Part shown: one piece after another, positions 1 through 64,000 of the stretch | Position numbering within the stretch: position 1 is the stretch's first letter | How the letters are laid out: the number at the start of each line of letters is the position of its first letter | NCBI GenBank assembly: GCA_000091205.1 | Contig: AP006500.2 | DNA: 64,000 nt | Direction: 5' to 3' (one strand) | Source of the DNA: Cyanidioschyzon merolae | Taxonomy: Eukaryota | The notes under the pieces: generated by a model | Seen by the model: the letters and a program-made list of their open reading frames with translations, nothing else | What the model was told of the DNA's origin: nothing | Databases searched by the model: none | Made by a program: the position numbers and the translations under genes

Positions 1-657
1 GTCACGGCGAACGACGACGAGATCCCCGACTTGAACGTCGCGCCAAGCTTTGACGTGACTTTCCGCGTCAGATGCAGCATTTCCACTGTTCAGAACTTCA
101 ACAAGCGTCGCGTTAACACGACGATCCTCTCGATATCGCTTCAGGTCCTCGGCGAGCTCCTTTACGGCAGTGATAAAAATCAGAAAAGCCAGAGCCGCCA
201 GTGTAGCGTACCGGCCAGCAGTAAACACCGGTGTTATCGAGGAAATGAGGTACAGGATACCGACTATAAGGAAATAGAAGTTGGCCGGCCGCAATAGCTG
301 GCGCACCAGAAAGACTGGAACAAACGTCCACAGCTCGTACTGCGTTGTTGATATGTAGTTGCTCATGAAGCGCTGCTTCGCGTTGAACGTCGGGTTATTG
401 AGACGTACCACACGCGGTTCCGTCGACCGTTGCCGCTCAAACAGGGGACGCAAATCAGGATCTTTCAGAAACTGCACCAGACCGGCGGCGGCTCGCCGCC
501 ACCACGGCTGTGTCGCACTCGACGCAGTACTTGCTGCTGCAGGCGTGAACGCGCCAGCTCCGCCACCAACCCCCACGGTGGTACCGTTTAGCGAGTCATT
601 GCCTGAGGCAGAGGAAGCGCTGTCACGATCTCGTGACGCCGATGCCTCGAACCTCAT
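1..657 (-). CDS. P4-type phospholipid-transporting ATPase (flippase), N-terminal fragment; the gene continues beyond the left window edge
   Basis: I translated the reverse complement of 1-657 by hand: ATG at 657..655, then 219 codons open to position 1. The product is ...RVVRLNNPTFNAKQRFMSNYISTTQYELWTFVPVFLVRQLLRPANFYFLIVGILYLISSITPVFTAGRYATLAALAFLIFITAVKELAEDLKRYREDRRVNATLVEVL...AWRDVQVGDLVVVRRD. This matches the canonical P4-ATPase N-terminus (NDP..N...F..N.ISTTKY...TFLPKFLFEQF.R.ANLYFL...LQ.IP.ISP) through TM1/TM2 to the start of the actuator domain. It is missing from the ORF track because no stop codon occurs inside the window. Confidence 0.8.
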   Translation of the reverse strand, partial: MRFEASASRDRDSASSASGNDSLNGTTVGVGGGAGAFTPAAASTASSATQPWWRRAAAGLVQFLKDPDLRPLFERQRSTEPRVVRLNNPTFNAKQRFMSNYISTTQYELWTFVPVFLVRQLLRPANFYFLIVGILYLISSITPVFTAGRYATLAALAFLIFITAVKELAEDLKRYREDRRVNATLVEVLNSGNAASDAESHVKAWRDVQVGDLVVVRRD

Positions 658-3058
658 CTTTCCAGGGTACCTCACGCAAACAGGAAACAAGACCGCTGAA
701 ACGCGCACTCGAGGCAAACGACACGCATGCCAGACACGCAGCAGGCACGCATGCGTGTACGGCAGCAGCACCGCAATCGTGTCCGTTTTGTACTGGAAAT
801 ACCCGCGCGCATCACCGATGCAGGCGTGCGTATACACGGTGTCTGTCCGAATGGGCGCGCGCAAGTCCGGAAGCGCTTGCGAATCCGCCTGCCGGTGCCC
901 AGCGGGGGGCCTCGCGCACTATCGTGCAACTTTGGGAAAGGTCAGGATGGTTGAATCCGTACAGGAATCTCTTTATGCGTGCAGTGGCCATCGACACTTT
1001 CGGGACAACGTGCGATGACGCCCATTGAAACGCGCAGGCGTAGTTGTGCTGATCCGGTTCGGTGTCGATCACTGCAGCAGACGCACCAGTATCGTGGGCG
1101 CCGACCCGTGCCGCACGAGGTCGGCGTTTCGGACTCGGAGACAGGTAAGCTGGCGGCTGCTGTAACCTCGCACTGACTGGCATTCGGCTGAGGATTTTGG
1201 CTCGAGTCCGGACAAACGATGCCCCAGCGCATGCAGCTCATGTTCCAGAGCTTTTTCCGGCACCCGATCACTGCATCGAACCAGACCCCTGCATCCACAA
1301 TTGCAGTCGAAAACCAGGCAAGTGGCCGACACACCGCTCCAAAGAGTATCCCAACGTTTCACAAGCTCCAAACTAGGTTACCAAAAGTAGCATCAAGGAG
1401 TCCAGGCCGCAGCTTCGCTGGCGTATCGAGCATGCGAAAAATACCGACGCTGCGATGCTGTGCGCGTCATGGCAGCGTTTCGGCGCCATGGCGCATCGCA
1501 GCGTGCACGCACGACGCCGACTCTGTCAAAAGCACCCACAAGTCTGTCTCCAGTGTCCGCCAACGCCACCAGATGATCGACATTGTGGCAGCGTGCGCGT
1601 GTGAGGCGCGTACGCCACAAACGTAGAAAACGAACGCTTGTGAACGCTCGTGACGCGGCGATCTCAGCGATCATCATCACACCCGCCCGGGTGCGGACAC
1701 TGACTCGCTGAATACGACGCTAACGGTTGTTGCGGTGGGTGTTATTGAAGCCTGCCAGGTAGCCCTCTCTGGGGAACGTCCGAGCGCTGGCGGACGCTGG
1801 AGGCTTCTGCCCATGGGGCTACCTGAGCACACATCCTGTAACCCGGAACGGGGGCCACAGGCCTTCGAGCAGTGTCGCAAGCTCTGGCTGCACAGCTCGG
1901 ACGCGGCCGTTCCCGTGCGAAAGGTACCGAAACGCACCAGTGCACCGCAACGACTCTGGCGACTGTTTTGCTTGAGGGCGCCTGCTGAAAGCGATGAACT
2001 TGTGGAGCTAGAAATGCATAACCACAAGTGTGTTGGCGCAAACGGGGCTGGTACCCTTGTTTCTGCGAGCGAGGTTTCTGGTACAGAGGGCAGCGCCGAG
2101 GTTGAAGTGTCGCAGCGTACGGCTCCGACCTCAAAGCCGCGCACCACGCTACCGCACCGGAAACGGCGTCGACTTCGGCAAGAGATCGCCTCTATGCTAG
2201 AAACGTCGACGGAAACCTTTACGTTCTCCGAACCGATTCCGCTTTCATTGCTTGTAGAAGTCTTGGTCGAGAGCAGGGAAGTTTCCACGGCGTCAGACAC
2301 GCGCTTCCAGCCACTCGAACTTCTTCACTAAGACACCCGAGCGTAAAAGGACGTGACAGGCACAGTCACCTCTCGGTAGAAGCGAACTTGAATTGGTGTA
2401 CAGTGCTGGCACAGCCGCCCAGCTGACTTGGTTTGAGCACGTCCGCAGTCTTCCCTGCAGCATGCATGAAGATGGCGGCGGCTGTGAATGTACAGAGAGA
2501 TGGTAACGATGTGATAAAGGGTGCCATGGTAGCGCCTCTGTAATGGTCGGTGCATACTGGATGGACCACCGCGAACAGTACGTCTGTCTAGGCAGGCGCT
2601 CCCACTCGTAAAGGACTTGTGGATTGACTCGAGTCTTGCGTCACAGGACCTGTCGAGCTCCATGGCTTCAGAGCTTCCAGCAATCCAGTGTGGTGGCTCG
2701 TGGAGCAGCAACTCGTTGCTGGGTACCTTCCCTTCTCTGTAGCCGAGAGTGCCCCGCGTGCAGTGTAGTGCGCACTGGACGTAGAGCGAAGCGTATCCAA
2801 ACCATGAGGGCATGCAGCGATAGCACCGATCGACAGGGATATTGCCAGGTGATACGCCCCCTGCGCGCCAGTCTCCCAGATCGTATCGAACAGCGGATCA
2901 ACACACGATGACGCAAGCCGTATACGCATAGACGGATACAATATGCAGCTGGAAGAGCATCGTCGTTGTCGCACAGCTTTAGGGAAATCGATTCGGCGAG
3001 CCGCTACCGCTCCTATGCTCATCTAGCAACAGAGAATAACGACCTTGGCGAGGTCCGT

Positions 3059-4501
3059 TCAGGTCGCTGATGATGGTGCGGTCGCCTCCATCCAAGGCTC
3101 CCAAACACGCTCATAGACGTGCGGCCCCAGGAATCGCAGTTCGCGACGATCCAGTCCCGCTGCTGCCGGTTCATCCATGGATATGATGCGGCACCCGACT
3201 TTGACGCGGGCGAGATCGAGCATGCCGATACGCGGGCAAAGTAGTACGTCTGCGTCCCAGAGCATTTTCCCGTTCGTTTCAATCATGACCGATGTGAATT
3301 TGATGGATTCATCTGGTTTGGCGGCGATTTTGCGTGCCTCACGAATCTCATCATTCATTGGGTCATAGGGTTCGTCCACCATATTGTAGGCGGCTCGCCA
3401 GGCAGCCTCGTCCGCTGCGGCTTTGGCGCGTGCCGCAGCAAACGTAGCATCCTCGACCTGTTGCATGATTCTCTGGATTGCATCGAGTCGCTCCTGGGCC
3501 TCGCTGGATTCCTCGAGACCGTCGGGCATCACCACGATACCCCGTCCGCAGCCGAAATCGAACGCAGTAATCGCCGCAAGCACCCAGCGCCCGTCGCCGC
3601 AATCCCAGTGCACGAAAACATCCCCGGGTCGGGGTCGAGCAATACGCAACGCCTCGAAGAACCAGGCCACGGAAGCGTTCAGAAGTGATGCCTGCTTCGA
3701 CACCGAGACCCCGAAATCGTCGTAGAATCGACGAACAAATGCGCAAGTCGCTCGCTCTCGCTCCGCATCGAGTACGCGGTTCCCACTGAGCTTCTGCTGG
3801 GTTTCCCAGGTCATGTCGGGAAACTCTTGCACGTGATCGAACTCGGGGCCGGTTCCCTGCCATGGTACGTAGTCATCTGTGAAAATCGGATCAGTGAAAT
3901 AAATGGTTTGGAAGAAGCGCAGGCCGCTCGTATCGTTGTAGGCCCACTTGCGCGTGGGTCCAATGCGCCGTCCCAGTTCCTCCAGGATCGCCTCCGACAG
4001 CTCCCGAGGCAGCGCTTGGAAGAACGCGTCACGCTCAAGAATGTAGTCGGGGTCAAACTCTATGGGCGGGAACGGCTGCCGCGGCTGGTTCACCGCGAAC
4101 TCGTAGCCCGGTCGATCCCCCGCTGGCCAGTACATGTCGTGTTTCAGTTCGGGGTGCTGTTCCAGGAACTTGTCCGGCGGGATCGAGTAGTCGACGTCTT
4201 CTCGAATGAATTTGACGCCTTTCGAAGCGGTTTCCATGATGCGCTCCAGCTTCGCGGCTGCGGCCTTGTGATATGCGTCCCATTCGGAGAGAATACGGTC
4301 TACCTCGGCATCATCCATCGGTTCGATACGCCTCTTTGGGTCACCACTTGCATTCTCTTTGGCAACGTACTCAACAAGTTTGTCCAGAAAGACGTTATCC
4401 TCGAAGAGCTGAGAAAAGCAGGGGTCTGGCCGTCGGTAGGCCCGTTCAAGCAGTGCGACATAGAAAGAAATCGGAGGATGGGGTGGTCGCTTCAATATCA
4501 T
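3059..4501 (-). CDS. Conserved hypothetical protein (~480 aa); a weak GxGxG-like motif (AFDFGCGRG), not supportable as a family call
   Basis: The long ORF 3059..4840 starts at GTG; the first in-frame ATG is at 4501 (cat on the + strand, checked). Downstream the sequence looks like ordinary protein (MILKRPPHPP...VFVHWDCGDGRWVLAAITAFDFGCGRGIVVMPDG...RELRFLGPHVYERVWEPWMEA). The 110 codons upstream of that ATG are R-rich and low-complexity. I recognise no family. Confidence 0.5.
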   Translation of the reverse strand: MILKRPPHPPISFYVALLERAYRRPDPCFSQLFEDNVFLDKLVEYVAKENASGDPKRRIEPMDDAEVDRILSEWDAYHKAAAAKLERIMETASKGVKFIREDVDYSIPPDKFLEQHPELKHDMYWPAGDRPGYEFAVNQPRQPFPPIEFDPDYILERDAFFQALPRELSEAILEELGRRIGPTRKWAYNDTSGLRFFQTIYFTDPIFTDDYVPWQGTGPEFDHVQEFPDMTWETQQKLSGNRVLDAERERATCAFVRRFYDDFGVSVSKQASLLNASVAWFFEALRIARPRPGDVFVHWDCGDGRWVLAAITAFDFGCGRGIVVMPDGLEESSEAQERLDAIQRIMQQVEDATFAAARAKAAADEAAWRAAYNMVDEPYDPMNDEIREARKIAAKPDESIKFTSVMIETNGKMLWDADVLLCPRIGMLDLARVKVGCRIISMDEPAAAGLDRRELRFLGPHVYERVWEPWMEATAPSSAT

Positions 4502-5414
4502 ATTACTTTCATCGTGGTTCGGCGGTGAGGGTGGCTTTGTTTCCGCACGCAGTGTCCTGCGGAGCCGCACCGTCTGGACGTGTCGCCAGCAAGGGCGGCA
4601 TCCCGCGTGCTGCCTGTGCAACGTGTTCGGTCTTCGGTGCTTGCTGAATTCAGTGCAAAGGTGTGGTAAACGCAAGTCCACTATGAAGGCTGGTAGCAGT
4701 GCTCCGCTCATGAGGCGCACACGCACGTCGGCTGTGGAGTCGCTCCGAGCAGCTTTGCGTCCGGTTTCCCAGTTCTTCGTACGCAGCAGCCAGGTTAACA
4801 GTTTCCTCACAAGAGTGACCGAGGTAGAACGGTTTCCCACACTCGTTACGTTCTCTTCTCGAACAAAACCAACGCGATATTCTTCAATGAAGGGCGCTTG
4901 AGTCGCCAGCGGACGTCGGTGCCGTTGACACGGCCTGCTATGTGCTTGCTGAACGGCGATCGACGGTGATAGTCGTGTACCGCGGGCGAAACAAACGCTG
5001 ACGAAATCATCGTTCTAGCGGTAGTGGCATTGCATCCATGGAATGGCTAGGAGAAACATGGCATTCATGGATCGCTCTCAAAGAGATTTACTTTCAGTGC
5101 GTTGCATGGAATGAGCAGTTCACCAGCTGAGCGCACGCCCAGGAGGCACTGCTCGGGTGCGCCCTGTCGCAGTGCGGCTAGTCAGGATGCGGCGTCTGGA
5201 GGTGCACCACCAGTCCGCACCGCGTCGCTACGCAGCACGTCGTCGATCATTGCAGAGCGATAGGCGTGAACGCGGAACCTGCCGCAGCCTGTACCCGTGT
5301 GCTTGCTCGGACGTCGACGTACACAGGAACGCTTCGCCCGTATACGTACATATCCATATACAGGCATGCGACAAGACACATATATATACTGCATCCTGGT
5401 GTGTTTCGAGCTCT

Positions 5415-6797
5415 CTAGTCCACGAAAGCATCCAAGGTGCTATCCAGGCCAAAGGCACGCTTCACCAACTCAAACGTAGTCCAAGCGATCGCGCCGGCCG
5501 GGGCATGAAAAAGCATGCGAGGTACGAGACCGGCCCAGAGGCCGCGAGCACCCTCCTCCAGAGCCACTGCCCGGAACGCTACCCACATGTTCCGATAACG
5601 TCGTGCCCCTGCTTCGCCTTGCGTTTGGAGACGCGTTCGCACCACATCCAACGGGTTGGTCATGCCTGCGGCAGCCGCACCAGCGATAGCGCCACTCACA
5701 AAGTGCACACCATGCCGCGCGAAACCGTTTGATGGAGACTGCTGGCGGGTAGTCATGTCCTCGGACGAAATCAAAAGTGATAGCGCTTCACGGCATGCCT
5801 CGTAAACGCTAAAGTACGTTGCACTGAAAGGCACATTCATTACCAGCGCCGTGCTGTATCCGGCGTACAACGCGCGAAACCCTCCCTGCTCCCGGTAAAC
5901 TCGAAGCAAAGTATCCCATACTGAGCGGTAGTGTCGCTCGATTTGCATACGCTGCTTAACCACATCGAAAGGCGCCATGAGTCCATCGCTGAATACCGTC
6001 GCAAGTGCGCCTGCTGCAGCCACGGCAACCGGCTCCGACAAACCTCCTCGTCGTTCTGTCGTCCATGCGACTTCCGGTACGGAGCCACTACCACGAATAG
6101 CGGCTAAGGATACAAAGCGAGCTCGCAAAGCCTCATAGGTTGCAAAATAGACGGCATGTGCAGGACCTGCCGACAACGCCACTGCACCAACTCCACGCCA
6201 GAGCGCACGGAGACCGCCTTCGTCCCGCCAAATAGCTCGAACAGCGCTGATAATGGTGTAGCTGGCAAAGCCTGCCTGCCCATGATACGACTGCATCCGC
6301 GTCTTGACCAAGTCTACCGGATAAAGACAGATGTGCTCGGCAAGACCTGCGGCCCCGCCTGCGAGCATATGCTGGAGCGCTAGAGGCAAGTTGTCCTGCA
6401 AACGTGCTCTGGTGCTGGTGGTACGACCAAGTGCGTCACCGGCGCAAGCGTGCACCACTGGAGCGCGTCGTTCTATCTGTTCATGTGGTACACTGGTCTC
6501 GCTACCGACCGCGTTCTTTGGAGACGGTGCTGGCGGCTCTGCGAACGTCTGAGGTTTCCGTGGACACGTCGACTGGGCCACCGCCGCAGACGACACGGGC
6601 TCCACCGAAAACGCGCTTTCTCGTAGTGAGATCGTTGGCGATCGTTCCGCATGTACGGTTTGATGTCTATCCAACTTTGACGCGGCAGCGGGCGTACCAG
6701 TTTCAACCTCCGTTGAAAGACTCGGGCTCGAGCCGCTGGCGTTCCGTGGCCACGACACCGGCAACGTTGTACCCGCGCCGGACCGCCAACTTGCCAT
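5415..6797 (-). CDS. Mitochondrial carrier family protein (SLC25), mitoferrin/MRS3-4-like; three Mito_carr repeats plus a ~130-aa N-terminal extension
   Basis: Three carrier signature repeats are present: PVDLVKTRMQ, PFDVVKQRMQ and PLDVVRTRLQ, each followed by the expected helix patterns. The first repeat, MLAGGAAGLAEHICLYPVDLVKTRMQS, closely matches the mitoferrin/MRS3-4 first repeat. The ORF-track start at 6830 is TTG; the first ATG is at 6797 (checked). Confidence 0.85.
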   Translation of the reverse strand: MASWRSGAGTTLPVSWPRNASGSSPSLSTEVETGTPAAASKLDRHQTVHAERSPTISLRESAFSVEPVSSAAVAQSTCPRKPQTFAEPPAPSPKNAVGSETSVPHEQIERRAPVVHACAGDALGRTTSTRARLQDNLPLALQHMLAGGAAGLAEHICLYPVDLVKTRMQSYHGQAGFASYTIISAVRAIWRDEGGLRALWRGVGAVALSAGPAHAVYFATYEALRARFVSLAAIRGSGSVPEVAWTTERRGGLSEPVAVAAAGALATVFSDGLMAPFDVVKQRMQIERHYRSVWDTLLRVYREQGGFRALYAGYSTALVMNVPFSATYFSVYEACREALSLLISSEDMTTRQQSPSNGFARHGVHFVSGAIAGAAAAGMTNPLDVVRTRLQTQGEAGARRYRNMWVAFRAVALEEGARGLWAGLVPRMLFHAPAGAIAWTTFELVKRAFGLDSTLDAFVD

Positions 6798-7984
6798 GAC
6801 TCTCTCGGAAGTCTCGAGAGTTCGCACCAAAGTCCTAGTTCTACAGCGTACCCCGTTACGTCCGAGGGTGCGGTCCGTACCCGAGCAGACGGACCCCGCC
6901 AGAACTGCCCCGCAGCGCCCGTTCGAGGGTTACGTTCGGCGACCGCCACGAGAGGCTGCAACTCCGGACCTCCCAATGCGGGCACAGGGGGAACGCTCTG
7001 TAAAGAGGTATTTGCGAGAAAGAAGCTGCCGTGTTCGCCCCGTGAAGTGTTAGGTCTGAGCTGGGGTTTCGGAGTTCTGAATGGAGGGTATCCCCATTCA
7101 GAGACACTGGGGGTGGTACACCGCAGGTTTCTACTGCGGCTGTGTTGCTGCCGGTGTCTACCTGGGCTACAGACGGGAGCGACACTGGCGGGAGCAGGGC
7201 GTCGGTCTCCGCAGTCCCCGCCAGCCGCCGCTCTTTTTTCTCGGGAAGGACCGTACGACGAAAGAGTACTTGGAGCAAAAAGGTGAGACCGGCAGTGGAG
7301 CGCTCACGCAAGGCGCTCCGCGCTCACGTCCGCAGCGCTAATCCACGTCGTTTGTTGTGTGCGTGGTGACGGTGCCCGGTGCCGCGACTGATGCCGTGTA
7401 AGGTTGGGAGGAAGAGCGCTGTAGAGGTAGGGAAAGATGGGACTGGAATGGAGAGTGCATTTTGGAAAACTGGGTTGCTAAGCCCAATTTCTAGAAGCAC
7501 GCACTGCGCTTTTGGGAGTTGCGACGCTCTCCGGGCAGGTAGCAGGCAAACGAGAGACGGAACCTTGACCTGTATCGTTGAACCCGGACGCGTGCTTGAA
7601 TATCGAAGGGATACAAGCCGCGCGGCCTGACACAATGCTTCAGGTGCAGCCTACGTCTTGACGTGGGCAAATCATGTGCATAGGCGTTGGGGGTGTTCGT
7701 AGGCGCTGTGCTCTATACAGGGACGCACATGCGTCTGGTGCGCGTTGCCTGGGGGCATGCATCTCAGCACTCGATGCGACGGATATTACGAGTCAGACCT
7801 GCAGTGATGGAAAGCCCATGTCGGATAAATTTTTCTGTTAGAGTTTCACACATGGGATGGATTATCGAGAATCACGCTCCACCGCATCGCATGCCGTATA
7901 CTGGAGGATGCAGCGCGCAACATTCACTGACGAAATCATGGTGCGACATGGGCACTGCGGCACGCGCCTAGGAATGGTATGCAT

Positions 7985-8215
7985 AACATGCAAGCACCAT
8001 AGGTACTGTGCATTTCTCTGGACTCTGTATCTTGGCTTGATATGGGCATCGTGATACCGATAACACGCAAGCACCATAGGTACTGTGCATTTCTCTGGGC
8101 TCCGTATCTTGGCTTGATATGGCCATCGTCATACCGATAACACGCAAGCACCATAGGTACTGTGCATTTCTCTGGACTCTGTATCTTGGCTTGATATGGC
8201 CATCGATGGAGGCTC
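7985..8215. repeat. Minisatellite: ~78-bp unit x3 (gcaagcaccataggtactgtgcatttctctggactctgtatcttggcttgatatgg(g/c)catcgtgataccgataacac)
   Basis: Unit starts are spaced 78 bp then 77 bp (the string gcaagcacc at 7989, 8067, 8144) with only a few substitutions. This explains the near-identical short ORFs listed at 7857-8253 on both strands. Confidence 0.8.
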
Positions 8216-8479
8216 AACCGTATATAGGGTCTCGTCCGCCGCCACGCGATCATCGTCAGCTATGTCGCAGCATCTGCACGTCCATGCATTGCATCCTTGA
8301 CAAGCGTTCGACTGCTCGCCCCGAAAGGAATTTAACTTCACGGAGAACGGGGCAATGCACCTCGCCATACAGAGGAAACGCTCCCGCATATTGGACACGG
8401 CCATAGGCCAGAGCGCTAGCTGAAGATCATCCAGAGGTTCTGGGGGGAGTGCTCGCCACACCCGGTGTCAGATGAAAAT

Positions 8480-9330
8480 GGAACACTGAATGGCTCGATC
8501 TCGAACTGTTTTTCGATTCCTCTCAAAATTTTCGTTTAGCTGTGAATACTCGACATACAGAGTGCAGCGTTTGAAGCATAAGGAGTCGTACGTATCGTTC
8601 GGATTCTCATGCGTCGAGTCTGAGTGGAACCCTGGATACGCTGCTGCCGGAATTCGTTGCGTCACCGGATTCAAGATGATTCGCGATGCCCTCGAACAAG
8701 GCTTTGTGAAGCTATCGATATCATCATCCAATGCAGACGTGCAAGCATGCACTCTTTTCCATTCCCTGTGCAAAGGTCGCTGAAATCATGCGATCTTTAG
8801 GATGTCGATCTATCCGCTTCCGAGCAACTGTTGGTCGCAGCAATTCACGCCCCCCGATTGACGAGGAAAGAAGATCGGCGTCGTCCGTTGACGTTTTCTT
8901 CACAAGCTCGTGCCGCAAGTTCACTTACTTTGCCACGTCAGCTATTCGATTCCGTTCGAGAGACAAATCACTCTCTTGTTGTGGCCGTCGACGACACCGC
9001 ATACGACAGCATCACCATACCGCTTATGGGGTTTGCTTCCAAGGGCTCCCTTCTCTTCTGTCTACATGGAAACGTGTCTTGGACTGGGAATCGAGTCATT
9101 GCAGTGATCGCTTCCAGAGGAACGTACGTCATCGCTCTGCTCCAAAGGAGCGTAGACGGATCGACACATCCCTACCTGATCCCTGGCCTGAATGATTTTT
9201 CCGTGACTCGTTTCATGATGGACAACATCTCTTTCCATACACCATCTGTTGAATGGAACAGCATGTGCTTGCGTATGCAGCGAGCAGCCTACCTGCCAAC
9301 TGGGTCGCTTCGAAAAAGCAGCCCGTGATC
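8480..9330 (+). mobile_element. Decayed pogo/Tigger-like (DDE_1 superfamily) DNA transposon fragment, copy 1
   Basis: Frameshifted ORFs encode an HTH-like stretch MIRDALEQGFVKLSISSSNADVQA and then DDE_1 motifs: VVAVDDTAYDS (the DE..g region) and FMMDNISFHTPS (the [LM]DN.s.H region). The same protein segments recur at 18850-19900, 30300-30740, 40560-41110, 54100-54700 and 61950-63133. Confidence 0.6.
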
Positions 9331-10092
9331 ATAGGGCACGGCACCGGGCGCTGAGACAAAGGACGGCATCGAGGATTGCACGCTTTACCAGTCGAAGGCG
9401 TGTACAGCATGAATAAGCAAACGTTCACGCGCCACAGAGCGGCCCCCGGGAAAGGAAGCCTCGTAGACATCTGGGATTACCGGACCACAATCCAGCGTCA
9501 CCAGAGCGGTGGACGCACCCAGGATGCATACGAAGAAGATAAAAATCGCATGCGAAGCGTACATCCCAACCATCGACTATGCATCGAATGCGTTGTCCGC
9601 AGCTGGCAGCCGCGAAATCGGGGCATGCACGCTGCCATCATCACCCATGGACTGCTGACGATAAAGCAGGAGGCAAAAAGAGAGACCGGCGTTTCAGAGA
9701 CGGATCCAGGAAAGAGGAATCGGAAGCAGTCACAAAAAAATCCCGAAAATGGCAGATGCTGAATTTGATGAAAGTAGAAGGACATCAAATCTTTAGCATG
9801 TGCGCCCGTTTTCGTAGACCTGTTCCATTTCTTTCTGACATGCGCACAGCATCCCAGCGCGCTGCTACGTACTTGATACCCACCAAAGTGCATCTCGATC
9901 GCTGCAATACGTCGACCAAGACATTGAGGGCGTACCAAGGGCGCTGTGTTCATCACGCAACAAACCTGGGTCTGCGCCAAGAGCGCCTCCAGCGGCAAGC
10001 AACTGCCGCAGCTTCATTGTCTGAACCAGACCAAAACCGTCACGTATAGGTTGCAATGGCACTCGAACACGCCTTGCTCATGTCTACCTCGC

Positions 10093-11730
10093 TCAGGCTG
10101 TGATAGAGTCCAGGGCGGCTGTCTCCGCGATCCGACGTCCGCGGCTACCCGAACGGTATCCCGCAAGGAAGCGCTCCCACGGCATAATCGACTGGTGGCC
10201 GTCGCTCCAGTTCACGGCGAGGGCGTAATTCCCGACATTCATCATTTGCATCGGGTATATGTTGTCGTCAACTGAATTCGGATCCAGCAGTTGTTTGCCG
10301 GTACACTCATCCACGCATGCGGCACAACGGCACGCCCTCCGGAGTGCTGCAGGTTGAATGCGCTCCTCCATGTGATCCTGGAGCTGCACCACAATTTCAC
10401 GATGATCTGCATCCCACCTCGCTTGTGGGATGGGTACAGCTCCGAAGCGAACCCGTGCACATTCCTGAACGATGTTTTCGGCGATTCGGCGGTAGCATTG
10501 GAAAATTTCACTCGTCTCGGGGAGCGTGAGCGTTACAGGCGTTCCCGTATCGCCAGCCGCGTTGATCTCGGGCCATAGTGGCACTTGGAACGTGCTGCGA
10601 ATGCCGAACTCTCGCGATATCCGGGCGCTGTGCCCTTTTCCGAAGAGATCATAGCGTTTTCCTGTGTCCGGAGCAACGAAATAGGCCATTGACTCCACGA
10701 CTGCAATCGGCGGAACAGCCATTTTGTCTAGAAGCTGGATACCCTTCACAACGTCGGCGAACGCGAGGCGTTGCGGTGTGGTTACGACAACCGCTGCAGT
10801 GGCCTTCAGCACCTGGCCCAGGGTGATCTGAATATCACCAGTGCCAGGCGGTAAGTCCACCAAAAGGTAATCGAGTGAGCCCCAGTCGGTCTGCTGGATG
10901 AGTTGCGTGAGGAGCGAGGAAACCATGGGTCCTCGTAGCATCGCCGGATCTGAGTTGATGTAACCAAAGCTCATGAGTTTCACACCCGCACGCGTCAGCG
11001 GCACCATGAGCCCGTCTGGGGTCAGTCGAATCCGTTTCTCGTTGTGTTCGGGATTCACCATGATCGGCAGCGATGGCCCGTAGATATCCGCATCGAGAAT
11101 ACCCACTCGAGCGCCGAGCCTTGCCAGCACGAATGCCAGATTCACAGCTGTGGTGGATTTCGCTACGCCGCCTTTGGCGGACGTCACCAGAACGATGTTA
11201 GAAACCTGTGAAAGCGGATCGCGCGATCCTCCCGCTTCAGGTGCCGCTGCACTTGGCGTCTGGGCTGTTAGCCGTACGTTCGCACGCGTGACGAACGGCA
11301 GGCTCTCCGCAAGCCTCGTGCATTCCTCACGAAAACGCTCCTTAATGGGGCATGCTGGCGTCGTCAGCTCAACATCGAACGATACGGTTCCATAGTGTTC
11401 ATCACCTCCGAACTGTATATTCTTCACAAACCCCAGCGTCACAATGTCCTGCCCCAAGTCGGGGTCCACGACTGCTTTCAGCGCAGAGAGCAGTTGCTCT
11501 GTTTTATCTGCGACGCTAAGTGGACGCTCAGACTCGTTGGCACAACAGACCAATCGACGTCTTTGGGTTGAAAGCCTTACATTCCGAGCGCTTTTGACTG
11601 GCTGCCTGCAGCCGCTGCCCCAGTACCCCCTGGCGCACGCAGCACAGCCTGGTGCCCGCCGCTGCAAACGACCTGCCGCCGCGACACCTAACGAACAGAA
11701 TGCTAGACTTGTGACAGTGCCTTGCTCCAT
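10093..11730 (-). CDS. HCF101: HCF101-type Fe-S cluster assembly ATPase: N-terminal DUF59/MIP18-like domain, Mrp/NBP35 ParA-type P-loop NTPase, C-terminal DUF971; with an N-terminal targeting-like extension
   Basis: The DUF59-like region is DKTEQLLSALKAVVDPDLGQDIVTLGFVKNIQF...TTPACPIKERF. The deviant Walker A is VTSAKGGVAKSTTAVNLAFVLA, and the Mrp motifs DYLLVDLPPGTGD and VVESMAYF are present. The C-terminal DUF971-like region is QLQDHMEERIQPAALRRACRCAACVDECTG...YALAVNWSDGHQSIMPWERF. This three-domain order is diagnostic of HCF101 rather than NBP35/Cfd1/Ind1. The track start 11796 is TTG; the first ATG is at 11730 (checked). The N-terminus is rich in S, R, A and C. Confidence 0.88.
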   Translation of the reverse strand: MEQGTVTSLAFCSLGVAAAGRLQRRAPGCAACARGYWGSGCRQPVKSARNVRLSTQRRRLVCCANESERPLSVADKTEQLLSALKAVVDPDLGQDIVTLGFVKNIQFGGDEHYGTVSFDVELTTPACPIKERFREECTRLAESLPFVTRANVRLTAQTPSAAAPEAGGSRDPLSQVSNIVLVTSAKGGVAKSTTAVNLAFVLARLGARVGILDADIYGPSLPIMVNPEHNEKRIRLTPDGLMVPLTRAGVKLMSFGYINSDPAMLRGPMVSSLLTQLIQQTDWGSLDYLLVDLPPGTGDIQITLGQVLKATAAVVVTTPQRLAFADVVKGIQLLDKMAVPPIAVVESMAYFVAPDTGKRYDLFGKGHSARISREFGIRSTFQVPLWPEINAAGDTGTPVTLTLPETSEIFQCYRRIAENIVQECARVRFGAVPIPQARWDADHREIVVQLQDHMEERIQPAALRRACRCAACVDECTGKQLLDPNSVDDNIYPMQMMNVGNYALAVNWSDGHQSIMPWERFLAGYRSGSRGRRIAETAALDSITA

Positions 11731-12969
11731 AGCGCTCCTCTTCTCAGAAATAGTGACCAGAAAACTTTTCGTATGGTAGCCGCTCAACACGAACAACTCG
11801 CGCTCAAAACCTCACAGCACCGAGTGCTTGGTGCAACGAACAGACGCTTCCGCGGACACAGTGCCCACACGAGAACGTCGAGTGCAGCTCGTTCGAGACG
11901 CACACACTGAGCCCTACCGCTACACACAAGGAGAAACTGTGGACACTGCTCAAGGCTGGTTGGCACCAAGCACACACCAAAAGGTAACAGCTTTCGTGCG
12001 GCTTCGAAGAAAAAGCACGCGTTGCGCTGCTGCCTTACGGAGGCTGCTCCAGCGGCTCGGGCGACGGCAGCGCAAACCGATGGCGTGGACCTGCGGTGCA
12101 CAAACGCACACGCGGTGGCAGTCCCAGAGTCGCAAAACGCCTACTCTTTCTTTTCCTGGGATCTGTCTGAGGACACAGACTCAATGGGACATTCTTCTGC
12201 TCGTTCTACTGCTGACTTTCGATGTTGTACGAGCGTTTTATGTTCATGTCCAACCTCGATGTGCCAAGTTCAACAACAAGGGTTCAAGGGATGCATCGGT
12301 AGTTTCGGGATTGAAGGACGCGCTTGCTGCTGTCGGGGTCGGAGCGCCCGCTATGCTGCGCATTTTCTGGTGTAGGCGCAATGAACTTAACCAGAATTTC
12401 CCGAATGTGCGACTGCGCTCGACACTGAACGCGGAGATCACGGTTGCTTCACAGTGACCTGTGCATCGCGTGTGCTCCATCCTGGTGTTCCCGCTCAGCA
12501 CAGCGGATGGATCCGTCTTGTGCGCCGCCGGATCCCGAGTCTTCCACGGGTGCTTGGCGAAACCCTTGAGGCATCCGTGCCGTCGTCACCACACGGCAAC
12601 AGACCGAGTTTGAGATCCCTCTACGGGCGACTGCTCGAGATGTAGCGATGGATGCATCACGGCCGCTAGCGCTTTGCAGAGGCAGCGCAATGTTGCGACA
12701 AGTGACGGGCGTTGGCTCCGGACAGCGCATACCGCATATGTGCGCACTATTCCCATACAATACCCAGACTTTGTGCAACCGCCATTCATAAACACAAGCT
12801 TGATGATTTACATAGCATTGGAGGTTTCGTTATCGAACACCTGTCCCCTGTGACGGACCGGGCAGCTTCGGCGTTCCGCGCACATCTACGGACACAATGC
12901 ACTGCCGCCAAACAACTTGTTGTTGCTTGCATCCAGGTCCATGAAAAAGCAATGATCGAGCCTGTAGGC

Positions 12970-13692
12970 TTATCGGGGTGGCATCTCAGCTTCGACGAGC
13001 TTCCCGCTCGCATACATCCATTTCCCGCGCTCTTTCACGAAGCGACTCCGTTCTATGAAGAAACCGAGGGCGCCTTCGTAGATGAGATTCGCACGAAACT
13101 GAATAAAGGATACATCGGGGCTCGCGGTCTTCTCATCAAGGACCTCCATACCCGGAAAGCGATACAAGTCGCAGAACTCCAGAATGTCTGCCTCCCAGCG
13201 GTTCCAGTCGTCCGTATAGTCCGGGTTTGTTTTCGAAGTGGTCCGCATGATAAACCCGGGTAAGCGATAGGCGAAAGCCGAGTATCGAGCACGCAAAAGC
13301 TCTTCTGCTTCTGCGGGTGCCTTTGAGTTCGTATGAAAGGGCATGCAGCAGTTCCGATACGTCCTGCCGCTCCCGCAAGCGCAGGGTATCTCCGGGTTTT
13401 GCGGGACGCGGTCTGAACGTGTTCGTTTCTTCCCAACACCATAGGAGAGGAAACCACCAAAAAGCGCACCACGGGGCAGAATGCTCCCCGAAAGATCGTT
13501 ATCTTGGTCGCGAGGCTCGTCAACGTTCCCGCCCCGGCAGGTAAGCTTCGGCACGCTTGAGCGACCTCGGTGGCGACTATGGCGCCCTGCAGCCGCTAGG
13601 AGACTCTGCCGCACAGCAAGGGCGCTTGTTCGAAGACCACGACATGGACTGCGCCCATACTTTCCCGAAAACCCCGCCAAACCGCAAAACAT
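12970..13692 (-). CDS. SEC-C motif protein of the YchJ/UPF0225 family (SecA-C-terminal-type metal-binding motif plus an NTF2-like domain), with a presequence-like N-terminus
   Basis: The SEC-C motif PCACGSGRTYRNCC is followed by EELLRARYSAFAY...DDWNRWEADILEFCD...SFIQFRANL...FIERSRFVKERGKWMYASG, which is characteristic of YchJ-like proteins. ORF 12970..14052 begins at GTG. In-frame ATGs lie at 14046 and 13692; I chose 13692 because the stretch upstream of it is R-rich and low-complexity. The true start is uncertain. Confidence 0.65.
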   Translation of the reverse strand: MFCGLAGFSGKYGRSPCRGLRTSALAVRQSLLAAAGRHSRHRGRSSVPKLTCRGGNVDEPRDQDNDLSGSILPRGALFGGFLSYGVGKKRTRSDRVPQNPEIPCACGSGRTYRNCCMPFHTNSKAPAEAEELLRARYSAFAYRLPGFIMRTTSKTNPDYTDDWNRWEADILEFCDLYRFPGMEVLDEKTASPDVSFIQFRANLIYEGALGFFIERSRFVKERGKWMYASGKLVEAEMPPR

Positions 13693-15191
13693 GGGCCTGA
13701 CTTTGCCAAAAGTTCCACAGCACACTCGTTTACGCTGCAATGGAAGAGAGACGACATTTCCGATTGCGCTGGATCGCATGAACGACGCGCGAGCTGGACA
13801 CCTGCTCCGTCGACCAGTACGTATATCGAGTGCAGGAATCGATTGTATACGATGCCCTTTGATGCGTTCAGGACGATATACAAGCATCAAGAGCGCGGGT
13901 GCATGCCAAAACAGGTAGAGAGGAAGCTCGTAGAACAGAGACGGTTGCACGAGACGCTGCAGGGTAAGCTGACCGGACCTCACATGGCAAGGCAATCGTT
14001 GGTGAGAGGCTTTCCATGGCGGGATCCCTCCAGCAACCATACGCATAAGCACATTCTGAACCGAGACTTGATGCCTCGATCAAAATCCGGAATCGTCTCG
14101 TGGCTCCTTGGCGTCCTGCGGCTTTGCATCAAGCGAACTTTCGACGGAATCGTTTAGTGGTCCGTATGTGCATTGAGATGAAACGCTGCAGATTTAGGAC
14201 GAAAAAACTCAGTAGCGCGGAGAGGCGGCATTGTACGCTCCAATGGATCAAGGCATTAGGATGTTAGGGTGCAGCCTCCCAGAATAACTCGAGCGCCGTA
14301 TCTATTCACCAAGAACAGTTTCCCTGGGCAACTCGGGAACGATTACAGTCTTCCATCATTCGACAGTGTTGTGTTTACCAGGGACGATTCCGCTCACCAG
14401 ATCGGTCCTGGAGGCAGTGCAATTTTTTCACCCGAGGCAACGCAAGCGACAGCTCAGTTTTCCATGAAATGCTCTTCGGCTGTGTGCTGAAGCCGTAGCC
14501 GCTGGGGTCATGCCGCGTGCATCTGCACTTGCCTGCGGCCTGTGTTCACATATCGCGAGGCTGCATGAGGTGTCCGAAGCGGAACCTAGCACCTGAACAT
14601 GCACCTGTGCACTTGTTCCTCGCGCAGCCGATTTGGCTCTCAGCTGAGCTCTGTAAACTGCAATGCTCCCTTGGAGGACGCGGGTCGGATACGCGCTTCT
14701 CGCAAAGAAACCGCGGGCGATAATGGACACATGTGGCGACCGAGACGCACTTTTGCGGTCGAAGCGTTCACCCAGCAGATTGGGGAGCAGCAGGACCATA
14801 CCCGGCGCTTCCATATCCTCAAATCTTGATGAAGGGAACGCGTCTTGAATAGGCGGGTGTGTCGGCGGTTTGGGGACGCTGTGCAAGCCGCACAGCCCGC
14901 TCGGATTCCCCGTTGTACCGAGCCGTCAAAGCGAGCCACCGTAGACGCCCAGCGGTTTCGATGCAAGGCTCCATATGCCGTGCCTACCGCATTTCTTGAC
15001 TGAATCGACACAGATGGTCTACTTTCCTGGACGTAGGAGCTTGTTGGATAATCCTGAGGCACCCGCTCTGGCGTGCTTTCAGGAGAACGCATCGACGAGC
15101 GCCTGGAGCGCACCGCTGGCACCGGCTAGATGCATCAGCGGCATTAGAGTTCCCACACATACGATCGGCTTTATGGACCAAGTCGTGCCGA

Positions 15192-17219
15192 TCAGCGCGT
15201 GAGCTGATCCAATTCATCGACCAGAGCACCAAAGCGCCGCAGCGCCGCTTGAACCGGCTCCGGACTTGTCATGTCGACACCGGCAATGCGCAAGGCATCA
15301 ATGGGATCCACGCTCGATCCCGCTCGCAGGAAGGCGAAGTAGGCATCTCGTTCTGCCGTGCCGCCGCTGAGCACCCGCTCCGCAAGAGCGAGTGCTGCGC
15401 TGATCCCCGTCGCGTACTGGTACACGTAGAAATTGTAGTAGAAATGGGGAATGCGGAAGAGCTCCCATTCAATCGCCTCGTCGATACAAACGCCATCCGT
15501 TCCAAACCACTCTTCATTGAGTGTGCGATATGTCTGCCGGAGCGTTGCAGGCGTCAAGGGATGACCTTCCTCCGCCATTCTATGGATACGTAATTCGAAA
15601 TCCGCAAACATTGCTTGACGGAAGAGTGTACCACGTAAATCCTCTAGCGACCGGTTCACGAGATACGCCTTTTCCGCCCTGCTGTTGGCTTTCGTGCGAA
15701 AGAGATAACGGGAGTAAAGCTCCTCATTGAACGTTGAGGCAACCTCTGCGACAAAGATCGAATAGTCTGCATAGTGATAGGGTTGATGTTGGCGACTGAA
15801 ATGACTATGCATCGAGTGCCCGAGCTCATGCGCCAGCGTGAACGCGTCATTAATGTTCGCCGGGTCGTAATTATGAAGAATGTACGGCTCGCTGTCATAA
15901 CAGCCGGATGAATATGCGCCACTGCGCTTGCCTTTGTTCTCGTAACGATCCACCCAACGGCGTTCTCCGAGCCCGGCAGACGCGACCCGCAGGTATTCGT
16001 CTCCGAGGGGTGCCAGCGATGCCAGTACGGACTTGACAGCGTCCTCGTACGGCATGGCGAGGTCCACGTCAGGAATAAGTGGTGCATACATGTCATACAT
16101 GTGAATACGGCCGTCGTCCTCACGATCCACACCCAAGAGGCGCCGCCGTAGCGCAACGTATCGATGATGATGGTGCAGACCATGCTTGCGAATGGTATCC
16201 AAGAGGTTTTCGTAGACTTTCGTGGGGATCGCGTTCGGTGTCAGCGCCGCCTCGAGAGCCGAGCGATATCGTCGCGCTTTGGCATGGAACACATGCGTCT
16301 CGACCGCGCCCGAAAGCAGCTCTGCGAGCGTGTTCTCAAACGAACGATACTTCCCGTGAAGCGTCGTGAATGCGTTCCGACGCAGGGTGCGGTCTTTGCT
16401 GCGCATCAATGTGCCGTAACTCCCATGAGATAGAGCAATCGAGTTCCCCTGGCCATCCTGAACGAATCCAAAGTCAAAGTCGGCGTCATTCATCGCAGAA
16501 AACGCCCGAGCTGATGCGGACGTCGCTTTCGTCGAGGCCGCGAGGAGTGCCTCCTCGCTTGCGCTCAGTGTATGCGCCTTTTGTCGACGAATTCGCTCTA
16601 GGTAGTGCTTGTACGGCTCAAGGCCTTTCCCAGGTTCCAGATAGTCATTCGGCACCTCCACCAACTCCGGCTCGAGGAAAGATGTCTGCTCTGCATAGCG
16701 GGTGTGCAAGTCCACGGCTCGCGCGTACATGCTCTTGGCTGCTTCGTTCCGCAAGTCCTCATCGTGCAAGAGATGAGCATACGTATACACACGCTCAATC
16801 ACGCGGGCTATCCTCAGGTACTCTTCGAGAGCCTGGCGAACGGTTTCGGGTGACTGTGTCACGCGCCCACGGAAGGAAAGCAGCTTCTCCCACGGCCCTG
16901 AACATGCAGTAAAGTCCCGCTCCCACTCCGACTTGTCCGCGTATAGACGAGACAGGTCCCATTGATCGCTCTCGGGCACTTGATCACGTTCCGGAACACC
17001 GATGGTAGCAGTTTCGCGGGTAGCCACCGGTGCTGGTGAAAGCAAGACCCGCACAGCACCCGCCGTTCGACAAAGTGACTGGTGAACAGGCGAGATCGAC
17101 ATTGACGTGGTCCCTGGCATCCAACGAGGAGACCTAGTTCGGCGGCAACACTTTCCCCAGCGCTGTTGCGACCGGAGCAAGCTCGTTGACTGGACGATGA
17201 AAGACGGGCGATAACGCAT
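15192..17219 (-). CDS. M3B family oligoendopeptidase F (PepF-type zinc metallopeptidase) with a probable organellar presequence
   Basis: The zinc-binding HEXXH is in TLAHELGHSMHSHFS. The PepF-like N-terminal block WDLSRLYADKSEWERDF and the overall ~600-aa PepF layout are present. The track start 17225 is GTG. ATGs lie at 17219 and 17120 (both checked). The stretch MPGTTSMSISPVHQSLCRTAGAVRVLLSPAPVATR looks like a transit peptide or presequence. Confidence 0.82.
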   Translation of the reverse strand: MRYRPSFIVQSTSLLRSQQRWGKCCRRTRSPRWMPGTTSMSISPVHQSLCRTAGAVRVLLSPAPVATRETATIGVPERDQVPESDQWDLSRLYADKSEWERDFTACSGPWEKLLSFRGRVTQSPETVRQALEEYLRIARVIERVYTYAHLLHDEDLRNEAAKSMYARAVDLHTRYAEQTSFLEPELVEVPNDYLEPGKGLEPYKHYLERIRRQKAHTLSASEEALLAASTKATSASARAFSAMNDADFDFGFVQDGQGNSIALSHGSYGTLMRSKDRTLRRNAFTTLHGKYRSFENTLAELLSGAVETHVFHAKARRYRSALEAALTPNAIPTKVYENLLDTIRKHGLHHHHRYVALRRRLLGVDREDDGRIHMYDMYAPLIPDVDLAMPYEDAVKSVLASLAPLGDEYLRVASAGLGERRWVDRYENKGKRSGAYSSGCYDSEPYILHNYDPANINDAFTLAHELGHSMHSHFSRQHQPYHYADYSIFVAEVASTFNEELYSRYLFRTKANSRAEKAYLVNRSLEDLRGTLFRQAMFADFELRIHRMAEEGHPLTPATLRQTYRTLNEEWFGTDGVCIDEAIEWELFRIPHFYYNFYVYQYATGISAALALAERVLSGGTAERDAYFAFLRAGSSVDPIDALRIAGVDMTSPEPVQAALRRFGALVDELDQLTR

Positions 17220-17439
17220 ATGCACGCAAGTCCTTGCGCACGAGCGCTACTGCTCCAAATGTCTGGCAAGCTTGTGAGAGGCGGCAGGCCCTGATGCCTG
17301 CATAAGGGTGCAGCGTCTCTCACTGTATAAATTGTTCGTGTTTGTCATAGATTGTGTTCAATGGAACAAGAAACCTTTCGCTGCCACGGATGGTCACTAA
17401 ATACCCACGCACAGACGCCTCCAAGTCATTTTATGGCCG

Positions 17440-18850
17440 GGCACCTACGATCGGCTTCAGTTTCTACCTGCACACTTCGAGCCTGAGGGGTTGTCCCCAT
17501 GAAGTAAGATCGCGTCAACTCCACGGGTCTCAGCTACAGCACCGCACGTCTCCTGATATCGAGGGCGGCATGGAGGTCTTGGTTGAAGAACTCCTTGCGT
17601 GCATTGATGCCGGTTGAACTCACCAAGGCATGGAGGAGTCCTCGAACTCGTATCCTCTACTCCACGAAAACCTCTTCACCGTCATGTCGGGCAAACACTG
17701 TTGCTCGCTTATCTCCACCCTTCTTATTCTTCGTCACTTGCTCTTCTGCGCTCGATGGACGGCGGGACGAGAATTTTCTTCGTTCTTTCGTGGAACCCCG
17801 GGATGACGGCCCTCTACTACCGCCGACTTCCATCCCCGAAACTTTTCTTTAGATTTTTGTACGTTGGAAATGAATGCACTTGTTTATGTCCCTAGGTGAG
17901 GTCCGTCCCGGAGGGAGAGGGACTTTCGGGACAGAGACGACATGTGCACCGGTGTGCCGCCGTGTGTTGAACGCTTCAGCGATTCACCCAAAGGATCCGT
18001 CGGTACTTTTAACGATACAAAGCACTCCTTCAATACCGTTGAACCATGGAGCGTACCGAGGAATGAAAAGCAGCTCTATGCCGATCGAATCGCCAATAGC
18101 TCGAATGCAGCGGCAATGGTGAAATACCACGTTGTCCAATGGAAGGATGTCGCCAGACGCTAGTGGAAAAGTCGTCGATGATGCGACGAAGCGGTTGGCG
18201 GTCCTGCATGCGCCTTCTCTACGGGCAAAACTGAGGCAGCCAAATAATTCCACTCCAGCTAGACCAGGGGATGATATCGTCGTTCTCTTCGAATTCAATC
18301 GTACATTCAACTGGCTCCTTGCTCCGCGAATATCCGAAAACACTCCAACTGTTTGGTCCGAAAGACGTCTCATCGACTGGAAAAACAAACTGACGTCCCT
18401 CTGCTTCATTCCGATCGCGACGTTCCAGGAACACTGTAGCTGCGATTTCGGCGGAAGAAGGCTGTGTGTGAAATTGGACTCTGTTTTTGCAACCGTATCC
18501 CCGTGGTTTCGGTACGACACGAACAATCCGCTCAGAAGCAGAGACGCTGGTGTCAGCCTCTATCGTCGCTTTGCCTTTCGTAAGGAGATCAACTGGCCGT
18601 TTTCTACCATCGACAGCGAGCAGACTTGGAGAATATCCGGTTTTGACGAAGAGCGCGTATAATTGTTTCTTTCAGTGTTCCTAAAGCATCTGAGTACTGT
18701 GGTATGACTGACCTGATGGAGGAGTGCAGTCCTCCTCGCTCTGTGCAGTAAAGAGTATATATCTTATAGGCGATTCGTCTACGGTCGATGGGGTACATTG
18801 TACGGGGATTTCGATCCCCTGCTATGCACCGCAGCGGAAGTGAAACAGAA
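17440..18850 (-). mobile_element. Tc1/mariner-type DNA transposon, ~1.4 kb, degenerate (frameshifted transposase on the minus strand, imperfect TIRs); copy A
   Basis: Minus-strand ORF fragments give FVFPVDETSFGPNSW (first D region), LPLDNVVFHHCRC (the DN..H region) and LFIPRYAPWFNGIEGV (matching the LP.YSPDLNPIE box). The ends are inverted-repeat-like: 17440-17500 against the reverse complement of 18790-18850. About 1.3 kb is alignable along its length, on the same strand, with the segment 43540-44920. Confidence 0.6.
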
Positions 18851-19900
18851 ACGATTCGAAAGACTGGAAGGCGTACGGATTCATAGCCAGATTCAGGATT
18901 TTCGGTCATGCCTTCCGCGTCGCATCTTGGAATCTTTGCTGCTGGAATTCATGACGACACTGGCATTACAATGATTCACGACGCCTACGAACAAGGTTTC
19001 GTACAATGGACGATACGATCATCCAATTCAAGCGTACAAGCGTCCATTCTTCTCGATTCCTTACGGAAAGCATGCTCGAATGACGTATTATTCAGATTTT
19101 GGATCTTTCTGTTTTAAGGCAACTCGTTGGTGCAGCCATTCGCGTCGCTGGATGGACCAGAAAACAAAACTCGTTGTCGCACAGTGACAGCTTCTTCACG
19201 GATTCATGCCTACAGTTCCCAGAATATTGCACGTCAGAGAAGCGGTTCCGTTCGAATCACAAATCCTCCACTCTTCATGGCCATCGATGAAATGGCATTC
19301 CACAGTAGCGCGGCACCTCTCACGGGATATGCTCCAAGCGGTTCCAGTTTCATCTTCTTGAATCGAAAAGGGTCTTGGACTCCGAATCCAGTCATCATGT
19401 CGTTCGCTGCCCATGGAGCGTGCGTCACCGCTTCGCCCGAATGGAGCCTAGAGATATCGACAGTTCTCGATTTGTTCTCCCACACTGATTTTGCTTCCGC
19501 TGCATGCTTCATGATGGACAAGATCGCGTTCCACAAATCCTCTCTCGAATGCAACAGCGTGCACTTGTGCATGCAGCGCACAGCGTACTCGACGATATGA
19601 GCAGCCTGAACAAGCGCTTGATCGAAGCATACGGAAACGGGCCCGGAAACGAAGGAGTGCAACGAGGGGCGACTTTTGCATCTGTCAAGGGCACGTAACG
19701 AGTGATGACGCCAGCATTCACGCTGGATAGTCCAGCGTTTGGCGGAACAGGTGTCGCGGACGTATGGGAGCAACTCAGCACATCTAAGAGCCACGATTGC
19801 GCTGGACGCACCAAGTCTGTGTACAGAGACGGTGCGAATGGCAAGCACAGCATAGATCACTACTGCCATATGTGCATGAAGTGCTTTGACAACGGGTGAA
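18850..19900 (+). mobile_element. Decayed pogo/DDE_1-like transposon fragment, copy 2, directly abutting Tc1-like copy A
   Basis: MIHDAYEQGFVQWTIRSSNSSVQAS matches copy 1. The DDE_1 motifs are LFMAIDEMAFHS and FMMDKIAFHKSS. The tail ...NKRLIEAYGNGPGNEG is shared with the minus-strand copies. Confidence 0.6.
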
Positions 19901-20261
19901 AGCTACGAAATCGGGACTTGAGCGCTGCCATCAGCATCCTCGGACGGCTAATAATTCAGCTGGAGCGGAAGCAGAGACCAGCGAATCTAAACCCGGAGAG
20001 AAGAGACATGGATAGAAAGCACCCGCAGAACAACCCGAAAAAGACTTGTGTTGATGATCGGTGGACGAGTCCAACATTTTACGGGGTACGCGCGATTGAA
20101 CTACCCGAACCTGTTCTATTTTATGCTTACTTGGGTGTCGTGCGCTTTCGAGCATGAACGTGATGCGAGGCGCTTTCGGAACGCGTTTCTGCAGGGGCGC
20201 CGCGGGTCGGAACCCAGAAACGAACGCTTGAACACTTCAGTCGACGAGATCGTCGCTCTGC

Positions 20262-21977
20262 ATGACTGCAGCTAGTCCCGGGGTGTCTGTACCACCGTGG
20301 TACGGTAATGATACGGAAACCAGAGACCGCATTCTGTCAAAACTGCGTATGGCGAGGCGACGACCCGCCAGTCGAGACCACTGGCAGTTCGTTGTAAAGC
20401 GTTTACGGTTGTGGCTGGGGAGCGCGGACGGGAAACAGGTACGCCCTCCGTGCATGCTCATTCTTGATCTCTATCCGAACGGAGCTCTACGCGCTCATAA
20501 GTTTCCACCAAACGCAGTTAAAGACGGCAGGCTGGCAACGGCCTGGGAGATGCTCGAGTTCCTGCTGGATGAGGTTCTCACGCCGCAGCGCGAGAATGCG
20601 GCCAGTTTACGCCCCGCGAGCATTAGTTTTACCAATCGGAACATTGCAAGAGCGCTCGCGGACCCCGTTCGGTTTCTCGTTTGCGAGCAAGTGACGCAGG
20701 ACCTGCACGCACTGGTTTCCAGAGCAGGGTCTGCAGCGGCGGAGGCGGACTGCTGGAGCCCGCCTGTCCTCGCTGAGGCGGATGGCGTTCGCGAGTTTAT
20801 GCAACGTTTCGCTCAGAACCTGATCGCTAAGGGAAAGGGTGCATCGAGCACGGCAAGCGAGGCACCTGGTCTGATACAGGGCTTGCTCGCAGGCGGAGAA
20901 CGGCGCGACGGCCGTCCGGATAACCGGTACATTTTGCAGGCTCTACCCCTGTCAAAGTGCGAGCTCCTTGTCGGCCAGTACTACTGTTTAGCATACGCGC
21001 TCTTTCATCGAAAGCCCTGGGATGAGTTACCTGAGTCGTGGCTTTTCCGTGTGGAGAGCATCTGCGTTGAACAGGTGATGCAGCGGCCTGTGGCAGAGCG
21101 GTGGCGAAGGCACGTACGGTTTCTTGCGGTGCTCGGCGGCGAGACCCCGGGATTCGTTGGTCTACCGTCTGTCAGGGCAGCCCGTAAGCGATACGCCGCG
21201 AGTATGCGGCGCCTCAAGAAAGAGACCGAGGAAGGTTCGTCGACCGTATCAGAAGCGGAATCGCTAGACGCCCCCCTGTATCTGCCGTCGGAAGCCGTGT
21301 CGAGTGTGTCTGCGGATAGTATCCCTGACGTTGTTCTTTGCGCGTTTACTGGCCAGATCATTTCCGGTCCAAACGCAAATCGATGCAGCCGATGCAAGAG
21401 TGCTTACTATATTGACGAGGAAGCTCAGCGGGCAGACTGGAGCCGCCACGCCACTGAATGCGATGCGATCGCACAACTGAGTGCCTCCGCCGCTGCGGTG
21501 TCGTTGCGCCCAGGGGCACCAGAATGCCCTCAGATCTCGCGTCCATTCTGGCGCTATGCAGAGCTTGTCCATATCTATATGGAGGAGTCGTCGCTAACCT
21601 TTGACGACCTTGATGCGATCGAGGAGTATGCCTGGCCGGTTGCGCGTGACGCCCGAAACGGATGGCCTGTTCCCTTTGTAACCGTAGGCGGCCACGCGCT
21701 GCCACGGCCCAGCGTTGAACGGCCCAACCTGGAGGAGCTTTCCTGGATGATAGCTGTAATGGAGTGGATGCTGGAGCATCAGGGAATAGCGCGGCTCCGA
21801 TCTGGGATGCAGATGGGACGCTGGCAAAACGATTCGATTTCATCCAGCGCTGCCGCTGGGCAACAATCTGCACAGCACGTGGTTTTGCTTTCCGTTGAAC
21901 CGGTAGAGGATATGAAGCAGACAGCTATCAGTAGGTACTGCGCGGAGCCGTCGGCGAGCACCGCTGCCATTGGATAA
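20262..21977 (+). CDS. MYND-type zinc finger domain protein (571 aa)
   Basis: ATG confirmed at the start (atgactgcagct...). The C-terminal half carries CAFTGQIISGPNANRCSRCKSAYYIDEEAQRADWSRHATECD, i.e. the C-x(n)-C...C-x2-C...H-x3-C MYND pattern. The rest has no recognisable domain. Confidence 0.65.
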   Translation: MTAASPGVSVPPWYGNDTETRDRILSKLRMARRRPASRDHWQFVVKRLRLWLGSADGKQVRPPCMLILDLYPNGALRAHKFPPNAVKDGRLATAWEMLEFLLDEVLTPQRENAASLRPASISFTNRNIARALADPVRFLVCEQVTQDLHALVSRAGSAAAEADCWSPPVLAEADGVREFMQRFAQNLIAKGKGASSTASEAPGLIQGLLAGGERRDGRPDNRYILQALPLSKCELLVGQYYCLAYALFHRKPWDELPESWLFRVESICVEQVMQRPVAERWRRHVRFLAVLGGETPGFVGLPSVRAARKRYAASMRRLKKETEEGSSTVSEAESLDAPLYLPSEAVSSVSADSIPDVVLCAFTGQIISGPNANRCSRCKSAYYIDEEAQRADWSRHATECDAIAQLSASAAAVSLRPGAPECPQISRPFWRYAELVHIYMEESSLTFDDLDAIEEYAWPVARDARNGWPVPFVTVGGHALPRPSVERPNLEELSWMIAVMEWMLEHQGIARLRSGMQMGRWQNDSISSSAAAGQQSAQHVVLLSVEPVEDMKQTAISRYCAEPSASTAAIG

Positions 21978-23601
21978 TTGGGTAACTTGGTGGATCTTTC
22001 GAAGCCTGGATACAAAACGGCAGCGGTGCACTAGATGACGCCTGAATGGTTGCTTGCTCGTAAGCAGATGCTGCCCGCTCTACACACCATGGCGAGACGT
22101 TCCGCATATCATAAATCGGCACTCGCGCTCGCAGCTCGCCAGTAAGCTACCAACGATGCTTTGTCACCGTTGGTACGCACGGTTGCGAACTTGACCGCTA
22201 GTCCTCTTTCCCGCCTTGCTCTACCCGAAGTATTGGCCATAGTGCGATGTGCAAACGTCGACAACGGTTGGGAAAGCAGCCTCACCGTTCGTTTTTCTGC
22301 CCACATGAGTGGATCTACTATGCCACGCTTCAGGTCCTTGGTTGCCTCCAGGAAGACCCCGAGCTTGGGCAGCCAAGGGCTGTCTCTGGCACTAGAAAAG
22401 AAATCATCTGCGGCATTGGCGGTACTCGTGTTCACGTGCATGCAATGAGGTCCGTCACCAGGGTTCTTGGCATCGCAGTAGCCTCGGCGCTCGGTGCGTG
22501 AGACTCTATCGACCGCATGCCTCGTACACCAGGGAACATTGCTCTCGCGGGGTGGCGGCGCGTGACCACCTCTCCCGAAGAGATGTCGTTGGAAACTCGG
22601 CAACTGGCGAGACCCGTGCGCCCGGGTGCGTCTGGTTCAACTCATCGATCCGAAACCAAAAAATCCGCCACATCTGCGCACCAGAGTCTGGAAACCCCGG
22701 AATGCAACACCTGGCCGTACAGAATTCCAAAGCAGAATATCGGTGAGGTTGCGTGCCTCTTTCCATCAAGTTGCTTCTTGTGTAGGACTCGCCTCGATGG
22801 ACCGCAGCCGATGATGCATCGTTCGGCGGCACCCTTTCCAAAGGCCTTCGAGATGACGCACGCAGGAGCATGTCAAAACTTTTCTGATTCCGTACGGTAT
22901 CCGCGCCAGGGTCCATCCGGTGCAGCAGTAGATGCCCCCGGTAGGATCAGTACCCGGGAAACCGCGCCCACGAGCCAAAGTCCCCGCAGAAGATGTCCGT
23001 TCTGAGGTTCGTGCAACTCGGAACCATCTGGAACGTCCCGGACCGGGTGTCGCTTCCTTGACTGCTAGGGCACAGAGTGCATCCCCAAGATTCCTGGTTC
23101 GTCTCATCGATGCTACACCATCGGAAAAAAAGCCCCTCAAGGCAGCATCCGCCGCTGTGCGACACCGCATGCATGCACGGATGTGCGGCACACTTGTGAC
23201 ACATAGAGACACGCACGCACCGCGGCCTCGTGTCGTGACACGCGCCGCACGCACCCCACGCTGCGTGGATCGATGCGTGTCGGGCACGCAGGCACCGCGG
23301 CCGCGATGGCGCCCTGCGATGATTGCCGAATGCGACATGCGTGGACATGGCGCGGGCTGTGGCCCCTCTGGCGCGGGCCTTCGCGTGCGGATCATTCGTG
23401 GCCGATGACGGGGCAGAGGGCGCCCAGACACCTAATTTGGATCCAGGCCTGGGTGCGGAAAGGCCACGCTGGTGACGGCGCTCGCGACGACCTAGCACCT
23501 TTTTTGTCTTCGATGAGGGCTCTGGATCCAAAATTCCTGTAGAGTAGGTGTTTTGACTGTTTCGTTGGTTTTTAAAACGAGTACTTCATACAGAAGAGAA
23601 T

Positions 23602-24321
23602 ATGCATAGAAACAGCTTGTTTGTGTTAACGTGCCTTGCCTTGATTGTGCTTTGCAGGGCGAGCGCTGTGCCGACAGAACCCTTAGAGCAGCAGGAGCAG
23701 CAGCTGTTGCTGGTGCCGGACTCGCTTCTCGAGCGTCAGAGTTTCATCGGAGGCGTGGGTGAGAGTGTTGGATCGGGGTCGCCACCCTTCCCGTATCCAT
23801 CGCCGGCTCCGAACCCGCCTACATACAACTTCAGCAGGACAGCAACTGTTCTGATCACTGGCGCGAACATCCAAACCGATAACCACAGTCAGACGAACGA
23901 CTTTCGCGCGGATACGGAAATCATTTTTGGAGGTGCGTTGGAGCACGCAACCGTTTTCCCAGACGATGCCCTCGGAACATACAAGATCATCAACGGCACA
24001 GAACTGTTATCCAGCGAGCAGTTCATCAACTTTACGTACTACGCAAAGCCGCTGGCGTACTTTACCGCGACAGACTACCCAGTCGCCCGCTACTCTCTGG
24101 CCGCGAGACTCAACTCTCCTAGGGTCATCAAATTTGCGTCGAACGCATTAGCGCTGAAGCAGCTCGTCGCTGTTGCTCGCGGCAGTGACTTTTACGTGGC
24201 GTGGCGCGCTGTCGATCCTCTGAACGAGTCAAGCAGACCGGACCTTCAGGATGCCTTCTTTGATTTTGGTGTCATGTCCATCCAGAAAGTTCCTTGTACG
24301 GGTGCAGGTATAAGCTGTTGA
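23602..24321 (+). CDS. Hypothetical secreted protein (239 aa) with an N-terminal signal peptide
   Basis: ATG at 23602 (checked). The N-terminus MHRNSLFVLTCLALIVLCRASAVP has a hydrophobic h-region and an AxA-like cleavage site. The mature part is complex, non-repetitive sequence with several N-x-S/T sites. No family recognised. Confidence 0.5.
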   Translation: MHRNSLFVLTCLALIVLCRASAVPTEPLEQQEQQLLLVPDSLLERQSFIGGVGESVGSGSPPFPYPSPAPNPPTYNFSRTATVLITGANIQTDNHSQTNDFRADTEIIFGGALEHATVFPDDALGTYKIINGTELLSSEQFINFTYYAKPLAYFTATDYPVARYSLAARLNSPRVIKFASNALALKQLVAVARGSDFYVAWRAVDPLNESSRPDLQDAFFDFGVMSIQKVPCTGAGISC

Positions 24322-25594
24322 TAGCTGGAAAGACGTCCGACTCGCCCAAGACTTTGCGGAACTGTTTTGACGGCTTGGATCGTGAGGGATGAAACCAAAT
24401 ACGTAAAGCGTGTTGTGTGATTGGGGCTCGTTTTTTCCAGAGCAGCGAACGCATCATGATCCGGAGCAGAGGTGATCTCGCGTCCCTGTCTCATGAGCGG
24501 CAACTTTCGGTATGGAAGACCCCATTTCTTGGGGCCGACCAGCGAGTCCGTTTGACGTCTCGCCAAGCGCATTCGCTGTGGTGGAATCCCAGTAGGTGCA
24601 CAGCGTACCCGACGCTGTGCGACTGAAGCGATCGCGAGCACCGCTTCTGAGCTACGCGACACCTCGGCTCACTAGGGCACGCTTCGGGTATTGCCTGTGA
24701 CGTAAACGGCCTTGAGGACGATCAAGCGCCCGCCTATCGCTTTCGCGCAGAACATGTGATAATCCGACCGACTCCTCGAGCCGACCGCCATCAAGGCACC
24801 GGGAACCCGTCGTGTTGCCGTGTGGCGACAAGCGCGGCGTATCCAGCATCGCAGCGAACGTCAAGGGCAGCGTCTCGACACTGGGGTGTCTATGTGCCTG
24901 TCTCTATCCGAACGCTATTCCAGACAGGAAGACTCGTCTGACGCTTATGGGACGTCCAGCGTCTATGGGCCCGTGGCCGACAATTCCCTGGTTACTGACA
25001 GTGATCGCGTGTCCGCCGGGGCTGGTTAGAATCATCGTTCTTACACCACTAAAAAACCCGACCGAGGCATTTGGTTTACGCGTCTGAGCACATACTTCAT
25101 ACCCGCGGAGCGCAGTGGCTCTTCGGAAGGAAACACCAGGAATTCATTCCAAAGCGGAGGCCCTCTTGCTCGCCTGTATTCTGCACAGGTGCAGGCGGCT
25201 ACGAAGCATTCTTCTACGCAACGAATCCGGAAAACTGAAAGCTTTCCGCCGTCTCTTGAAACAACGACATGGGCTCGCCTGTGCTGGTGGCCGAGTCCCG
25301 GTTCTATGACTCGCTTTCTCAAAAGCCAGGAAGCAACGCAGGCCAGTGCTCGCGCGCACCTGTATGTCATCGTAAACAGAGAGCCATGGGCCCGCTGGCC
25401 CCAAAGTCGGCAGACAACACGGGCAGTGCTCGTGCGCCCCTGCACGTTCTAGGAAACAAAAACCCCGGGTCTGAGCAAGCGCCACAGCACTCCACTGCAG
25501 TTCACTCAGAAGGCAAACCAACCGCGAGAAGACCACACAAACATACACACACGAAATAACTTTCCGCTACAAGGGACCCCCGCCGCGACCTTCC

Positions 25595-26041
25595 CTAGTC
25601 TTCGTAGACACGGCATTCGTCCGCCTCTGGGACTTCATTACAATACTTTTCCAACGGATCTTCCGACTGTTTGTTTGCAGCCTGGTGGGACCGCTCAGCC
25701 TCGAGTTCCTCGACGAAATCCCAGGCTACTTTGGCCTCCTTGCTTGCTTTCCCATATTTCTTCGCCGCATCTTCTGCGTTCTTGATAGCTTCCTGAATCT
25801 GAGTGTTGAGCTTTTCGTTCGCCATCCGCAGCGCAGCGACTCTCGTCGTTTTCCTCGTCCGCAAAAACGTCCGTCGCACGGCAAACGTTGCTCTCGTCTT
25901 GCTCACTGATACGGAAGAAAAGTGTGTGGCGTTCGAAGGTACAATCAGAAATGCAGCCTTCATCCCTTGAAACGTTACGGGTACAGCAGTCGCGCTGAAG
26001 CAAGATATTTCGTGCTGAACGCGAGCGACGGCGATGCGCAT
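25595..26041 (-). CDS. CP12: CP12 domain protein (Calvin-cycle GAPDH/PRK regulator family) with a plastid-targeting-like N-terminal extension; the N-terminal cysteine pair is absent
   Basis: The C-terminal 75 aa, IQEAIKNAEDAAKKYGKASKEAKVAWDFVEELEAERSHQAANKQSEDPLEKYCNEVPEADECRVYED, matches the CP12 core (AWD.VEEL and the C-terminal DPLE.YC...PE.DECR.Y[DE] with its Cys pair). The usual N-terminal C...C pair is not present. ATG at 26041 (checked). The N-terminal ~70 aa are S/T/R/A-rich (...TRATFAVRRTFLRTRKTTRVAA). Confidence 0.72.
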   Translation of the reverse strand: MRIAVARVQHEISCFSATAVPVTFQGMKAAFLIVPSNATHFSSVSVSKTRATFAVRRTFLRTRKTTRVAALRMANEKLNTQIQEAIKNAEDAAKKYGKASKEAKVAWDFVEELEAERSHQAANKQSEDPLEKYCNEVPEADECRVYED

Positions 26042-27241
26042 TCGTCGCGATGTACGGGTGCTGCACGCACGCGCAGCGCCCAGACGCGATGATGAAGTTG
26101 CGATCGACGGCGATTTTAAAAACTGTATGAACCTGGATATTGTGGACTACGCCGTGTTTCGTCCGTGATGCACGACGTGTCCGCCGTCGTGCGCGCGCCT
26201 TCACGCGATGACTGGCGGCTGCCGCGCGCGAACGTCAACGGATCGCGCTTGGGCGAGCGATATAAGAGGCCAAGTCCGCACGCATAAGCATCCCATGCAG
26301 GCTACCTCCTTCCAGTGCCTAGTGGCTCTAGAGACGAGCGTTGTCTGGTAAGAACCATTCTATTGCCTTTTTGGAAGCGTCTATTGCATTCCGAACGATC
26401 GCTGAGCTGCTAATCGATTCGCGACGCCCCGGAAACCCCTCTATACCTTACGCGATCACTGAGTACGAGTCTTGACAGGAGCGAGTCGAGCACCTGCTAG
26501 CCTGAAAATACGCCCCGCTCGTGACAGATTACTGCCTGTCACGTGAAATACGCCTAGCTCGGCATGTGATATGCTCGTTTCGAGACCAGGATCCGAGCGG
26601 ACGCGGTCCACAGAGCCACTGAACGCCCATGCCCAGAAACTGTCTATCACAGCGGCAGCTGGAGCAACGATCCAGTCCAGATGCTCGCCACTCGGGAGAG
26701 CCTGCTGAAGGGCGGGCGTGACTTATTTGAAATCGCCAGACCGACTGCCGCATCGAAATTCTCATGTTACGAAGCTCACTCCGTCGCCTCTCTGCACACG
26801 GCAGCTGCAGCGCGGGCCAACCGATGACCGTACCCGTATCGAGTCGATCAGCGGAACCGCACCGAGCAAATGTTGCGCGGGGACGCGCGAGATTCTTGAC
26901 GGCGCATGCAATGCATCGCAGCGCACGCTGACGCGTGCGGGTCCGTGCGTCGAGCCGCTGATGATCCCCCCGTGCGGTAAGATGTGAACGAATGCGTTAG
27001 ACTAGAGCTGGCGTTTTGCGCTCGAGCCATGTGCCAAGACTCGTGACGCCCGCGAGACAAGTATATTCTTCAAGTGAATAACATTTTTCGACAACCACAC
27101 TGATCTCTACAGCGTCGCTGCTCGCTACGACTTGGAAGCAGTGCCGACTCTCTGTGACAGACCAAAATTTTTGCCGAAACATTTGGGCCCAGTTCTGCGA
27201 AAGAATCAAGCGGTTACAGGGTCTAGAGACTTGGTTAAAAT

Positions 27242-28375
27242 ATGTCCAGAACGGCAAATGTGCCCGTGGGGTCAGGTAGCAACAACCAGCACTGCGAGAA
27301 CGCGCTCTCGCGTGTTCAGTGGCGGACTCGGAACGGCAGCAGGGCAACCCGTGTGCCCGCGTTTATACTGGGACTTGCTCGGGTACTGAGCACGGACCCT
27401 GCGCCACGCACGGTTGACTGGGCGGCGGACGGGCAGCGTATTCTCGTTCTTGATCGCGACCGCTTCACGGAGCGGTACGTCCGCCCTGGCGGCGCACTTC
27501 GTGTGAGCTCCTGGGCAAGTTTCCTGCGCGTCATGACATACTTCGAGTTCGCTCGCCTGCTCGATACAGAGGAACACGACATCATATGCTTCAAACATGC
27601 AACAATCACTCGCACTTTTATGGAACAGCTCGCAGCATCGAGCACCGATCGGCCTAGCTGTGATAATATGCCGAAAAGCCGATGTTCCAGAGAGGCACGG
27701 AGCTCGTCCATTCGAGCTGCCCCTTCTACGTTGATCGTGCAGGAGCCAATTGAGGCGCTGAATGCTAACGTCATCCCCGCTGCTGCGGACTCGAATGTGC
27801 TACACGCTTCTCGGTTGTCAGGAGCCTTGTCGATCGAACGAAAGCGTGTCCGGAGGTCTACTTCACCGCGGCCGCTGGAAACATACGACACAGTGAATGA
27901 GCACGTGAACGCCCCGGTCATACATGTAGATCCTAATGATTATCCCAGAGCACTGAATCCTTTGACTGAGCCAAATCATTGGGAGTTGCGGAACGACGGC
28001 GGCGAGGACGATTGCTGGTCGCTGAGAACCACGGACGCTGACATTCCACCCGTGTTAGCGACCATGAGCGACAGAAACGGGAGGTTGCTCGACTGCGGAA
28101 CGCAGACTACGAGCAGATGCTATTCGAACGTTGGTAGCTTTGGGGAAGCGTTGAGGCTTCGGGCATGGACGACATCGAGCCCTCCTCATGAGCATCCATC
28201 GTCGGACGACATGAGTATCTACAAAGCGCACCTGATACAAGTGGAGAGCTGCCTCGCAAGCATCCGCTCTGAATTGCATAACATTGTCCATGCAGTCGAG
28301 TGGCTGAGAGAGCATCACGCGAATATATGTTCCTTTATGCATGCGCCTGGACAATCGTCTTCCAAATCGGCTTGA
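27242..28375 (+). CDS. Protein with an HSF-type (heat shock factor) DNA-binding domain (377 aa)
   Basis: ATG at 27242 (checked). VPAFILGLARVLSTDPAPRTVDWAADGQRILVLDRDRFTERYV...SWASFLRVMTYFEFARL...HDIICFKHATITR aligns to the HSF DNA-binding-domain consensus (PAFL.KL..LV.DP.TD..I.W...G..F.V.D...F...VLP.YF......SF.RQLN.YGF.K). A less conserved C-terminal region follows. Confidence 0.55.
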   Translation: MSRTANVPVGSGSNNQHCENALSRVQWRTRNGSRATRVPAFILGLARVLSTDPAPRTVDWAADGQRILVLDRDRFTERYVRPGGALRVSSWASFLRVMTYFEFARLLDTEEHDIICFKHATITRTFMEQLAASSTDRPSCDNMPKSRCSREARSSSIRAAPSTLIVQEPIEALNANVIPAAADSNVLHASRLSGALSIERKRVRRSTSPRPLETYDTVNEHVNAPVIHVDPNDYPRALNPLTEPNHWELRNDGGEDDCWSLRTTDADIPPVLATMSDRNGRLLDCGTQTTSRCYSNVGSFGEALRLRAWTTSSPPHEHPSSDDMSIYKAHLIQVESCLASIRSELHNIVHAVEWLREHHANICSFMHAPGQSSSKSA

Positions 28376-29165
28376 GCATGTGAGCCTTCGCTTGGTATTG
28401 GTGGTGTTGGTGGTGGATATACCGGATGCGGGTCTCTAAGAAAAAGTTGTTACGGGAAAAACGCACCAGAACACTCTAACAAACAAAATGAGATGTTTAT
28501 TCGATTGCGGGTACCAAGCCAGCGCAAAAAAAAGCGGCAAGATCTTTGGTACGCTCGATATTGACCTCTTTACCGCATTCCTGACAATCCATTGATCTTC
28601 ATTCCTTGGTCATTGCCGCTCTTAAATGCTAAAAACACTTGGGCGAAATAAAATCATGTGTTTTCGCATCATGCGACTTCAAAGAAAAGCGCAGGCGAGA
28701 TCGCGTGCCGAACGGACAAGCGAGACGGCGGCGCATCGCGTCGAACGAAACTCGACGTCAATGCTCGGCAGCGAGCATTGAGGATGTGGTGTTTTTCCAG
28801 GTTGTCTTCGCAAGTCCGGACGCAGAGGATAGCACCCCCCGCTGAATACGGATCTCGTCCTGTTGGCTTTGTTTACCAGATCTCGAGTCGGATTTCGGTT
28901 GAAAATTTCTCGGGACTTTCGCTTTAGTTAGAGACCTCCTTTACCGAGCGTTTCTGATGTATTACAGATCGTTCTTGAACGCGCTGCTCTCTTGGCAGCC
29001 GCGATTAAAAGCCGATAGCCTACTGCGCATTGATCGACCTTGAACACCTCCCGACGATCTGGTGCTCTTTCACAGACGGCGTCGTCCAAAGCACGTCCGC
29101 CAGCTGGCGTGCGGCATCCACGCGGGCACGGCAGCATCATCTACAGCGGCGCAATGCCTCTCGTC

Positions 29166-29789
29166 CTAGAGGGCCTGCGCGGTACTCGCCGACAGCGGTG
29201 GGCTATCACGGGTGAAATGCCCGCCCTCGCCCACAGGGCTCATGTTGCTCGTGTGCGCTCCGTTATCGCCAGAGCCGGTTGGCGACTTGGCCCCTGGTGA
29301 AGCATAGGTTTCTATTTGGAACGTGCGCGGGGGCCTCTGTTCCATAGAGATGCTAACGAGTAGCTTACCCGCATAGCGCCCACGCTTCGCGCTTTGCAGT
29401 TTCGCGGGGTAATGCAAGGTGTACCACATTTCGCACTGACCGTGCATATCGAGTTCGACTTTTGCCAGTGGTATGCGCACTGTCGCAATACGTTCGTCTT
29501 TCCCTGTGTTGAAGCAACCGCCACCGACTTTCATTACGTCACAGACTACAACAAAGTCGGGAAGTTCAAAGACATTCACGTCGCCACTCTCTTCAAGAAA
29601 CGTGTAGGGACCGGGGCTTTTCCGCGTCACTTCAATGACGTTGGTTGCAAACGTCGTATCATCGTTGTTTACGAGCGGCACCGAGGTGTCCAACCTAGAG
29701 CGCACATACACGCGTGTCTTTGTTCCTTGCTCGCTGAGGTCTCGAACGGCTTTAACCTGCACAACTACGCGGCGGAAACCTGACGACAT
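29166..29789 (-). CDS. Small C2 domain-containing protein (207 aa)
   Basis: ATG at 29789 (checked). The N-terminal ~130 aa follow the C2 beta-sandwich pattern (VVVQVKAVRDL...KTRVYVRSRL...FVVVCDVMKVGGG...DERIATVRIPLAKVELDMHGQCEMWYTLH). The C-terminal tail is S/G/P-rich. Confidence 0.5.
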   Translation of the reverse strand: MSSGFRRVVVQVKAVRDLSEQGTKTRVYVRSRLDTSVPLVNNDDTTFATNVIEVTRKSPGPYTFLEESGDVNVFELPDFVVVCDVMKVGGGCFNTGKDERIATVRIPLAKVELDMHGQCEMWYTLHYPAKLQSAKRGRYAGKLLVSISMEQRPPRTFQIETYASPGAKSPTGSGDNGAHTSNMSPVGEGGHFTRDSPPLSASTAQAL

Positions 29790-30299
29790 GATAGTTTAAC
29801 TACAGTTGCGGGGAAATCTCCCGTAATCGCCCGCCCGGCAGCGCACGCGCACCGCAGGTCGCGAGCAGTGCACCGCGCCCCGTCGGCGGAGGCCGAGCCG
29901 CGCTCTCCCCCGTTCAGTGGACGATCCCGGGCCAAGGCAGCTGTCGGGGTGGCACGCCGGGCCCCCCCCCCGCCGGACACGTGTCCCGAGTTTGCTGACC
30001 TCGGTGCGATCGCGGCGCTGTTTTTGGTGCGCACCGCCCCCGGGAGCTACCAGTAGAGGCACTTGCACCGACGCTGCCAGATGCACCAACGCGAGACGAA
30101 AATGGAAGAGGTGTGGTTTGCGCTCACAGACGCAGTCGTTAAAGTTTGGATCTCTTTCTACTGTCATCAGCATCAAATATTACGAGGGATTGCTGCGACT
30201 GCTTCCTTCTCCTCTCGCTTATCTCTGGCCTTTGTATGCCGTTCACTCCGGTCCCTAAAACCTCGTTCTCAGCGGTTGAGCGAAGGAAATAGCAGCGGT

Positions 30300-30740
30300 C
30301 CAAAGCTGACTTCGTGCCATCCGTTTGTTCCCGACGCACTGCATGCAAGGATGGATATTGCGATGTACGTTTCGTTTGCCATGCTCACCTTCGTTGCGCA
30401 CAGCCTTGGTGCGCCTTTCGCAGCGGCGTGCCGTGACTGTGGTCAGGTTCTCCATATATCCACGAGACCTCGTCCTCCTCCGAGGTTGGCTTGTGGCGCG
30501 CGAAGGCTTGTTTCATCGCTTGCTACAGGCACTTGACGGGTTCAGAAAGCTCGTCTCGATGCCCTTCTCCGCTTCCGCGCCCGGTGCCGTACCCTTCGAG
30601 CATGGACTTGTTGTTGTGGGCGATCTCCTCGGCGAGTACGCTGAATGCCGCACTTGCTAGCACATGCTGTCCCAGTCGATAGAATAATTGTGGAACGTGA
30701 TGTTATCCAGAATGAAACATGTATCGGAAGGCACATAATC
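30300..30740 (-). mobile_element. Decayed pogo/DDE_1-like transposon fragment (minus orientation)
   Basis: The reverse-complement translation gives ...LASAAFSVLAEEIAHNNKSMLEGYGTGRGSGEG and ...ARRVRHRARKRRRAS, matching the tails of the copies at 19500-19700 and 61950-62100. The + strand ORF 30325..30660 is the antisense reading. Confidence 0.5.
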
Positions 30741-32074
30741 GCCGGAGAACAATTCGAGTAATTGCGATCCGCCTACGCTCCGTTGGTGCCAAGCGGTGAC
30801 GCGCGCATCACGGAAAGTGATCGCTGCGGTCACTCAAGTCCGAGTCCGTGAAACTTTTCCGTCCGAAAAGAAGACACGGGAGCCTGTAGGAGCATATCCC
30901 ATGAGACGTGTTGTGGTGCTGGCGTGGAATCCCGATTCGTGAATGGCTACAAAGAGAGTGGGATTTGTCTTCCGAGCGGAATCGGTTTCTTAACGTGACA
31001 AGTCCCGTGACCTTTCGGTACGAGCTTGGGAACAAGACGTCAATGAACGACATCGAGTTTTTCAGTCTTCAATCCAGTGGCGCAATTTGCTGTGTCGAAC
31101 AGTTGCCCCTTACGAGGAAAGATCGAAAACTTGAAGAATGTGTAATATGAGCATGTCACACTCGAACGGAAAGAAGAACACCGTATGGTTGCATGCATGC
31201 TTTGGACGATCCTCTGAGTTGTTTTATGGATCCTTGTTCGAGTACGTTTCGAATTATCTTGATAGCGGCAAAGTAACGAATTCCAGCGGCAACACGTCGA
31301 AGGAGCCAGTCCGAACAGACCACCGAATACCCCAAAACTACGCATGAATCCGTACGTATTTATTGCCGCTCTTCGAAGGCCGAAGCTGTTCATCTAAATA
31401 AGATCGGAAATAAAATAGGAAGCAGGAGCAGAACAAGTAGTCTAGGGTGCTACTTTCATACGGCACGCGCTGCCAGCGAGCGCCACCGTTTCGCGCAGCG
31501 CACGCACAGCGACACGCAAAGCTCAGCCAGCGAGCGCGACCGGCCGATCGCCAGCGAGCGTCCGAGGCGATGCGCCACTCGGCTGGCTAGATGCAGTGCG
31601 CGCTTCTGCGGATGGCACGGAGGCGTGCATGCAGGTGCAGTCAACGCTTCCGAACTGGCATCTGATACTTCGGTAAGGTGCGTAGCGGTAGCTGAAGGCG
31701 CAGTCCAGGTGGACGCCTGGACGCTGGGCGACGACTTTATCAGTTCGCGACTACGGAAGGACACTGCCGACACATAGCGCGAGACCGCAGGCAAGGCATA
31801 AAACGTGGCGCGCCTCTGACCAGGAGTGCCAGCGATACTATTGAGCGCTTGAGGCTTCTCTGGTAGCGCGCGGAGCCTGCGTCCAAAGGATAGAGCAGGA
31901 CTCCTAAGCCTCCTTCTCAATCGTCAAGCAGAGCACTACCGCACTGCAGAGCGCGTTCCGCTGAGACTCGTCGTGCGCGCCTGGTTGCAGTTTTGGCCGA
32001 TAGCGCGCTGTCGATAGCCGGGGCTGCTCGGGAGGTCTAGACGTGTGGCGAATAGCACAGTGCATTCGTGCGCC

Positions 32075-33361
32075 ATGTCCAATAATGACGATCTTGCATC
32101 AGCTGCCGTTGGCCAAGACGACCACTCGAATCTTGTGGAGCGGCTCTGGCAGCACCTTGACGGTGCAGCGGCTGAAGACTTGACGCTGGCATCGCAGCGC
32201 GCGCTCACCGGGGAGGACGGGAGCCGTATCGGCAGGGTCGCTTCGGAGATTCTGGGAAAAAGTTCGTTGCCACCGGAGTACATGCAACGAACGCTCGCAA
32301 ATTTTGTTGACACAATCTATCTATCCCAACGACGCAAGCGACCTAGGCGCATCAGAGTCGTACGGCCCAAGATAGCACGCTCTTCTGGCGCAAACGAAAC
32401 GCCAGCGCCCGCTATGGCCCGAGCGAGCGCCGGCACCAGCTGGCGCATACGTCGACCACAGAACCCCGAGACAGTTGGCGTACCAGCGATGCTCGAGAGC
32501 GATGTTGATCTTGACGGAAAGGGCTCCGCGCCTCTGAATGCTGACCGCTCTGTTGCCAACGCGCGACAATCCCGAAACTACCGCTTGCAAGTCCTCCGAA
32601 GACGACGTCAGTCCGAGAGCGGAAGTATGAGGAAGAACAGGCAACCTGCACCAACTCGGGCCCAGAATCCGAACAACCACGACAACTGTGCATCCAAGCG
32701 CATTGATCCAGAGGAATCTGCAAAGACGCGTTGGACCCCAAAATACGCCGTATCAAACTTAGCTGCTTGTCTGCGCACGCTGCACTCTATCTTGAGTGAG
32801 AGCGACTCCAGCCAGAGTCCTCTTCCGGACTTGTCTCCGCCGGACGCTGCACTAAGTTTTGAGAGCTCGACAGATTCCAGCATAGTGTCTGGTACTTTGC
32901 AGAGTGCTGTGGAAATCGAGTCTGTGACTCTAATGGACACCGATCGCTGGGATGGGTATACGGCCCGTGCCATGATGCCGCATCGCGATCCGATTGGAGA
33001 ATTCGAATGCAGCCGCGACGCGAAGGATTCATCGAGCTGTCGTCGATCGCAGCACTCATCATCGCCATTGCCGGTTCTATCTGCGCAGGTTTCACCGGTA
33101 ACCGTAGATTCAACGGACTGGAGCAGTTCACAGTCGAAGAGGCAGCTGTCGCGGTGCAATTTAGCGATCGCGCTCGACGCGGTATGCGAATCCAAGGCGA
33201 GAAGCGAATGTTTCACGCATGCAGGCAGACGGAAAGCACCACAATCAGCAAAGAATCGGAGCGGAGCAGAGAACTGCATCGCTTCAGGGCAAGTGTTGAC
33301 TGCTCGCTCTCGTCTGCAGGCCCGACTGAAGAACAGGCGGACCTCCAAGGCATCGTACTGA
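32075..33361 (+). CDS. Possible low-complexity S/R/A/Q-rich hypothetical protein; may be spurious
   Basis: A long + strand ORF (GTG at 32045, first ATG at 32075) with no recognisable domain. It competes with an overlapping minus-strand ORF 32608..33576 of similar quality. GC-rich DNA yields such ORFs by chance. Confidence 0.2.
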   Translation: MSNNDDLASAAVGQDDHSNLVERLWQHLDGAAAEDLTLASQRALTGEDGSRIGRVASEILGKSSLPPEYMQRTLANFVDTIYLSQRRKRPRRIRVVRPKIARSSGANETPAPAMARASAGTSWRIRRPQNPETVGVPAMLESDVDLDGKGSAPLNADRSVANARQSRNYRLQVLRRRRQSESGSMRKNRQPAPTRAQNPNNHDNCASKRIDPEESAKTRWTPKYAVSNLAACLRTLHSILSESDSSQSPLPDLSPPDAALSFESSTDSSIVSGTLQSAVEIESVTLMDTDRWDGYTARAMMPHRDPIGEFECSRDAKDSSSCRRSQHSSSPLPVLSAQVSPVTVDSTDWSSSQSKRQLSRCNLAIALDAVCESKARSECFTHAGRRKAPQSAKNRSGAENCIASGQVLTARSRLQARLKNRRTSKASY

Positions 33362-34251
33362 TGCATCGTATTATGGATCTGCTGAGTGCGTTGCAGTTGC
33401 TCGCGGCATCCTGTTGCGTTTTCGGGGTCAGGATCAGGGACGCTCCTCCCCGCGACGCAAGGACCGTGCATGATGCTGCGCTTGGTCGCGGCTACTCGTG
33501 ATGATGCTGTGTTTCTCACGGCAGGTGCCGTATTTCGCGGGGACTCTCGCCAATGGTACAAATAGGCGACGGCCACGGCCGTGAATGCTAGCTTTTTACA
33601 GTGCTAAATCAACGCATCTAACCAGACTCGCCAGGATGCGCGAAGGCCACCATTGACCAGGGCAGAGACCGCGTCTCGCCCTCATCGGATGCGATCGTTC
33701 TCAGGTCGCGAGAGTTTCAATACGAATCGAAACACACGTTCACTCTCCATGGGACTTCTGGTGTATTTCGTTTGCAGTGACGAAGCGACGAGCGCGTGTT
33801 CAGTGATGACTGCCGTTCAATTCGCGCATCAAATCTTTTGTTTCCATAACAAAAACACAAAACTATGCCACAACGGGTATCTGTATCGTAGGCGGTGCCA
33901 TTCCTTGACGGCGGGTTCTGACCGCGATGGGCGCTTGCATGTGCAGACCCCCGTCGCCAGGAGATCGTCGACGAGTTTGGATATCTTGCCACCACGCACC
34001 CGACGGCCTCTGCCAGCAGCGTTCCACGGGTACGCGACTGCGCCGCCGTGCAGAGGTTTACACGGTTCAGCGCGGCGTTCGCATTGCCCCCGCCAGTCCC
34101 GCACCGAAACTTGAACTTTTGGCGCTCATTGCTGCAGCCCCCGTGCCAAAACAGGTCGCTTGCGACCTTATACAACAAGTCCTCGGTCGAGTCCAGGGAT
34201 AACCCAGTCCAAACTGCCCTGCTCGGTTCACCGACTGCGTGCGCACAGGCC

Positions 34252-34737
34252 TTAGTTCCCGGTCGCGGCAGTGGCTGCCTGTGTAGCCGACTGACTAACT
34301 TGTTGCGCCTGCTTCTTCTGATAATCAGATACCGCTGCTCTGATAGCGTCTTCGGCCAGCATCGAGCAGTGAAGCTTCACCGGTGGCAGTTTCAGTTCCG
34401 ACGCGATCTGGCGGTTCGTTACCTTGACGGCATCTTCCAGTCGTTTTCCCTTGATAAGCTCCGTCGCGTAAGACGAACTTGCTATCGCGCTCCCACAGCC
34501 GAAAGTCTTGAAAACGGACTCTACAATGGTACCCGTTGTCGGGTCCACACGGATGGCAAGTTTCATGACGTCTCCGCAAGCGGGTGCACCAACGAGGCCG
34601 ACACCAACGTCCGGTGCGTTGCGGTCCAGACTCCCTACATTCTTCGGTTTCTCAAAGTGTTCTATAACCTTTTGGTCATACGAACGCGTAAGTCGCGGAC
34701 GAGCAAAACGTACTTGTTGAGCCAAACGCCAGAACAT
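34252..34737 (-). CDS. ISCU: ISCU iron-sulfur cluster assembly scaffold protein (NifU N-terminal-like), mitochondrial-type presequence
   Basis: ATG at 34737 (checked). YDQKVIEHFEKPKNVGSLDRNAPDVGVGLVGAPACGDVMKLAIRVDP.TGTIVESVFKTFGCGSAIASSSYATELIKGKRLEDAVKVTNRQIASELKLPPVKLHCSMLAEDAIRAAVSDYQKK matches the ISCU/IscU consensus nearly position for position. The three cluster-ligand Cys, the LPPVK Hsp70-binding motif and the HCS motif are all there. MFWRLAQQVRFARPRLTRS is presequence-like. Confidence 0.93.
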   Translation of the reverse strand: MFWRLAQQVRFARPRLTRSYDQKVIEHFEKPKNVGSLDRNAPDVGVGLVGAPACGDVMKLAIRVDPTTGTIVESVFKTFGCGSAIASSSYATELIKGKRLEDAVKVTNRQIASELKLPPVKLHCSMLAEDAIRAAVSDYQKKQAQQVSQSATQAATAATGN

Positions 34738-35092
34738 GTCGTTGGTAACGCTTCACGTCCTCGTTATCGATTCCTCCAACACGGAGTCCAACTGGGTACC
34801 GTCTGTGATCTGCAGACGAGAGGTGCGCGTGTCACGGAAGCGCGTGGACGTCGCGTGCCTGACGCATGTCTGCAATGGTGTGCGTATTCTGTATATCATT
34901 GGATATAACGGACTCGAGTACCCACGGCCTGCTTGCGATCCTCGTACGTGAAGCATTCGCGCGCACGCGCTGGTCCGCTACAGCTGCTCCAGCACATGCT
35001 ATCCAACGTCCGGATACACTCGAGTTCGCAGACTTTCAGACTGCAGTGAAAACTTCGTAGACACGAAAGCGAATATTCAGGAATTGTATTTC

Positions 35093-35650
35093 ATGTTTGC
35101 ATATTACACACTAAACGGAAACGTATCCAAGGTGCACGCGAGAAGTCTGTGGTCGCGTGCACGCCGACGCCCTCGTCAGCCGTTTACGCGTTTGCAGGTC
35201 GGCGGGCACAGGCTCGAGTGCGCTGCACACGAGCCCCAGCAGGAAAGTATTGCTATCGTCCAGAGTACTTGGTCTCAAGCTGTGCAACAGCGCGAGCGTC
35301 TTGGACAAGTATTTTACGACCGCCTGTTCGCACTATATCCGGAACTACAGCCCATGTTCCGTTCGGATCCGGCACTTCAACGGATACGCCTCGTCGATAT
35401 GGTGGACGCTGGCGTTAAGCTACTGAATTCGCGGCGCGATTTGGAACAAGCGCTTCGTGATCTTGGGAAGCGCCACGTTAAGTACGGCACCCAGGAGGAG
35501 CAGTATCCCATCGTGGGCGAGAATTTGCTGCACGCCCTCGAGTCCATCCTCGGCAGCAAGCATTTTAGCGAAGATATGCGCAAAGCGTGGCTAGATGTCT
35601 ATGCATATTGGAGCTCGGTCATGTTGGAAGGTGCTCGCGAAGCTCAATGA
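35093..35650 (+). CDS. Single-domain globin (flavohemoglobin-N-terminal/bacterial-type 3-on-3 globin fold) with a short N-terminal extension
   Basis: IAIVQSTWSQAV...LGQVFYDRLFALYPELQPMF...LGKRHVKYGTQEEQYPIVGENLLHALESILG...MRKAWLDVYAYWSSVM aligns to FHb-type globins (TIATVKAT...FYDRMF..NPELK.IF...QKH.SF.IKPEQYNIVGEHLL.TL). The proximal His is in KRHV. The track start 35084 is TTG; the first ATG is at 35093. Confidence 0.78.
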   Translation: MFAYYTLNGNVSKVHARSLWSRARRRPRQPFTRLQVGGHRLECAAHEPQQESIAIVQSTWSQAVQQRERLGQVFYDRLFALYPELQPMFRSDPALQRIRLVDMVDAGVKLLNSRRDLEQALRDLGKRHVKYGTQEEQYPIVGENLLHALESILGSKHFSEDMRKAWLDVYAYWSSVMLEGAREAQ

Positions 35651-36039
35651 AATAAATGGGCATCAAAGCGCGAAAAGCGAACGAAAAGCTGGTGCCTGGT
35701 AGTACAGTGTGCGCCTGGTGACAGAGCTCCCGAGTCGACGCCTTCGACACCGTACGTTGCGCGATGCGCGCGAGAACGCCAGTGGCGTGGAGCTTGCGAG
35801 CGGTGCTACGTACACCGCTCCAATGAGGGATTTTGACGGTGAAAGCACGAACCTGTCGCTTCATGCGGCGGGTCGTACGCTGGCGGTATGCGGTCGCTGA
35901 AATGAGACTCACAGACAGCATGACGCCTCTCTGCAGGAAGTATCGCTTCCGAAAGCAACACCATGAAGTCTTGGATACGAAAAGAAGCATGTCGGCTTGC
36001 GCTCTAGTCGTAGTCCTTCTTCCTAATGAAGATCGCGCA

Positions 36040-36260
36040 GTGCTCATATACTTTTTCGTTTCAGTGTTTCTCAACTGTCTGAGAACTGTCGTATAACTGA
36101 TTTGAATGAGGAATACAGTCCCCGGTGCACTATTCTGTAAAGCATATACCCTACAGGCAATTTGTCCATCATCCATACTGTACGTTGAATCATGGTTTCG
36201 ATCTCCTGCTATGCACCGCTGCGCAGGTGAAACAAAACAGAGTGGAACGACTCCAGGAAC
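36040..36260 (-). mobile_element. Solo right-end fragment of the Tc1-like element family
   Basis: 36100-36260 aligns with the right ends of copy A (18690-18850) and copy B (44750-44920), including the shared string ...tcgatc.cc.gctatgcaccgc.gc..a.gtgaaaca.aa.... Confidence 0.5.
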
Positions 36261-39051
36261 TAGAGTTTTCGGACAAATCGATACTTACTTCCCCAGCTGA
36301 CCATTGATCTAGGTTCCATGTCGCATGGAGGCACCTACGGAAACACCGAGGTCTGTCCTTGACTGGATGCAGCGCTTATGTTTCTGGAACACGCTCCTCG
36401 CTTGCCGCGTATCCACACCGTGCAGCGGTCTCCATGCATGCGTCCACATTAGAGGCCGTGCAGAGCGCGCGGATCATGGGCCCTGAGCCGCGCTCTGGGC
36501 TCCGCTGTGCGCGCACCCAACGCGCATCGCGCCTCGCGAAGCGCACCAACACCGATGAGCGCGCAGCGGCGCCGTCGCCCGCAGTCGCGTGCGGAAGTCA
36601 GCAACCGCTTTGACCAACATTGACTAGCTTCGTGGTGGCCGAGCGTGCGTCGTCGCAGACGGACGCCCCCAGCGTACGCATACAGCAAATGCACCCGACT
36701 ACGAACTCGCCTAGGACTGCGCCGTTGCACCTGGAACCGTTTGAGGGCACGACTCATGTTTGTGACAGGTTCAATTTGGTGTTGGCGCAAGCAGTGCACG
36801 CAGCTCAGTTGCGCCCGCGTCGCTCCTGAGAAGCCAACGACAGGGTTTGCACGGCGGGGAGCACGCCGCCGGCTCGGTTGCCAAGCGCTCGTCGCAAAGA
36901 GCGACCTGACGGGTTGGAAAGACTGGCTGAGTGGCGGTTGGCCCGGCGGCGAGGCAGGTTTTTTCAAGTGGCTTGACAGCGGTGGTGAGGATGATGTCCC
37001 CTACCTAGAGCCGGATAAGCAGCCCCGGGCCTCCAAGTCCGGAGCTCGTTCGTCGTCGAACAACGCAGCGGCTCGCAGTGACGCAGCTGCACCTCGTTCG
37101 AACTCGACGGCGGCCTCAACGCCACCACAGGGTGGTCGCGTCGTTACCAAGCTCGTGACAAACCCGATTACTGGCAGGATAACTTTGGAGTATGTCGTAG
37201 AAGACGACGAGAACAATACCAAGTGATGATAGAGTTGGTCAAGGCTGTACCTACCACGTCCAAGTGCGCTGGCGGAGTTGGGGACACGATTCAACAGGAA
37301 CACACCATGGAACTGCTTCGTGAATCAGCGAAAGATTGAGTCCGGTTCTGATGGACGTGGCTGGCAATGCCGCCATGCTTCAACAAGTTTCTCGGTGGTG
37401 TAAACGCGTCATGGCTACGTACTTGAACACGGAGACACCTGTCGGTCTAAAGCTCTAGTTTTATTCCAGTGCCGTTGCCAGGGCTCTCTTCGGGGGCAGC
37501 TGCGGCGCCCAGCGCTCCAGGCTATCGAGTCTGGTCATCAGGGGAATGGTAGATGCCTTCCTGCGATGCAAGAGTGCTCTGATGTCAACACCATTCCTCA
37601 TCGCATTTTTTTAATTTGACGAAACGTTTCCATAGGCCAGCGTTCTTCGATTGTGCGCTTTTTCTTTTCTTATTTTTTTGTTGTTTTTTTCAGTGCGCGG
37701 TGAAGTATCCATCAAACCCGCTGCCTCCAAGTTACATGACCTGTACTTCTTCTCGGATATTCTAGTCGTTCCATACGTCCTATTGTGTGCCTAGTGCCTG
37801 CCGAAAGCGACAGCAATGGCGCCTATAGCGCCGGTGCAGTCGCTGCACGGAGACAGAACGGCATTGCCGTAGCACAGAGGGCGTCGGCTCGAGGATTTCT
37901 CATCGCATGAAACGAGGTTTGCCATTCTTCACATACTGTTCCTATCCGAATGAACCCGCAACGTTTCCGCTGGCGTACACGGTGGTCGCTCTGCGTCAAT
38001 GGGTAGGCAGCGGATGCATCCAAGTCTGTGCTGTCGCGTCCGAGCCTTGACGTTTTCGCATAGGCCGCGCGATACGCTACTTCCAGGTTTCGTCTGAAAA
38101 CACCTTGGATCAAACCGGCTACGTCGCGCAAGACTGTATCTGCGCTTGGACACGAGCGTTGGGTTAGACGACACCGTTGGTGCCAGCTACAAGAAGTTTC
38201 GCCTTACGAGGCGGAAACCGAGGGCAACTCGTGCGGACACCGGTGCAACAGCGTCGCGGACGTAGCCCTGAGCAACTCTTCAGTGCAGGTCACTTAACCA
38301 CCAGGTGACGCATTTTCGCCAACGCATTCGCGATTAGCGACGTGAGCCGGCAATCGACGGGTGTCGGGACAGCAAGTGCTCGACGTGGTTCGAATGCGTC
38401 CACAGACGGGACACACCTGCAACGTACAGCTTTGAACCTCCGGTGCAGCGTACAGCGGAAGCAGAGGCGAACGCGGACGTATATGCCGTCACCGGTTAGG
38501 TCTACGGAGGTCAGGCTCCATTGGGACTCGCGTTCGTCGTCTTCAAGATCTGGTCCAGTCACGGTATATCCAAAACAACGCAAGTGAAACGAGACCTGCG
38601 TTCCGGATATGTAAGTCGCTCTACGGTTTAGGAGTGGAAAGATCAGGCTCTGCCGCCAAAGCTGGTTTCTGAGCGAAATCCCATGAACGCATGAACCGAA
38701 CTACCATCTCGAAACGAAAAGATCATGCTTTACGGACTCCATGGCTTTCCGAGCGAAACCCAATAGCTCCCCATCCACACCCCGAAACGATCAATGTTCG
38801 CAAAGCCCCGCTCCCCTGAATGAGCACCATGCGTGCAACCTCGTCCCAAAAGTAGGACGGAAATACCTAACGAATCTGGTCCAGCTTTTCTATCTTTCCT
38901 CCTCGTTCGCTGTGCCTAGAAAAATGGTGTACAAACACATCAGTGCTATTCAAGACCCTTTCCCGGTTCGCTCTCTGTCTTGATAACTAGTTGCTCTATT
39001 TTCTTGAGCCGAGCTTGCCAACCCCTCGTGCCGGCTTCGTCGCGACACCGC

Positions 39052-39735
39052 TTACCAGTAAGGTTTCTTTTGCTCAGCATAGACTTGCTTTTGCTGATCC
39101 TTGGCACATACCTCCACTTTTTCATACTTCACACAAACGTTTTCCTCCTTAACGCATTTCTTGCCATAGGATTCGCAGTTCTGCACGAAGGAGATGCATT
39201 TGCCCTCTGCGTGCTTTGCACATACTTTCTTGTACTTGGCACATACCTTGACGGTTTCGTATGCGCTACCGTAACGCTTGCATTTGTTGTAGTCCGTCTC
39301 TTCAGCGATGCAGATCTGCACTTTCTTACAGAACTGCTTCGCTTGTTGTTGTTGTTGCTGTGGCGAAGACCAACGCTGGGCCCAATACTTGTCCTGCTGC
39401 TGTTGCTCCTCGACATGTTGGCAGTCTTCCTTGTAGCCGTACTTGGAACACTTCTTTCCATACTCAACGCAAACCTGCACAGGCTTCTTTTCATACTGAT
39501 ATTCAACACACTTTTCCTCGTGCTTCACGCAAAGCAGCTCGTATTCTGCGCAGACGTTCACGGGCTTTAGGCAGACGGCCTCGTACTTGGTGCAGTTGTA
39601 ACCGTACTGGACGCACTGCGTTTCATAATAGCACTTCTGCTTCGCTTCATTGGAGAGTGCCCATTGCGGTGCAACGATGACGAACGCAATCGCCAATAGC
39701 AAAATAGAGAAACGCAAGTGTCCTGGTTTCATCAT
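39052..39735 (-). CDS. Secreted Cys/Gln/Tyr/Lys-rich protein with heptad-spaced cysteines, family member 1 (~227 aa)
   Basis: ATG ATG at 39735/39732 (checked), then the signal peptide MMKPGHLRFSILLLAIAFVIVAPQWALS. The mature protein has block A, QKCYYETQCVQYGYNCTKYEAVCLKPVNVCAEYELLCVKHEEKCVEYQY...VCVEYGKKCSKYGYKEDCQ. A QQQQ/YWAQRW linker follows. Block B is QFCKKVQICIAE...KCKRYG...VCAKYKKVCAKH..KCISFVQNCESYGKKCVKEENVCVKYEKVEVC. It shares architecture with 42162-43073, 57223-59091 and 60204-61133. Confidence 0.75.
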   Translation of the reverse strand: MMKPGHLRFSILLLAIAFVIVAPQWALSNEAKQKCYYETQCVQYGYNCTKYEAVCLKPVNVCAEYELLCVKHEEKCVEYQYEKKPVQVCVEYGKKCSKYGYKEDCQHVEEQQQQDKYWAQRWSSPQQQQQQAKQFCKKVQICIAEETDYNKCKRYGSAYETVKVCAKYKKVCAKHAEGKCISFVQNCESYGKKCVKEENVCVKYEKVEVCAKDQQKQVYAEQKKPYW

Positions 39736-40559
39736 TGCAGCGTACGCTGATGCGGTGGTTTTCAAGCGCTTTCGTCTGAAAAACACCAATTTTTCCTCGA
39801 AATAAATGGTTACATCGGCCAGAGCTCGCAAAATCCCATGAACCGGACGCGCGTTCGATACGGGTGAGGTGAATCCCTGCATCTGCCGCATCTACCGCGA
39901 CCTGATGATGCGATTCCGCTAATCGGCGCAGATGAAGGAGCGGCCATACAAAGCCGTACCGGCGTATCAGCTTGCAGAGAAAACAATGCCCTCAATTCGT
40001 CAGCGTCGCATCTGCTGCGATGACAACGCGTACAGCGCCAGGAAGCTATTGCGGAATGCTCTACCAAGACCTGGTGCCTAGAACGCCGATGTACGACGAT
40101 GCCGCAGCCCCAGCGGGCATCCTTGTCCAGGAAACACGAGCGTCTTTCGTGCGTGCGTGCGTGCGTGCGCGGCTCTTTTGTTCTGGCATCATATTTGTGT
40201 ACATTCGTGTATGAGCGAAATGGAACGAGTCCCCGTAAATCGGGCGGACGCACTAAAGTTTAGGTCCCTTCCAGCTGTTATGAACACCAGTTTTTGTGGA
40301 CTTTTTCTGCGACTGCTTCCTCTGCCTTTCTTTTACCCCGGCTTTACATGCGTCGGTCTCTCGTCTCCCTCCACCTGCTTTAACAGGTATCGAAGGTTGT
40401 CGATACCGTCGTCTATCAAGGACAGTCGCTTCTTTCGTTTGTTGACAACGCGTTTCATGGACAGGTGGAAGCTGCGATGCATGCTTCGCTTGCCGGTTTC
40501 ATATCCTTTTTACACAGGCCTGGTACGCAATTCGCAGCGGTGACACTCGGCCGTGGTCA

Positions 40560-41110
40560 GGTGTTTTCATGAGACCGCAGCATCTACGTTTCCGAGGGTC
40601 GCCCTGTGGCGCGCGAACACTCGCTTCATCCCAAGATGAAAGCACGTTACCGGCACATATCGCTCTCGCCGATGCTCTTCTCCGTTTCCGCACCTGGTGT
40701 CGTGCTCGACGATCATGTGCCTCTTCTGAGCGATCATCTCTACGAGTGCTCTTTCCGCCGTGCATACAAGCGCGTACTTCTCGATTCTATAGAGGAATTG
40801 CGGAACGCGATGTTGTCCGCGATGGAACACTTCCCGGAAAGGGAATCCCGGCTGGAGGCGATGTCGAGAATTCTCCAATCCTTTTCTACACACTCCGTAG
40901 AAAGCGAAAACGCTCTTTCCACTGGATCTGAACGGTGCGATGCCTAAAGTCCAAGACGATTTCCCATGCAAACAGAGGAGACGGGAGCCTCTGGGAGCAT
41001 TTATCATGAGACGCGTTATGCTGCCGTCAAACGCCTTTTCCGCCATCGTCACAATGAGAGGAGGATTTGTCTTTTGAACGGGATAGATCATCTCGCGCCA
41101 CAAGTTCAGT
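40560..41110 (-). mobile_element. Decayed pogo/DDE_1-like transposon fragment (minus orientation)
   Basis: ORF 40567..41103 (-) gives ...ITRLMINAPRGSRLLCLHGKSSWTLGIAPFRSSG..., homologous to copy 1 (...ITIPLMGFASKGSLLFCLHGNVSWTGNRVIAVIASRG...). Confidence 0.5.
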
Positions 41111-42161
41111 GAACTTTCGGCATGAACGTGTACATAAGCCTTTAAGAGACGACGAGGATAATGTTTATCGTCAATCTGGTGAGACGATGCGCTGCACCCG
41201 CCGTTTGTGTTGGAACAGAATGATCGGTAGCCTAAAAAATGCGCGACTGGAGCATGGAAGCCGTAAGGAAATGAGAATGATAGAGCCTCATACGTGTATA
41301 TCGGGTAATCATATCGTTTATTTTACGAATACTTGTTCGATGGCGTCGCAAATTATCACGATTCCGGTGAGCTTACGAACTCCAGCGGCGGTCGGTCGAA
41401 AGGGCGGCTCCAAAAAGATGTCCAAATATCCTCGAAAGACGTGTCAATCCGTGACCCATTAATGCCGCACTTCGAATATCGAGGCTGCGCGCCTAAAACA
41501 GTTCGAAAGAATCGAAACAGAGGAAGAGAGCGAGCACCACAGTGCTCTATTCTGGTCTGACACCATCGCCTCGCCGTCTCGTGCGAGACACTGCGTTTCG
41601 CGGCATCGCCGGACGACTCGTGAACTGCTTCATTTTGTGCGTTGAAGGCGCCATTCGCGGAGCGATCCACCTCTAAAGTTGGATGCCCAACTCGAAGGCA
41701 TATGATGAAGAGCGTAACGCAGAAGACTGAGTTACAGCCCCTTCGGACTAGTCACCCAATCACGGGCATGGCGAGTGTCCTTCCTAGACAGGGTGTAGCG
41801 GCTTGTTTTCGTTGTACCACATCCATTTTATACTCGAAAGACAGATCCGCCGAGTCTTTCCACCGTTTCCTTTCTCTCTTAACGGCTATCGGCTCTGCTG
41901 TGCTGCGAGACCCCAACTTGCTCGCAGACTTTTGGCCCTTACCAAAGCACGTTCAATGCATGTCAGCTTCTACGAGCACACGCGGCATGCCCACACCTTA
42001 CGCATCCACCATACGAATGAACGCTGACCCATCAGGAACTTCCGTGGCGAATGCCCAGAACTCTACTGCACACGCGGTGTGCAACCTGTCCTTCGATCGT
42101 CGTGTTACGCTCCACCCGTCCCGCCATCTGTTCAGTCCGATAATAATGTTCGATAGGACCT

Positions 42162-43073
42162 TCAGCCCCACCATTGCATGTTGCCACCAGTGTAGTACTG
42201 CTGCTGCTGCTGCTGCTGCTGCCCTTTCTTAACTTGGGCGTACTGCTGCTTCTGTTGTTGTCCTTTCTGAAATTTGGCATACTGCTGCTTCTGTTGTTCT
42301 TGTTGCTGCTGCTGTTGCACGATCTGCGTAGCCTGTACCTGCTCTTGCTGAGCCTGTTGGCAAACCTGGACATTTTGATACTGCTGGCAAACCTGCTGGT
42401 ACCCTGTGCACTTCTGGCCGTACTGTGCGCATCCTTGCTCGTATTGCTCGCATTTGCCTTGTTGATACTGTGTGCACTTGTTCTCGTATTGCGCACACAC
42501 CTGTTCGGTTTGGTACTGCGTGGTATACTTCAGACACTTGTTCTTGTTCTGTTGGTACTTTGCGCACACCTGCTTGCAAACCGGCGTCTGCTGCCATCGG
42601 CGCATTGCGCCGTTCCATCCTTTCTTCTCCTGAACAGCCGCGGAAACCTGCTGCTTCTGAGGTGCTGGGGCAGGCGCAGGCTTCTGTGGTGCGACTTGTT
42701 GTTTTTGTTGCTGCTGCTGCTGCTGCTGCTGCTGAGCAACCGCCGATATTTGCTGCTGCTGCTGCTGCTGCTCGCAGCTAGAAGTGTATTCAACGCACTC
42801 CTGTGCATATTGTGCGCAGACCTGCACCGGCTTTTGCACAGTCTGGTACTGCACGCACTGCTGTTCCTGCTTCACGCACTCCTGCGCATACTGCTTGCAC
42901 TGCTGAATAGGCTGCAGGCATACCTTCTGATAACCAGTGCACTGGTTGCCATACTGAACACACTGCTGCTGCGTACTGCACTGTTGGTTCCAGGCAAACA
43001 CACCGGTTGTTACGGCACAGAAGGCCCAGACCAGAAGCACGACACGAGCAAAACTTGAATATCTAGACGACAT
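42162..43073 (-). CDS. Secreted Cys/Gln/Tyr-rich protein with heptad-spaced cysteines, family member 2 (303 aa); contains poly-Gln tracts encoded by (CAG)n
   Basis: ATG at 43073 (checked), signal peptide MSSRYSSFARVVLLVWAFCAVTTGVFA. Block A, QQCSTQQQCVQYGNQCTGYQKVCLQPIQQCKQYAQECVKQEQQCVQYQTVQKPVQVCAQYAQECVEYTSSCEQ, has Cys at 7-residue spacing. Poly-Q linkers follow. Block B is ...QTPVCKQVCAKYQQNKNKCLKYTTQYQTEQVCAQYENKCTQYQQGKCEQYEQGCAQYGQKCTGYQQVCQQYQNVQVCQQ. The tail is Q/K/Y-rich. The + strand ORF 42174..43058 (poly-Leu) is the antisense artefact. Confidence 0.8.
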   Translation of the reverse strand: MSSRYSSFARVVLLVWAFCAVTTGVFAWNQQCSTQQQCVQYGNQCTGYQKVCLQPIQQCKQYAQECVKQEQQCVQYQTVQKPVQVCAQYAQECVEYTSSCEQQQQQQQISAVAQQQQQQQQQQKQQVAPQKPAPAPAPQKQQVSAAVQEKKGWNGAMRRWQQTPVCKQVCAKYQQNKNKCLKYTTQYQTEQVCAQYENKCTQYQQGKCEQYEQGCAQYGQKCTGYQQVCQQYQNVQVCQQAQQEQVQATQIVQQQQQQEQQKQQYAKFQKGQQQKQQYAQVKKGQQQQQQQQYYTGGNMQWWG

Positions 43074-43539
43074 AATATGCTACCAATCTCTAGGAACGTT
43101 CTAAGGAACAAGACCAATAAAGTTTTTACTGTGACCATGCAATCCATCAGCCGGCAAGCCCATCACCCGGCCCCATGGGACACGTGAGCATAAGCCACAA
43201 ATCTGGCTGAACAGAGCCCAGACACGTTTCGCTTCCCCGCTCGATACGATTCTACAGGCCATCCAGACGCGATGCACCGGGAACCTGTGGCGCAGAGGCA
43301 CGCACAGAATGTCCGCATTGAGATCTCGGATCCTGTGACGGTGGTGGCGGGACGTGTCCGCGGCGCTTTCGGGTCCGTGTCCGTGTCCCGATTCATATCG
43401 AAGGGAAAAACAGCGCATCGCGTCGTGTCCCGGGCGTGCGGCGGACGCGACTCGTGAGTTTAGGGACAAAAATGGACATAAATAATCCGCGACCATAGGG
43501 TAAAAAATTTCTACCCACAGCTGGCCTCCAGGCTCTTTC

Positions 43540-44920
43540 GACTAGACCCCGGTATCGACTCAAGTTTCTCTCTCCACCCTCCAGCTTGCGAGGCTGTATC
43601 ACGAAATTAGATAGGAGGAGCCGCTCGGGTCTCGTACTGAGCACGGCACGTTGTCTGATAGTGATAGCGGCGTTGAAGTCTAGGTTCGCGAACTCCCTGC
43701 GTGGTTTGACGCTGGTCGAACCCACGTATACAAGGATTCCTCGAAGTGGTGCCCTTTGCGCCGCTACAGTCTCTTCATAGTCATGTCGCGCAAACTTTTT
43801 CCCGTCTATCTCACCTCTTCTACACCCGAGATCTGGGGGAGAAGAGGATTTATTGTTCTTTGTCGAACCCGGCGATGAAGGCCCTCTAGAATCCCCGAAT
43901 TCCATGTCCATGCAATCCTTTGGATTTTTCCTTCAACATAAACGAACCTCTATGCACTTAGGTGAGGACCTTCCCGGAGCGAGAAGGACTTGCAGTAGAA
44001 ACACGACATGTGCCTGGGTGTCTCCATGTGCTGAACGCCTGAGCGATTCACCCAGTGGAACGATCGTTACGTTTCACGATTGAAAATACTCGCTCGACGG
44101 AATTGAACCACTGGGAGCACGGAGGAAGGAGAAGCAGCCCTGCACCCCAATTGATTGGGAAAAAATCTCGAATGCAACGGGAATGGTGAAATACTAAGTT
44201 GTCTAACAGACCGACGTGTCCAAACGTCAGGGGAAAGTCTTCAATAGTTCGACAAAGTGATTGGTGCTGTTGTATGAGCCTTCTCTACGAACGAAATTGA
44301 GGCCGACAAATGAATCCGCTGCAGCTAGAATAGATGATAATGTAGTCGTTCTCTTCGAGTTCGATCATATATGCGATGAGCTCCCTCACCGCGAATATCC
44401 ATACATGCGCTGACCGTACCGTTCGAAAGAAGTCTCATCGGATCAAAAAACAAACCGACGTTTCAGTGCTTCTTACCGATCGAGACGTTCGGGGAACTCC
44501 GGGGTTGCGATTTCGATGGAAGATAACCGTGCGTGATGTAGGACTCGCTTCTAGCGACTGTATTCAAGTGTTCTCGGGGCCACACGAATAAGTTGTTGAG
44601 AGGCAGAGACGCCGGTGGCAGCCACTATCTTCGCTTTCGCCTTGCATAAGGTGATGAACAGGTCGCATTCTGCCATGGACCGCAAGCACGCTTTGAAAAC
44701 GTCAGTTTTGGGCGCGGAACGTATATACTTGTTTCTTTCTTTCATTATCCCTCAACAATCTGAGTACTATGGTATAACTGACGTGATTGAGGAATGCAGT
44801 CCTGTATGGGATGTTCAGTAAAGAATACATCCCACTGCGATTCATATGCAACATATTCGGTTCATTGCCTCGTGATTTCGATCTCCAGCCCTACACCGCA
44901 GCTGGAGTGAAACAAAACTG
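43540..44920 (-). mobile_element. Tc1/mariner-type degenerate element, copy B (~1.4 kb)
   Basis: Alignable with copy A throughout: left end 43540-43700 against 17440-17600, the internal degenerate transposase region, and right end 44750-44920 against 18690-18850. The ends are inverted-repeat-like (agtttctctctccaccctccagc... against the reverse complement of ...gctggagtgaaacaaaac). Confidence 0.55.
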
Positions 44921-47617
44921 AGTTGAACCACTCTAAAAGATCACAAGCACAATCTTTTAACATCTATTATGTGAAACGCGCCTAATCAAAGGGCAATTAG
45001 CACAGAACTGCGGAGTGTCCTCGTTGGTATATAGACAGGACTGAGGCGTACTTGTATCCACAGCTGCTTTCTGGAGTGTGTTCACCCGCGGCACTTGGGG
45101 CGACACTGTCTCGCCTCCGTGTGCGACGGCGACGACGGCTTCTGTTCGCGTGACCTTTTAGGATCAAGCGCCTGATACCGACACACGTCAACTAGGTGCT
45201 TCCCTCTCCTGGCGTCGCCGTACCTTACAGATGACCCGGATTCAATGACCTATCCGTCCAGCGCGAGATTTCTTTCTTGGCGGCTCTCGAAAAGTGGAGA
45301 CCAGGGCGTGTCAATAGAAAACTTCTTGTTCCGCGGTGATGAGCTCCCACACTCGACGGTTGCATATAACTTAGCCAGCAACAGAGCTGTCATAGCCGCA
45401 CTGGGCATTCCGCAGAAAACCAGCTCCCGCAGTGAATTTGTTGACATAGACGTTGCGGGGCTTTCTCTGCTTTCCCTTCGTCCACGAATGGAGCCCTGCA
45501 GGAATAAAATCGGGGAACGGTCTCCTTTTGCCAAATAGTTTACGAGCTAGGCAAAGCTTCAGTCATAGCACATGCTGGCCAGAGGCTTGGCGTTTTGTCA
45601 AATAGTTCTCGACGCAATTTGCATCGATGGCACTTTCAATTACAGGTCCGCAGCGGCAAATTGCTGTTCGGAGGCGCGAAAGCCATGAACGGCACAGCCG
45701 CGCCAGATCGGAACCGTGAATGACGGCTTCACAATTTCAGTCGAGAAGGATTCGTTCTTCGCAATGCAACATGGATGGATGCGTCAAGTTCTGCGAGGAT
45801 GCCGGCGGTGTACACGGATGCAATGTGTCGGCGCGTGTAAGTCGCCAGGAACGGGCGAACAGAGAACGAGCGAGACAATGCTGTGCATGACACGATGCGG
45901 GTGCATGAGGCGATACCGTGCGCGCTTGACTGCTTTCATCACGACGTAGATTCCGATCTGTTTCGTTCAAACGAAAGCTGTCCACCATCACGGGATGGAT
46001 AAAGGCAGTAGGCACAAAAGCGCTGCTGCTCCATCCTTGTGAATTCGTGTCGCGTCCCTATTGCTGAGCGACGCATACCAGAATAACAGTCTCGGTACGT
46101 TTTACCGAAGGGGCAGCATCACAAGCGCCGGTGATCTAGTTCGGAATCGAAAGCGCTGCGAAACGTGAACCGCTGCGGTCACGCGCGAGCGGGGCCTCCT
46201 CTCGTATTTCAGTTTCGAAACGAACGCGCATCAGAATATCTCATTGAGTCACAAACATGATCACGACAAGCTTTAGAGCGCCGCACAGTCAGAGCTAATC
46301 ATCTCCGCACGGGAGAGGACTAATCTTTCGAGTCAGAATGCATCCATACACGGTCTTCTGTCCGATATTGAGTGAATCTGGACATGCTTTCACAAAAATT
46401 GTCTGCAATCGGAAGGCCATCTCTGGTGAGTCAATGAATATTTTGAAGCGAAACGAGGGAGTGTATGTTGTCCTTCGTTCGCCCGGCGAGTAGGGCTCGA
46501 AACCTCCCAGCACCACGCGCCGCTCTGATCGCTGTACAGTTATCGTACCGCCAGCTGGTCGATGCAACTGCGCTGGTGCGCGTATCGTAGCACCTTGCCG
46601 TTCAAAGCGTCCGAGGAAAGCCAGTCAAGTATCAAAGGTGGAATGCGGGTCGCTAGACCGAGCACTCAGTTACGCGAACAAGTTACTTTAGGCCAATCCT
46701 CTTCTTCACATTTCCAGAGCGTTTTCGGACACTCCGCTTGCCGGTGCCCTTTACCCGGGGCCGTATGGAGATAGGCTTTCGCTGTCGCTGGATAGACTTT
46801 GATGTGCTTTTCGAGCAGGCGCGTAGAACCGGGTGCACAAGTGACCAACGAAGGCGACGTGGCCTACCGGAGTTTCCTTCCCGGGTCAGCGGCGCGAGGA
46901 AGATCTTCTGCGCAAGACCGTACTTTGACATACAGTCGTATGGTCCTTGGAACAAAGGCGTCGTGCAAGTACTCATGATCTTGCTTACTAAGCCAATGAA
47001 AGTCCGACGAAGCTGACAGAAACTGTGCGTGCAGGGCAACCAACCGAAATAAAAAGTGCTATACCAGCAGCAGCACTCTTGCTCCGGAACGCCGGAATCT
47101 ATTCTGTCACCCGAGCAGTAAAGCAGCTCCTGCTATGGGTATTTCCGAGAATACCGAAATAGCTTCCCAAGCGGTTGTTCAGCTCCGCCCTAGCCTAGAA
47201 CTACAAGGAAAGCCCCCCTTTCTGTGAAGAAACGTTTCTGCTCCAGCCAGCCAACATTTGACTCACAAGCGCGCGCATTCAGTGCGCTGCAGCTCCGATG
47301 AGACCAATATCTTACCATTTATGACATTTTCCGCCTAGAATTGCAGCAAGCGGAGTGCTCGCCCGGCGCGGCGCAGCGCGCCGTGTGTGGAGGCGTTTGG
47401 CGCCAAAGCGCTGCACAGCGCGCGACCGCCTTCGCAAGGGTAGCGTGCAACGCTTCTCTAAACGCTCGGGCGTTGCGTCCGCTGTTTGTACTGGATGACG
47501 ATCACCGAGTGCCAAACCTAGTGGCAGGCGATCAATCTGTACAGTAAGAACTCGCAACTGCTTTGCAAGTATCCATAAAAACCGAGTGGTTCTGATTCTG
47601 TGCAGACTCCTTGTGGT

Positions 47618-48676
47618 ATGGAGGTTCAGGCACCAGAAAGTGCGCGCGAACAACCTGCGGAAACTCGCCCTTCGCAGCGATTAGCTGTACTCTTTAATAG
47701 CTTTGCAACTCGAGACAAACAGAAAGTTGTCAACGACCGGGTAAACGCTGCTGCTCTGCTCAGCGCTTTGGAATCAGGGAACGAGTCGGCAGCAGCTGTT
47801 GTGCCCGCCATAGTTGAGCAGTTAACCGGTGGAGCGATACGAACTACGCCACTGGAACACGGCCATGGTTGGCTCGTTAGACCATCGAAACCCATTCTGC
47901 CCCAAAGTGTGTACGTGCCTCTGCGATCTTTTTCTTCCAAATATCGCTCGCGTAGTTCGGTATCACCCAATGGTCAACTGCCTGAAACATTAAAATTCTT
48001 TTTCAGCATTGGAGTTGTCGTGTACTGTGAACGCTGTACCGTTCGCGTCACGGAACCTACGACTGGTGCACCCGTCAAACATGAACCCGTGGAATATATA
48101 GGCCTGGCTGCTTTCGAAGCCGCGACACCTGATCGGCATGATTCGATCCCGGACGATGCGGGGCGCTCAGGCACCGAAGTGTGTCTTCAGATTGCACGGC
48201 ATTGTGAGCGGCACGCGGCGAACGAGATTCCAGTAGCTCCGAGGGATGTCGTGCTTTTCGCTGGCACGTACGACAGCAGTATCTGGAAGAGAGAAACGCA
48301 TGGGCCGAAGGAGCATCTGTCCCGGCCTGTACGAAGAGTTCCATGCATAACTAACCCAATTTTATGCTTACTCGGGAGAGATATCGATGCCGTAATCTGC
48401 TCTGGACTAGACGGCGAGAACGAGCCCACGCGGTGCGCAGCGAGGCATCTTTGCGAGCGCGTCTTTGATAGACGTCTCTCGTCGCAAAGGTGGAGCGACA
48501 CTCGTTGCCGCTACTGTACTCGTAGACTTTTTGAGAAAAGTTCCAGAACTCGCCGGCCAGAACTTAACGCTGGGATCGTCCCCCGGGCAGGATCTCAGCT
48601 TCGGCGCCTCGAGAGATGCCACATAAGAAAGATCGCTCAGGAGCGCGATAGAACGCTCTCGACATCTCGCCGTTGA
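47618..48676 (+). CDS. Hypothetical protein (353 aa from the first ATG); no recognisable domain
   Basis: Long ORF with GTG at 47600 and the first ATG at 47618. The composition is moderately complex. There is no motif I can assign. Confidence 0.3.
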   Translation: MEVQAPESAREQPAETRPSQRLAVLFNSFATRDKQKVVNDRVNAAALLSALESGNESAAAVVPAIVEQLTGGAIRTTPLEHGHGWLVRPSKPILPQSVYVPLRSFSSKYRSRSSVSPNGQLPETLKFFFSIGVVVYCERCTVRVTEPTTGAPVKHEPVEYIGLAAFEAATPDRHDSIPDDAGRSGTEVCLQIARHCERHAANEIPVAPRDVVLFAGTYDSSIWKRETHGPKEHLSRPVRRVPCITNPILCLLGRDIDAVICSGLDGENEPTRCAARHLCERVFDRRLSSQRWSDTRCRYCTRRLFEKSSRTRRPELNAGIVPRAGSQLRRLERCHIRKIAQERDRTLSTSRR

Positions 48677-51120
48677 GATTAGCGTTCTCTGGTCTCAGGT
48701 TAACATTCGGGGCGCAGGCAGACTGTCGACAATTTACAAACGCTTCGAGACACCTCACCAGCGATCGCACAGAGCTCCTCTGTGCTCGATGCGGTGGCAG
48801 GTTTGAGCGTCTCGCATGTCTAGCGCGCATGCGAAGAACTGATGGCACGTGAGCGACGGCAGCAGCAGCAGCAGCATCCCTGATGATAAATTCCGAACAA
48901 GTCCGCGCGAATATCTGCACGAGTGGCAGAGAGGCTTTTCCTAGTCCGGCGATATCCTTAGCGGCTGCGATCATACGTTTTACTCTACGAGTCCTGTCGC
49001 GGTTCCTTTTGCAAAAGTCTCGTACACTTCGAGAAGCACGAGATGCCACTGCCTCGCGTCTGTGGCAGCAAACGCTGTGCAAAACGGCCGAGCCGCATGA
49101 TATGCTGCCAACCGAATCGCTCCGAGTTGTATATTGCGAGGATACGAGATCCAATGAAGTGGCTCTCGGAGTTTCCCGAGAACGACGCCGCAGCGACCGT
49201 GGCGCTGTGCACCTTTTTCTGAGTCACTGAGAAGGAGCGTTATGGCCTGGGCCTTGCAAGAAACACTCGCCCAAGCCAGCATGCTCCGAAGCGCCTGCGA
49301 GTCTTTGCGGTACTTTGGTAGGCATTCCGATCTGCAGAGCTGATCTCACGGCTTTCTGCGACCTCGATTGAGGATACCGCTGGCGGGATGCGCCATCCGA
49401 ACGACCCTGGGCCAAAAGCGAGCGTGCAGTTTTCAGAAGAAACTTCTAGGTCTCTAGTACGAAAATCCTCCCACGGAATGGACGAGCTCTATTAAGAGAC
49501 GCTGCAGCGAGCAAGCAGCAACGCCAGTGGGAGTCGCAGTTCCTGTAGGTACGAGACATACGCCTCAACACGCTCTCGGCTTGCAAGCGAGTTCTGTAAA
49601 CGGTACAGGAATGACATTGACATGGCCTCCGCAATCTGTATTCAATCTACTGGGAAGAGGCGCTCATGCTGGATATCTTTTCGCAATATCTCGGGTATGT
49701 AGGCGAATAGCATCATCTTTGCCAGTTGCGCGATAAATAATAACGCTTGCTTATGGGGTTTATGATCAATTTGCTGGGAAGACTCGTCGATGCGTTACTC
49801 ACAAGCCGATGGACGTGCGGACAACATGTTCGAATCATCGATCGTATACCCTGCAAAAGTAATATGTACCGTCTCCCGTGCTCATGGATGTAGGAAAATT
49901 AGTTTTGATATTCCGACACCGTCGCATGAAAAGCAGAATGATCCCCAATTGCGCAGCTGCAACTTTTTGTTCGACAGAAGGTTTACCTGGACCAGCTATC
50001 CCAGAATGGAGGATGGGTACTGGAAATCTAAAATGCGTTCATCATACTGCACCCTACCTTCGAGCTCTATTACCCATGCTTCCTCTTGGATGTACTGGTC
50101 TTTTTGTACTTTCTATCGTGCATCGATTGTCTGCTGTGAGCATCCGCAATAGCACCTATGCAATTGGTACGGATGTGACACAGAGACAGAGTGGCTTTGC
50201 TATACCACTGACAGCATCAGCTCGAGGAGTGCTGCGCTCGACACGGTGTCAAAGTACATAATCATTCTGGGAGCCCGCAGGCTGCGCAGACAGACCTGCT
50301 GTCTGCGGCAGCGCGAAGCGGTATTCTGGGAGATAACTGCAACAAGGGCGACGCATAGACACATTCTACCCGCTCCGAGTGACAGAATAAACTGCGTTGC
50401 GGACGAGTTGCGCAGATCTCACTATAGTGCCCGCCACTGGGAGGAGCATGAAGCGTATGCGGGGCAGATTCGTCCCGCTCGCGGGACCTTTCGCCAAGAA
50501 GGTAAACATTTGACGATATGGAGAGCTTTCCCCTTTTAATGTTTATCGTAGAGGGGGAATGGATTTTTTATATCGTTGGTAGTTCATGGTTAGTCTCTGT
50601 TCTTTTTTCTGTATGGAGCAGTCGATACAATCACCTCTATATCTGGCAGGCACGAGACAGGATGGGCATCTCGCCGTTGAAGCGAAACGCGTTCCTGAAG
50701 AGTATCATGTTGATCTAACAAGATGTATTTGCATTGAAGACGGAGCAATCTATAGTTCAGTCTAATTATGTTCCAACTTTCAAGTGAGTACATTCAAGTG
50801 ATTCTTCGCACTATGTAACGGAGGCGTTCGAAGAGCGTCCTTTTTCAAAAAAGACACTAAAACAGGAAAGTTATGGGAAAGCGAGTCGACGAGCCCTGAG
50901 GCCCAGTGTCGCCGGCTGCCTGAAAAAACAAAAAACAGTGCCGAGTCAAGAAGAAAAGGAAAAGAAAAAGAAGCGAAATGGAGAGGCCCTACGTCGAAGG
51001 CTGCAATAAAGACGACAGTGCGACGAAATCGTAGTAAAACCCTGTCTTCGTAGACATATCAAGGGTCCGCACAAGGAAAAGTCGCAAGACGCCATCAGAA
51101 TCCATATCGCGTCTTACTCC

Positions 51121-53150
51121 ATGAGTATTATAAAGGCGCCGTTAGGACTAATGCATTTGGAGAAGGATACGTGTCGCAACGTGACGGACATCAAAACAAT
51201 TGACGTTCTGGAAGAATTTTTCAACAAGACCTTCACCCGCCACCTGATGCTTGGCACCGGGGAAACGTCGAGTGGAAATGAGCGAGCGCATGCCCTCCAC
51301 GAAAATCACGCCGAATACCGCATCAGCGGTACTCGATCCAGGGGCGACTTGTGTATTGACACCTGCGGGGCAGTCAGGTACTTCACGAACCTAAAGATCC
51401 ATTTGACCGTGAAACTCGAATGCTTCACGATACGCGTCCTGTTTGCGCTGTACTCGGGCCTCTCGCGCACAGGAATATGGGTCATTATCGATGGCATCAC
51501 GAATGATCGCCAGCACGAACAGGAGACTGAGCTCGTCGAAGAGAAGATATCACACAGGAGAACGAATGAGGCTTCTGTCATCCGTGCGGCTATGCAAGAG
51601 CATCGTGCGGACTTGGTGCTCGCGCATCCAGCAGAAAAGGTATCAGATATGAAAAAAGATGAAGAAAGATGCTGTTCCCGAGCCCTGCGCTATTTTACGC
51701 TTTTGGGCCGGGATCTGGAACGCATGGCCGAAAAGCAGCTGAGTCGCGGAAAAATGAAGATTCGGAGGAATGGAAGGCTTTCCTAATGGGTACGCGCCTC
51801 AACGTCGTTCCGATATGCAGCGCCAACTCATATTTCGTGGCAGTCTGCTCCAGCGTCCCTCATGGCATCGTGAGGGATATCTGTCCGGAGTTCGATGCAG
51901 GCAAGAAGGAGTTCATGGGCCAAAACCGGGAAACTCATTGGAAGAATATCTTCGATTTCAAACGTCTCAATACGGGCAAGAAAGGGTATTCACGGGGACC
52001 ATCGGAAGCGATGGGGCAGCCATGTGTGTACATTACCGGCGGCTGGGGGCGGATCGTCCTATCGTGCCTTCGGCTTCGCCCTCGCCGAAGCATGAAGAAA
52101 AGAAGGAGGCAGATCCTGCGACTCAGGAGGTGCAGGATAACGAGCTTGTCGCTGGCTCGGCGAAGCATGAAGAAAACAACAAGGCGGATCCTGCGACACA
52201 GGAGGTGCAGGATAACGAGCTTGTCGCTGGCTCGGCGAAGCATGAAGAAAACAACAAGGCGGATCCTGCGACACAGGAGGTGCAGGATAACGAGCTTGTC
52301 GCTGGCTCGGCGAAGCATGAAGAAAACAACAAGGCAGATCCTGCGACTCAGAAAGTGCAGGATAACGAGCTTGTCGTTGGCACCGACCCGGGGAACACAA
52401 ATATCGTTACCATCGCTGCACCCAAGCGTGCGGAAGATGGTCCTGACGTTAGCTCACGTCAGAAAGACATGCTTCTTTTAAAGTTCTAAACATAGAAATA
52501 CCATCGAGAATCGGGAATACTGAATACGAGGAAGAAAATCGAGACGTGGAATGCCGCAGTGCAAGAGCATCTGGAAGCTTTGAGCGAGCTGACGAGCCGA
52601 GGAGCGGACTTTCAGGCTTCTCGGAAATCCATGAAAGTTCGTGTTGCTCATTGGGAGGCGCTGTGGGATGAGTATCCAAAGCCCCGGTGGGCTCGTCAGC
52701 GACTGATCTTGTGCTGTGGGAAACAGGGAGCGTTCGCCAACTTTTTCAATGCGTTCGGCGCCCTCAAAGAGGACGAGAGTCAGAGGCTCGCAATAGCGTA
52801 TGGAGCAGGGCGCTGGATGACCCAAAAAGGGTGTACACAGCTCCATCGACAAGAGCGTACAAGAAGTGTGCACATCGTTTTGTCACAATACCTATCGATG
52901 AGTTCCTAACGTCCTATATGCACCATGAGCTGGGGTGCACACTTCCGAGCGTCGAGACGGAAAAGCGTCAGCGGGGCCCTGAGGATATAGCAAAGTACGG
53001 AGCGCTGACAGAGCAGCAAGTAGAAAGTAGGGCGAAAGTTCCTGGGCTACGTGCACTGGTGCGTACAACCAGTGATGGCAAGAAACGTATAGCGTTTGTC
53101 AATCGTGACTCGAACGCCGCTATCAATACCAGGAGATGTACGGTGATGGA
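51121..53150 (+). pseudogene. TnpB/Fanzor-like RuvC-fold nuclease relic, interrupted by frameshifts and stop codons
   Basis: The three RuvC motifs occur in the right order but across shifted frames. RuvC-I (G.D.G....A) is LVVGTDPGNTNIVTIAAPK, ending the ORF 51770..52489, with the stop TAA at 52487. RuvC-II ([DN]E.[YF]TS) is TIPIDEFLTSYMHHELGC, about aa 65-84 of ORF 52687... RuvC-III (RD.NAA.NI) is IAFVNRDSNAAINTRR, about aa 135-150. The zinc-finger CxxC pairs are degenerate. A 75-bp x4 tandem repeat lies inside the relic. The relic abuts the IMP peptidase gene in the same frame. Confidence 0.45.
52087..52386 (+). repeat. 75-bp tandem repeat x4 inside the TnpB/Fanzor-like relic
   Basis: The unit gaagcatgaagaaaacaacaaggcggatcctgcgacacaggaggtgcaggataacgagcttgtcgctggctcggc is nearly identical across copies. 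In the RuvC-I frame it encodes (AGSAKHEENNKADPATQEVQDNELV)x4. The last copy runs into ...QDNELVVGTDPGN (the RuvC-I motif), so the repeat is a duplication of the RuvC-I lead-in. Confidence 0.8.
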
Positions 53151-53364
53151 GACGAGACCCCCGGAGTTGATACGATCCAACTTTACGCGGCAGCCTCTCA
53201 AGGTGAACTTACCCAGGGACAAGTTGGAACCAGTAGTAGGTGGCCGGTCCAAAAAGACCGGGAGGCGTCTGCACGTCAGCGTACCGACATCCACACTATC
53301 GGCGTCGTGTATATGCGTCGGTATACCTGTTTGGTCTGTGGTAGCTGAGAAGCATGGCCCGTGG

Positions 53365-53964
53365 ATGCCTTTTTCGAGTCGTTTCTTTCGGCAGCTGGTT
53401 CGCGGTGTCAGCTATGTGCCGGTCGTGTACGTTGTCCACGATCTTGTCGGTACGATTGTTCCCGTGAGGGGTGCGTCTATGCAACCAACCCTGAACCCAG
53501 GTGCGGCTGCAGGGGAGCTACCTCCCGGACAAGTTAGCGGCAGTCAGGATGTCGTGTTGGTTAGCCGGCTTCTCCGCGCTGTTTGGAACGTAAGGCGTGG
53601 GGATATCGTCGTTTTGCGGTCTCCCGACGCGGGACCGCAGAAGCGACTCGTGAAAAGGGTGGCCGCTCTAGAGGGGGATCGCGTTTACAACCACCGCACT
53701 GGGAAGTTTGTGGAGGTTCCACCTGGCCACTGCTGGCTCGTAGGTGACAACCGTACGGTGTCCCGTGACTCGGCTAGCCACTACGGGCCGGTTCCGCTGG
53801 GACTCCTCGAAGGACGCGCAGTGGCGGTTATCTGGCCACCACGTCGCTGGCAGGTGCTCGCGACGTCACCAAGCACAGGTTTGTGGCTCGACACTCGGAA
53901 CAGCGAGGGAGACCAACTGCCAGCCAAGAAGCAAGTGCTGGCCAAGTCGGCAACTACGAAGTGA
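53365..53964 (+). CDS. Mitochondrial inner membrane peptidase IMP1/IMP2-like (S26 signal peptidase I family)
   Basis: The S26 boxes are present: GASMQPTL (catalytic Ser), RGDIVVLRSP, KRLVKRVAALEGDRV (catalytic Lys) and GHCWLVGDNRTVSRDSASHYGPVPLGLLEGRAV, followed by VIWP. ATG at 53365 (checked); an alternative ATG lies at 53146. The listed ORF 52687..53964 begins at GTG, and its first ~225 codons belong to the upstream TnpB-like relic. Confidence 0.78.
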   Translation: MPFSSRFFRQLVRGVSYVPVVYVVHDLVGTIVPVRGASMQPTLNPGAAAGELPPGQVSGSQDVVLVSRLLRAVWNVRRGDIVVLRSPDAGPQKRLVKRVAALEGDRVYNHRTGKFVEVPPGHCWLVGDNRTVSRDSASHYGPVPLGLLEGRAVAVIWPPRRWQVLATSPSTGLWLDTRNSEGDQLPAKKQVLAKSATTK

Positions 53965-54099
53965 ATGGCTGTACGTCCGGATGGTGAGCAGAGAACGGCG
54001 CTATGGAGCAGCACCCATTTCAGAATACCATACAACGGATCCGCTCAGCGAACTCGGGCGTAGACGCTCAAGTCTGGACCGCTTCGCATTGTCATCTAC

Positions 54100-54700
54100 A
54101 AGAGGTTTTGTGGGCGTTTTCTTCGAGTACGTCCTTTTCCTCGCTCTTGTCTCCGGTATTGTATACGTCGAACGATGCATGTTGTCTTGTTGGGTTGCCA
54201 GTAACCGAGGCATGTCGACGGCAGCGGTAGAGTCGCGGTATCGCCTCTTCGGGCAGTTGTGGACGCGTTTCATGCCCAGGCAAAAGTTGCCATCGATGGG
54301 TCCTCTGTATGTGTATGCAACGTCGGTGCTGCGTTTGCAGCGGTGACAAACTTGGGTGTGTTCCGGCGTTCCCATGCGTCCCCAACGTACGTTCTCCCTC
54401 TCGGAAGGGCGCTTTGTGGTACCTGTACGCCAGCTCCATCACCCACCATATGGTATCGACGGGTGCAGAGGGCTTGCCCCGAGATCGTCCTCCGTTTCGG
54501 CGCCTGGTGCCGTAAACTGCGATGACGGGCTCGTTCTGGTCGATCGCCTCGGCGAGCACCAGACGCGCTGCAAACACAAGTGCAAACGCCTCCTCTCGAT
54601 GACTCAACATGCGCTGGCTTGCGCGCTCTTCGCTCCCTGAGTACGCTTTTGGCGAAACATGGCGATGATCGTGACGAGCATCGCGTTGCCGTACCTACTC
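54100..54700 (-). mobile_element. Decayed pogo/DDE_1-like transposon fragment (minus orientation)
   Basis: Minus ORF 54092..54610 gives ...ARLVLAEAIDQNEPVIAVYGTRRRNGG..., homologous to ...SVLDDMSSLNKRLIEAYGNGPGNEG (19504..19698) and to the 30300-30740 copy. At the nucleotide level, 54470-54570 is similar to 30560-30660. Confidence 0.5.
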
Positions 54701-55039
54701 GTGGGCATTGTGTGTCCACGTGCTTCACTTGTGTGCGAGCGTGCAGTCACGGCTTCTGGGACTCGCTGCTGCTTCCGTCGCTTGCTTGCTGGACGGACGT
54801 TTTTCGCGTTCATTATCTTCCGCTGATACGAAGAGTACAGGCGCGCTGGCAGAATGCACGGCTGCTGGTCCAAGTCAAGTATGCGGGCACAAAACCCGAG
54901 CAGCCATAGCTTCGCCTGTTGCCACCAGGGGTATTGGGTCTCTGTTTGGGTAAAAGAGGAGCGCAGGTGCAGGGGTCCGCACTGCATGCTCCAGGCTGGT
55001 GCAGAGTGCATTGGAGAGCATCCTCGCGAGGCGATGCAT

Positions 55040-55370
55040 TTGTACGGGTCGTTGCTCGTCTGCGTAGTAGCTCGTCTGTGCTGTATAGGTCGTTGCTTGT
55101 CTGCGTAGTAGCTCGTCTGGGCTGTACGGGTCGTTGCTTGTCTGCGTAGTTGCTCGTCTGGGCTGCACGGGTCGTTGCTCGTCTGCGTAGTAGCTCGTCT
55201 GGGCTGTACGGGTCGTTGCTGGTCTGCGCAGTAGCTCGTCTGGGCTGTACGGGTCGTTGCTGGTCTGCGCAGTAGCTCGTCTGGGCTGTATAGGTCATTG
55301 CTCCTCTTCGTAGTAGCTCGTCTGGGCTGTACGGGTCGTTGCTCGTCTGCATAGTAGCTCGTCTGGGCAG
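55040..55370. repeat. 41-bp tandem repeat x~8 (gggtcgttgctcgtctgcgtagtagctcgtctgggctgtac)
   Basis: Successive tcgttgct starts lie at 55131, 55172 and 55213 (period 41). Because 41 is not a multiple of 3, three units give a 41-aa peptide period (QPRRATTQTSNDPYSPDELLRRxATTRTAQTSYYADxQRPV). All three minus-strand frames are open across the array (ORFs 54604..55545, 54813..55352, 54875..55168). Confidence 0.8.
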
Positions 55371-57222
55371 GGGTGCTTTTCAGCTCTGACGGTGTCATGA
55401 ATCGTATGGGAGGTTCGCTGTTGTCCTTGTTGATAATGGCGATATTGGCCGATACGCTTACGCAGTCGGTCTCGACGAAAGACGCAACCTCTCCTGGTCG
55501 TATTGCGAAGCTGGTATTCCCGCAGTTTTTCCTTCCCGCTTGCATCTATTGCTTGCGAGGCATGGTGTCGCCACTGCCGAGCGGTGTTTCCTCGATGACC
55601 GTGAAGAAAAGCGGATTCGACTTGAGCACCGAATCGATTATTTGACGTGACAAATCCAGTCGACTTTCGGAACGGGCCTGCGAACAAGGCATCAAGGGGT
55701 GACGTCGAGGCTGTCTGCTCGTCAACCCAACAGAGCGCATTGCTGCGTCCACGAGTTGCCCTGAATCGGAAAGATCGAAAACTTGAAGCATGTGAGATTC
55801 GGGTATGCCACACATAAGGAGAGAAGAAGCGAAGCAGCTTGCAAATATGAGTTGGATATCGATTTCTGTTTTTTTACGGACCCGTGTTCGGGGGTATCGC
55901 GAATCATTCTGACTCCGATGAAGGAACGCATTCCAGCGGTAAATCGTTCAAGGTAACGCTCCGAAAACACGACCAAGAATCCTAAAACTACGCGTGAACC
56001 CGTATGCCCATAGTGCTGCACTTGGAATCTTGATGCCGCAGATCCAGAGAAAAACGTTTGGATGTATCGCAAGCTAGGAAGAGCGCAAGCAGCTCAAAAC
56101 TCCATGATAACGTAATACGGTTCTAGAGACCTGCTCTGGGGCCGCGCTCCCATCCGCAGAGGCAGCGCACGAAAGCAACAGCACTAGCCAAAAAAATGAG
56201 CTCGAACGGGTTCACATATCGGCATACATTGCATTACCGATTTCGCATGGCGTGGAACTGGGGAGAGAGCATCCCAATATGGAAACGTACTCAGCCGGGC
56301 ACGCGTCTGCATCCGCAGCATATGCGCAGGTCCCGTGAAAGGACCACCTGCGGCGCCGTGCGGCCCGCGCTGCACCAGGCCAGCTTCTCTGACAGCCTAA
56401 ACAGCGCCAATGCTCCCGTGACCTGGACTACGCTCAAGGTCTAGCTCCGCAGCAAACGACGTACCTGCTGTCGCTCGCCGCCCTGAACTAAACGCACGCA
56501 CGCGTACGCGTCCTCGAGTTGGGCGCTTCACGAAAGCGACCCGAGCAGCCGCAGGCTGCAAAACGTGCTCCCTTGTTGCCTAGCGCTTTCTCACGAGAAT
56601 AACCTCGAACCGGTACGCCTTCGAAGCAAAGAAAAGCGCCTGCGAGCTCGACCTCGTATGCAGCCTATAAACGAGGCTCCTGGGGTGCTCGTTATCGAGC
56701 TTCAGTGCACGCATCGATACAGCCCCCGCCACGTTTCCCACCGAACAAAGCACCGTGATCTCTGTTGCATCGTCATGCACCAGTCACGTATCAACCTCTG
56801 CGAAAAGCAAGCTCGATGCATACAACCAACAACAACCGTACGCATCAGCAAGCAAGCATCGAAGCAGATGGCAACAAACAGTGCCCTTGGCGCGTGCTGC
56901 TGCCTCCTTCGGGAGATTGTTTTCGGACAACGCAGCAGCGATCGCGCGCGCGCGCCTCGAAGGCCATCAGCTGCAATTCGACGCTGCCTCGAAAGTGTGC
57001 GTTCGATCCGCACTACGGCGGCGCGAGCTGTCACGACTCCGGTGACCCCCAGCGAACAGTTCGCATCGAGATAGAAGTCGAAGTTTGCAACGTGGCAGTG
57101 CCAGCTTGCGCTATAGCATGGCCCCGGAGGAGGCGCCAGTCCAATGCTTCCAAAGCAATTTGTGTTTGGACTTGTTCTAGCTCGAACAACATCTGTAATC
57201 CGATTGTATCTCATTGAAAGCC

Positions 57223-59091
57223 ATGAACATGAGGCTGCTCTATCTGGCCGCTATTGTAGTGGTCCTGGCGGCGACGCTGCTGCAAAGTGCGGCCGCCATG
57301 GACTACTATCAGAAGGATATGAAACAGAAGAAGCAGTGCTACACAGTCGAGAAGTGTGTGAAGCAGGAGCGCAAATGTATCCAATATGAGAAGGTTTGCA
57401 CGCAGCCGCAGAAGAAGTGCATCCAGCACGAACTTATCTGTGTGCAGCAAGAGAACCAGTGCAAGCAGTACGAGCCCGAATACCAGAATGTTAAAGTCTG
57501 TGTTGCGTACGAGAAAGAATGCGTGCAATGGAACTATAAGGATGAGTGCCAGCAGGAGTACGTCCAACAGAACAATTACTTCTGGGGCATGAGATGGTCC
57601 AATGAGAAGAAGAAGGAGCCTGTCAAGAAACAGTGCAAGAAAGTTCAGAACGGCTGCGCACAGTGGCAGGAGAACAAGAACAAGTGCGCACAGTATGGCG
57701 AACAACAACAGAAGATCGGACAAAAGTGCTCCGACTATGTCCAGGTGTGCACGAAGACGAAACCCGGGAAATGCATCCAGTATCAGGAGACCTGCAACAA
57801 CTATCAGCAGCAGTGTGCACAATGGGCTAACGTGTGCCAGCAGTACAAGAAGGAGATCGTCTGTCCTGAACCCAAGAAGGAGCCGCAGAAGAAAGTTAAG
57901 CAAGAGCAGTACGTGAAGAAGGACAACTACGTGTGGCGAATGTACGATCAAAAGAAAAAGTATGATCAGAAAAACGTAGAGCAGCAACAGAAGAATGAAT
58001 GGTTCCAGCAGCAGAATGAGAAGAAGCAGTACTATTGGCAGCCACAGAAGACCCAGTACTACAAGAAGAATGATTACAAGAAGAATGTTTACAACGACCA
58101 GAAACAGTACTACTGGGAGCCACAGAAGACCCAGTACTACAAGAAGAATGATTACAAGAAGAATGTTTACAACGACCAGAAACAGTACTACTGGGAGCCG
58201 CAGAAGACCCAGTACTACAAGAAGAATGACTACAAGAAGAATGTTTACAACGATCAGAAGCAGTACTACTGGGAGCCGCAGAAGACCCAGTACTACAAGA
58301 AGAATGACTACTACCAAAAGAAGGACAACTACGTGTGGCGAATGTACGATCAAAAGAAAAAGTATGATCAGAAAAACGTAGAGCAGCAACAGAAGAATGA
58401 ATGGTTCCAGCAGCAGAATGAGAAGAAGCAGTACTATTGGCAGCCACAGAAGACCCAGTACTACAAGAAGAATGATTACAAGCAGAATGTTTACAACGAC
58501 CAGAAACAGTACTACTGGGAGCCGCAGAAGACCCAGTACTACAAGAAGAATGACTACAAGAAGAATGTTTACAACGACCAGAAACAGTACTACTGGGAGC
58601 CGCAGAAGACCCAGTACTACAAGAAGAATGACTACAAGAAGAATGTTTACAACGATCAGAAGCAGTACTACTGGGAGCCGCAGAAGACCCAGTACTACAA
58701 GAAGAATGACTACTACCAAAAGAAGGACAACTACGTGTGGCGAATGTACGATCAAAAGAAAAAGTATGATCAGAAAAACGTAGAGCAGCAACAGAAGAAT
58801 GAATGGTTCCAGCAGCAGAATGAGAAGAAGCAGTACTATTGGCAGCCACAGAAGACCCAGTACTACAAGAAGAATGACTACAAGAAGAACGTTTACAACG
58901 ACCAGAAACAGTACTACTGGGAGCCGCAGAAGACCCAGTACTACAAGAAAAATGACTACAAGAAGAATGTTTACAACGACCAGAAACAGTACTACTGGGA
59001 GCCGCAGAAGACCCAGTACTACAAGAAGAATTACAATCTATACGGAAAGAAAGAAAATCCATACGTTCCGCAGTATTACTACTGGGAGTGA
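57223..59091 (+). CDS. Secreted Cys/Gln/Tyr/Lys-rich protein with heptad-spaced cysteines, family member 3 (622 aa), with a long Tyr/Lys/Gln-rich C-terminal tandem-repeat domain
   Basis: The track start 57214 is TTG; the first ATG is at 57223, giving MNMRLLYLAAIVVVLAATLLQSAAA (signal peptide). Block A is QKKQCYTVEKCVKQERKCIQYEKVCTQPQKKCIQHELICVQQENQCKQYEPEYQNVKVCVAYEKECVQWNYKDECQQ, with Cys at positions 4,10,17,24,31,38,45,58,65,74. A YFWGMRW linker follows. Block B is QCKKVQNGCAQWQENKNKCAQYG...KCSDYVQVCTKTKPGKCIQYQETCNNYQQQCAQWANVCQQY. Then come 3 x 134-aa repeats of Y/K/Q/N-rich sequence. Confidence 0.8.
   Translation: MNMRLLYLAAIVVVLAATLLQSAAAMDYYQKDMKQKKQCYTVEKCVKQERKCIQYEKVCTQPQKKCIQHELICVQQENQCKQYEPEYQNVKVCVAYEKECVQWNYKDECQQEYVQQNNYFWGMRWSNEKKKEPVKKQCKKVQNGCAQWQENKNKCAQYGEQQQKIGQKCSDYVQVCTKTKPGKCIQYQETCNNYQQQCAQWANVCQQYKKEIVCPEPKKEPQKKVKQEQYVKKDNYVWRMYDQKKKYDQKNVEQQQKNEWFQQQNEKKQYYWQPQKTQYYKKNDYKKNVYNDQKQYYWEPQKTQYYKKNDYKKNVYNDQKQYYWEPQKTQYYKKNDYKKNVYNDQKQYYWEPQKTQYYKKNDYYQKKDNYVWRMYDQKKKYDQKNVEQQQKNEWFQQQNEKKQYYWQPQKTQYYKKNDYKQNVYNDQKQYYWEPQKTQYYKKNDYKKNVYNDQKQYYWEPQKTQYYKKNDYKKNVYNDQKQYYWEPQKTQYYKKNDYYQKKDNYVWRMYDQKKKYDQKNVEQQQKNEWFQQQNEKKQYYWQPQKTQYYKKNDYKKNVYNDQKQYYWEPQKTQYYKKNDYKKNVYNDQKQYYWEPQKTQYYKKNYNLYGKKENPYVPQYYYWE
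57913..59040 (+). repeat. Higher-order tandem repeat: 402-bp unit x~2.8, each made of a 168-bp segment plus 3 x 78-bp subunits (26-aa E/QPQKTQYYKKNDYKKNVYNDQKQYYW)
   Basis: The same-frame ORFs 57995..58381, 58397..58783 and 58799..59203 are offset by exactly 402 bp and nearly identical. Within each unit the 78-bp motif cagaagacccagtactacaagaagaatga(t/c)tacaagaagaatgtttacaacga(c/t)cagaa(a/g)cagtactactgggagcc(a/g) recurs three times. Confidence 0.85.
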
Positions 59092-60203
59092 AAATCAGCA
59101 GGGAGCCACCGAACATCTGGGAGCGTCTGAAACGGTGGGGGCACGGGAAAGTTTACGGATTGGCGATTGCGCCGCTACGTACAGGTTAGACTCTTGCCAG
59201 TAAACCGATAGAGTACACCAGAATGCAGTTTGCGCTTATGGCGGGTACCTCGATCGTGTCAGGTGAGTTGCAAGGCATAGGCGCCGTGGTCTATATCGAC
59301 ACAGCATGCATGCTGTGTCTCTGCGAAGATCACCGGATCCGGCGGACGTTGCGGGCACCATAACTTAAACCACGACGGCAACATGTTACCGATATGAACT
59401 GTCATCGGTGCCAGCCCGTGACCCCCCAATAGCAGCCGCATTCAAAACAGTTCCTCATTGCAGCGACCGTGCCGCACGCATTACAAGCACCGTCAGTGAT
59501 CGTATATGCCTGCTCACGAACCCGTCGATGACTAGATTTTTTTCTACTTTCCATATACCTAACGAAACTCCTGCTCACTAGTGTGAGGCATACCTCATCG
59601 GCCCACGCGTGCGACGCCGCGAACGCTCCCCGTGTGCTACAAACATCGCGGGGTTTTGCGCCTGCCCTGTACACACGCCGGGTACGGTCGGAATGGTGCA
59701 CAGCAGAGGGCAGCAGCGTCGCGGCCAGCGCCGGCGCGTAACGCGGGAGATCATTCGACGTGAGCTCCGCAACCCCCCGATACCTGATCCCCTGCCGCAC
59801 GCTGCAATGCACATCGGCTCGTCAGCGCGCGGCAGGGCACGCTTGCGTCAACGCGGCGTCGGACACGTGTCCTTCATCGATCGGCGGCGGTCTGCGACGT
59901 GTACGCACCGCGGTCGATACGCGCGCAAACAGATTTTGCAGGCATGGGACACGACGCCGACGCCGTCGTCGAAGGGAAACGCGTTCCTGACCATTCGTCG
60001 ACTTTGCCGGGAAACATGCGATGCCGCATTCGGAGCATGCACTGCTGCCGGTGACGTGTCCCATGCACGCCGACGGCATGGCACGGCGACATCAAGGATG
60101 CAGCCTCTCCGAGCGTGCGACATTGGTGTTGAAGGCGTAGCATTCGAGTAGCGAGCGGTATTCATTCACGCGTAGAGCAATACAACTGCAACCTTAGGAA
60201 AAA

Positions 60204-61133
60204 ATGATCAAGAAAACTGTTTTGTGTTTTGCAGTAGCGCTGGTGCTTTGCATCGTAGCACCGATGAAGGGTGCGCAGGCCTGGTACAACACCGTAGCAC
60301 AGCAGGAGCAGTGCTATCAGAAGCAGGTGTGCACTCAGTATGACAACCAGTGCACAGGATATAGCAACGTATGTTTGCAGTGGGGCGAGCAGTGCAAGCA
60401 ATACGAGCAGGTGTGCACAAGCTGGGAAACCAAGTGCCTTGCCTATGAGGATGTTTACAAGACCACTCAGGTCTGCGCCCAGTACGCCCAGACGTGCGCA
60501 CAGTGGAACTACAAGGAGGACTGCCAACAGGTCAAGCAGGAGCAGAAGCAATACTATACTGCCGTGGAGACGCCAGTTGCAAAACAGGACTACAAGAAGA
60601 AGCAAGACTATGTCAAGAAGCAGGAGGATCAGCAGAAGAAGGACCAGTACATCTGGGGCCAAAACGGCTGGCGCTGGTACAACCAGGAGCAGCAGCAGAA
60701 GCAGCAGGTTCAGGTGAAGAAGGTCATCGAGACTCCGATCGCCACCCAGACCTGCAAGAAGGTGCAAGCTGGATGTGCTCGCTGGCAGCAGGACACCTCC
60801 AAGTGCGAGCAGTGGACTACAAACAAACAGAAGATCGGCGTTCGGTGCGCAAACAGCGCTCAGGTATGCTCCAACTACACACAGGGCAAGTGCGCTCAGA
60901 GCGAGCAGGTCTGCCTGAGTTATGGCCAGAAATGCACGGGCTACCAGCAAGTGTGCAAGTCGTACGGCTGGCAATGGGTCTGCCAGCAGGTTCAGGCCAC
61001 TGAACAGTACCAGCAGAAGCAGGTTTACGGCCAGAAGGAAGTATACGGCCAGCAACAGAAGCAAAAGTACCAGAAGGACCAAAAGCAGTACCAGGATCAG
61101 CAGAACTACTGGCAGAAGCAGTACATGTGGTGA
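60204..61133 (+). CDS. Secreted Cys/Gln/Tyr-rich protein with heptad-spaced cysteines, family member 4 (309 aa)
   Basis: ATG at 60204 (checked), signal peptide MIKKTVLCFAVALVLCIVAPMKGAQA. Block A is QQEQCYQKQVCTQYDNQCTGYSNVCLQWGEQCKQYEQVCTSWETKCLAYEDVYKTTQVCAQYAQTCAQWNYKEDCQQ. The linker has YIWGQNGWRW. Block B is QTCKKVQAGCARWQQDTSKCEQWTTNKQKIGVRCANSAQVCSNYTQGKCAQSEQVCLSYGQKCTGYQQVCKSYGWQWVCQQ. The tail is Q/K/Y-rich. The minus-strand poly-Leu ORF 60162..61082 is the antisense artefact. Confidence 0.8.
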   Translation: MIKKTVLCFAVALVLCIVAPMKGAQAWYNTVAQQEQCYQKQVCTQYDNQCTGYSNVCLQWGEQCKQYEQVCTSWETKCLAYEDVYKTTQVCAQYAQTCAQWNYKEDCQQVKQEQKQYYTAVETPVAKQDYKKKQDYVKKQEDQQKKDQYIWGQNGWRWYNQEQQQKQQVQVKKVIETPIATQTCKKVQAGCARWQQDTSKCEQWTTNKQKIGVRCANSAQVCSNYTQGKCAQSEQVCLSYGQKCTGYQQVCKSYGWQWVCQQVQATEQYQQKQVYGQKEVYGQQQKQKYQKDQKQYQDQQNYWQKQYMW

Positions 61134-61949
61134 AAAACGCTGCTCTAGAAGCTGCTGGCGGTTTTCATTGCTCGAAATGAAGTGAACAAGGAATGTGGGT
61201 CAAGGTTTGGCGAATCCGAACCAGGGAAGAGGGCGGTGCTCTGCGAAGCGGAACAGCAATAGAAATGGAGCGACGGCGTGAGAGAGACAAGCCATTGAGT
61301 CATATGCTCAACCGGGTATAGACACATTCATTAAGTAAAGGAACGTTGGGATTCTGCACCCTGCATTCGCACACGACGCCAAAGGAGTAGCGCTCACGGA
61401 CGCCTGCGCCCGCAGGTGAACATGCACTGGGATACTTGATGTGACGTGCCGGCTGTCGGGCAAGAAGCTCTACGCCAATATACCGCCACAGAATCGGGTG
61501 CGCGTTTACGTCAGACTTTATCATTGGTGTAGGTTAGAGATTTTAATGAGTTGTATCCGCGCGACCAGGATTCAGTGCGAAAAAATCACTCAAACACTAG
61601 CCTCCGCCTTCGTTCGAAGAACGTCAGCCTTTCGGCGAATGCTGCCCTGTGTTCTCTGGGAATGCTACACGTGCACCGTAATGGGTTCCGTGTCCCAGAC
61701 ACATCAATGGCAGCATACTATGAAACAGGTCCATTGAGCTAACACGCACGTACACGCCAAAGGTCTGCTTCGTACCCATTGTCATCAACATCGGCCTATG
61801 CGGGCTTGTACTGCGAACGTTTCGATTTCCCCGCCCGTATCTCCCGCTTTCAAAACGCCTGTCTCCGCTGTCCATCTAGAATCGTTGTCAGCAGCCGAAC
61901 GACTTCTGCGGCAGCGTTAAAGTCCCGAATCAGCCACTTGCAGCGATTG

Positions 61950-63133
61950 TCAACACGTTTCATGCAGAGGCGGAAGTTGCGGTATACGCTTCGCTTGTAA
62001 TTGTCGCCGTATTTGAGCGCAGCCTCGGTGCGCCATTCGCAGTGGCGACAGGTGATTGTGGTCAAATGTTGTCGCATGTACACGAAATCTACTCGTCACT
62101 CGAGCGCCGCCCAGTGACGCGTGAGCGCTTGCGTCACCGCTTGGTGCATGAACTTGATGGGCACAAAAGGATGCATTCGATGCCGGCCTCGGTTTCCGCG
62201 CCCGGGAGCGTACCCTAGGACGACGGGCCTGTTCTAGGTGATCCCCCGACGAGAGCTCTGTGCGCTGCATGCGTCCATGCGAGATGTCTCGTTCGATCAC
62301 GGATTTGTGGAGCGCGATGTTGTCCATGACGAAACAAGTACCCGAGGAAATATCTCCGCATGAGAACGAGTCGAGAACTTTCGATTGGATCACGCTCGTG
62401 TCATGCGAAGAACACCGCATGCTTCACTGGAAATGATTTCTATGATGATGCAAGCCTGAGTTAAAGGCGCTTTTTGCATGCAAACAAAAGGGACGCGAGC
62501 CTCCGGGTGCTGATCACGTGACAGGTATCGTGTTGTTGTCGAATGCCCTTTCGTCAATGACCGCACATATCGGACGATTCCTCTTTCGAACGAAATCCTT
62601 TATTTTACAGGACACCTGCATTGATATATCGGCATGGGGTTGTGCACAGGTCGTCAAGCAACGACATCGAGCTTTATTTACTCGCCAATCCGGTGGCACG
62701 AATCGCATCGCCTGCGAGTCGTCATGAAAAAATCCGAATATTTCAAGAAAGCGTGATTTGGGCATGCTCCACGAAAAGAACGGACACCAATCGAGTCCTA
62801 TACCTATGAACTGGATAAAGTAATCGGCGATTTTACGAGCGCTTGTTCGAAGGCTTCGCTAATCATCCTCAGTCCAGTCACGTAAAGTACGCCAGCGGCA
62901 AAGCGTCCAAGCAGCCTATCCAAATCCACGACCGAGCATCCTAAAACTACGCCCTGTTCCATAAACCTCGATTGCTGCTCTCTGAATATCGAGCATATCC
63001 AGCTACACCAAGTCTGAAACAAAATATAAAAGCAGGTATCATGCAAGCAGTCCGGGGTTCCATTTTCATTTGACGCGCGCGTCACGCCTCTGCCCACGTC
63101 CGATACTGCCATTTCGGACACGCTGACCCGCAC
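61950..63133 (-). mobile_element. Decayed pogo/DDE_1-like transposon fragment (minus orientation), the longest minus-strand copy
   Basis: ORF 62804..63133 (-) gives ...GLRMISEAFEQALVKSPITLSS, matching MIRDALEQGFVKLSISSS in copy 1. ORF 61950..62420 (-) gives ...TCFVMDNIALHKSVIERDISHGRMQRTELSS...ARRPRVRSRARKPRPAS, i.e. the [LM]DN...H motif and the tail shared with the other copies. Confidence 0.55.
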
Positions 63134-64000
63134 CCGCCGCTAGTCCGTCGACATGAACCACGATCCTCTACATCTCGCGTACGGTATCCTGCTTGGTGAC
63201 GCTCGACAGACCCATACCCCAATGTCTGTTTCTCCGACGCGGATAGCTCTTTGCGATCACGCGTGCGCGCGCTCTGCCTTCGAAATGCCGCTCGCGCTGG
63301 ACAGCACGGCACCTGCCAGCACGTACGCCAGACGCATGTGTATGCGTGCCGCCACAAGATCGCCAGCACGCAAACGCAGCAGTGACACGCATCGACACGA
63401 GATCGGCATCCGAGCTGCGGATCCGTGCGCAACACGTGTCCGCGCGAATGTCGCCAGCGCCTGGATGCAACGATCGCCGCAATGCGCCGCTCGACACGGA
63501 AGCACGCCCCAGCGCTTCTTTACCGAAGAGCGAAGCCTTGTTCGATGTCCGTGGCGTCAAACAGGTGCGGAGGACAGCAGCGATGTGCACGCAACGCCGT
63601 GCTCTTGTCTAGTCGAGCGCAACCTTTGCCAAGGACGCACGTGTCTGCGTCTTGGCTCGGGACCCGATCAGGACGCGCCTCAAAGCGTCTCGATGCGAAC
63701 TCAGTACCGCCCAAATCCAGAGCATCGACATGAGAAGCGTCCAGAGGCTCAACGAACCCGAAGGGATCCATGTCCTGGCACCGACCAGCGTCCGAGATAC
63801 CAGGAGATGGGCGGTGCTCGCCCATATGGTCGTAGCGAGCAGCACCTTGCCACTGGGCCATGGCGCACACGATGCTCGTGTCGTATCCCGGCCATCGGCG
63901 TGATGCAGGGCGATTCGGACCATAGCGGTGGCGAGTGCAGCTCGCACTAGTAAGGTGATAGCATTGTTTGCAATCAAAAGCAGCGGATCTCCAGTGTGGA

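Follow-up and report, generated by a model that had tools for sequence, protein, structure and literature searches.

Cyanidioschyzon merolae is often cited as nearly transposon-free: its transposons are put at 0.7%, its class II relics number eight and resemble bacterial transposases only weakly, and MITEs are said to be absent. A 64,000-nucleotide stretch of chromosome 18 of C. merolae 10D, referred to here as the window, is 25% transposon-derived and contains eight DDE_3 relics; the question it raises is what these repeats are and how they relate to one another.

Repeat families and their intact relatives

The original prediction recognised two families of DNA transposons in the window, and self-BLAST together with a repeat scan recovered both at the positions where it had placed them (Table 1), with no cross-matches between the families at the DNA level. 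The first, F1, consists of six copies of ~1.38 kb each with pairwise identities of 63-68%; copy limits were refined by alignment and nhmmer, and copy 5 is split by a 954-bp insert (54599-55551) that includes a 41-bp tandem array. The second, F2, consists of two ~1.36-kb copies that are 69-70% identical and a 219-bp fragment, in agreement with the earlier count. A full-length parent of F1 or F2 was not found within the window. What had been missed is a Fanzor1/TnpB C-terminal remnant that ends both families, a copy (3.3 kb) of CMe-1A, the Fanzor1 repeat already published for C. merolae, and several smaller Fanzor and CMe-1A fragments. Ancient segmental duplication of ~10-kb blocks was considered for the regular spacing of F1 and rejected, as the blocks share no other paralogy. 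The window also carries a separate paralogous ORF family at 39-61 kb. Four of its ORFs are identical to C. merolae 10D proteins, among them BAM82521, BAM82523 and BAM82533.

Table 1 Coordinates of transposon-derived features in the window.
Feature	Position	Strand	Remarks
F1 copy 1	8460-9846	+	full length, 1387 bp
F1 copy 1 TIR cores	8466-8485 and 9821-9840		inverted repeat of 20 nt, 85% complementary; equalled in 0/500 shuffles
F1 copy 1 relics	~8625-9247; ~9253-9678	+	DDE_3 transposase; Fanzor C-terminal
Fanzor1 C-terminus-like fragment	13798-14070	+	CMe-1 protein residues 581-673, 38% identity, E=1e-11
F2 copy A	17346-18702	-	5' TIR ends 18702; TA at 18703-18704 and 17344-17345
F2 copy A transposase relic	~18650 down to 17850	-	DDE_3
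F2 copy A Fanzor relic	17740-17406	-	CMe-1-type, C-terminal
R160 copy A	18705-18865		adjoins F1 copy 2
F1 copy 2	18866-20137	+	lacks consensus positions 1-107
F1 copy 2 relics	18923-19543; 19546-19983	+	transposase; Fanzor
F1 copy 3	30084-31471	-	full length
F1 copy 3 relics	31308-30681; 30681-30222	-	transposase; Fanzor
F2 fragment C	36035-36253	-	5'-terminal 57 bp of F2 only (36035-36091)
F2 fragment C flank	36092-36093; 36094-36253		TA; R160
CMe-1A fragment	37721-37895	+	consensus positions 85-257 (TE-N2_CMe part), 79% identity
F1 copy 4	40202-41568	-	full length; right flank TA
F1 copy 4 relics	41389-40791; 40791-40348	-	transposase; Fanzor
F2 copy B	~43453-44772	-	TA at 44773-44774; R160 copy at 44775-44933
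CMe-1A copy	49973-53279	+	near full length, decayed; 81-84% identity
F1 copy 5	54012-56130	-	two parts: 5' 56130-55552, 3' 54598-54012
CMe-1A fragment	59909-59995	+	consensus positions 648-734, 79% identity
F1 copy 6	61702-63081	-	full length
F1 copy 6 relics	62911-62301; 62242-61853	-	transposase; Fanzor

An intact 3.7-kb element from a metagenome, L008, reads TA, TIR, 326-aa DDE_3 transposase, 780-aa Fanzor, TIR, TA. Its 28-nt TIRs lie at 24-51, preceded by TA, and at 3606-3633, followed by TA, and its transposase scores 98.5 bits against DDE_3 with DD34E spacing. The same gene order is present in L009, L011, L012 and L029; in the intact relatives transposase and Fanzor are two separate ORFs, RuvC-I is intact in L008 and in P0061 (GLDPGRVN), and the ends of nine relatives read ...GTTCCATT...ACAT(G/A)GGTG and then TA. 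With only 36-38% protein identity to F1, L008 serves as a model of the architecture, not as the actual ancestor.

F2, its flanking block and its contact with F1

The assignment of F2 to Tc1/mariner-like elements held up: its two DDE_3 scores are 34.5 and 31.1 bits, and the transposase of copy A reads DETSF ... LDNVVFH ... (34 residues) ... NGIE (YAPWFNGIE), which is the DD34E spacing. The Fanzor C-terminal motif of the family appears as NLDFNAAITIR or NQDLHAALDIR, and the last ~330 bp are homologous to CMe-1A consensus positions ~2760-3091, with 71-75% identity over positions 2849-3083 (E=3e-23). Beyond position 3091 the similarity was borderline (55-72 of 1000 shuffles, p about 0.05), and a terminus common to F2 and CMe-1A was dropped on that ground. 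The claim of recognisable TIRs did not survive in its simple form; the pair was not significant within single copies in shuffle tests, and the inverted repeats become convincing only when set against the intact relatives. The 5' end reads GTGTTCC...CTGTGG followed by TA in all three copies, and copy A has TA on its 3' side as well.

Outside this TA-flanked 5' TIR, each of the three copies carries the same ~160 bp, which we call R160. It matches neither CMe-1A nor any of the retrieved loci, its resemblance to an F1-like left end or TIR is tempting by eye and not significant, and simple transposition of F2 does not account for it. One may postulate that F2 and R160 were copied together, by segmental or ectopic copying of the block or by aberrant transposition from a cryptic outer end, and not by normal TIR-to-TIR movement. 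R160 is as diverged as F2 itself (70%) and has the same end base in 3/3 copies, and copy C, which consists of 57 bp of F2 and R160 only, also speaks for such copying. However, the copies have no flank in common beyond the block on either side, the left block boundary is the F2 3' end, and the outer end of R160 is not significantly TIR-like; with three decayed copies, too few to separate the alternatives, we consider an origin of either kind possible but rather unlikely.

The contact near 18850 between F2 copy A and F1 copy 2 proved to be a direct abutment at 18865/18866, where F2-type homology ends and F1 copy 2 begins (18866-18868). Nesting of F2 copy A in F1 copy 2 was rejected; BLAST, Smith-Waterman alignment with shuffles, and nhmmer did not find F1 positions 1-107 to the left of F2 copy A. 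The further suggestion that the pair transposed once as a composite was not borne out. Copies B and C of F2 carry R160 without any F1 sequence, so the repeated unit is F2 plus ~160 bp and not F2 plus F1.

Domain content and deletion junction of F1

The composite belonged to a wider reading in which F1 is a pogo/Tigger-like (DDE_1) element unrelated to the Tc1-like F2, and both the abutment and the lack of DNA-level cross-matches are in keeping with it. Pfam, however, gives DDE_3 (PF13358) alone for the F1 consensus, at 30.4 bits and above the cutoff, without DDE_1 or a CENP-B-type domain; Cas12f1-like_TNB (PF07282) scores 25.7 bits, just below its cutoff of 26.3, and a scan of the consensus frames at E<=1 yielded nothing beyond DDE_3 and the TnpB zinc ribbon. 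A single intact DDE_3 protein can also be aligned with the transposases of both F1 and F2, and the two families share the TIR core AATGGAAC. F1 does resemble pogo/Tigger in belonging to the broad IS630-Tc1-mariner superfamily, in its probable insertion at TA and in its short TIRs, but pogo/Tigger elements combine DDE_1 with a CENP-B-like DNA-binding domain, and F1 has neither. The pogo and composite reading is thus highly improbable; because F1 has only DDE_3 and aligns to an intact DDE_3 transposase, we regard F1 and F2 as sister lineages and not as two superfamilies.

The transposase part of F1 retains the first two Asp motifs (AIDETAF and MMDNIAFH), while the third catalytic residue is deleted. 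The remainder of the consensus, TTIKCHHC ... CMKC ... (10 residues) ... RNRDLNAAINIL, fits the Fanzor1 C-terminal motif [TS][TS]-x-x-C4 zinc finger-x(5,50)-RD (Bao & Jurka 2013, PMC3627910). This part retrieves P0001-P0005 with E down to 1e-34, and an exhaustive profile search with it gave 136 relatives, the full-length ones being 680-900 aa long with the match at the C-terminus. It is collinear with the published CMe-1 Fanzor1 over 141 aa (BLASTP E=1e-4; hhalign probability 81%), and no solved Fanzor or TnpB structure resembles it in sequence. F1 and F2 both lack the RuvC-I Asp and a complete RuvC fold, RuvC-I having been deleted, and their Fanzor parts are remnants, not genes.

Comparison with L008 locates the deletion. 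The transposase part of F1 corresponds to residues 108-229 of the L008 transposase, ending MDNIAFHK (36% identity, E=2e-22), and the Fanzor part to residues 548-759 of the 780-aa Fanzor (E=2e-27); in copies 1-4 these parts meet to within 0-6 nt. Judged by these alignments, F1 appears as the L008-type layout minus ~2.06 kb, with the breakpoint placed to within ~30 nt because two reading frames overlap there. The tetrapeptide AYSP after the second Asp, tried as the YSP motif of the transposase, is probably a coincidence; in the other frame of the same DNA the Fanzor homology goes on (YRMEQHALAYAAHSV vs FRLSQRALARAADRL). The same transposase-Fanzor chimera is found in L002, L007, L030 and L032-L036, and since the junction is identical in every F1 copy, the deletion must have preceded amplification.

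The F1 TIR core AAATGGAACAC is also present in the 28-nt TIR of L008 and in the nine intact relatives, and the right ends of F1 read like the family ends of those nine. In the window, TA is kept at 4 of 13 flank positions against a chance expectation of ~5% by our own estimate, the others being mostly CA, TG and GA; in L007, TA flanks the F1 copy at either end. Syntenic metagenome contigs, 99.5% identical, carry the same insertions and so gave no empty site for the TA duplication.

An identical junction in all copies would also be expected of a natural fusion gene, once functional as a chimera of the transposase DNA-binding and partial catalytic domain with the Fanzor zinc-finger/RuvC-III tail, and P0005, a decayed copy from another sample, does read through both parts in one frame. 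Yet the F1 consensus has the two parts out of frame with each other, the product would be missing the third catalytic residue on the transposase side and RuvC-I on the nuclease side, a search of 5.8 billion proteins gave only decayed relics and no intact copy, and the intact relatives keep the two ORFs apart; we give this explanation very little credence. An origin of the repeats from host gene families, for which the ORF family at 39-61 kb might speak, is contradicted by the TIRs of F1, which are significant, by its TA flanks, by the unrelated DNA around its copies and their occurrence on both strands, by stops throughout all copies, and by protein matches to transposase and Fanzor, and can be practically dismissed.

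Decay, origin and relation to known elements

Both families are old and inactive, as had been supposed, and lie between host genes on both strands. Every copy has 5-26 stop codons per sense frame, and copies lie ~20% from consensus; building a majority consensus for F1 gave identities of 78-82%. Comparisons between copies give similar scores in each of the six reading frames, which indicates neutral decay. RIP-like hypermutation was rejected as the source of this divergence, given symmetric substitutions (A>G 174, G>A 165, C>T 150, T>C 144). Compared with 99.5%-identical natural populations, the elements show 3.6-5.2 differences per kb, other non-coding DNA 5.8-6.7 and coding sequence 1.7-3.8.

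CMe-1A is the main repeat of the C. merolae genome (~5%) and has been unclassified since 2007/2013. The copy in the window spans positions 5-3091 of the published 3169-bp consensus and covers residues 1-729 of 734 at the protein level; a 75-bp segment is tandemly repeated ~4x (52081-52381), and RuvC-I (VVGTDPGNTN, present but decayed), RuvC-II (IDEFLTS) and RuvC-III (NRDSNAAIN) can be read. CMe-1A was described as TIR-less and unclassified, with ~150 copies ~80% identical to consensus (Bao & Jurka 2013, PMC3627910). Nozaki et al. 2007 (PMC1955436) reported for C. merolae eight transposase relics of bacterial-like type and a WSV486-like repeat of 3.2 kb in 253 copies, and CMe-1A is probably this repeat. 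CMe-1A and TE-N2_CMe fall in the same age class as the window elements, also at ~80% identity to consensus. In contrast to the TIR-less description, the same Fanzor tail is accompanied in F2 by a DDE_3 transposase and enclosed by TA-flanked ends of the family type, and CMe-1A may, quite tentatively, be a TIR-less offshoot of the Tc1/mariner-Fanzor1 lineage in which F2 keeps the ancestral state.

Taken together, the repeats are very probably neutral relics of one Tc1/mariner lineage with Fanzor1, of which F1 is a non-autonomous, internally deleted, F2 a truncated-Fanzor and CMe-1A a Fanzor-bearing branch. The ancestral lineage would have moved by cut-and-paste with a DDE_3 transposase of DD34E type, TIRs of ~27 bp and insertion at TA, and would have carried, downstream of the transposase, a passenger gene for Fanzor1, the eukaryotic TnpB and an RNA-guided nuclease. 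A single deletion of ~2.06 kb, from ~10 residues past the second Asp of the transposase to about Fanzor residue 548, would have left both TIRs in place; as the deletion preceded amplification, its product would then have been copied in trans by the transposase of a full-length relative, giving at least six copies in the window and more in related populations. F2 retains the whole catalytic core of its transposase and only the last ~110 codons of a CMe-1-type Fanzor. All branches, now dead, would have been active in one ancient period, since the copies stand so far from consensus. By analogy with TnpB, the Fanzor may once have promoted retention of the element.

A more elaborate possibility is that F1 and F2 are more than products of chance deletion. 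In bacterial IS605/IS607 TnpB (omega-RNA) and in Fanzor (fRNA), the guide RNA is encoded where the nuclease gene ends and in the right end of the element, and exactly this piece is kept by both F1 and F2; short motifs near the right end, ACTTTAG...TACGCC, are conserved from the intact relatives to F1. The 3' piece with these motifs would have been kept for the sake of a Fanzor guide RNA encoded in it, the deleted elements parasitising the transposase and nuclease of full-length partners; if so, the nuclease would cut emptied donor sites and repair would restore the elements. Unlike the known guide RNAs, however, neither the seven F1 copies nor the nine intact relatives gave a conserved RNA fold or covariation, in alignments whose power is limited by decay and poor alignability. 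The F1 consensus folds with z=-1.0, and Rfam and tRNA scans were empty. We judge the guide-RNA explanation to be very unlikely.

Fanzor1 is known in Mariner elements (PMC3627910), and Mariner/Tc1-Fanzor1c associations have been reported (Jiang et al. 2023, PMC10530073). Such Mariner/Tc1-Fanzor1 elements, for instance PUl-1 and PUl-2 of Pythium ultimum (Bao & Jurka 2013, PMC3627910), share with L008 the layout TA, TIR, DDE_3-type transposase, same-strand Fanzor1, TIR, TA in ~3.6 kb; the window copies, in contrast, are internally deleted and dead. The F1 and F2 relics align collinearly with the PUl-1 transposase (pairwise E=0.013 and E=2e-5), at a low similarity of 23-27%, and the Fanzor of F1 belongs to a lineage separate from both PUl-1 and CMe-1, with P0061 and L008 as its nearest relatives. 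Like Ds from Ac and like deleted mariners, F1 keeps both ends, has one common breakpoint and would have been amplified in trans; unlike them, its deletion joins two genes, one for the transposase and one for a nuclease carried as passenger. Its length of 1.38 kb is too great for the MITE label.

The relics of the window are thereby identified as Tc1/mariner-Fanzor1 elements and their deletion derivatives, and the pogo label is corrected. The window elements are dead, and the findings leave the known working of such elements unchanged; the intact L008-type relatives, with a 326-aa transposase and a 780-aa Fanzor, are candidates for experiment. For C. merolae itself, the result provides a testable link between the unclassified Fanzor repeat CMe-1A and a TA-inserting, TIR-bounded transposase lineage.

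Two decayed repeat families and their surroundings

As four ORFs match C. merolae 10D proteins exactly, including BAM82521 (Mrp/HCF101-like), BAM82523 (oligoendopeptidase F) and BAM82533 (CMR324C), the window can be assigned to chromosome 18 of this red alga. Its GC content is 50–59%, and long ORFs lack introns. Self-BLAST and a repeat scan recovered two dispersed families of transposon relics, F1 (copies 1–6) and F2 (copies A and B, fragment C), where the original prediction had placed them. Both are old, as had been claimed: F1 copies are 63–68% identical pairwise and 78–82% identical to their majority consensus, while F2 copies A and B share 69–70% identity. The six reading frames score similarly in comparisons between copies, and each sense frame of every copy holds 5–26 stops; the families have therefore decayed neutrally, in agreement with the proposal that they are inactive. 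RIP-like mutation was ruled out as the cause of divergence because substitutions are symmetric. Metagenome contigs 99.4–99.6% identical to the window have the same insertions, and differ from it by 3.6–5.2 changes per kb in the elements, 5.8–6.7 in other non-coding DNA and 1.7–3.8 in coding sequence, which is consistent, at low power, with an absence of constraint on the elements.

Features of the window (F1 limits refined by alignment and profile search)
Feature	Position	Strand	Remark
F1 copy 1	8460-9846	+	
F1 copy 2	18866-20137	+	
F1 copy 3	30084-31471	-	
F1 copy 4	40202-41568	-	
F1 copy 5	54012-56130	-	
F1 copy 6	61702-63081	-	
F2 copy A	17346-18702		long copy
F2 copy B	about 43453-44772		long copy
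F2 fragment C	36035-36253		219 bp
R160	18705-18865		F2 copy A
R160	44775-44933		F2 copy B
R160	36094-36253		F2 fragment C
CMe-1A copy	49973-53279		near-full, decayed; 81-84% identity to consensus
Smaller relic	13798-14070	+	Fanzor fragment
Smaller relic	37721-37895		
Smaller relic	59909-59995		
Paralogous ORF	39055-39891	-	
Paralogous ORF	42165-43079	-	
Paralogous ORF	57199-59088	+	
Paralogous ORF	60198-61130	+	

Four paralogous ORFs (30–44% amino acid identity; no Pfam match) each adjoin a transposon relic. The third enters a long coding tandem array (57916–59031; periods of 78 bp and 402 bp), and an inverted DNA match between 42794–42971 and 60498–60318 is part of this family. Immediately left of F1 copy 1 lies a 77-bp tandem repeat (7983–8205; 2.9 units, 95% identity), where same-species metagenome contigs align in shifted register, suggesting copy-number variation. 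A SEC-C-motif ORF in its 358-aa form (12973–14046, minus strand) overlaps the opposite-strand Fanzor fragment; as the NCBI protein has only 240 aa, the longer version that some collections list may be over-extended. In F1 copy 5, 954 bp (54599–55551) replace ~220 bp of the element's middle; this insert has a 41-bp tandem array of about 8–12 units (54959–55450), and the array reads as a 313-aa minus-strand ORF.

Domain content and origin of F1

The F1 consensus, built from five copies, has two protein relics that share one orientation. The first, LFVAIDETAF...GYAPRGSR...FMMDNIAFHK, is DDE_3 (IS630/Tc1/mariner type), above the curated Pfam cutoff; the same Pfam search found no DDE_1 or pogo-type domain, and the earlier pogo/DDE_1 label is wrong. 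The second reads VIVGYGTGRGNGGGH...TTIKCHHC...CMKC...RNRDLNAAINIL, and we identify it from sequence as the zinc-ribbon and RuvC-III end of a TnpB/Fanzor protein, Fanzor being eukaryotic TnpB. The original prediction, though accurate as description, had missed this Fanzor content in F1, in the F2 tails and in the CMe-1A copy, as well as the smaller relics. This second relic scores 25.7 bits against PF07282 (cutoff 26.3). A database search matched a few proteins and an exhaustive profile search 136; full-length matches are 680–900 aa long and align at their C-terminus (e.g., P0061, a 756-aa Fanzor-like protein). It is also collinear with CMe-1, the published C. merolae Fanzor1 (BLASTP E=1e-4; hhalign probability 81%).

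Scanning JGI metagenomes with a Fanzor alignment yielded 29 loci. One of these, the 3757-bp contig L008, runs from TA and a terminal inverted repeat (TIR; 24–51) through transposase and Fanzor genes to a second TIR (3606–3633) and TA. Its transposase is intact (326 aa; DDE_3, 98.5 bits; motifs MDNIAFHKTKK...PPYSPWFNPIE, with 34 residues from Asp to Glu), as is its Fanzor (780 aa; RuvC-I motif GLDPGRVN), and gene order is the same in L009, L011, L012 and L029. The intact parental layout of F1 is present in metagenomes, outside the window. Beyond its TA sites L008 has a 23-nt inverted repeat (91%; positions 2–24, 3654–3671, 3703–3725), so its insertion site may have been a different repeat or a palindrome.

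Because its relics align to L008 transposase residues 108–229, ending at MDNIAFHK, and to Fanzor residues 548–759, F1 is the L008-type layout minus about 2.06 kb. The gap between relics is 0–6 nt in window copies 1–4, and the identical chimera recurs in other samples, where the copies are independent (L002, L007, L030, L032–L036); the deletion therefore preceded amplification. Since F1 lacks the third catalytic transposase residue, it would have been moved in trans by a full-length element. In the hot-spring metagenome contigs L034 and L036, two F1-type copies are ~1.7 kb apart (4268–5351, 7076–7981); this clustering, like that of the six window copies within 55 kb, suggests preferred insertion near the donor site.

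The F1 TIR, TGTCAGATGAAAATGGAACA, is significant (0 of 500 shuffles as good). Nine intact relatives terminate in ...GTTCCATT...ACAT(G/A)GGTG, then TA, and as F1 right ends have the same reading, the true tips of F1 lie 5 nt beyond the core repeat. TA flanks, which the original prediction had raised for the two long F2 copies, are found at the F2 5′ end in all three copies (GTGTTCC...CTGTGG, then TA, in agreement with the family end) and on both sides of the L007 copy of F1, but at only 4 of 13 flank positions of F1 in the window, the remainder mostly one change from TA. Intact relatives and F1 have conserved short motifs by the right end (ACTTTAG...TACGCC), which may serve in transposase binding or as RNA elements. 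In a search for a structured guide RNA still encoded by the nuclease 3′ end that was kept, an alignment of seven F1 copies gave neither consensus structure nor covarying pairs, the F1 consensus folded no better than shuffles (z=-1.0), nine intact relatives likewise had no consensus fold, and Rfam gave no match.

F2, its junction with F1, and CMe-1A

The minus-strand F2 transposase relic retains all three catalytic motifs (DETSF, LDNVVFH, YAPWFNGIE) and is 31–44% identical to that of L008, including the unusual PWFN motif. Tested alone as inverted repeats, the two F2 ends were not significant. Downstream of the transposase, within the element, a Fanzor tail reads REFANLDFNAAITIR; its DNA is homologous to positions about 2760–3091 of the Fanzor1 repeat CMe-1A (71–75% identity, E=3e-23), whose consensus is given in the supplement to Bao & Jurka 2013.

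F2 copy A does abut F1 copy 2, at 18865/18866, but the nested insertion or single composite transposition proposed for this pair is unproven. Homology common to the three F2 copies stops at the same base (18865, 44932/3, 36252/3), and F1 copy 2 starts directly afterwards, at F1 consensus position about 108. The TA-flanked end of copy A is itself at 18702; beyond this end, all three copies share R160, a ~160-bp segment with the same 70% divergence as F2. R160 has no further copy and matches neither CMe-1A nor the fetched loci, neither side of the F2+R160 block has a shared flank, and the 107 bp that F1 copy 2 lacks were not found at the far side of copy A. With three decayed copies to compare, the junction may reflect any of three events: a cryptic outer end that mobilised flanking DNA along with F2, block copying, or an insertion after which F1 positions 1–107 were lost.

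The CMe-1A copy has about four tandem units of a 75-bp segment (52081–52381; 95% identity), corresponding to consensus positions 2120–2196, directly upstream of the RuvC-I motif; this repeat is far younger than the surrounding copy. The copy's decayed Fanzor tail continues in frame into a signal peptidase I (Peptidase_S26) gene; the mechanical ORF at 52687–53964 is therefore a relic-gene hybrid, and the start of the real gene is probably an internal Met. Transposon-derived sequence makes up about 25% of the window; published figures for the whole C. merolae genome are 0.7% for transposons and a further 5% for a 3.2-kb repeat with 253 copies (PMC1955436), which we consider probably CMe-1A. CMe-1A was described as unclassified, without TIRs, with about 150 copies ~80% identical to consensus (PMC3627910). 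In F2, by contrast, the CMe-1-type tail sits inside a Tc1/mariner-type element, and on this basis we hypothesise that CMe-1A may descend from a Fanzor-bearing element of that type, tentatively because similarity past consensus position 3091 is only borderline.

In age, F1, F2 and the CMe-1A copy match the CMe-1A copies described in the literature, suggesting that all were active in a single ancient period. The repeats are real, old and dead Tc1/mariner-type elements that once carried Fanzor1, together with deletion derivatives; as Fanzor1 in Mariner/Tc1 elements is already established (PMC3627910, PMC10530073), they add to a known type.

Follow-up and report, generated by a model that had tools for sequence, protein, structure and literature searches.

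A previously undescribed family of secreted, cysteine-laddered proteins in Cyanidioschyzon merolae: candidates for building blocks of a protein cell wall

The antifreeze protein of Tenebrio molitor (TmAFP) is built from a 12-residue coil, TCTxSxxCxxAx, in which Cys recurs every 6 residues and the disulfides lie within each coil. Granulin/epithelin is a stack of β-hairpins pinned by parallel disulfides, with 12 Cys in ~55 residues, CC doublets and several short hairpins. The COWP/OWP proteins of apicomplexan oocyst walls and the spore-coat proteins of Dictyostelium are secreted, repeat-built and disulfide-rich, and belong to acid- and protease-resistant, largely proteinaceous walls; to our knowledge, no mirror-image two-arm architecture occurs among them. 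Elastin and collagen are reportedly substrates of lysyl oxidase (LOX; Kagan & Li 2003, cited in PMC13353863 and PMC6508830).

That protein makes up most of the Cyanidium-type wall has been recognised since 1968, and cellulose synthases are absent (PMC6508830, PMC13353863). The diploid phase is walled, with neither CesA/Csl nor cellulose synthase (PMC13353863), and protein makes up 50-55% of the wall (PMC13353863, PMC6508830). No structural wall protein has been named so far, and a secreted LOX is without assigned substrates (PMC6508830, PMC13353863). This enzyme is diploid-dominant and occurs in exactly Cyanidioschyzon, Cyanidiococcus and Cyanidium, being absent in Galdieria (PMC13353863).

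Here, we describe four Cys-rich secreted proteins encoded by neighbouring genes on chromosome 18 of Cyanidioschyzon merolae, a red alga of acid hot springs; the proteins are good candidates for building blocks of the protein cell wall. Like COWP/OWP and the Dictyostelium spore-coat proteins, they form a paralogous family and would belong to a life-cycle-stage-specific wall; unlike those proteins they have other Cys patterns, and a negative Pfam scan gives no sign of homology.

Four genes with a common two-arm architecture

The window, that is, the whole stretch of 64,000 nucleotides analysed, contains four intron-less family genes, P1-P4. A sequence-only reading had placed a four-gene cluster here; an ORF check upheld it, with the starts of P1 and P3 corrected, and a six-frame profile scan of the window found exactly these four members and no remnants of others. 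The mechanical ORF of P1 runs to 39891, and an internal Met is the likely start, since this start, unlike the longer ORF, puts the signal peptide at the N-terminus and since the Cyanidiococcus orthologues P0003 and P0004 start at the equivalent Met. The program-made ORF of P3 begins earlier than the gene, at TTG 57214. The features are as follows.

39052..39735, minus strand: P1 gene, 227 aa from the internal Met, with a 17-aa tail ending KKPYW
39652-39735, minus strand: P1 signal peptide
39421..39633, minus strand: P1 block A (arm A), 10 Cys, spacing 6-7-7-7-7-7-13-7-9
39331-39420, minus strand: P1 linker, containing YWAQRW
39106..39330, minus strand: P1 block B (arm B), 10 Cys, spacing 6-10-13-7-8-7-7-7-9
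42162..43073, minus strand: P2 gene, 303 aa, 33% Gln
42774..42980, minus strand: P2 block A, 10 Cys, last gap 7, not 9
42360..42578, minus strand: P2 block B, 10 Cys, first gap 4, not 6/7 (shortening correlated with arm A)
43174..43185, minus strand: ACGTGTCCCATG 12-mer, ~100 nt upstream of the P2 start
57223..59091, plus strand: P3 gene, 622 aa from ATG 57223, the start as called on metagenome contigs
57337..57549, plus strand: P3 block A, 10 Cys
57550-57633, plus strand: P3 linker, containing YFWGMRW
57634..57864, plus strand: P3 block B, 10 Cys
57865..59091, plus strand: P3 tail, 408 aa, Lys/Tyr/Gln/Asn-rich, a candidate cross-linking domain
60054..60065, plus strand: ACGTGTCCCATG 12-mer, 150 nt upstream of the P4 start
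60204..61133, plus strand: P4 gene (CMR328C), 309 aa
60312..60524, plus strand: P4 block A, 10 Cys
60753..60983, plus strand: P4 block B, 10 Cys

Each protein consists of a signal peptide, two ~70-residue arms of 10 Cys, a variable linker with a conserved aromatic YWxxRW motif, and a Lys/Gln/Tyr-rich tail ending in Tyr or Trp. The signal peptides proposed for all four were borne out by a heuristic analysis (not SignalP), which found a basic n-region, a ~12-residue hydrophobic core and an AxA-type cleavage site in every N-terminus, and no second hydrophobic segment in any of the four proteins. A MAFFT alignment confirmed the proposed Cys register and two-block layout, with 20 Cys invariant in P1-P4 and likewise in 7-12 family members. 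Arm A is spaced 6-7-7-7-7-7-13-7-9 (last gap 7 in P2) and arm B 4/6/7-10-13/14-7-8-7-7-7-9. The motifs WNYKE/DDCQQ, YFWGMRW/YWAQRW/YIWGQNGWRW and CKKVQxGCAxWQ are all present, as the reading had listed them. Over 127 units the heptad consensus is C-[V/A/T]-Q-Y-[E/Q/G]-[Q/K/N]-[V/K/Q]; Cys fills position 1 in 100% of units and Tyr fills position 4 in 55%, with F, W or H besides, while a Pro is conserved in the 4th heptad and Gly/Asn occur at positions 5-6. The full definition (signal peptide, arms, YWxxRW linker, aromatic C-terminus) holds for P1-P4 and 8 relatives, and the sole exception to the two-arm Cys pattern is a coordinately shortened paralogue from Cyanidium, Cd_229.

The composition is as extreme as first noticed, with Gln up to 33%, Lys up to 19%, Tyr up to 15% and, in short members, Cys 7-9%. 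Every member has a net excess of basic residues, which number up to 126, and KK doublets occur in the tail repeats. P2 has a 65-aa Gln/Pro/Ala-rich linker and a 65-aa Q-rich tail ending MQWWG, and P4 a 76-aa linker with YIWGQNGWRW and a 49-aa Q/K/Y tail ending KQYMW. The P3 tail is made of 78-bp units (QKQYYWEPQKTQYYKKNDYKKNVYND) inside a 402-bp higher-order repeat (2.8 copies, 99% identity), and P3 length varies among contigs (328/354/462/488/622 aa).

Upstream of the genes, the ACGTGTCCCATG 12-mer also has an inverted copy with 1 mismatch at 59943-59954. The window holds 3 matches against 0.29 expected, every one upstream of family genes, and TCCCATG is found at -129 of the Cyanidium P4 orthologue as well. 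Tentatively, the 12-mer may be a shared cis-element.

Distribution, selection and age

The sequence-only reading could not place the proteins in a family, and database searches agree. In a Pfam scan no family reached its cutoff (best scores 10.5-17.2 bits, cutoffs 21.2-24.5): the Paramecium surface antigen Cys-repeat domain (PF01508), PLA2_inh, Toxin_30 and Somatomedin_B all fell below the gathering threshold. The PDB holds no sequence homologue, and a Foldseek fold search gave no significant match. Extensins and hydroxyproline-rich wall glycoproteins, whose hallmarks are Ser-Pro(3-5) repeats and YxY cross-link motifs, were rejected (Pro 0.5-5.9%, no SPPP motif in the sequences, no Pfam hit), as was a TmAFP-type antifreeze β-helix, since Cys recurs every 7 residues in the unit C-[VAT]-Q-Y-x-Q-x and the Pfam scan was negative; a TmAFP-type solenoid with intra-coil disulfides, which calls for an even Cys count per domain, does not describe the family either.

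With billions of proteins searched, the family was found only in Cyanidioschyzon, Cyanidiococcus and Cyanidium, so that the search of related taxa proposed earlier did yield further members, in the latter two genera. Only 5 clusters were retrieved among 5.8 billion proteins and only ~6 true matches, all cyanidiophyte, among 1.84 billion representatives. Orthogroup OG0000206 of Hirooka et al. 2026, which covers part of the family, is without a Galdieria member. The secreted LOX has the same phyletic distribution as the family.

The gene cluster is kept in conserved synteny across the genera. P1-P4 are 39-49% identical to one another, and for every one of them the syntenic locus of Cyanidiococcus, Cyanidium or both holds a separate orthologue. 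Between orthologues, pN is 0.16-0.21 versus a pS of 0.70-0.91 and every core Cys is retained; judged from these sequences, the orthologues are under purifying selection. Since two other genera keep every core Cys though synonymous sites are saturated, the similarity is not merely compositional, an alternative the sequence-only reading had left standing. The split between the genera has been dated to ~500 Ma (PMC13062707). The paralogue identities, together with a separate syntenic orthologue for each gene, place the duplications before this split, and the same identities combined with purifying selection on the orthologues mark them as ancient (~500 Myr); the proposed recent local duplication must therefore be given up. 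P1-P4 are four ancient paralogues of a lineage-specific, secreted and previously undescribed family.

A probable long disulfide-stapled hairpin

An AlphaFold2 (AF2) model of mature P1, based on an alignment of 7 sequences and with a pTM of 0.33, contains two unbroken strands (E7-79 and E106-182, pLDDT ~90) and no helix. In each arm the strand begins exactly at the first Cys and ends exactly at the last, and no turn interrupts either block. When arm A is modelled alone, pLDDT falls to 55. The Cys spacing of arm A read forwards mirrors that of arm B read backwards, including the 13-residue gap; by itself this symmetry is marginal (permutation p 0.02-0.13) because most gaps equal 7. Natural variants add to it. 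In the P2 lineage the loop-proximal gap is shortened in both arms, and in Cd_229 two separate deletions flank the retained linker, one taking 27 aa out of arm A and the other 30 aa out of arm B, each with 3 Cys. These deletions are mirrored (A7-9 versus B3-5), yet non-homologous in the duplication alignment, and leave 7+7 Cys, an odd number per block.

We consider it quite unlikely that an internal duplication instead produced independent 10-Cys tandem modules, a solenoid or β-hairpin stack with intra-block disulfides, without pairing between the two blocks. The weakness of the mirror symmetry taken alone speaks for such modules, as does the 7-residue Cys spacing, which recalls disulfide-bisected β-helices such as TmAFP, and hhalign relates blocks A and B (probability 96.7%, E 4e-10). 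This similarity is, however, limited to the heptad run and may reflect a shared repeat unit. The unbroken strands, the poor model of block A alone and the position of the Cd_229 deletions argue against modules, and the 7 Cys left in each block of this variant cannot all pair within it. The strands, the matched deletions and the poor fold of the lone arm together favour a single antiparallel hairpin with ~10 inter-arm disulfides. Of the solenoid or rod first proposed, the rod is thus favoured and the solenoid disfavoured.

Still less probable, in our view, are α-helical heptads with Cys at a and Tyr at d, forming disulfide-stapled helical bundles or fibres. The pattern C(a)-x-x-Y(d)-x-x-x, with hydrophobic b/g, has the apolar a/d positions of a coiled coil, and a profile search also retrieves CxxYExx heptad proteins resembling coiled coils (P0035, P0038). 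Against this stand the confident helix-free β model, the conserved Pro and Gly/Asn positions, a Gly+Pro+Asn content of 7-14% versus 3% in P0035/P0038, Chou-Fasman β values at least equal to α, and gaps of 6, 8, 9, 10 and 13 that break the heptad phase.

In the hairpin model, ten disulfide bonds probably staple each protein into a long rod. Arms A and B would zip antiparallel into a two-stranded β-ribbon of ~25 nm, which about ten disulfides between the arms would hold together, with a predicted pairing of A_i with B_(11-i); the linker would form the loop, and both aromatic chain termini would come together at the opposite end. Secondary-structure propensities are only weakly β, which counts against the model, and the odd period of 7 misfits a regular antiparallel ribbon, so that one bulge per heptad is needed. 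More speculatively, pairing might take place between molecules, arm A of the first joining arm B of the next, and would then yield covalent head-to-tail polymers.

The family resembles TmAFP in being secreted and in its short, strictly periodic Cys repeat and putative disulfide ladder on an elongated all-β rod, but its period is 7, two long AF2 strands replace the coils, and the 7+7-Cys variant excludes purely local pairing. It shares with granulin consecutive predicted disulfides along a two-layer β structure with little hydrophobic core; in contrast, single Cys lie 7 apart over ~70 residues per arm in one hairpin, and there is no sequence or structure match. Very long two-stranded antiparallel hairpins also form the stems of the pore-forming toxins aerolysin, lysenin and anthrax PA, the only weak Foldseek matches (insignificant; E at least 1, TM at most 0.15). 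Unlike the family, toxin hairpins are stable only in oligomeric barrels, lack a disulfide ladder and are amphipathic for membranes.

A candidate role in the protein wall

An extracellular-matrix or cell-wall role fits a protein wall made without cellulose synthase (PMC13353863). We give an even chance to the family being secreted structural proteins of the wall, in the form of rods that have a disulfide ladder and Lys/Tyr tails suited to cross-linking. Disulfides would form in the ER, and the secreted rods would then be built into the cellulose-free, largely protein wall of the diploid. At pH 1-3 the disulfides would be kinetically locked, and the many protonated Lys would endow the wall with fixed positive charges, which might help to keep protons out. 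The secreted diploid-specific LOX would act on tails and linkers rich in Lys (and Tyr), joining the rods into an insoluble network; this cross-linking is hypothetical, its basis being co-occurrence and composition, with 8-21% Lys. The dityrosine bonds also proposed at first are less likely in their peroxidase-driven form, because class III peroxidases are absent from Cyanidioschyzon, Cyanidiococcus and Cyanidium and the documented secreted diploid-specific enzyme is LOX (PMC13353863).

Like elastin and collagen, these are extracellular proteins, putatively fibrous, with Lys-rich candidate cross-linking segments, and a cognate LOX/LOXL is secreted by the same algae, diploid-dominant and co-distributed. 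Unlike them, they have neither Gly-X-Y repeats nor hydrophobic elastin domains, their rigid part would be the disulfide ladder, and the LOX-substrate relation is hypothetical. A bolder proposal, which we regard as rather unlikely, is that a two-stranded ribbon with ten consecutive inter-strand disulfides and heptad bulges is an experimentally unseen fold, and that rods cross-linked by LOX through their Lys-rich tails form the main polymer that bears load, resists acid and excludes protons in the cellulose-free protein wall of Cyanidiales. In this proposal the LOX would be a horizontally acquired enzyme, and an elastin/collagen-like LOX-substrate system would have been assembled independently in an alga.

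A secreted but non-load-bearing role, as adhesive or mat matrix, mother-cell-wall or hatching factor, or haploid/gamete surface protein, seems to us unlikely, with some points in its favour: wall localisation and phase-specific expression are what we infer for the family, the Lys+Tyr repeat tails resemble adhesive proteins such as the mussel's, and these repeats evolve fast and vary in copy number. The cores, however, are strongly conserved over ~500 Myr, unlike typical gamete-recognition proteins, and the family is co-distributed with protein wall and LOX. Natural populations consist of walled diploids, and none of the hot-spring metagenome contigs seen has a disrupted copy of the genes. At least one member, CMX178C, was missed by the haploid-EST-based annotation and added only with RNA-seq that included diploids.

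The high Cys content, and a habitat rich in toxic metals for which As/Ni tolerance has been discussed (PMC13353863), might suggest that the proteins bind metals or metalloids and serve to detoxify As, Hg and other metals of the acid hot springs. We hold this to be highly improbable: the Cys count is strictly even, positions are invariant and loss is matched in both arms, as is typical of structural disulfides; the sequences have no CxxC or CC motifs; the proteins travel through the oxidising secretory pathway; and heavy-metal tolerance is the same in walled and wall-less phases (PMC13353863).

The family supplies concrete candidates for protein-wall components in algae in which haploid transformation and mating are possible, and makes it possible to ask how the envelope of a eukaryotic cell withstands pH 0-2 at 40-55 °C. 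Its interest to structural biology lies in a possibly new disulfide-ladder β-ribbon architecture, and to materials and biotechnology in an acid-stable protein scaffold. If true, the wall reading would also explain why the wall-less laboratory strain 10D carries intact, selected genes that had no evident function.

A family of secreted cysteine-rich proteins

Four intron-less open reading frames (ORFs) in the window encode proteins of one family, here called P1-P4, and a six-frame profile scan of the window returns exactly these four members:

39052-39891 (-), P1; the likely true start is the internal Met at 39735
42162-43073 (-), P2
57214/57223-59091 (+), P3
60204-61133 (+), P4

P4 has exactly the sequence of CMR328C, on chromosome 18 of Cyanidioschyzon merolae 10D. 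In each of the four proteins a basic n-region leads into ~12 hydrophobic core residues and then an AxA-type cleavage site (scored heuristically, not by SignalP), and a heuristic scan found no further hydrophobic segment beyond the signal peptide in P1-P4. In a multiple alignment, 20 Cys are invariant. They fall into two 10-Cys segments, blocks A and B, whose spacing is nearly the same in the four proteins: 6-7-7-7-7-7-13-7-9 in block A and 6/7-10-13/14-7-8-7-7-7-9 in block B. From 127 seven-residue units, the heptad consensus is C-[V/A/T]-Q-Y-[E/Q/G]-[Q/K/N]-[V/K/Q]. The claim of a four-gene secreted family with a Cys register, made by the sequence-only reading, is confirmed, and the motifs it cited are found in the sequences. 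Family members contain 8-21% Lys and up to 126 basic residues, have tails with KK and YY doublets, and contain no Asp-Pro bonds.

P3 and all its orthologues carry long Lys/Tyr/Gln repeat tails, built from differing units (QKQYYWEPQKTQYYKKNDYKKNVYND, KQYYWQPKKQDNKKNYYDQKDQ, VETKKPKYYVQQTKK). In the P3 tail (57916-59031), 78-bp units build up a higher-order repeat of 402 bp x 2.8 with 99% identity. Depending on the contig (L001-L004, L014-L021), P3 measures 328, 354, 462, 488 or 622 aa, a spread due either to genuine copy-number polymorphism or to repeats collapsed in assembly.

The same genes are also present on hot-spring metagenome contigs. Searching 5.8 billion proteins by profile yielded just five clusters from C. 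merolae, Cyanidiococcus yangmingshanensis and Cyanidium caldarium, every one annotated 'hypothetical'. When 1.84 billion representatives were searched exhaustively with an HMM, there were 22 matches, of which only ~6 are true members, all from cyanidiophytes; P2- and P3-type sequences are absent from the matches because the protein collection searched does not contain them. The remaining HMM matches are translated 21-bp tandem repeats, the ground on which P0029, P0030, P0032, P0039 and P0042-44 were rejected as distant relatives, or unrelated heptad proteins. Neither P0031, whose contig is densely packed and prokaryote-like, nor the unplaced P0034 was accepted as a member, and both are possibly convergent heptad-Cys proteins. 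Cys runs with a 7-residue period and Tyr at +3 (CxQYGTQ, CxxYExx) occur in the unrelated metagenome proteins P0031, P0034, P0035 and P0038 and may represent convergent designs; P0031 (L013 343-840) has a signal-like N-terminus and adjoins a PEBP gene, and P0035 and P0038 are coiled-coil-like in appearance. Another metagenome protein, P0028 (196 aa), matches P2 over residues 1-111, up to the poly-Gln run, and continues as an unrelated CSL/DPH3-like zinc-finger sequence; the two parts were probably misjoined at the CAG repeat during assembly.

That these proteins could not be placed in any family also held up: a Pfam scan of P1-P4 gave no family at the cutoff, only sub-threshold noise, and the family profile, run against PDB sequences, found no homologue, only noise (lactoferrin, E 0.07). 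A full-text literature search found no mention of CMR328C, CMR322-327C or CMX178C. Short metagenome contigs showed no poly(A) or transcript-like ends, and a look-up of P0020 for transcript evidence led to genomic contigs only. The family is a conserved, previously undescribed group of secreted proteins with neither sequence nor fold relatives.

Age and genomic setting

The syntenic locus of Cyanidium caldarium holds four members (225, 229, 464 and 281 aa; Cd_225, Cd_229, Cd_464 and Cd_281) adjoining the same Peptidase_S26, Rft-1, Nas2 and glyoxalase genes; seven genes away lies a fifth member, P0027 (CDCA14G3897). P1, P2 and P3 each have a clear orthologue on a Cyanidiococcus-type contig; according to the orthogroup table, the Cyanidiococcus gene CcyanHa1_g3596 is a family member at a different locus, outside the four-gene core. 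Orthologue identities are 66% (P1), 80% (P2) and 76% (P3) with Cyanidiococcus, and 49% for P3/Cd_464 and 47% for P4/Cd_281. The recent local duplication suggested by the sequence-only reading is not borne out: the window paralogues share only 39-49% identity, and in the tree each clusters with its own orthologue. Judged from these sequences, the duplications are older than the split between Cyanidiales and Cyanidioschyzonales, which a recent review places at ~500 Ma (PMC13062707). For the Cyanidioschyzon/Cyanidiococcus comparison, pN is 0.16-0.21 against a saturated pS of 0.70-0.91 and all core Cys are kept, which shows that the genes are functional and evolve under purifying selection.

No upstream k-mer common to P1-P4 was found; the only shared element was a P2/P4 12-mer, ACGTGTCCCATG, which combines an ACGT core with TCCCATG. 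At up to 1 mismatch it occurs three times in the 64 kb, against 0.29 expected, and each copy lies 100-260 nt ahead of P2 or P4, on the upstream side:

43174-43185 (-), copy of ACGTGTCCCATG
60054-60065 (+), copy of ACGTGTCCCATG
59943-59954 (-), copy of ACGTGTCCCATG

TCCCATG also stands beside CACGT upstream of the Cyanidium P4 orthologue (L009, about -129 of 10001) and, inverted, ~100 nt upstream of P1. The 12-mer is a possible common cis-element through which the genes would be co-regulated.

The flank at 1-38 kb consists of ordinary housekeeping genes and includes a 77 bp x 2.9 tandem repeat (7983-8205). The 14 kb between the gene pairs (43.1-57.2 kb) are gene-poor by C. merolae standards and contain only an S26 peptidase and a conserved 358-aa ORF of unknown function; the Cyanidium equivalent holds Iron_transport, S26 and ABC transporter genes.

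10093-11796, NUBPL/ParA Fe-S P-loop NTPase (flank)
15192-17225, Peptidase_M3 (flank)
20262-21977, zf-MYND protein (flank)
27242-28375, HSF-type DNA-binding protein (flank)
47600-48676, conserved 358-aa ORF; orthologue at L010 4404-5435

The Peptidase_S26 ORF (53.2-53.96 kb) has an in-frame N-terminal extension of ~240 aa that its orthologues in Cyanidium (171 aa) and Cyanidiococcus (199 aa) lack. This region (52687-53300, +), accompanied by broken ORFs at 51121-52489, contains IDEFLTS ... FVNRDSNAAINTRRC, which we take to resemble TnpB/Fanzor RuvC motifs; Pfam and PDB sequence searches did not support a TnpB/Fanzor identity. It looks like a degraded insertion beside a 75-bp x 4 tandem repeat (52081-52381). 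A 41 bp x 8 tandem repeat (90% identity) lies at 55041-55368, within the gene-poor stretch.

A predicted disulfide-laddered hairpin

AlphaFold2, given mature P1 and a 7-sequence alignment, modelled both blocks with a pLDDT of ~90 and left linker and tail disordered. DSSP assigns only two unbroken strands, residues 7-79 and 106-182, whose limits coincide exactly with the outermost Cys of their blocks. At 73 and 77 uninterrupted residues, these strands can pair only with each other, so we infer that the model describes one giant antiparallel hairpin. In a control with block A alone, pLDDT fell to 55 and the five models spanned 31 to 55.

A tandem-module solenoid would instead treat the blocks as internal repeats, and hhalign does relate A to B (E 4e-10), but over the heptad run only. 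The Cyanidium paralogue Cd_229 speaks against it. Cd_229 is 77% identical to Cd_225 and differs by two separate deletions: arm A has lost 27 aa and arm B 30 aa, each loss taking 3 Cys, while the centre between them, FWYRRW linker included, is kept. What was deleted from one arm is the mirror partner of what was deleted from the other, but the two segments occupy non-homologous positions in the A/B duplication alignment. The remaining 7+7 Cys cannot all pair within their blocks, and inter-block disulfides are therefore required. In the P2 lineage, the loop-proximal gap is shorter in both arms (A 9 to 7, B 6/7 to 4). The forward spacing of A mirrors the backward spacing of B in 11/11 members with twenty Cys, the single 13-residue gap included; because most gaps are 7, a permutation test is marginal by itself (p 0.02-0.13), and we rejected this symmetry as stand-alone proof of the hairpin. 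A coiled coil with Cys at a and Tyr at d is a further alternative; a conserved Pro, a Gly+Pro+Asn content of 7-14% and propensities that lean slightly towards beta speak weakly against it.

A ten-rung disulfide-laddered beta-ribbon is the reading that we favour, with middling confidence. Because its period of 7 is odd, such a ribbon would need a bulge in every heptad; heptad positions 5-6 are enriched in Gly and Asn. The hairpin would bring the mature N-terminus, usually Trp or Tyr directly after the cleavage site, together with the aromatic C-terminus (…PYW, …QWWG, …YYYWE, …QYMW) at one end; the YWxxRW loop would form the opposite end.

A candidate component of the cyanidialean wall

C. merolae 10D is a haploid without a wall, the natural form being a walled diploid; Cyanidiophyceae lack CesA/Csl, and their wall is thought to be proton-tight and, according to Bailey & Staehelin 1968, consists of 50-55% protein (Hirooka et al. 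2026, PMC13353863). Secreted-protein genes show a strong phase bias, and a secreted lysyl oxidase, which within the class is present in Cyanidium, Cyanidiococcus and Cyanidioschyzon and absent from Galdieria, is diploid-dominant (PMC13353863). Tomo et al. 2018 proposed that LOXL cross-links unknown wall proteins (PMC6508830). The phyletic pattern of our family is that of lysyl oxidase: orthogroup OG0000206 comprises CdcalHa5_g3944/46/47, CcyanHa1_g3596/g4537 and CMX178C and no Galdieria gene (PMC13353863). CMX178C, which by its position must be P1 or P2, is among 219 genes added only once diploid-including RNA-seq was used (PMC13353863). Class III peroxidases are absent from Cyanidium, Cyanidiococcus and Cyanidioschyzon (PMC13353863), and the dityrosine cross-linking envisaged by the sequence-only reading is therefore less likely.

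From this context and the composition of the proteins, we propose a route in which the rods would be oxidised in the ER and then secreted. Since thiol-disulfide exchange requires a thiolate, their disulfides would be kinetically locked at pH 1-3. The rods would be cross-linked through Lys by lysyl oxidase and would add fixed positive charge to a proton-excluding wall.

The family probably has a disulfide-ladder hairpin architecture, and on circumstantial grounds it is a strong candidate for the structural protein of the cyanidialean wall and for the substrate of its lysyl oxidase. Cross-linked wall proteins rich in Cys have precedents elsewhere, so the functional kind is not new; the novelty lies in the architecture and the lineage.

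What the first reader, a model, noticed from the sequence alone, without database searches (positions are those of the whole stretch)
51121..53150. Frameshifted TnpB/Fanzor-like RuvC nuclease relic with an internal duplication of the RuvC-I lead-in
Three hallmark RuvC motifs of the TnpB/Fanzor/Cas12 lineage occur in the right order over ~750 bp but in shifted frames. RuvC-I is G-T-D-P-G-N-T-N-I-V-T-I-A at ~52380-52420. An E-containing [DN]E.[FY]TS box is IDEFLTSYMHHELGC at ~52890-52935. The highly specific RD.NAA.N box is FVNRDSNAAINT at ~53095-53130. There is one TAA stop (52487) and at least two frame changes between them. The Zn-finger Cys pairs are largely lost, so this looks like a dead copy rather than an active OMEGA nuclease. 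Eukaryotic TnpB homologues (Fanzor) are uncommon and associate with diverse transposons. A relic here, beside two other DNA-transposon families, is worth documenting. The possible N-terminal part (51121-51786) is unrecognisable to me. The 75-bp x4 array duplicates the residues leading into RuvC-I (…QDNELV|AGSAKHEENN… against …QDNELV|VGTDPGN).
Basis: partly seen in the sequence, partly recalled or inferred. Interest (0 to 1): 0.7.

Follow-up and report, generated by a model that had tools for sequence, protein, structure and literature searches.

The report
Dead copy of known Fanzor1 transposon

Summary

The window is Cyanidioschyzon merolae 10D chromosome 18. The locus is one degenerate copy of the published Fanzor1 element CMe-1A (Bao & Jurka 2013: about 150 copies, about 3 kb, no TIRs).

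The copy spans about 49964-53280, more than the reported 51121-53150. It has a 5' non-coding module of about 680 bp, then an ORF starting at ATG 50873. That ORF is broken by four 1-bp frameshifts and five in-frame stops. The copy also lacks the family's conserved 3' tail of about 100-130 nt.

Family membership is firm:
- Relatives are 55-70% identical (E about 1e-185).
- A profile of diverse relatives hits solved Fanzor1 chains (E 8e-19).
- An AlphaFold model of a relative matches SpuFz, PpFz and GtFz.

The missing Zn-finger cysteines are a trait of the whole clade, intact members included, so they are not evidence of death. The 75-bp repeat is a family-wide in-frame VNTR of 1-5 units in a disordered linker.

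Verdict: already known, low interest.

The parts
49964..50640 (+). 5' non-coding module of the element (long form). It corresponds to the ~635-bp TE-N2_CMe-like module reported for CMe-1A.
   Evidence: DNA similarity to about 29-33 other copies starts at 49970-50070, and a second class of copies starts at about 50640. The aligned 5' ends share the TTTTTTCGATGACAAAACGTTTAC... start, which in the window is tttttgttcgacagaaggtttacc from 49964. Bao & Jurka describe the 5' 635 bp as shared with TE-N2_CMe. The exact first base is uncertain by about 10 nt.
50641..50872 (+). Leader between the 5' module and the start codon.
   Evidence: Aligned with both long- and short-form copies, for example L003 5676 onward.
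50873..53279 (+). Degenerate Fanzor1 (CMe-1A) coding region. It runs from ATG 50873 and is read through frames 2 -> 1 -> 0 -> 2 -> 1.
   Evidence: 81.8% identity to the consensus of 39 copies, whose ORF is intact at 776 codons. tblastn with P0007 gives E = 2.8e-154. The search for homologous proteins gives 140 hits, best E = 7e-185.
50897..50923 (+). Two N-terminal in-frame stops (TGA 50897-50899, TGA 50921-50923), followed by a 1-bp shift in the A-run at about 50924-50935.
   Evidence: Frame reading compared with L067, where the Met is in frame with the rest of the ORF. Both stops are shared with L001. The A-run itself is one base shorter in L001, so its length is polymorphic. This is the least certain lesion set, because the consensus is ambiguous in the A-runs.
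51007..51009 (+). In-frame stop TAA.
   Evidence: Stop in the consensus frame. Shared with L001.
51745..51745 (+). 1-bp deletion relative to the family consensus (frame 1 -> 0).
   Evidence: Global alignment to the consensus ORF. Shared with L001.
51981..51981 (+). 1-bp deletion relative to the family consensus (frame 0 -> 2).
52081..52381 (+). In-frame 75-bp x 4 tandem array (25-aa unit ...KHEENNKADPATQEVQDNELVAGSA...). The last unit supplies the beta-strand lead-in to RuvC-I.
   Evidence: TRF score 525, 95% matches. This is 225 bp more than the single-unit consensus. Copy number is 1-5 in other copies, and L001 has only 2. In the model of P0120 the equivalent linker is the low-confidence segment 399-407, just before Asp421.
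52385..52387 (+). RuvC-I catalytic Asp codon (GTDPG).
   Evidence: Invariant D421 column in alignments A1 and A2. Retained in the window.
52487..52495 (+). Two in-frame stops (TAA 52487-52489, TAG 52493-52495) inside the conserved RARYYRESGI segment.
   Evidence: Shared with L001.
52796..52804 (+). AYG at the position of the canonical RuvC-II glutamate, replaced by Gly as in other Fanzors.
   Evidence: Y558 and G559 are invariant or near-invariant in A1 and A2. Jiang et al. 2023 describe the substitution to Pro/Gly with an alternative Glu downstream. The mapping of AYG onto the canonical position is my inference.
52837..52837 (+). 1-bp deletion relative to the consensus (frame 2 -> 1).
52900..52902 (+). 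Rearranged RuvC-II catalytic Glu codon (IDEFLTS).
   Evidence: Invariant E592 column. It aligns with the DEFRTS/DEYKTS motif of PpFz and SpuFz.
53107..53109 (+). RuvC-III catalytic Asp codon (NRDSNAA).
   Evidence: Invariant D659 column. It aligns with NRD of PpFz and SpuFz.
53280..53364 (+). Breakpoint and non-family sequence. The family's conserved 3' tail is missing here. This stretch is the 85-bp leader to the neighbouring IMP2 gene (ATG 53365).
   Evidence: Similarity to about 67 copies stops at 53270-53280. Other copies continue for about 100-130 nt of conserved sequence. Only L066 shows weak resemblance, out to about 53318.

Best explanation
The locus is a dead copy of CMe-1A, the non-autonomous Fanzor1-carrying DNA element of Cyanidioschyzon merolae, on chromosome 18 just upstream of the IMP2 gene.

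When intact, the family encodes a protein of about 700-750 aa with the Fanzor1 architecture. That means an N-terminal basic (NLS-like) stretch, WED/REC domains, and a split RuvC domain. The catalytic residues are Asp (GxDPG), the 'rearranged' Glu (VDEFRTS) and Asp (NRDxNAA). By homology with SpuFz1 and TnpB, the protein is expected to bind an RNA transcribed from the element's 3' end and cut DNA complementary to the guide part of that RNA (inferred, not shown here).

The window copy cannot do this. It carries four 1-bp frameshifts and five premature stops. About a quarter of the family-conserved residues are changed. It lacks the 3' tail of about 100-130 nt that would supply the RNA scaffold and right end.

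The 75-bp array is an in-frame minisatellite in a disordered linker before RuvC-I. The whole family carries it in 1-5 units. In this dead copy it still expands and contracts: 4 units here, 2 in a 97-99% identical contig.
For: - Organism: three window proteins match C. merolae 10D entries exactly (BAM82534.1, CMR314C, CMR316C), on a 1,253,087-bp contig.
- Published family: the element's length, copy divergence, lack of TIRs and separable 5' module fit Bao & Jurka's description of CMe-1A.
- Homology: 140 protein hits at 55-70% identity, best E = 7e-185. 416 related stretches were confirmed by tblastn in metagenome contigs. There are 2029 representatives at E < 1e-3.
- Profile search against PDB sequences hits Fanzor1 chains 9cf0 (8e-19), 8gkh (8e-12) and 9cer (2.6e-7).
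- The AF2 model of relative P0120 (pLDDT 84.7) gives Foldseek top hits SpuFz, PpFz and GtFz, with E = 5e-18 to 6e-16 and TM 0.53-0.73.
- Decay: lesions listed against an intact consensus ORF. All stops and all three internal 1-bp deletions are shared with the independently assembled L001. 36 of 137 residues conserved within the family and 16 of 57 conserved more deeply are changed. Divergence from L001 is 1.7% in the relic against 0.33% in the IMP2 coding sequence.
- The relic ORFs are absent from the protein collection that holds the 10D annotation.
Against: - No direct hit of the window's conceptual translation to Pfam or to PDB sequences. Membership therefore rests on transitive homology through relatives, though that link is very strong.
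- The Repbase CMe-1A consensus was not available for direct alignment, so identity with the published family is inferred from the description and the organism.
- RNA guidance and cleavage are untested for any member of this clade.
- The clade lacks the C4 Zn finger found in characterised Fanzor1 and TnpB proteins.
Confidence: 0.95

Rival explanations
1. The frameshifts and stops are sequencing or assembly errors, and the locus encodes an intact, possibly active Fanzor1.
For: All three internal frameshifts are single-base deletions. The N-terminal one lies in a homopolymer run whose length differs between the window and L001.
Against: Every stop and all three internal 1-bp deletions recur in the independently assembled metagenome contig L001. 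L002 aligns without gaps over 52130-55039. Five stops are substitutions, not indels. 26-28% of conserved residues are replaced. The 3' tail is missing.
Confidence: 0.01
2. The frame changes are introns, or programmed frameshifting, in a functional gene.
For: None specific. The host is a eukaryote.
Against: Relative to the intact consensus, the changes are 1-bp deletions with no inserted intron-like sequence. Stops lie inside conserved coding segments such as RARYYRESGI. C. merolae genes are almost all intronless (general knowledge).
Confidence: 0.01
3. The relic, or its 3' part, has been co-opted by the host. It might serve as promoter or 5' leader, or even as an N-terminal extension, of the adjacent IMP2 gene. 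Frame 1 is open from 52687 through the IMP2 stop at 53964.
For: The relic ends 85 bp before the IMP2 ATG. The 425-codon open frame fusing the Fanzor C-terminus to IMP2 is also present in related contigs (P0105, 433 aa).
Against: The NCBI model for IMP2 is the 199-aa protein starting at 53365. The fusion ORF has no ATG start and comes from prokaryote-style gene calling. About 30 stop-free codons between relic and gene are unremarkable. The relic diverges five times faster than the IMP2 coding sequence between window and L001, which argues against constraint.
Confidence: 0.04

Closest known systems
CMe-1A, the Fanzor1 element of Cyanidioschyzon merolae (Bao & Jurka 2013, Mob DNA 4:12; PMC3627910)
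   Same: Same genome. Length is about 3 kb (3.3 kb here). Copies are about 80% identical to the consensus (81.8% here). There are no TIRs and no recognisable TSDs. A 5' module of about 635 bp also occurs separately. Most copies are degenerate and a few are intact.
   Different: Nothing essential; this is simply one copy. This particular copy is 3'-truncated at 53280 and carries 4 units of the 75-bp repeat. The Repbase consensus itself could not be aligned here.
Structurally characterised Fanzor1 nucleases: SpuFz1 (8GKH), PpFz (9CF0), GtFz (9CER)
   Same: The overall fold matches (Foldseek E = 5e-18 to 6e-16, TM 0.53-0.73 for relative P0120). The RuvC Asp, rearranged Glu and Asp align. The canonical RuvC-II Glu is replaced (AYG). 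A basic N-terminus is present.
   Different: Only 12-15% sequence identity. The CMe-1A clade lacks the CCCC Zn finger of the NUC/TNB domain. It carries a variable 25-aa tandem repeat before RuvC-I. No omega RNA or TAM has been defined for it.
Prokaryotic TnpB of IS200/IS605 (for example ISDra2) and Cas12f
   Same: RuvC-fold nuclease of the same superfamily. There are weak Foldseek hits to Cas12f (E about 1e-4), and the NRDxNAAxNI end of Pfam PF07282 is matched weakly in 5 of 34 relatives. The family's 3' end carries a structured region ending in a stem-loop, as IS200/605 right ends and omega RNAs do.
   Different: Eukaryotic host, a much longer N-terminal half, a rearranged RuvC-II Glu, no Zn finger and no TnpA partner.

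Membership tests
Fanzor1 (eukaryotic TnpB homologues) | Significant sequence or profile similarity to established Fanzor1 proteins. | tested here: met
   The window translation is 55-70% identical to relatives. A profile of 34 relatives hits PpFz, SpuFz and GtFz at E = 8e-19, 8e-12 and 2.6e-7. The direct single-sequence search was negative.
Fanzor1 (eukaryotic TnpB homologues) | Fanzor1 fold (WED/REC plus split RuvC plus NUC). | tested here: met
   AF2 model of relative P0120 (40% identical to the family; pLDDT 84.7, pTM 0.82). The top seven Foldseek PDB hits are all Fanzor1. This was tested on a relative, not on the broken window copy.
Fanzor1 (eukaryotic TnpB homologues) | RuvC catalytic Asp, rearranged Glu (canonical RuvC-II Glu replaced by Gly/Pro) and Asp. 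| tested here: met
   GTDPG (52385), AYG (52796-52804), IDEF (52900) and NRD (53107) are retained. The columns are invariant in A2.
Fanzor1 (eukaryotic TnpB homologues) | C4 Zn finger between [TS][TS] and RD (Bao & Jurka motif; CCCC in SpuFz1 and TnpB). | tested here: not met
   The window has 1 Cys (ELGC) in that segment, and close relatives have 1-3. Only 1 of 37 long relatives has two Cx(2-5)C pairs. This is a clade-wide trait that includes intact genes, so it qualifies the motif definition rather than excluding membership.
Fanzor1 (eukaryotic TnpB homologues) | Uninterrupted ORF (functional gene). | tested here: not met
   Four 1-bp frameshifts and five in-frame stops, shared with L001.
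Fanzor1 (eukaryotic TnpB homologues) | Associated omega RNA encoded at the 3' end of the element. | tested here: inconclusive
   Other copies carry a conserved tail of about 100-130 nt that folds better than shuffles in 4 of 5 cases (z = -2.0 to -3.4). It ends in a stem-loop whose sequence differs between copies. The P1 and P2 helices show no covariation beyond shuffles, and RNAalifold predicts only 3 pairs. The window copy lacks the tail altogether.
Fanzor1 (eukaryotic TnpB homologues) | RNA-guided DNA cleavage. | not testable with these tools
   This needs biochemistry. No member of this clade has been assayed in the papers read.
CMe-1A element of C. merolae | Host genome is C. merolae. | tested here: met
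   Exact matches to BAM82534.1, CMR314C and CMR316C of strain 10D.
CMe-1A element of C. merolae | About 3 kb, multi-copy, about 80% identical to the consensus, no TIRs, 5' module of about 635 bp shared with TE-N2_CMe. | tested here: met
   3.3 kb (49964-53280). 81.8% identity to a consensus of 39 copies. No terminal inverted repeats. The 5' module of about 680 bp is present in only a subset of copies. The copies compared come from metagenomes of related algae, not from the 10D genome itself.
CMe-1A element of C. merolae | Direct alignment to the Repbase CMe-1A consensus. | not tested
   Repbase is not among the tools.

The most novel reading that the evidence does not exclude
The relic itself is dead. 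Its family, however, may be a still-active, Zn-finger-less Fanzor1 lineage in thermoacidophilic red algae. In that reading the conserved 3' tail acts as the omega RNA and right end. The tail is three hairpins, and the terminal stem is rebuilt with different sequences in different copies. The protein would tolerate a variable 25-aa minisatellite in the linker before RuvC-I. If so, intact members (for example the ORF on L003, or P0120) would be RNA-guided nucleases working without the NUC-domain zinc site.
Probability: 0.3. Interest if true: 0.45.

Novelty: already known. Interest (0 to 1): 0.15.

Why it matters
For the genome scan it matters mostly as a calibration point. A tool-less reader correctly recognised a broken Fanzor from three short motifs. 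The object, though, is a routine member of a repeat family catalogued in 2013 in a model alga.

Three side observations may be useful to people mining Fanzors. None was discussed in the papers read.
- This Fanzor1 clade lacks the 'strictly conserved' C4 Zn finger.
- It carries an in-frame VNTR before RuvC-I.
- It has a conserved, structured 3' tail.

The side observations also show that missing cysteines should not be used as a pseudogene criterion in this clade.

Tried and rejected
- Pfam scan of the frameshift-corrected translation and of six relatives: no significant family. There was only a sub-threshold PF07282 tail hit, and the precomputed DUF8286 (weak) label could not be reproduced.
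- phmmer of the translation, and hmmsearch of a narrow 13-sequence profile, against PDB sequences: nothing. Only the broader 34-sequence profile worked.
- RNAalifold on 50 aligned 3' tails: only a 3-bp helix.
- Hand-drawn helices P1, P2 and an alternative hairpin: 84-86% of cells paired, but covariation no better than shuffles.
- Inverted-repeat search for TIRs: none at the ends.
- Rfam over the whole window: no match.
- Exact look-up of the relic's ORFs in the protein collection: absent.
- Orthology test of L066, which shares a weakly similar odd 3' tail: it has no IMP2 downstream, so it is not orthologous.
- TSD or TAM at the left end: flanks upstream of the conserved TTTTTTCGATGAC start show no common motif.
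- Chance, sequencing error and introns were considered and rejected (see rivals).
Full report
OBSERVATION. The region was read directly and translated in three frames.

- GTDPGNTNIVTIA lies at 52379-52417, in the frame where position mod 3 = 2.
- IDEFLTSYMHHELGC (52894-52938) and FVNRDSNAAINT (53095-53130) lie in frame 1.
- Tandem Repeats Finder reports a 75-bp x 4.0 array at 52081-52381 with 95% matches.

Between RuvC-I and the RD box there are two adjacent stops (TAA 52487, TAG 52493) and one frame change. Otherwise the description is accurate.

WHAT IT IS. A frameshift-corrected translation found nothing in Pfam or in PDB sequences. Against the large protein collection it gave 140 hits at 55-70% identity, the best at E = 7e-185. 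Among them are a near-full-length relative of 752 aa (P0007) and a complete 699-aa protein with a Met start (P0120, about 40% identical).

A profile of 13 close relatives still missed the PDB. That profile did retrieve 2029 representatives at E < 1e-3 from the 1.84-billion-protein library. A profile of 34 diverse members then hit the solved Fanzor1 chains:
- Parasitella parasitica, 9cf0, E = 8e-19
- Spizellomyces punctatus, 8gkh, E = 8e-12
- Guillardia theta, 9cer, E = 2.6e-7

The invariant columns are D421, E592 and D659 in P0120 numbering.

An AlphaFold2 model of P0120 built on that alignment reached pLDDT 84.7 and pTM 0.82. Its seven best Foldseek matches in the PDB are all Fanzor1 structures, with E = 5e-18 to 6e-16 and TM 0.53-0.73. 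Cas12f and other Cas12 proteins follow far behind. The family is therefore Fanzor1, and the window copy belongs to it.

WHERE IT COMES FROM, AND WHAT IS ALREADY KNOWN. Three window ORFs match Cyanidioschyzon merolae 10D proteins exactly: BAM82534.1 (IMP2-like), CMR314C and CMR316C. All sit on a 1,253,087-bp contig. The CMR prefix means chromosome 18 by the species' locus-tag convention (my knowledge).

Bao & Jurka (2013, PMC3627910) described the Fanzor1 element CMe-1A in this genome. They reported about 150 copies, each about 80% identical to a consensus of about 3 kb. They found no TIRs, could not determine TSDs, and left the classification unknown. The 5' 635 bp are shared with a separate repeat, TE-N2_CMe. 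Some copies are still intact. The later Fanzor papers read here mention rhodophytes only in passing and do not treat C. merolae.

ANATOMY OF THE WINDOW COPY. A scan of metagenome contigs confirmed 416 related stretches, of which 80 loci were fetched.

DNA similarity of the window to about 70 of these copies begins at 49970-50070. For a second class of copies it begins at about 50640. It ends sharply at 53270-53280.

Aligned 5' ends share a TTTTTTCGATGACAAAACGTTTAC... start, which places the window's left end at about 49964. No terminal inverted repeats are present.

The consensus of 39 copies has an intact 776-codon frame. Against it the window copy is 81.8% identical. It shows 1-bp deletions at 51745, 51981 and 52837. 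It has a 225-bp in-frame insertion, equal to three extra repeat units. It has in-frame stops at 51007, 52487 and 52493.

I compared the window with L067, where the Met is in frame with the rest of the ORF. On that basis the true start is ATG 50873. Two further stops (TGA 50897, TGA 50921) and a 1-bp shift in an A-run then lie in the N-terminal basic region. This last set is less certain, because the consensus is ambiguous in the homopolymer runs.

The three catalytic codons survive. However, 36 of 137 positions conserved at 90% or more among close relatives are changed, as are 16 of 57 deeply conserved positions.

Every stop and all three internal 1-bp deletions recur in L001, an independently assembled contig 97-99% identical to the window. 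Only the length of the N-terminal A-run differs. This excludes sequencing error and dates the inactivation before that divergence. Between the two sequences the relic differs at 1.7% of sites, against 0.33% in the adjacent IMP2 coding sequence. That fits neutral decay. None of the relic's ORFs is in the protein collection that holds the 10D annotation.

THE 75-BP ARRAY. Relatives carry the same 25-aa unit in variable number. P0002 and P0007 show several units and P0003 shows one. Among 39 DNA copies the count is 1 (18 copies), 2 (13), 3 (4), 4 (2) or 5 (2).

L001 has two units where the window has four. Units 2 and 3 of the window are identical. The array is therefore a family-wide in-frame minisatellite that keeps changing length even in a dead copy.

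In the P0120 model the equivalent linker (residues 399-407) is one of only three low-confidence segments and lies directly before the RuvC-I strand. That placement explains why length variation is tolerated (inference).

THE ZN FINGER. In the profile alignment the CxxC pairs of PpFz and SpuFz face non-cysteine residues of this clade. Between the DEFxTS and NRD motifs the close relatives have 1-3 cysteines and no CxxC. Only 1 of 37 long representatives has two Cx(2-5)C pairs.

P0120, an intact gene found identically in three metagenome contigs, has a single cysteine there. The missing finger is thus a clade trait, not a sign of decay. It is an exception to the 'strictly conserved' C4 motif in the original definition.

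The AYG at 52796-52804, followed 33 residues later by the Glu of IDEF, fits the rearranged RuvC-II site that Jiang et al. 2023 describe for Fanzors. The mapping of AYG onto the canonical position is my inference.

THE 3' END. Other copies continue past the point equivalent to 53280 for about 100-130 nt of conserved sequence. That sequence reads GGAGACGTTTCGTCTAG, GGCGG-GTTTCT-CGCC, ACTACTGTAC, and then a stem-loop next to the divergent flank.

Single-sequence folds give a recurring architecture of three hairpins. z-scores run from -2.0 to -3.4 in four of five tails. The terminal stem-loop is formed by clearly different sequences in different copies:
- CGTTCGA/TCGAACG
- CGTTTTTC/GAAAGGCG
- a 15-bp GC palindrome in L069

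Over 50 copies the mean z is -1.6, and 15 copies have z below -2.

Formal tests do not support covariation. RNAalifold keeps 3 pairs. The two upstream helices pair in 84-86% of cells but no better than shuffles. This is expected if most copies decay after insertion.

I regard the tail as a candidate omega RNA scaffold and/or right-end signal. This is unproven.

The window copy lacks it. After 53280 only L001 and L002 match, and L066 matches weakly to about 53318. The copy is therefore 3'-truncated. It ends 85 bp upstream of the IMP2 ATG at 53365.

MECHANISM. Shown here:
- homology and fold of the family
- retention of the catalytic motifs
- multiple disabling lesions and a missing 3' end in this copy

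Inferred from characterised Fanzor1 and TnpB: intact members bind a 3'-end-derived RNA and cleave DNA matching its guide. The window copy does nothing of the kind. It is a fossil.

The long frame-1 ORF that fuses the Fanzor C-terminus to IMP2 (52687-53964; P0105 in related contigs) is best explained by chance plus prokaryote-style gene calling. A regulatory co-option for IMP2 cannot be excluded but has no support.

VERDICT. The object is an ordinary, already catalogued repeat copy.

Noticed in passing
window 13744-14070 (+), 17495-17665 (-), 43600-43848 (-): Three further short relics of the Fanzor1 C-terminal region (the RuvC-II/III part), 37-53% identical to P0120 or P0007 at the protein level. 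All are 3'-end fragments of copies.
   Followed up: partly
window 37606-37918 and 59447-59981: Fragments similar to the 5' non-coding module or leader of the element family (66-77% to L012, L003 and L001 5' regions). They are probably solo TE-N2_CMe-like pieces.
   Followed up: partly
L003 8343-8430 and the equivalent 3' tails of about 50 loci (alignment A3): Conserved 3' tail of about 100-130 nt in intact-type copies, with three hairpins. The terminal stem-loop is built from different sequences in different copies. It is a candidate omega RNA or right end. There is no significant covariation for the upstream helices.
   Followed up: partly
Family-wide (alignments A1, A2; P0120 residues 593-658): This Fanzor1 clade lacks the C4 Zn finger that the original Fanzor/TnpB motif treats as strictly conserved, yet it includes intact genes and gives a confident model.
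   Followed up: partly
window 53365-53964 and cluster 1: C. merolae 10D has two near-identical IMP2-like genes a few genes apart on chromosome 18 (BAM82534.1 and BAM82540.1, 2 residue differences). This implies a recent local duplication. The second copy lies outside the window.
   Followed up: no
L001 1-821 versus window 49964-50791: The contig otherwise 97-99% identical to the window has a different sequence upstream of 50792. That sequence resembles window 59447-59884 instead. So the 5' module of this relic differs between strains or paralogous loci.
   Followed up: no
L031 and L039: Two family copies lie head to head in inverted orientation on the same contig.
   Followed up: no
window 10093-11796 (-): An intronless ORF with DUF59, ParA/NUBPL and GBBH-like_N domains. 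This is an HCF101-type plastid Fe-S assembly protein, consistent with an intron-poor photosynthetic host.
   Followed up: no

Follow-up and report, generated by a model that had tools for sequence, protein, structure and literature searches.

Gene C and its paralogs on chromosome 18

The window, by which we mean the whole 64,000-nucleotide stretch of Cyanidioschyzon merolae 10D chromosome 18 analysed here, carries four paralogous genes that we designate A to D. The product of each begins with a predicted signal peptide, continues with two half-domains of ten cysteines set at heptad intervals, and ends in a tail rich in Lys/Gln(/Tyr); in the alignment of the four proteins 20 of the 20 cysteines are invariant. 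Gene C has by far the longest tail in the family, built as a two-level repeat. The features of gene C outside this repeat, and the three other paralogs, are:

57223..59091, plus strand: gene C, a 622-aa CDS plus stop, with signal peptide, 20-Cys head and Lys/Tyr/Gln/Asn repeat tail
57223..57297, plus strand: predicted signal peptide (MNMRLLYLAAIVVVLAATLLQSAAA), the sole hydrophobic stretch, with cleavage between AAA and M placed by inspection
57337..57549, plus strand: first 10-Cys half-domain, aa 39-109, Cys spacing 6,7,7,7,7,7,13,7,9
57550..57633, plus strand: inter-domain linker (..NNYFWGMRWSNEKKKEPVKKQ), S-element-like, delimited from the paralog alignment
57634..57864, plus strand: second 10-Cys half-domain, aa 138-214, Cys spacing 7,10,14,7,8,7,7,7,9
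59032..59088, plus strand: unique C-terminus YNLYGKKENPYVPQYYYWE, whose end LYGKK.NP[YF]VP...YW is kept in orthologs
60204..61133, plus strand: paralog D, an exact match to CMR328C 'hypothetical protein' (BAM82536.1), 309 aa, with a Gln/Lys/Tyr tail
42162..43073, minus strand: paralog B, 303 aa, Gln-rich in its linker and tail, from homology search and alignment
39052..39735, minus strand: paralog A, ~227 aa counted from MMKPG (the ORF reaches 39891), from homology search and alignment

The 15-residue Kyte-Doolittle mean of the gene C protein peaks at 2.75 at aa 5 and stays at or below -0.03 beyond aa 40. The evidence pointing to export comprises this lone N-terminal hydrophobic segment, the absence of N-glycosylation sequons (N-x-S/T) from the protein, and the absence, by hydropathy scan, of a C-terminal hydrophobic anchor or GPI-like C-terminus. 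The two half-domains match one another in tblastn, and an AlphaFold2 model of the head made from a 6-sequence alignment has a mean pLDDT of 40 and is uninformative. The tail (aa 230-622) forms 63% of the protein, more than the "C-terminal half" of an earlier sequence-only reading, and consists of 22% Lys, 20% Tyr and 18% Gln, with 3% Pro, one Gly, and neither Ser nor Ala. Its Lys content is about equal to its aromatic content, and its computed charge is about +88 at pH 2.

The exact gene C protein, tried with three start choices, has no match in the protein collection, and gene callers run on metagenome contigs pick the same frame. Judged by gene order against orthogroup OG0000206 in Data Set 3, paralog A is probably the newly annotated CMX178C (PMC13353863). 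When 1.84 billion representatives were searched exhaustively with a profile, just 5 clusters fell below 1e-30, all from the gene C family, and the matches were otherwise only Cyanidiophyceae proteins and low-complexity Cys-heptad proteins; relatives of the family were found neither in Pfam nor by a PDB profile search. In a word-indexed search, the head plus first repeat returned no match and the family profile 2 matches. Because that method is nearly blind to the family, and C-type proteins are missing from the clustered protein collection, its empty result is not evidence of absence. A metagenome pattern scan for further C-type loci recovered two contigs only, both already in our set. On these searches, the family is confined to one lineage of acidophilic red algae, that of Cyanidioschyzon, Cyanidiococcus and Cyanidium. 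The upstream regions of the four paralogs have no common k-mer of at least 7 bases, and no identifier from CMR321 to CMR328 occurs in the H3K27me3 target files examined (PMC5405695). Elsewhere in the window, an HCF101-like ORF at 10093-11796 is 100% identical to a C. merolae 10D protein; a by-eye idea that two neighbouring ORF fragments were TnpB/Fanzor-like found no support in Pfam and was dropped.

The nested repeat array and its coding strand

Positions 57910-59037 hold a 402-bp higher-order repeat of 2.8 copies, in frame on the plus strand of gene C, with the following parts:

57910..58311, plus strand: higher-order unit 1 (S element 57910-58038, half subrepeat 58273-58311)
58039-58116, 58117-58194, 58195-58272, plus strand: subrepeats of unit 1
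58312..58713, plus strand: higher-order unit 2 (S element 58312-58440, half subrepeat 58675-58713)
58441-58518, 58519-58596, 58597-58674, plus strand: subrepeats of unit 2
58714..59031, plus strand: truncated higher-order unit 3 (S element 58714-58842, plus the beginning of a third subrepeat)
58843-58920, 58921-58998, plus strand: subrepeats of unit 3

Tandem Repeats Finder calls the array at 57916..59031 (period 402, 2.8 copies, 99% matches, score 2190) and the nested 78-bp period at 58022..59031. When the array is compared with itself, a shift of 402 gives an identity of 0.978 and a shift of 804 one of 0.957, against a maximum of 0.494 in codon-shuffled controls, and units 1 and 2 agree at 396 of 402 positions, with the boundary codon holding 3 of the 6 differences. 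The tandem, in-frame and near-identical units proposed from the sequence alone are thus borne out, by the repeat call and these identities as well as by the 622-aa ORF frame and the segmentation, but their anatomy needs revision. A full unit opens with an S element of 129 bp, which is followed by three subrepeats of 78 bp and then half a subrepeat (39 bp), so that the 78-bp elements stand and the supposed 168-bp spacer is a composite of S element and half subrepeat. In the protein, an S element of 43 aa, three 26-aa subrepeats and a 13-aa half repeat occur twice, followed by a shortened third unit (S, two 26-aa subrepeats and a diverged terminal 30 aa); of the three 134-aa units originally described, two are therefore full and the third is truncated. 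The 26-aa subrepeat contains 6 Tyr, within the 6-7 first estimated, and 6 Lys instead of about 8.

The plus frame is, by its pattern of substitution, the coding frame of gene C. Among the variable sites of the subrepeats, 6 of 8 are synonymous third positions, against 13% expected, and dN/dS across the head is ~0.10 relative to the Cyanidiococcus-like ortholog (contig L011) and ~0.23 relative to the Cyanidium ortholog, which indicates purifying selection on the head (signal peptide plus both 10-Cys half-domains). These two signals, and the fact that two other genera conserve the S element and C-terminus at the protein level, support the plus strand, as had been proposed. The Leu/Val-rich minus-strand ORF that was flagged as a trap for gene finders is present as described, and is accompanied by a second:

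57211..58791, minus strand: antisense ORF, 526 aa, poly-Leu/Val, codon-aligned; artefact, not a gene
57896..59116, minus strand: second antisense ORF, 406 aa, Ser/Cys-rich, in another frame; low-complexity codon by-product

Read backwards, AAG, CAG, TAC, AAC and GAC become Leu/Val codons, and among the 622 sense codons a single one (CTA, aa 606) can yield an antisense stop, so the poly-Leu ORF is a by-product of codon composition. The second ORF has neither a start context nor a conserved N-terminal module.

Syntenic orthologs of gene C lie on the L011 contig and in Cyanidium caldarium GCA_026184775.1 (loci L014/L015), with genes for an S26 peptidase, Rft-1, a glyoxalase and Nas2 nearby in each case, and they too carry Lys-rich repeat tails. 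By eye, the linker of the L011 ortholog, KKPNYVWRMYDQKKKYDNKKQ, is closely like its own S element, KKQDYVWRMYDEKKKYDNKKN; the counterparts of the gene C C-terminus are LYGKKVNPYVPENYYWN in L011 and NPFVPAQEGQYWY in Cyanidium. From genus to genus the array changes in length and in repeat sequence over a conserved head, and the C. caldarium ortholog has a nested repeat of its own (384 bp x1.9, with 81-bp subrepeats), which may reflect either independent origin or concerted evolution. Since tail Lys holds steady at 22-26% across the three genera while Tyr ranges from 8% to 20%, positive charge is, in these sequences, the most conserved property of the tail.

The 402-bp units diverge by ~0.75-1.3%, close to the ~1% seen between strains, and their near-identity is presumably kept through unequal recombination, slippage or gene conversion. 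The recent expansion first proposed is accordingly plausible, with the caveat that ongoing gene conversion would look identical. The suggested copy-number polymorphism is plausible as well: same-species metagenome contigs encode versions of 328, 354, 462 and 488 aa, lengths set apart by multiples of 26 and 134 aa, although these are short-read assemblies in which the array breaks 4 of 10 contigs, and collapse would explain the lengths equally well.

This disagreement and breakage among short-read contigs, along with three of the six frames being open across the array, could be taken to mean that the array length is an assembly artefact or that the minus-strand poly-Leu ORF is a real gene. We regard this as extremely improbable: a duplication artefact would not produce the unit-specific substitutions that are present, the 10D reference is, we take it, a finished Sanger assembly, and the antisense ORFs, already explained by codon content, have no conserved head or signal, with synonymous changes on the sense strand becoming non-synonymous on the poly-Leu strand. 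Another reading accepts a functional head and treats the repeat expansion as functionally neutral, the tail being a tolerated low-complexity appendage that drifts by slippage. Tail length in the family does vary between 16 aa in A and 393 aa in C, the repeat units are unrelated, and contig versions with 1-2 units occur. Neutrality is nonetheless improbable in our judgement, as the excess of synonymous subrepeat changes speaks against drift, the S element, YY dyads, Lys-richness and C-terminal NP[YF]VP..YW motif are kept in three genera, and Cyanidioschyzon and Cyanidium orthologs alike have a nested repeat.

A candidate cross-linkable wall or matrix protein

The haploid strain 10D lacks a cell wall, which the diploid has; protein makes up 50-55% of the Cyanidium wall, cellulose synthases are absent, and a secreted lysyl oxidase (LOX) and RBOH are enriched in the diploid (PMC13353863, PMC6508830). 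LOX is found in Cyanidioschyzon, Cyanidiococcus and Cyanidium and is absent from Galdieria (PMC13353863, PMC6508830). In Hirooka et al. 2026, the A-type orthogroup OG0000206 has no Galdieria partita member (PMC13353863), and to that extent LOX is co-distributed with at least the A-type subfamily.

Here, we tentatively propose, at somewhat short of even confidence, that gene C encodes a secreted, disulfide-rich and lineage-restricted protein which has an array-coded tail and serves a structural role in an extracellular matrix or cell wall. Once exported, the protein would most likely be sited in the diploid-phase wall, which is largely proteinaceous and cellulose-free. Its disordered tail, at about +88, could self-associate via cation-pi contacts, and covalent cross-links could be formed at Lys by the secreted, diploid-enriched LOX and/or at Tyr by ROS from RBOH. 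The number of repeats would then determine how long and how multivalent this cross-linkable, proton-repelling module is. The resemblance to adhesive or cross-linking modules suggested at first is a putative one, drawn from composition. A stronger claim, that the gene family supplies the main structural proteins of a cellulose-free, ~50% protein, proton-tight diploid wall, with Lys-rich tails as the natural LOX substrates, is in our view doubtful. Were it true, a polycationic extracellular matrix cross-linked by LOX, here a horizontally acquired one, would exist outside animals, and the count of higher-order repeats would adjust how thick the wall is or how well it excludes protons, while evolving convergently or concertedly among genera.

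The chemistry bears on these proposals. The gene C tail is possibly a LOX substrate, but it has none of the Lys contexts of known LOX substrates (Gly-X-Y, Ala-rich KA motifs). LOX requires an unprotonated epsilon-amine. This requirement, and the secretion of Cyanidium LOXL at pH 6 and not at pH 1-3 (PMC6508830), make cross-linking in an acid exterior chemically awkward. With Tyr at 20%, incorporation into the wall via dityrosine/DOPA cross-links is also possible, the dityrosine route being weakened by the absence of class III peroxidase from these genera (PMC13353863).

Instead of a diploid wall component, gene C might specify a protein that acts at the surface or in mating of wall-less haploid cells, for instance in gamete adhesion or recognition or as a cationic coat that protects the cell, whose fast repeat turnover would mirror sexual or environmental selection. 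Paralog D was already included in the 2004/2007 C. merolae annotation, which is said to have been built partly on ESTs of haploid 10D, so this paralog may be expressed in the wall-less phase. Moreover, repeat sequence and unit length are wholly different among genera over a conserved head, as is typical of fast-evolving proteins of the surface or of sexual adhesion, and 35-50% of secretory genes show phase bias, in either direction (PMC13353863). We consider a haploid surface role unlikely, because the lack of a membrane anchor or GPI-like C-terminus leaves its hold on a naked plasma membrane unexplained, and because paralog A was apparently missed by EST-based annotation and added with diploid RNA-seq and Cyanidiococcus protein evidence. 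The protein could also be secreted as a polycation whose role is to bind something anionic, such as polyphosphate, sulfated or acidic glycans, or minerals, with no covalent cross-linking into a structure; the steadiness of Lys relative to Tyr speaks for this. As to minerals, no silica or carbonate wall is known in these algae. Lys-/Tyr-rich matrix proteins do occur in biomineralising systems of diatoms and molluscs (PMC4220933, PMC4498902), but diploid-enriched glycosyltransferases are few (PMC13353863) and carboxylate partners would be mostly protonated at pH 1-3, and we hold this binding role, too, to be improbable.

Known systems and what the family offers

Gene C shares with its own CMR328C-like family (including OG0000206/CMX178C) the signal peptide, two 10-Cys half-domains, Lys/Gln-rich tail, aromatic C-terminus and neighbourhood; neither a function nor a Pfam model has been described for this family. 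Beyond it, mussel foot proteins are extracellular short tandem Lys/Tyr repeats with cation-pi and oxidative cross-linking chemistry, and gene C, at 6 Lys and 6 Tyr per 26 aa, has the Lys/Tyr short tandem repeats of such adhesives. Cingulins contain Ser, whereas the gene C tail does not, and no silica wall is known in these algae. Neither mussel foot proteins, diatom AC3362 nor cingulins are homologous to gene C, for which DOPA formation or a tyrosinase partner would be hypothetical. AC3362, a Tyr-rich protein and the nearest tested analogue, has a mussel-like composition, yet it is a wall protein and not an adhesive (PMC4220933).

Elastin and collagen resemble gene C as repetitive, Lys-bearing, secreted fibrous proteins, with a LOX secreted by the same algae; however, the gene C tail is far higher in Lys density, its setting is at pH 1-3, and it contains neither Gly-X-Y triplets nor Ala-rich KA/KP cross-link domains. 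Cornified-envelope precursors are similar in their Gln-/Lys-rich tandem repeats of quickly evolving copy number, but involucrin and SPRR are transglutaminase substrates, intracellular and unrelated in sequence to gene C. Plant extensins, with Ser-Pro(3-5), heavy glycosylation and cross-linking by the class III peroxidase that is absent here (PMC13353863), differ further: the tail has no Ser and hence no SPPP, little Pro and no sequons, unlike extensins and other hydroxyproline-rich glycoproteins. The coccidian oocyst proteins GAM56 and GAM82 are also secreted and Tyr-rich, and are oxidatively cross-linked in a chemically resistant wall, made of protein, around one stage of the life cycle (PMC2726925, PMC4776368), but they have neither the Lys-rich tandem array nor the Cys-heptad head, the peroxidase class that elsewhere makes such cross-links is missing from the algae, and neither Pfam nor the exhaustive profile search gave homology to gene C.

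In practical terms, the locus calls for caution, since the array leaves three frames open, causes short-read assemblies to collapse or break, and belongs to a family that escapes word-indexed protein searches. Should the function prove mundane, what remains is an orphan gene whose nested coding repeat is well documented. For the make-up of the protein-rich Cyanidium-type wall, a question since 1968, and for the substrate of the algal lysyl oxidase, the family provides testable candidates (PMC6508830, PMC13353863), as a list of secreted, Lys/Tyr-rich, lineage-restricted, chromosome 18-clustered and LOX-co-distributed genes. With its haploid/diploid cycle and gene targeting, C. merolae makes this chromosome 18 cluster directly testable.

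A lineage-restricted family of cysteine-rich proteins

Here, we assign gene C, which carries the tandem array, to a family of secreted-type proteins encoded in a window of C. merolae chromosome 18 that has ~55% GC and long, intronless ORFs on both strands. The features on which this relies are:

10093-11796, HCF101/Mrp-like ORF, 100% identical to a C. merolae 10D protein
39052-39735, minus strand, paralog A
42162-43073, minus strand, paralog B
57223-59091, plus strand, gene C, 622 aa (hydrophobic N-terminal signal-like segment, 20-Cys head, repeat tail)
60204-61133, plus strand, paralog D, exact match to CMR328C (BAM82536.1, 'hypothetical protein')

The four local paralogs are 31-42% identical, with all 20 Cys invariant, mostly spaced by 7 residues and arranged as two homologous 10-Cys halves. 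Their tails are rich in Gln/Lys(/Tyr) and close with aromatic residues, and every family member and ortholog has such an aromatic C-terminus (..KKPYW, ..NMQWWG, ..QYYYWE, ..KQYMW, ..YYWN, ..QYWY), which may be a conserved terminal motif. No relative beyond the lineage was detected: Pfam gave no match above threshold, a PDB profile search found no relative, and when 1.84 billion cluster representatives were searched exhaustively with an HMMER profile, the only 5 clusters below 1e-30 were all from the gene C family, the weaker matches being unrelated proteins made of CxQYxxxC-type heptads. A word-indexed protein search recovered almost no members of this low-complexity family, so that an empty result there does not mean absence; C-type proteins are missing from the clustered protein collection, yet are called as genes on contigs. 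The AF2 model of the head, with a pLDDT of 40, is too poor to use. Gene C demonstrably belongs to one family only, its own uncharacterised and lineage-restricted one.

In one public gene model (P0145), probably a mis-spliced prediction, the ~110 N-terminal residues of paralog B run into a DPH3-like zinc finger of the CSL type. A 12-mer, ACGTGTCCCATG, lies ~80-150 bp upstream of both B (43073, minus) and D (60204, plus), which are each other's closest paralogs. The upstream regions of all four genes have no k-mer of at least 7 bases in common. Elsewhere in the window, ORF fragments at 43393-43911 (minus) and 52687-53400 (plus) share 33% identity over 139 aa (E 1e-10) and an N.D.NAAI..R motif, have no Pfam match, and look from their sequence like dispersed-element remnants. 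The second continues in frame into the ORF of an S26 signal peptidase (53.4-53.96 kb), whose counterparts in the related genera are much shorter.

Anatomy and coding strand of the repeat

The nested tandem repeat proposed in the sequence-only reading was confirmed by Tandem Repeats Finder, which returned a 402-bp period at 57916-59031 (2.8 copies, 99% matches, score 2190) and a nested 78-bp period at 58022-59031. A numerical self dot-plot gave identities inside the array of 0.978 at offset 402 and 0.957 at offset 804, against a maximum of 0.494 among 100 codon-shuffled versions. The near-identity of the units likewise held, units 1 and 2 matching at 396/402 nt, with 3 of the 6 differences falling in a boundary codon (GTG vs CAA). 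In protein terms the array reads:

Units 1 and 2, S element (43 aa, 129 bp, opening each unit), three 26-aa subrepeats and one 13-aa half subrepeat
Unit 3, S element, two subrepeats and a diverged 30-aa end

Other parts of that reading need revision. Two of the three proposed 134-aa units are full and the third is truncated; the 168-bp spacer has the right length, but consists of a 39-bp half subrepeat and the 129-bp S element; the repeat domain is C-terminal, but the tail makes up 63% of the protein rather than half; and each subrepeat has 6 Tyr, within the estimated 6-7, but 6 rather than ~8 Lys.

Four lines of evidence indicate that the plus strand is the coding one, as had been claimed. 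Among the eight full subrepeats, 6 of 8 variable sites are synonymous third positions (random substitution would give 13%), and read on the antisense strand these changes are non-synonymous. For the contiguous head, dN/dS comes to ~0.10 with the Cyanidiococcus-like ortholog and to ~0.23 with Cyanidium (dS saturated). Two further genera preserve the S element (..QKNEWFQ..) and the C-terminus (LYGKK.NP[YF]VP..YW) as protein. Finally, the antisense poly-Leu ORF is indeed a trap: the tail uses almost exclusively TAC, AAG, CAG, AAT/AAC, GAC/GAT, GAG and TGG, and an antisense stop arises from a single sense codon among the 622 (CTA, aa 606), so the long antisense ORFs are mechanical.

Origin and variation of the array

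How might the array have arisen? The unit junction brings together ..KKNDY from a subrepeat and YQKKDNY.. from the S element. Similar DNA motifs (AAGAAGAATGACTAC and AAGAAGGACAACTAC) lie at this junction, which favours slippage or unequal exchange between them as the probable origin of the array. Units differ by ~0.75-1.3% and strains diverge by ~0.6-1.1% in the flanks; because these values are of the same order, the recent expansion proposed earlier is plausible, and homogenisation of the copies fits equally well. The S element (57910-58038) resembles the linker between the Cys half-domains (57550-57633), a likeness suggesting an old family module and no mere spacer.

Related genera carry their own versions. 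A Cyanidiococcus-like contig (L011), whose HCF101 protein is 78% identical to that of the window, holds syntenic orthologs of A, B and C, the last (426-1532, minus) encoding 368 aa with one S element and four 22-aa repeats (QPKKQDNKKNYYDQKDQKQYYW). By eye, its linker and S element start look nearly identical, which suggests conversion between them. In Cyanidium caldarium (GCA_026184775.1), the 464-aa C ortholog (L014 8216-9610, plus), directly upstream of the D ortholog, has a nested repeat of its own: a 384-bp (128-aa) unit, ~1.9 copies and 99% identical, made of an S element and 27-aa (81-bp) subrepeats (KVETKKPKYYVQQTKKVEATKEVQVTK) unrelated in sequence to those of C. merolae. A second genus thus shares the two-level architecture, which would be either ancestral with concerted evolution or of two separate origins. 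Another Cyanidium family member (L014 4114-4803, minus) has a tail of 7-aa VIP[TK]KQ x8. Across the three genera (C. merolae K22 Y20 Q18; Cyanidiococcus-like K26 Q17 Y15; Cyanidium K26 Q13 E11 V10 Y8), the most constant tail feature is Lys-richness.

Within the species, CMR328C is carried exactly by 10 hot-spring metagenome contigs ~99% identical to the window. Complete gene C copies on metagenome contigs have identical heads except for two signal-peptide substitutions, and tails giving products of 328, 354, 462 or 488 aa, the gaps to 622 aa being multiples of 26 and 134; 4 of the 10 contigs terminate within the array. These length variants plausibly fit copy-number polymorphism and short-read collapse alike. 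The window has further tandem arrays (41 bp x8 at 55041-55368, not a multiple of 3; 75 bp x4 at 52081-52381; 77 bp x2.9 at 7983-8205), and the alignment of one metagenome contig (L003) to the window overlaps itself over the first two, a hint that their copy number differs in that contig.

A putative wall matrix protein

What might the role of gene C be? Hirooka et al. 2026 (PMC13353863) report that haploid 10D has no wall, unlike the diploid, which is the natural form and has one. According to the same study, Cyanidiophyceae lack cellulose synthases; 50-55% of the Cyanidium wall is protein; the diploid is enriched in a secreted lysyl oxidase (LOX), in FAS1 proteins and in RBOH; LOX is present in Cyanidioschyzon, Cyanidiococcus and Cyanidium and absent from Galdieria; and the 10D annotation gained 219 new genes. 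Orthogroup OG0000206 of that study comprises CdcalHa5_g3944/3946/3947, CcyanHa1_g3596/g4537 and CMX178C, with the G. partita member absent (PMC13353863); by gene order it would correspond to A-type family members. A secreted LOXL has been proposed to cross-link unknown wall proteins (Tomo et al. 2018, PMC6508830).

We tentatively suggest, at a likelihood a little short of even, that gene C encodes a secreted matrix protein, self-associating through cation-pi contacts and cross-linkable through Lys and/or Tyr. This fits with a predicted signal peptide, the lack of a membrane anchor, 20 Cys (which could form up to ten disulfides) and a Lys- and aromatic-rich tail with a calculated charge of ~+88 at pH 2. 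The protein has no glycosylation sequons, and its 393-aa tail has 22% Lys, 25% Tyr + Trp, no Ser and a single Gly. To a wall believed to keep protons out, such a tail would add fixed positive charges. Against this reading, the annotation of paralog D comes from the haploid strain, LOXL secretion was observed at pH 6 (PMC6508830) and pH 1-3 is unfavourable for LOX chemistry, these genera lack class III peroxidases (PMC13353863), and known LOX-substrate motifs are not present in the tail.

The tail would work much as do the Tyr-rich proteins of the coccidian oocyst wall (PMC2726925, PMC4776368), mussel foot proteins and AC3362 of the diatom wall (PMC4220933), and animal LOX substrates; where homology to these families was tested (Pfam, HMMER profile search), there was no match. 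By analogy, formation of DOPA, dityrosine or allysine in the tail is putative.

Nested tandem repeats in secreted low-complexity proteins are an already known kind, and both the cross-linking reading and copy-number polymorphism of gene C are plausible. What is new is the family context, the two-level architecture also in Cyanidium, and the possible link to the composition of the cyanidiophycean protein wall and to its lysyl oxidase.
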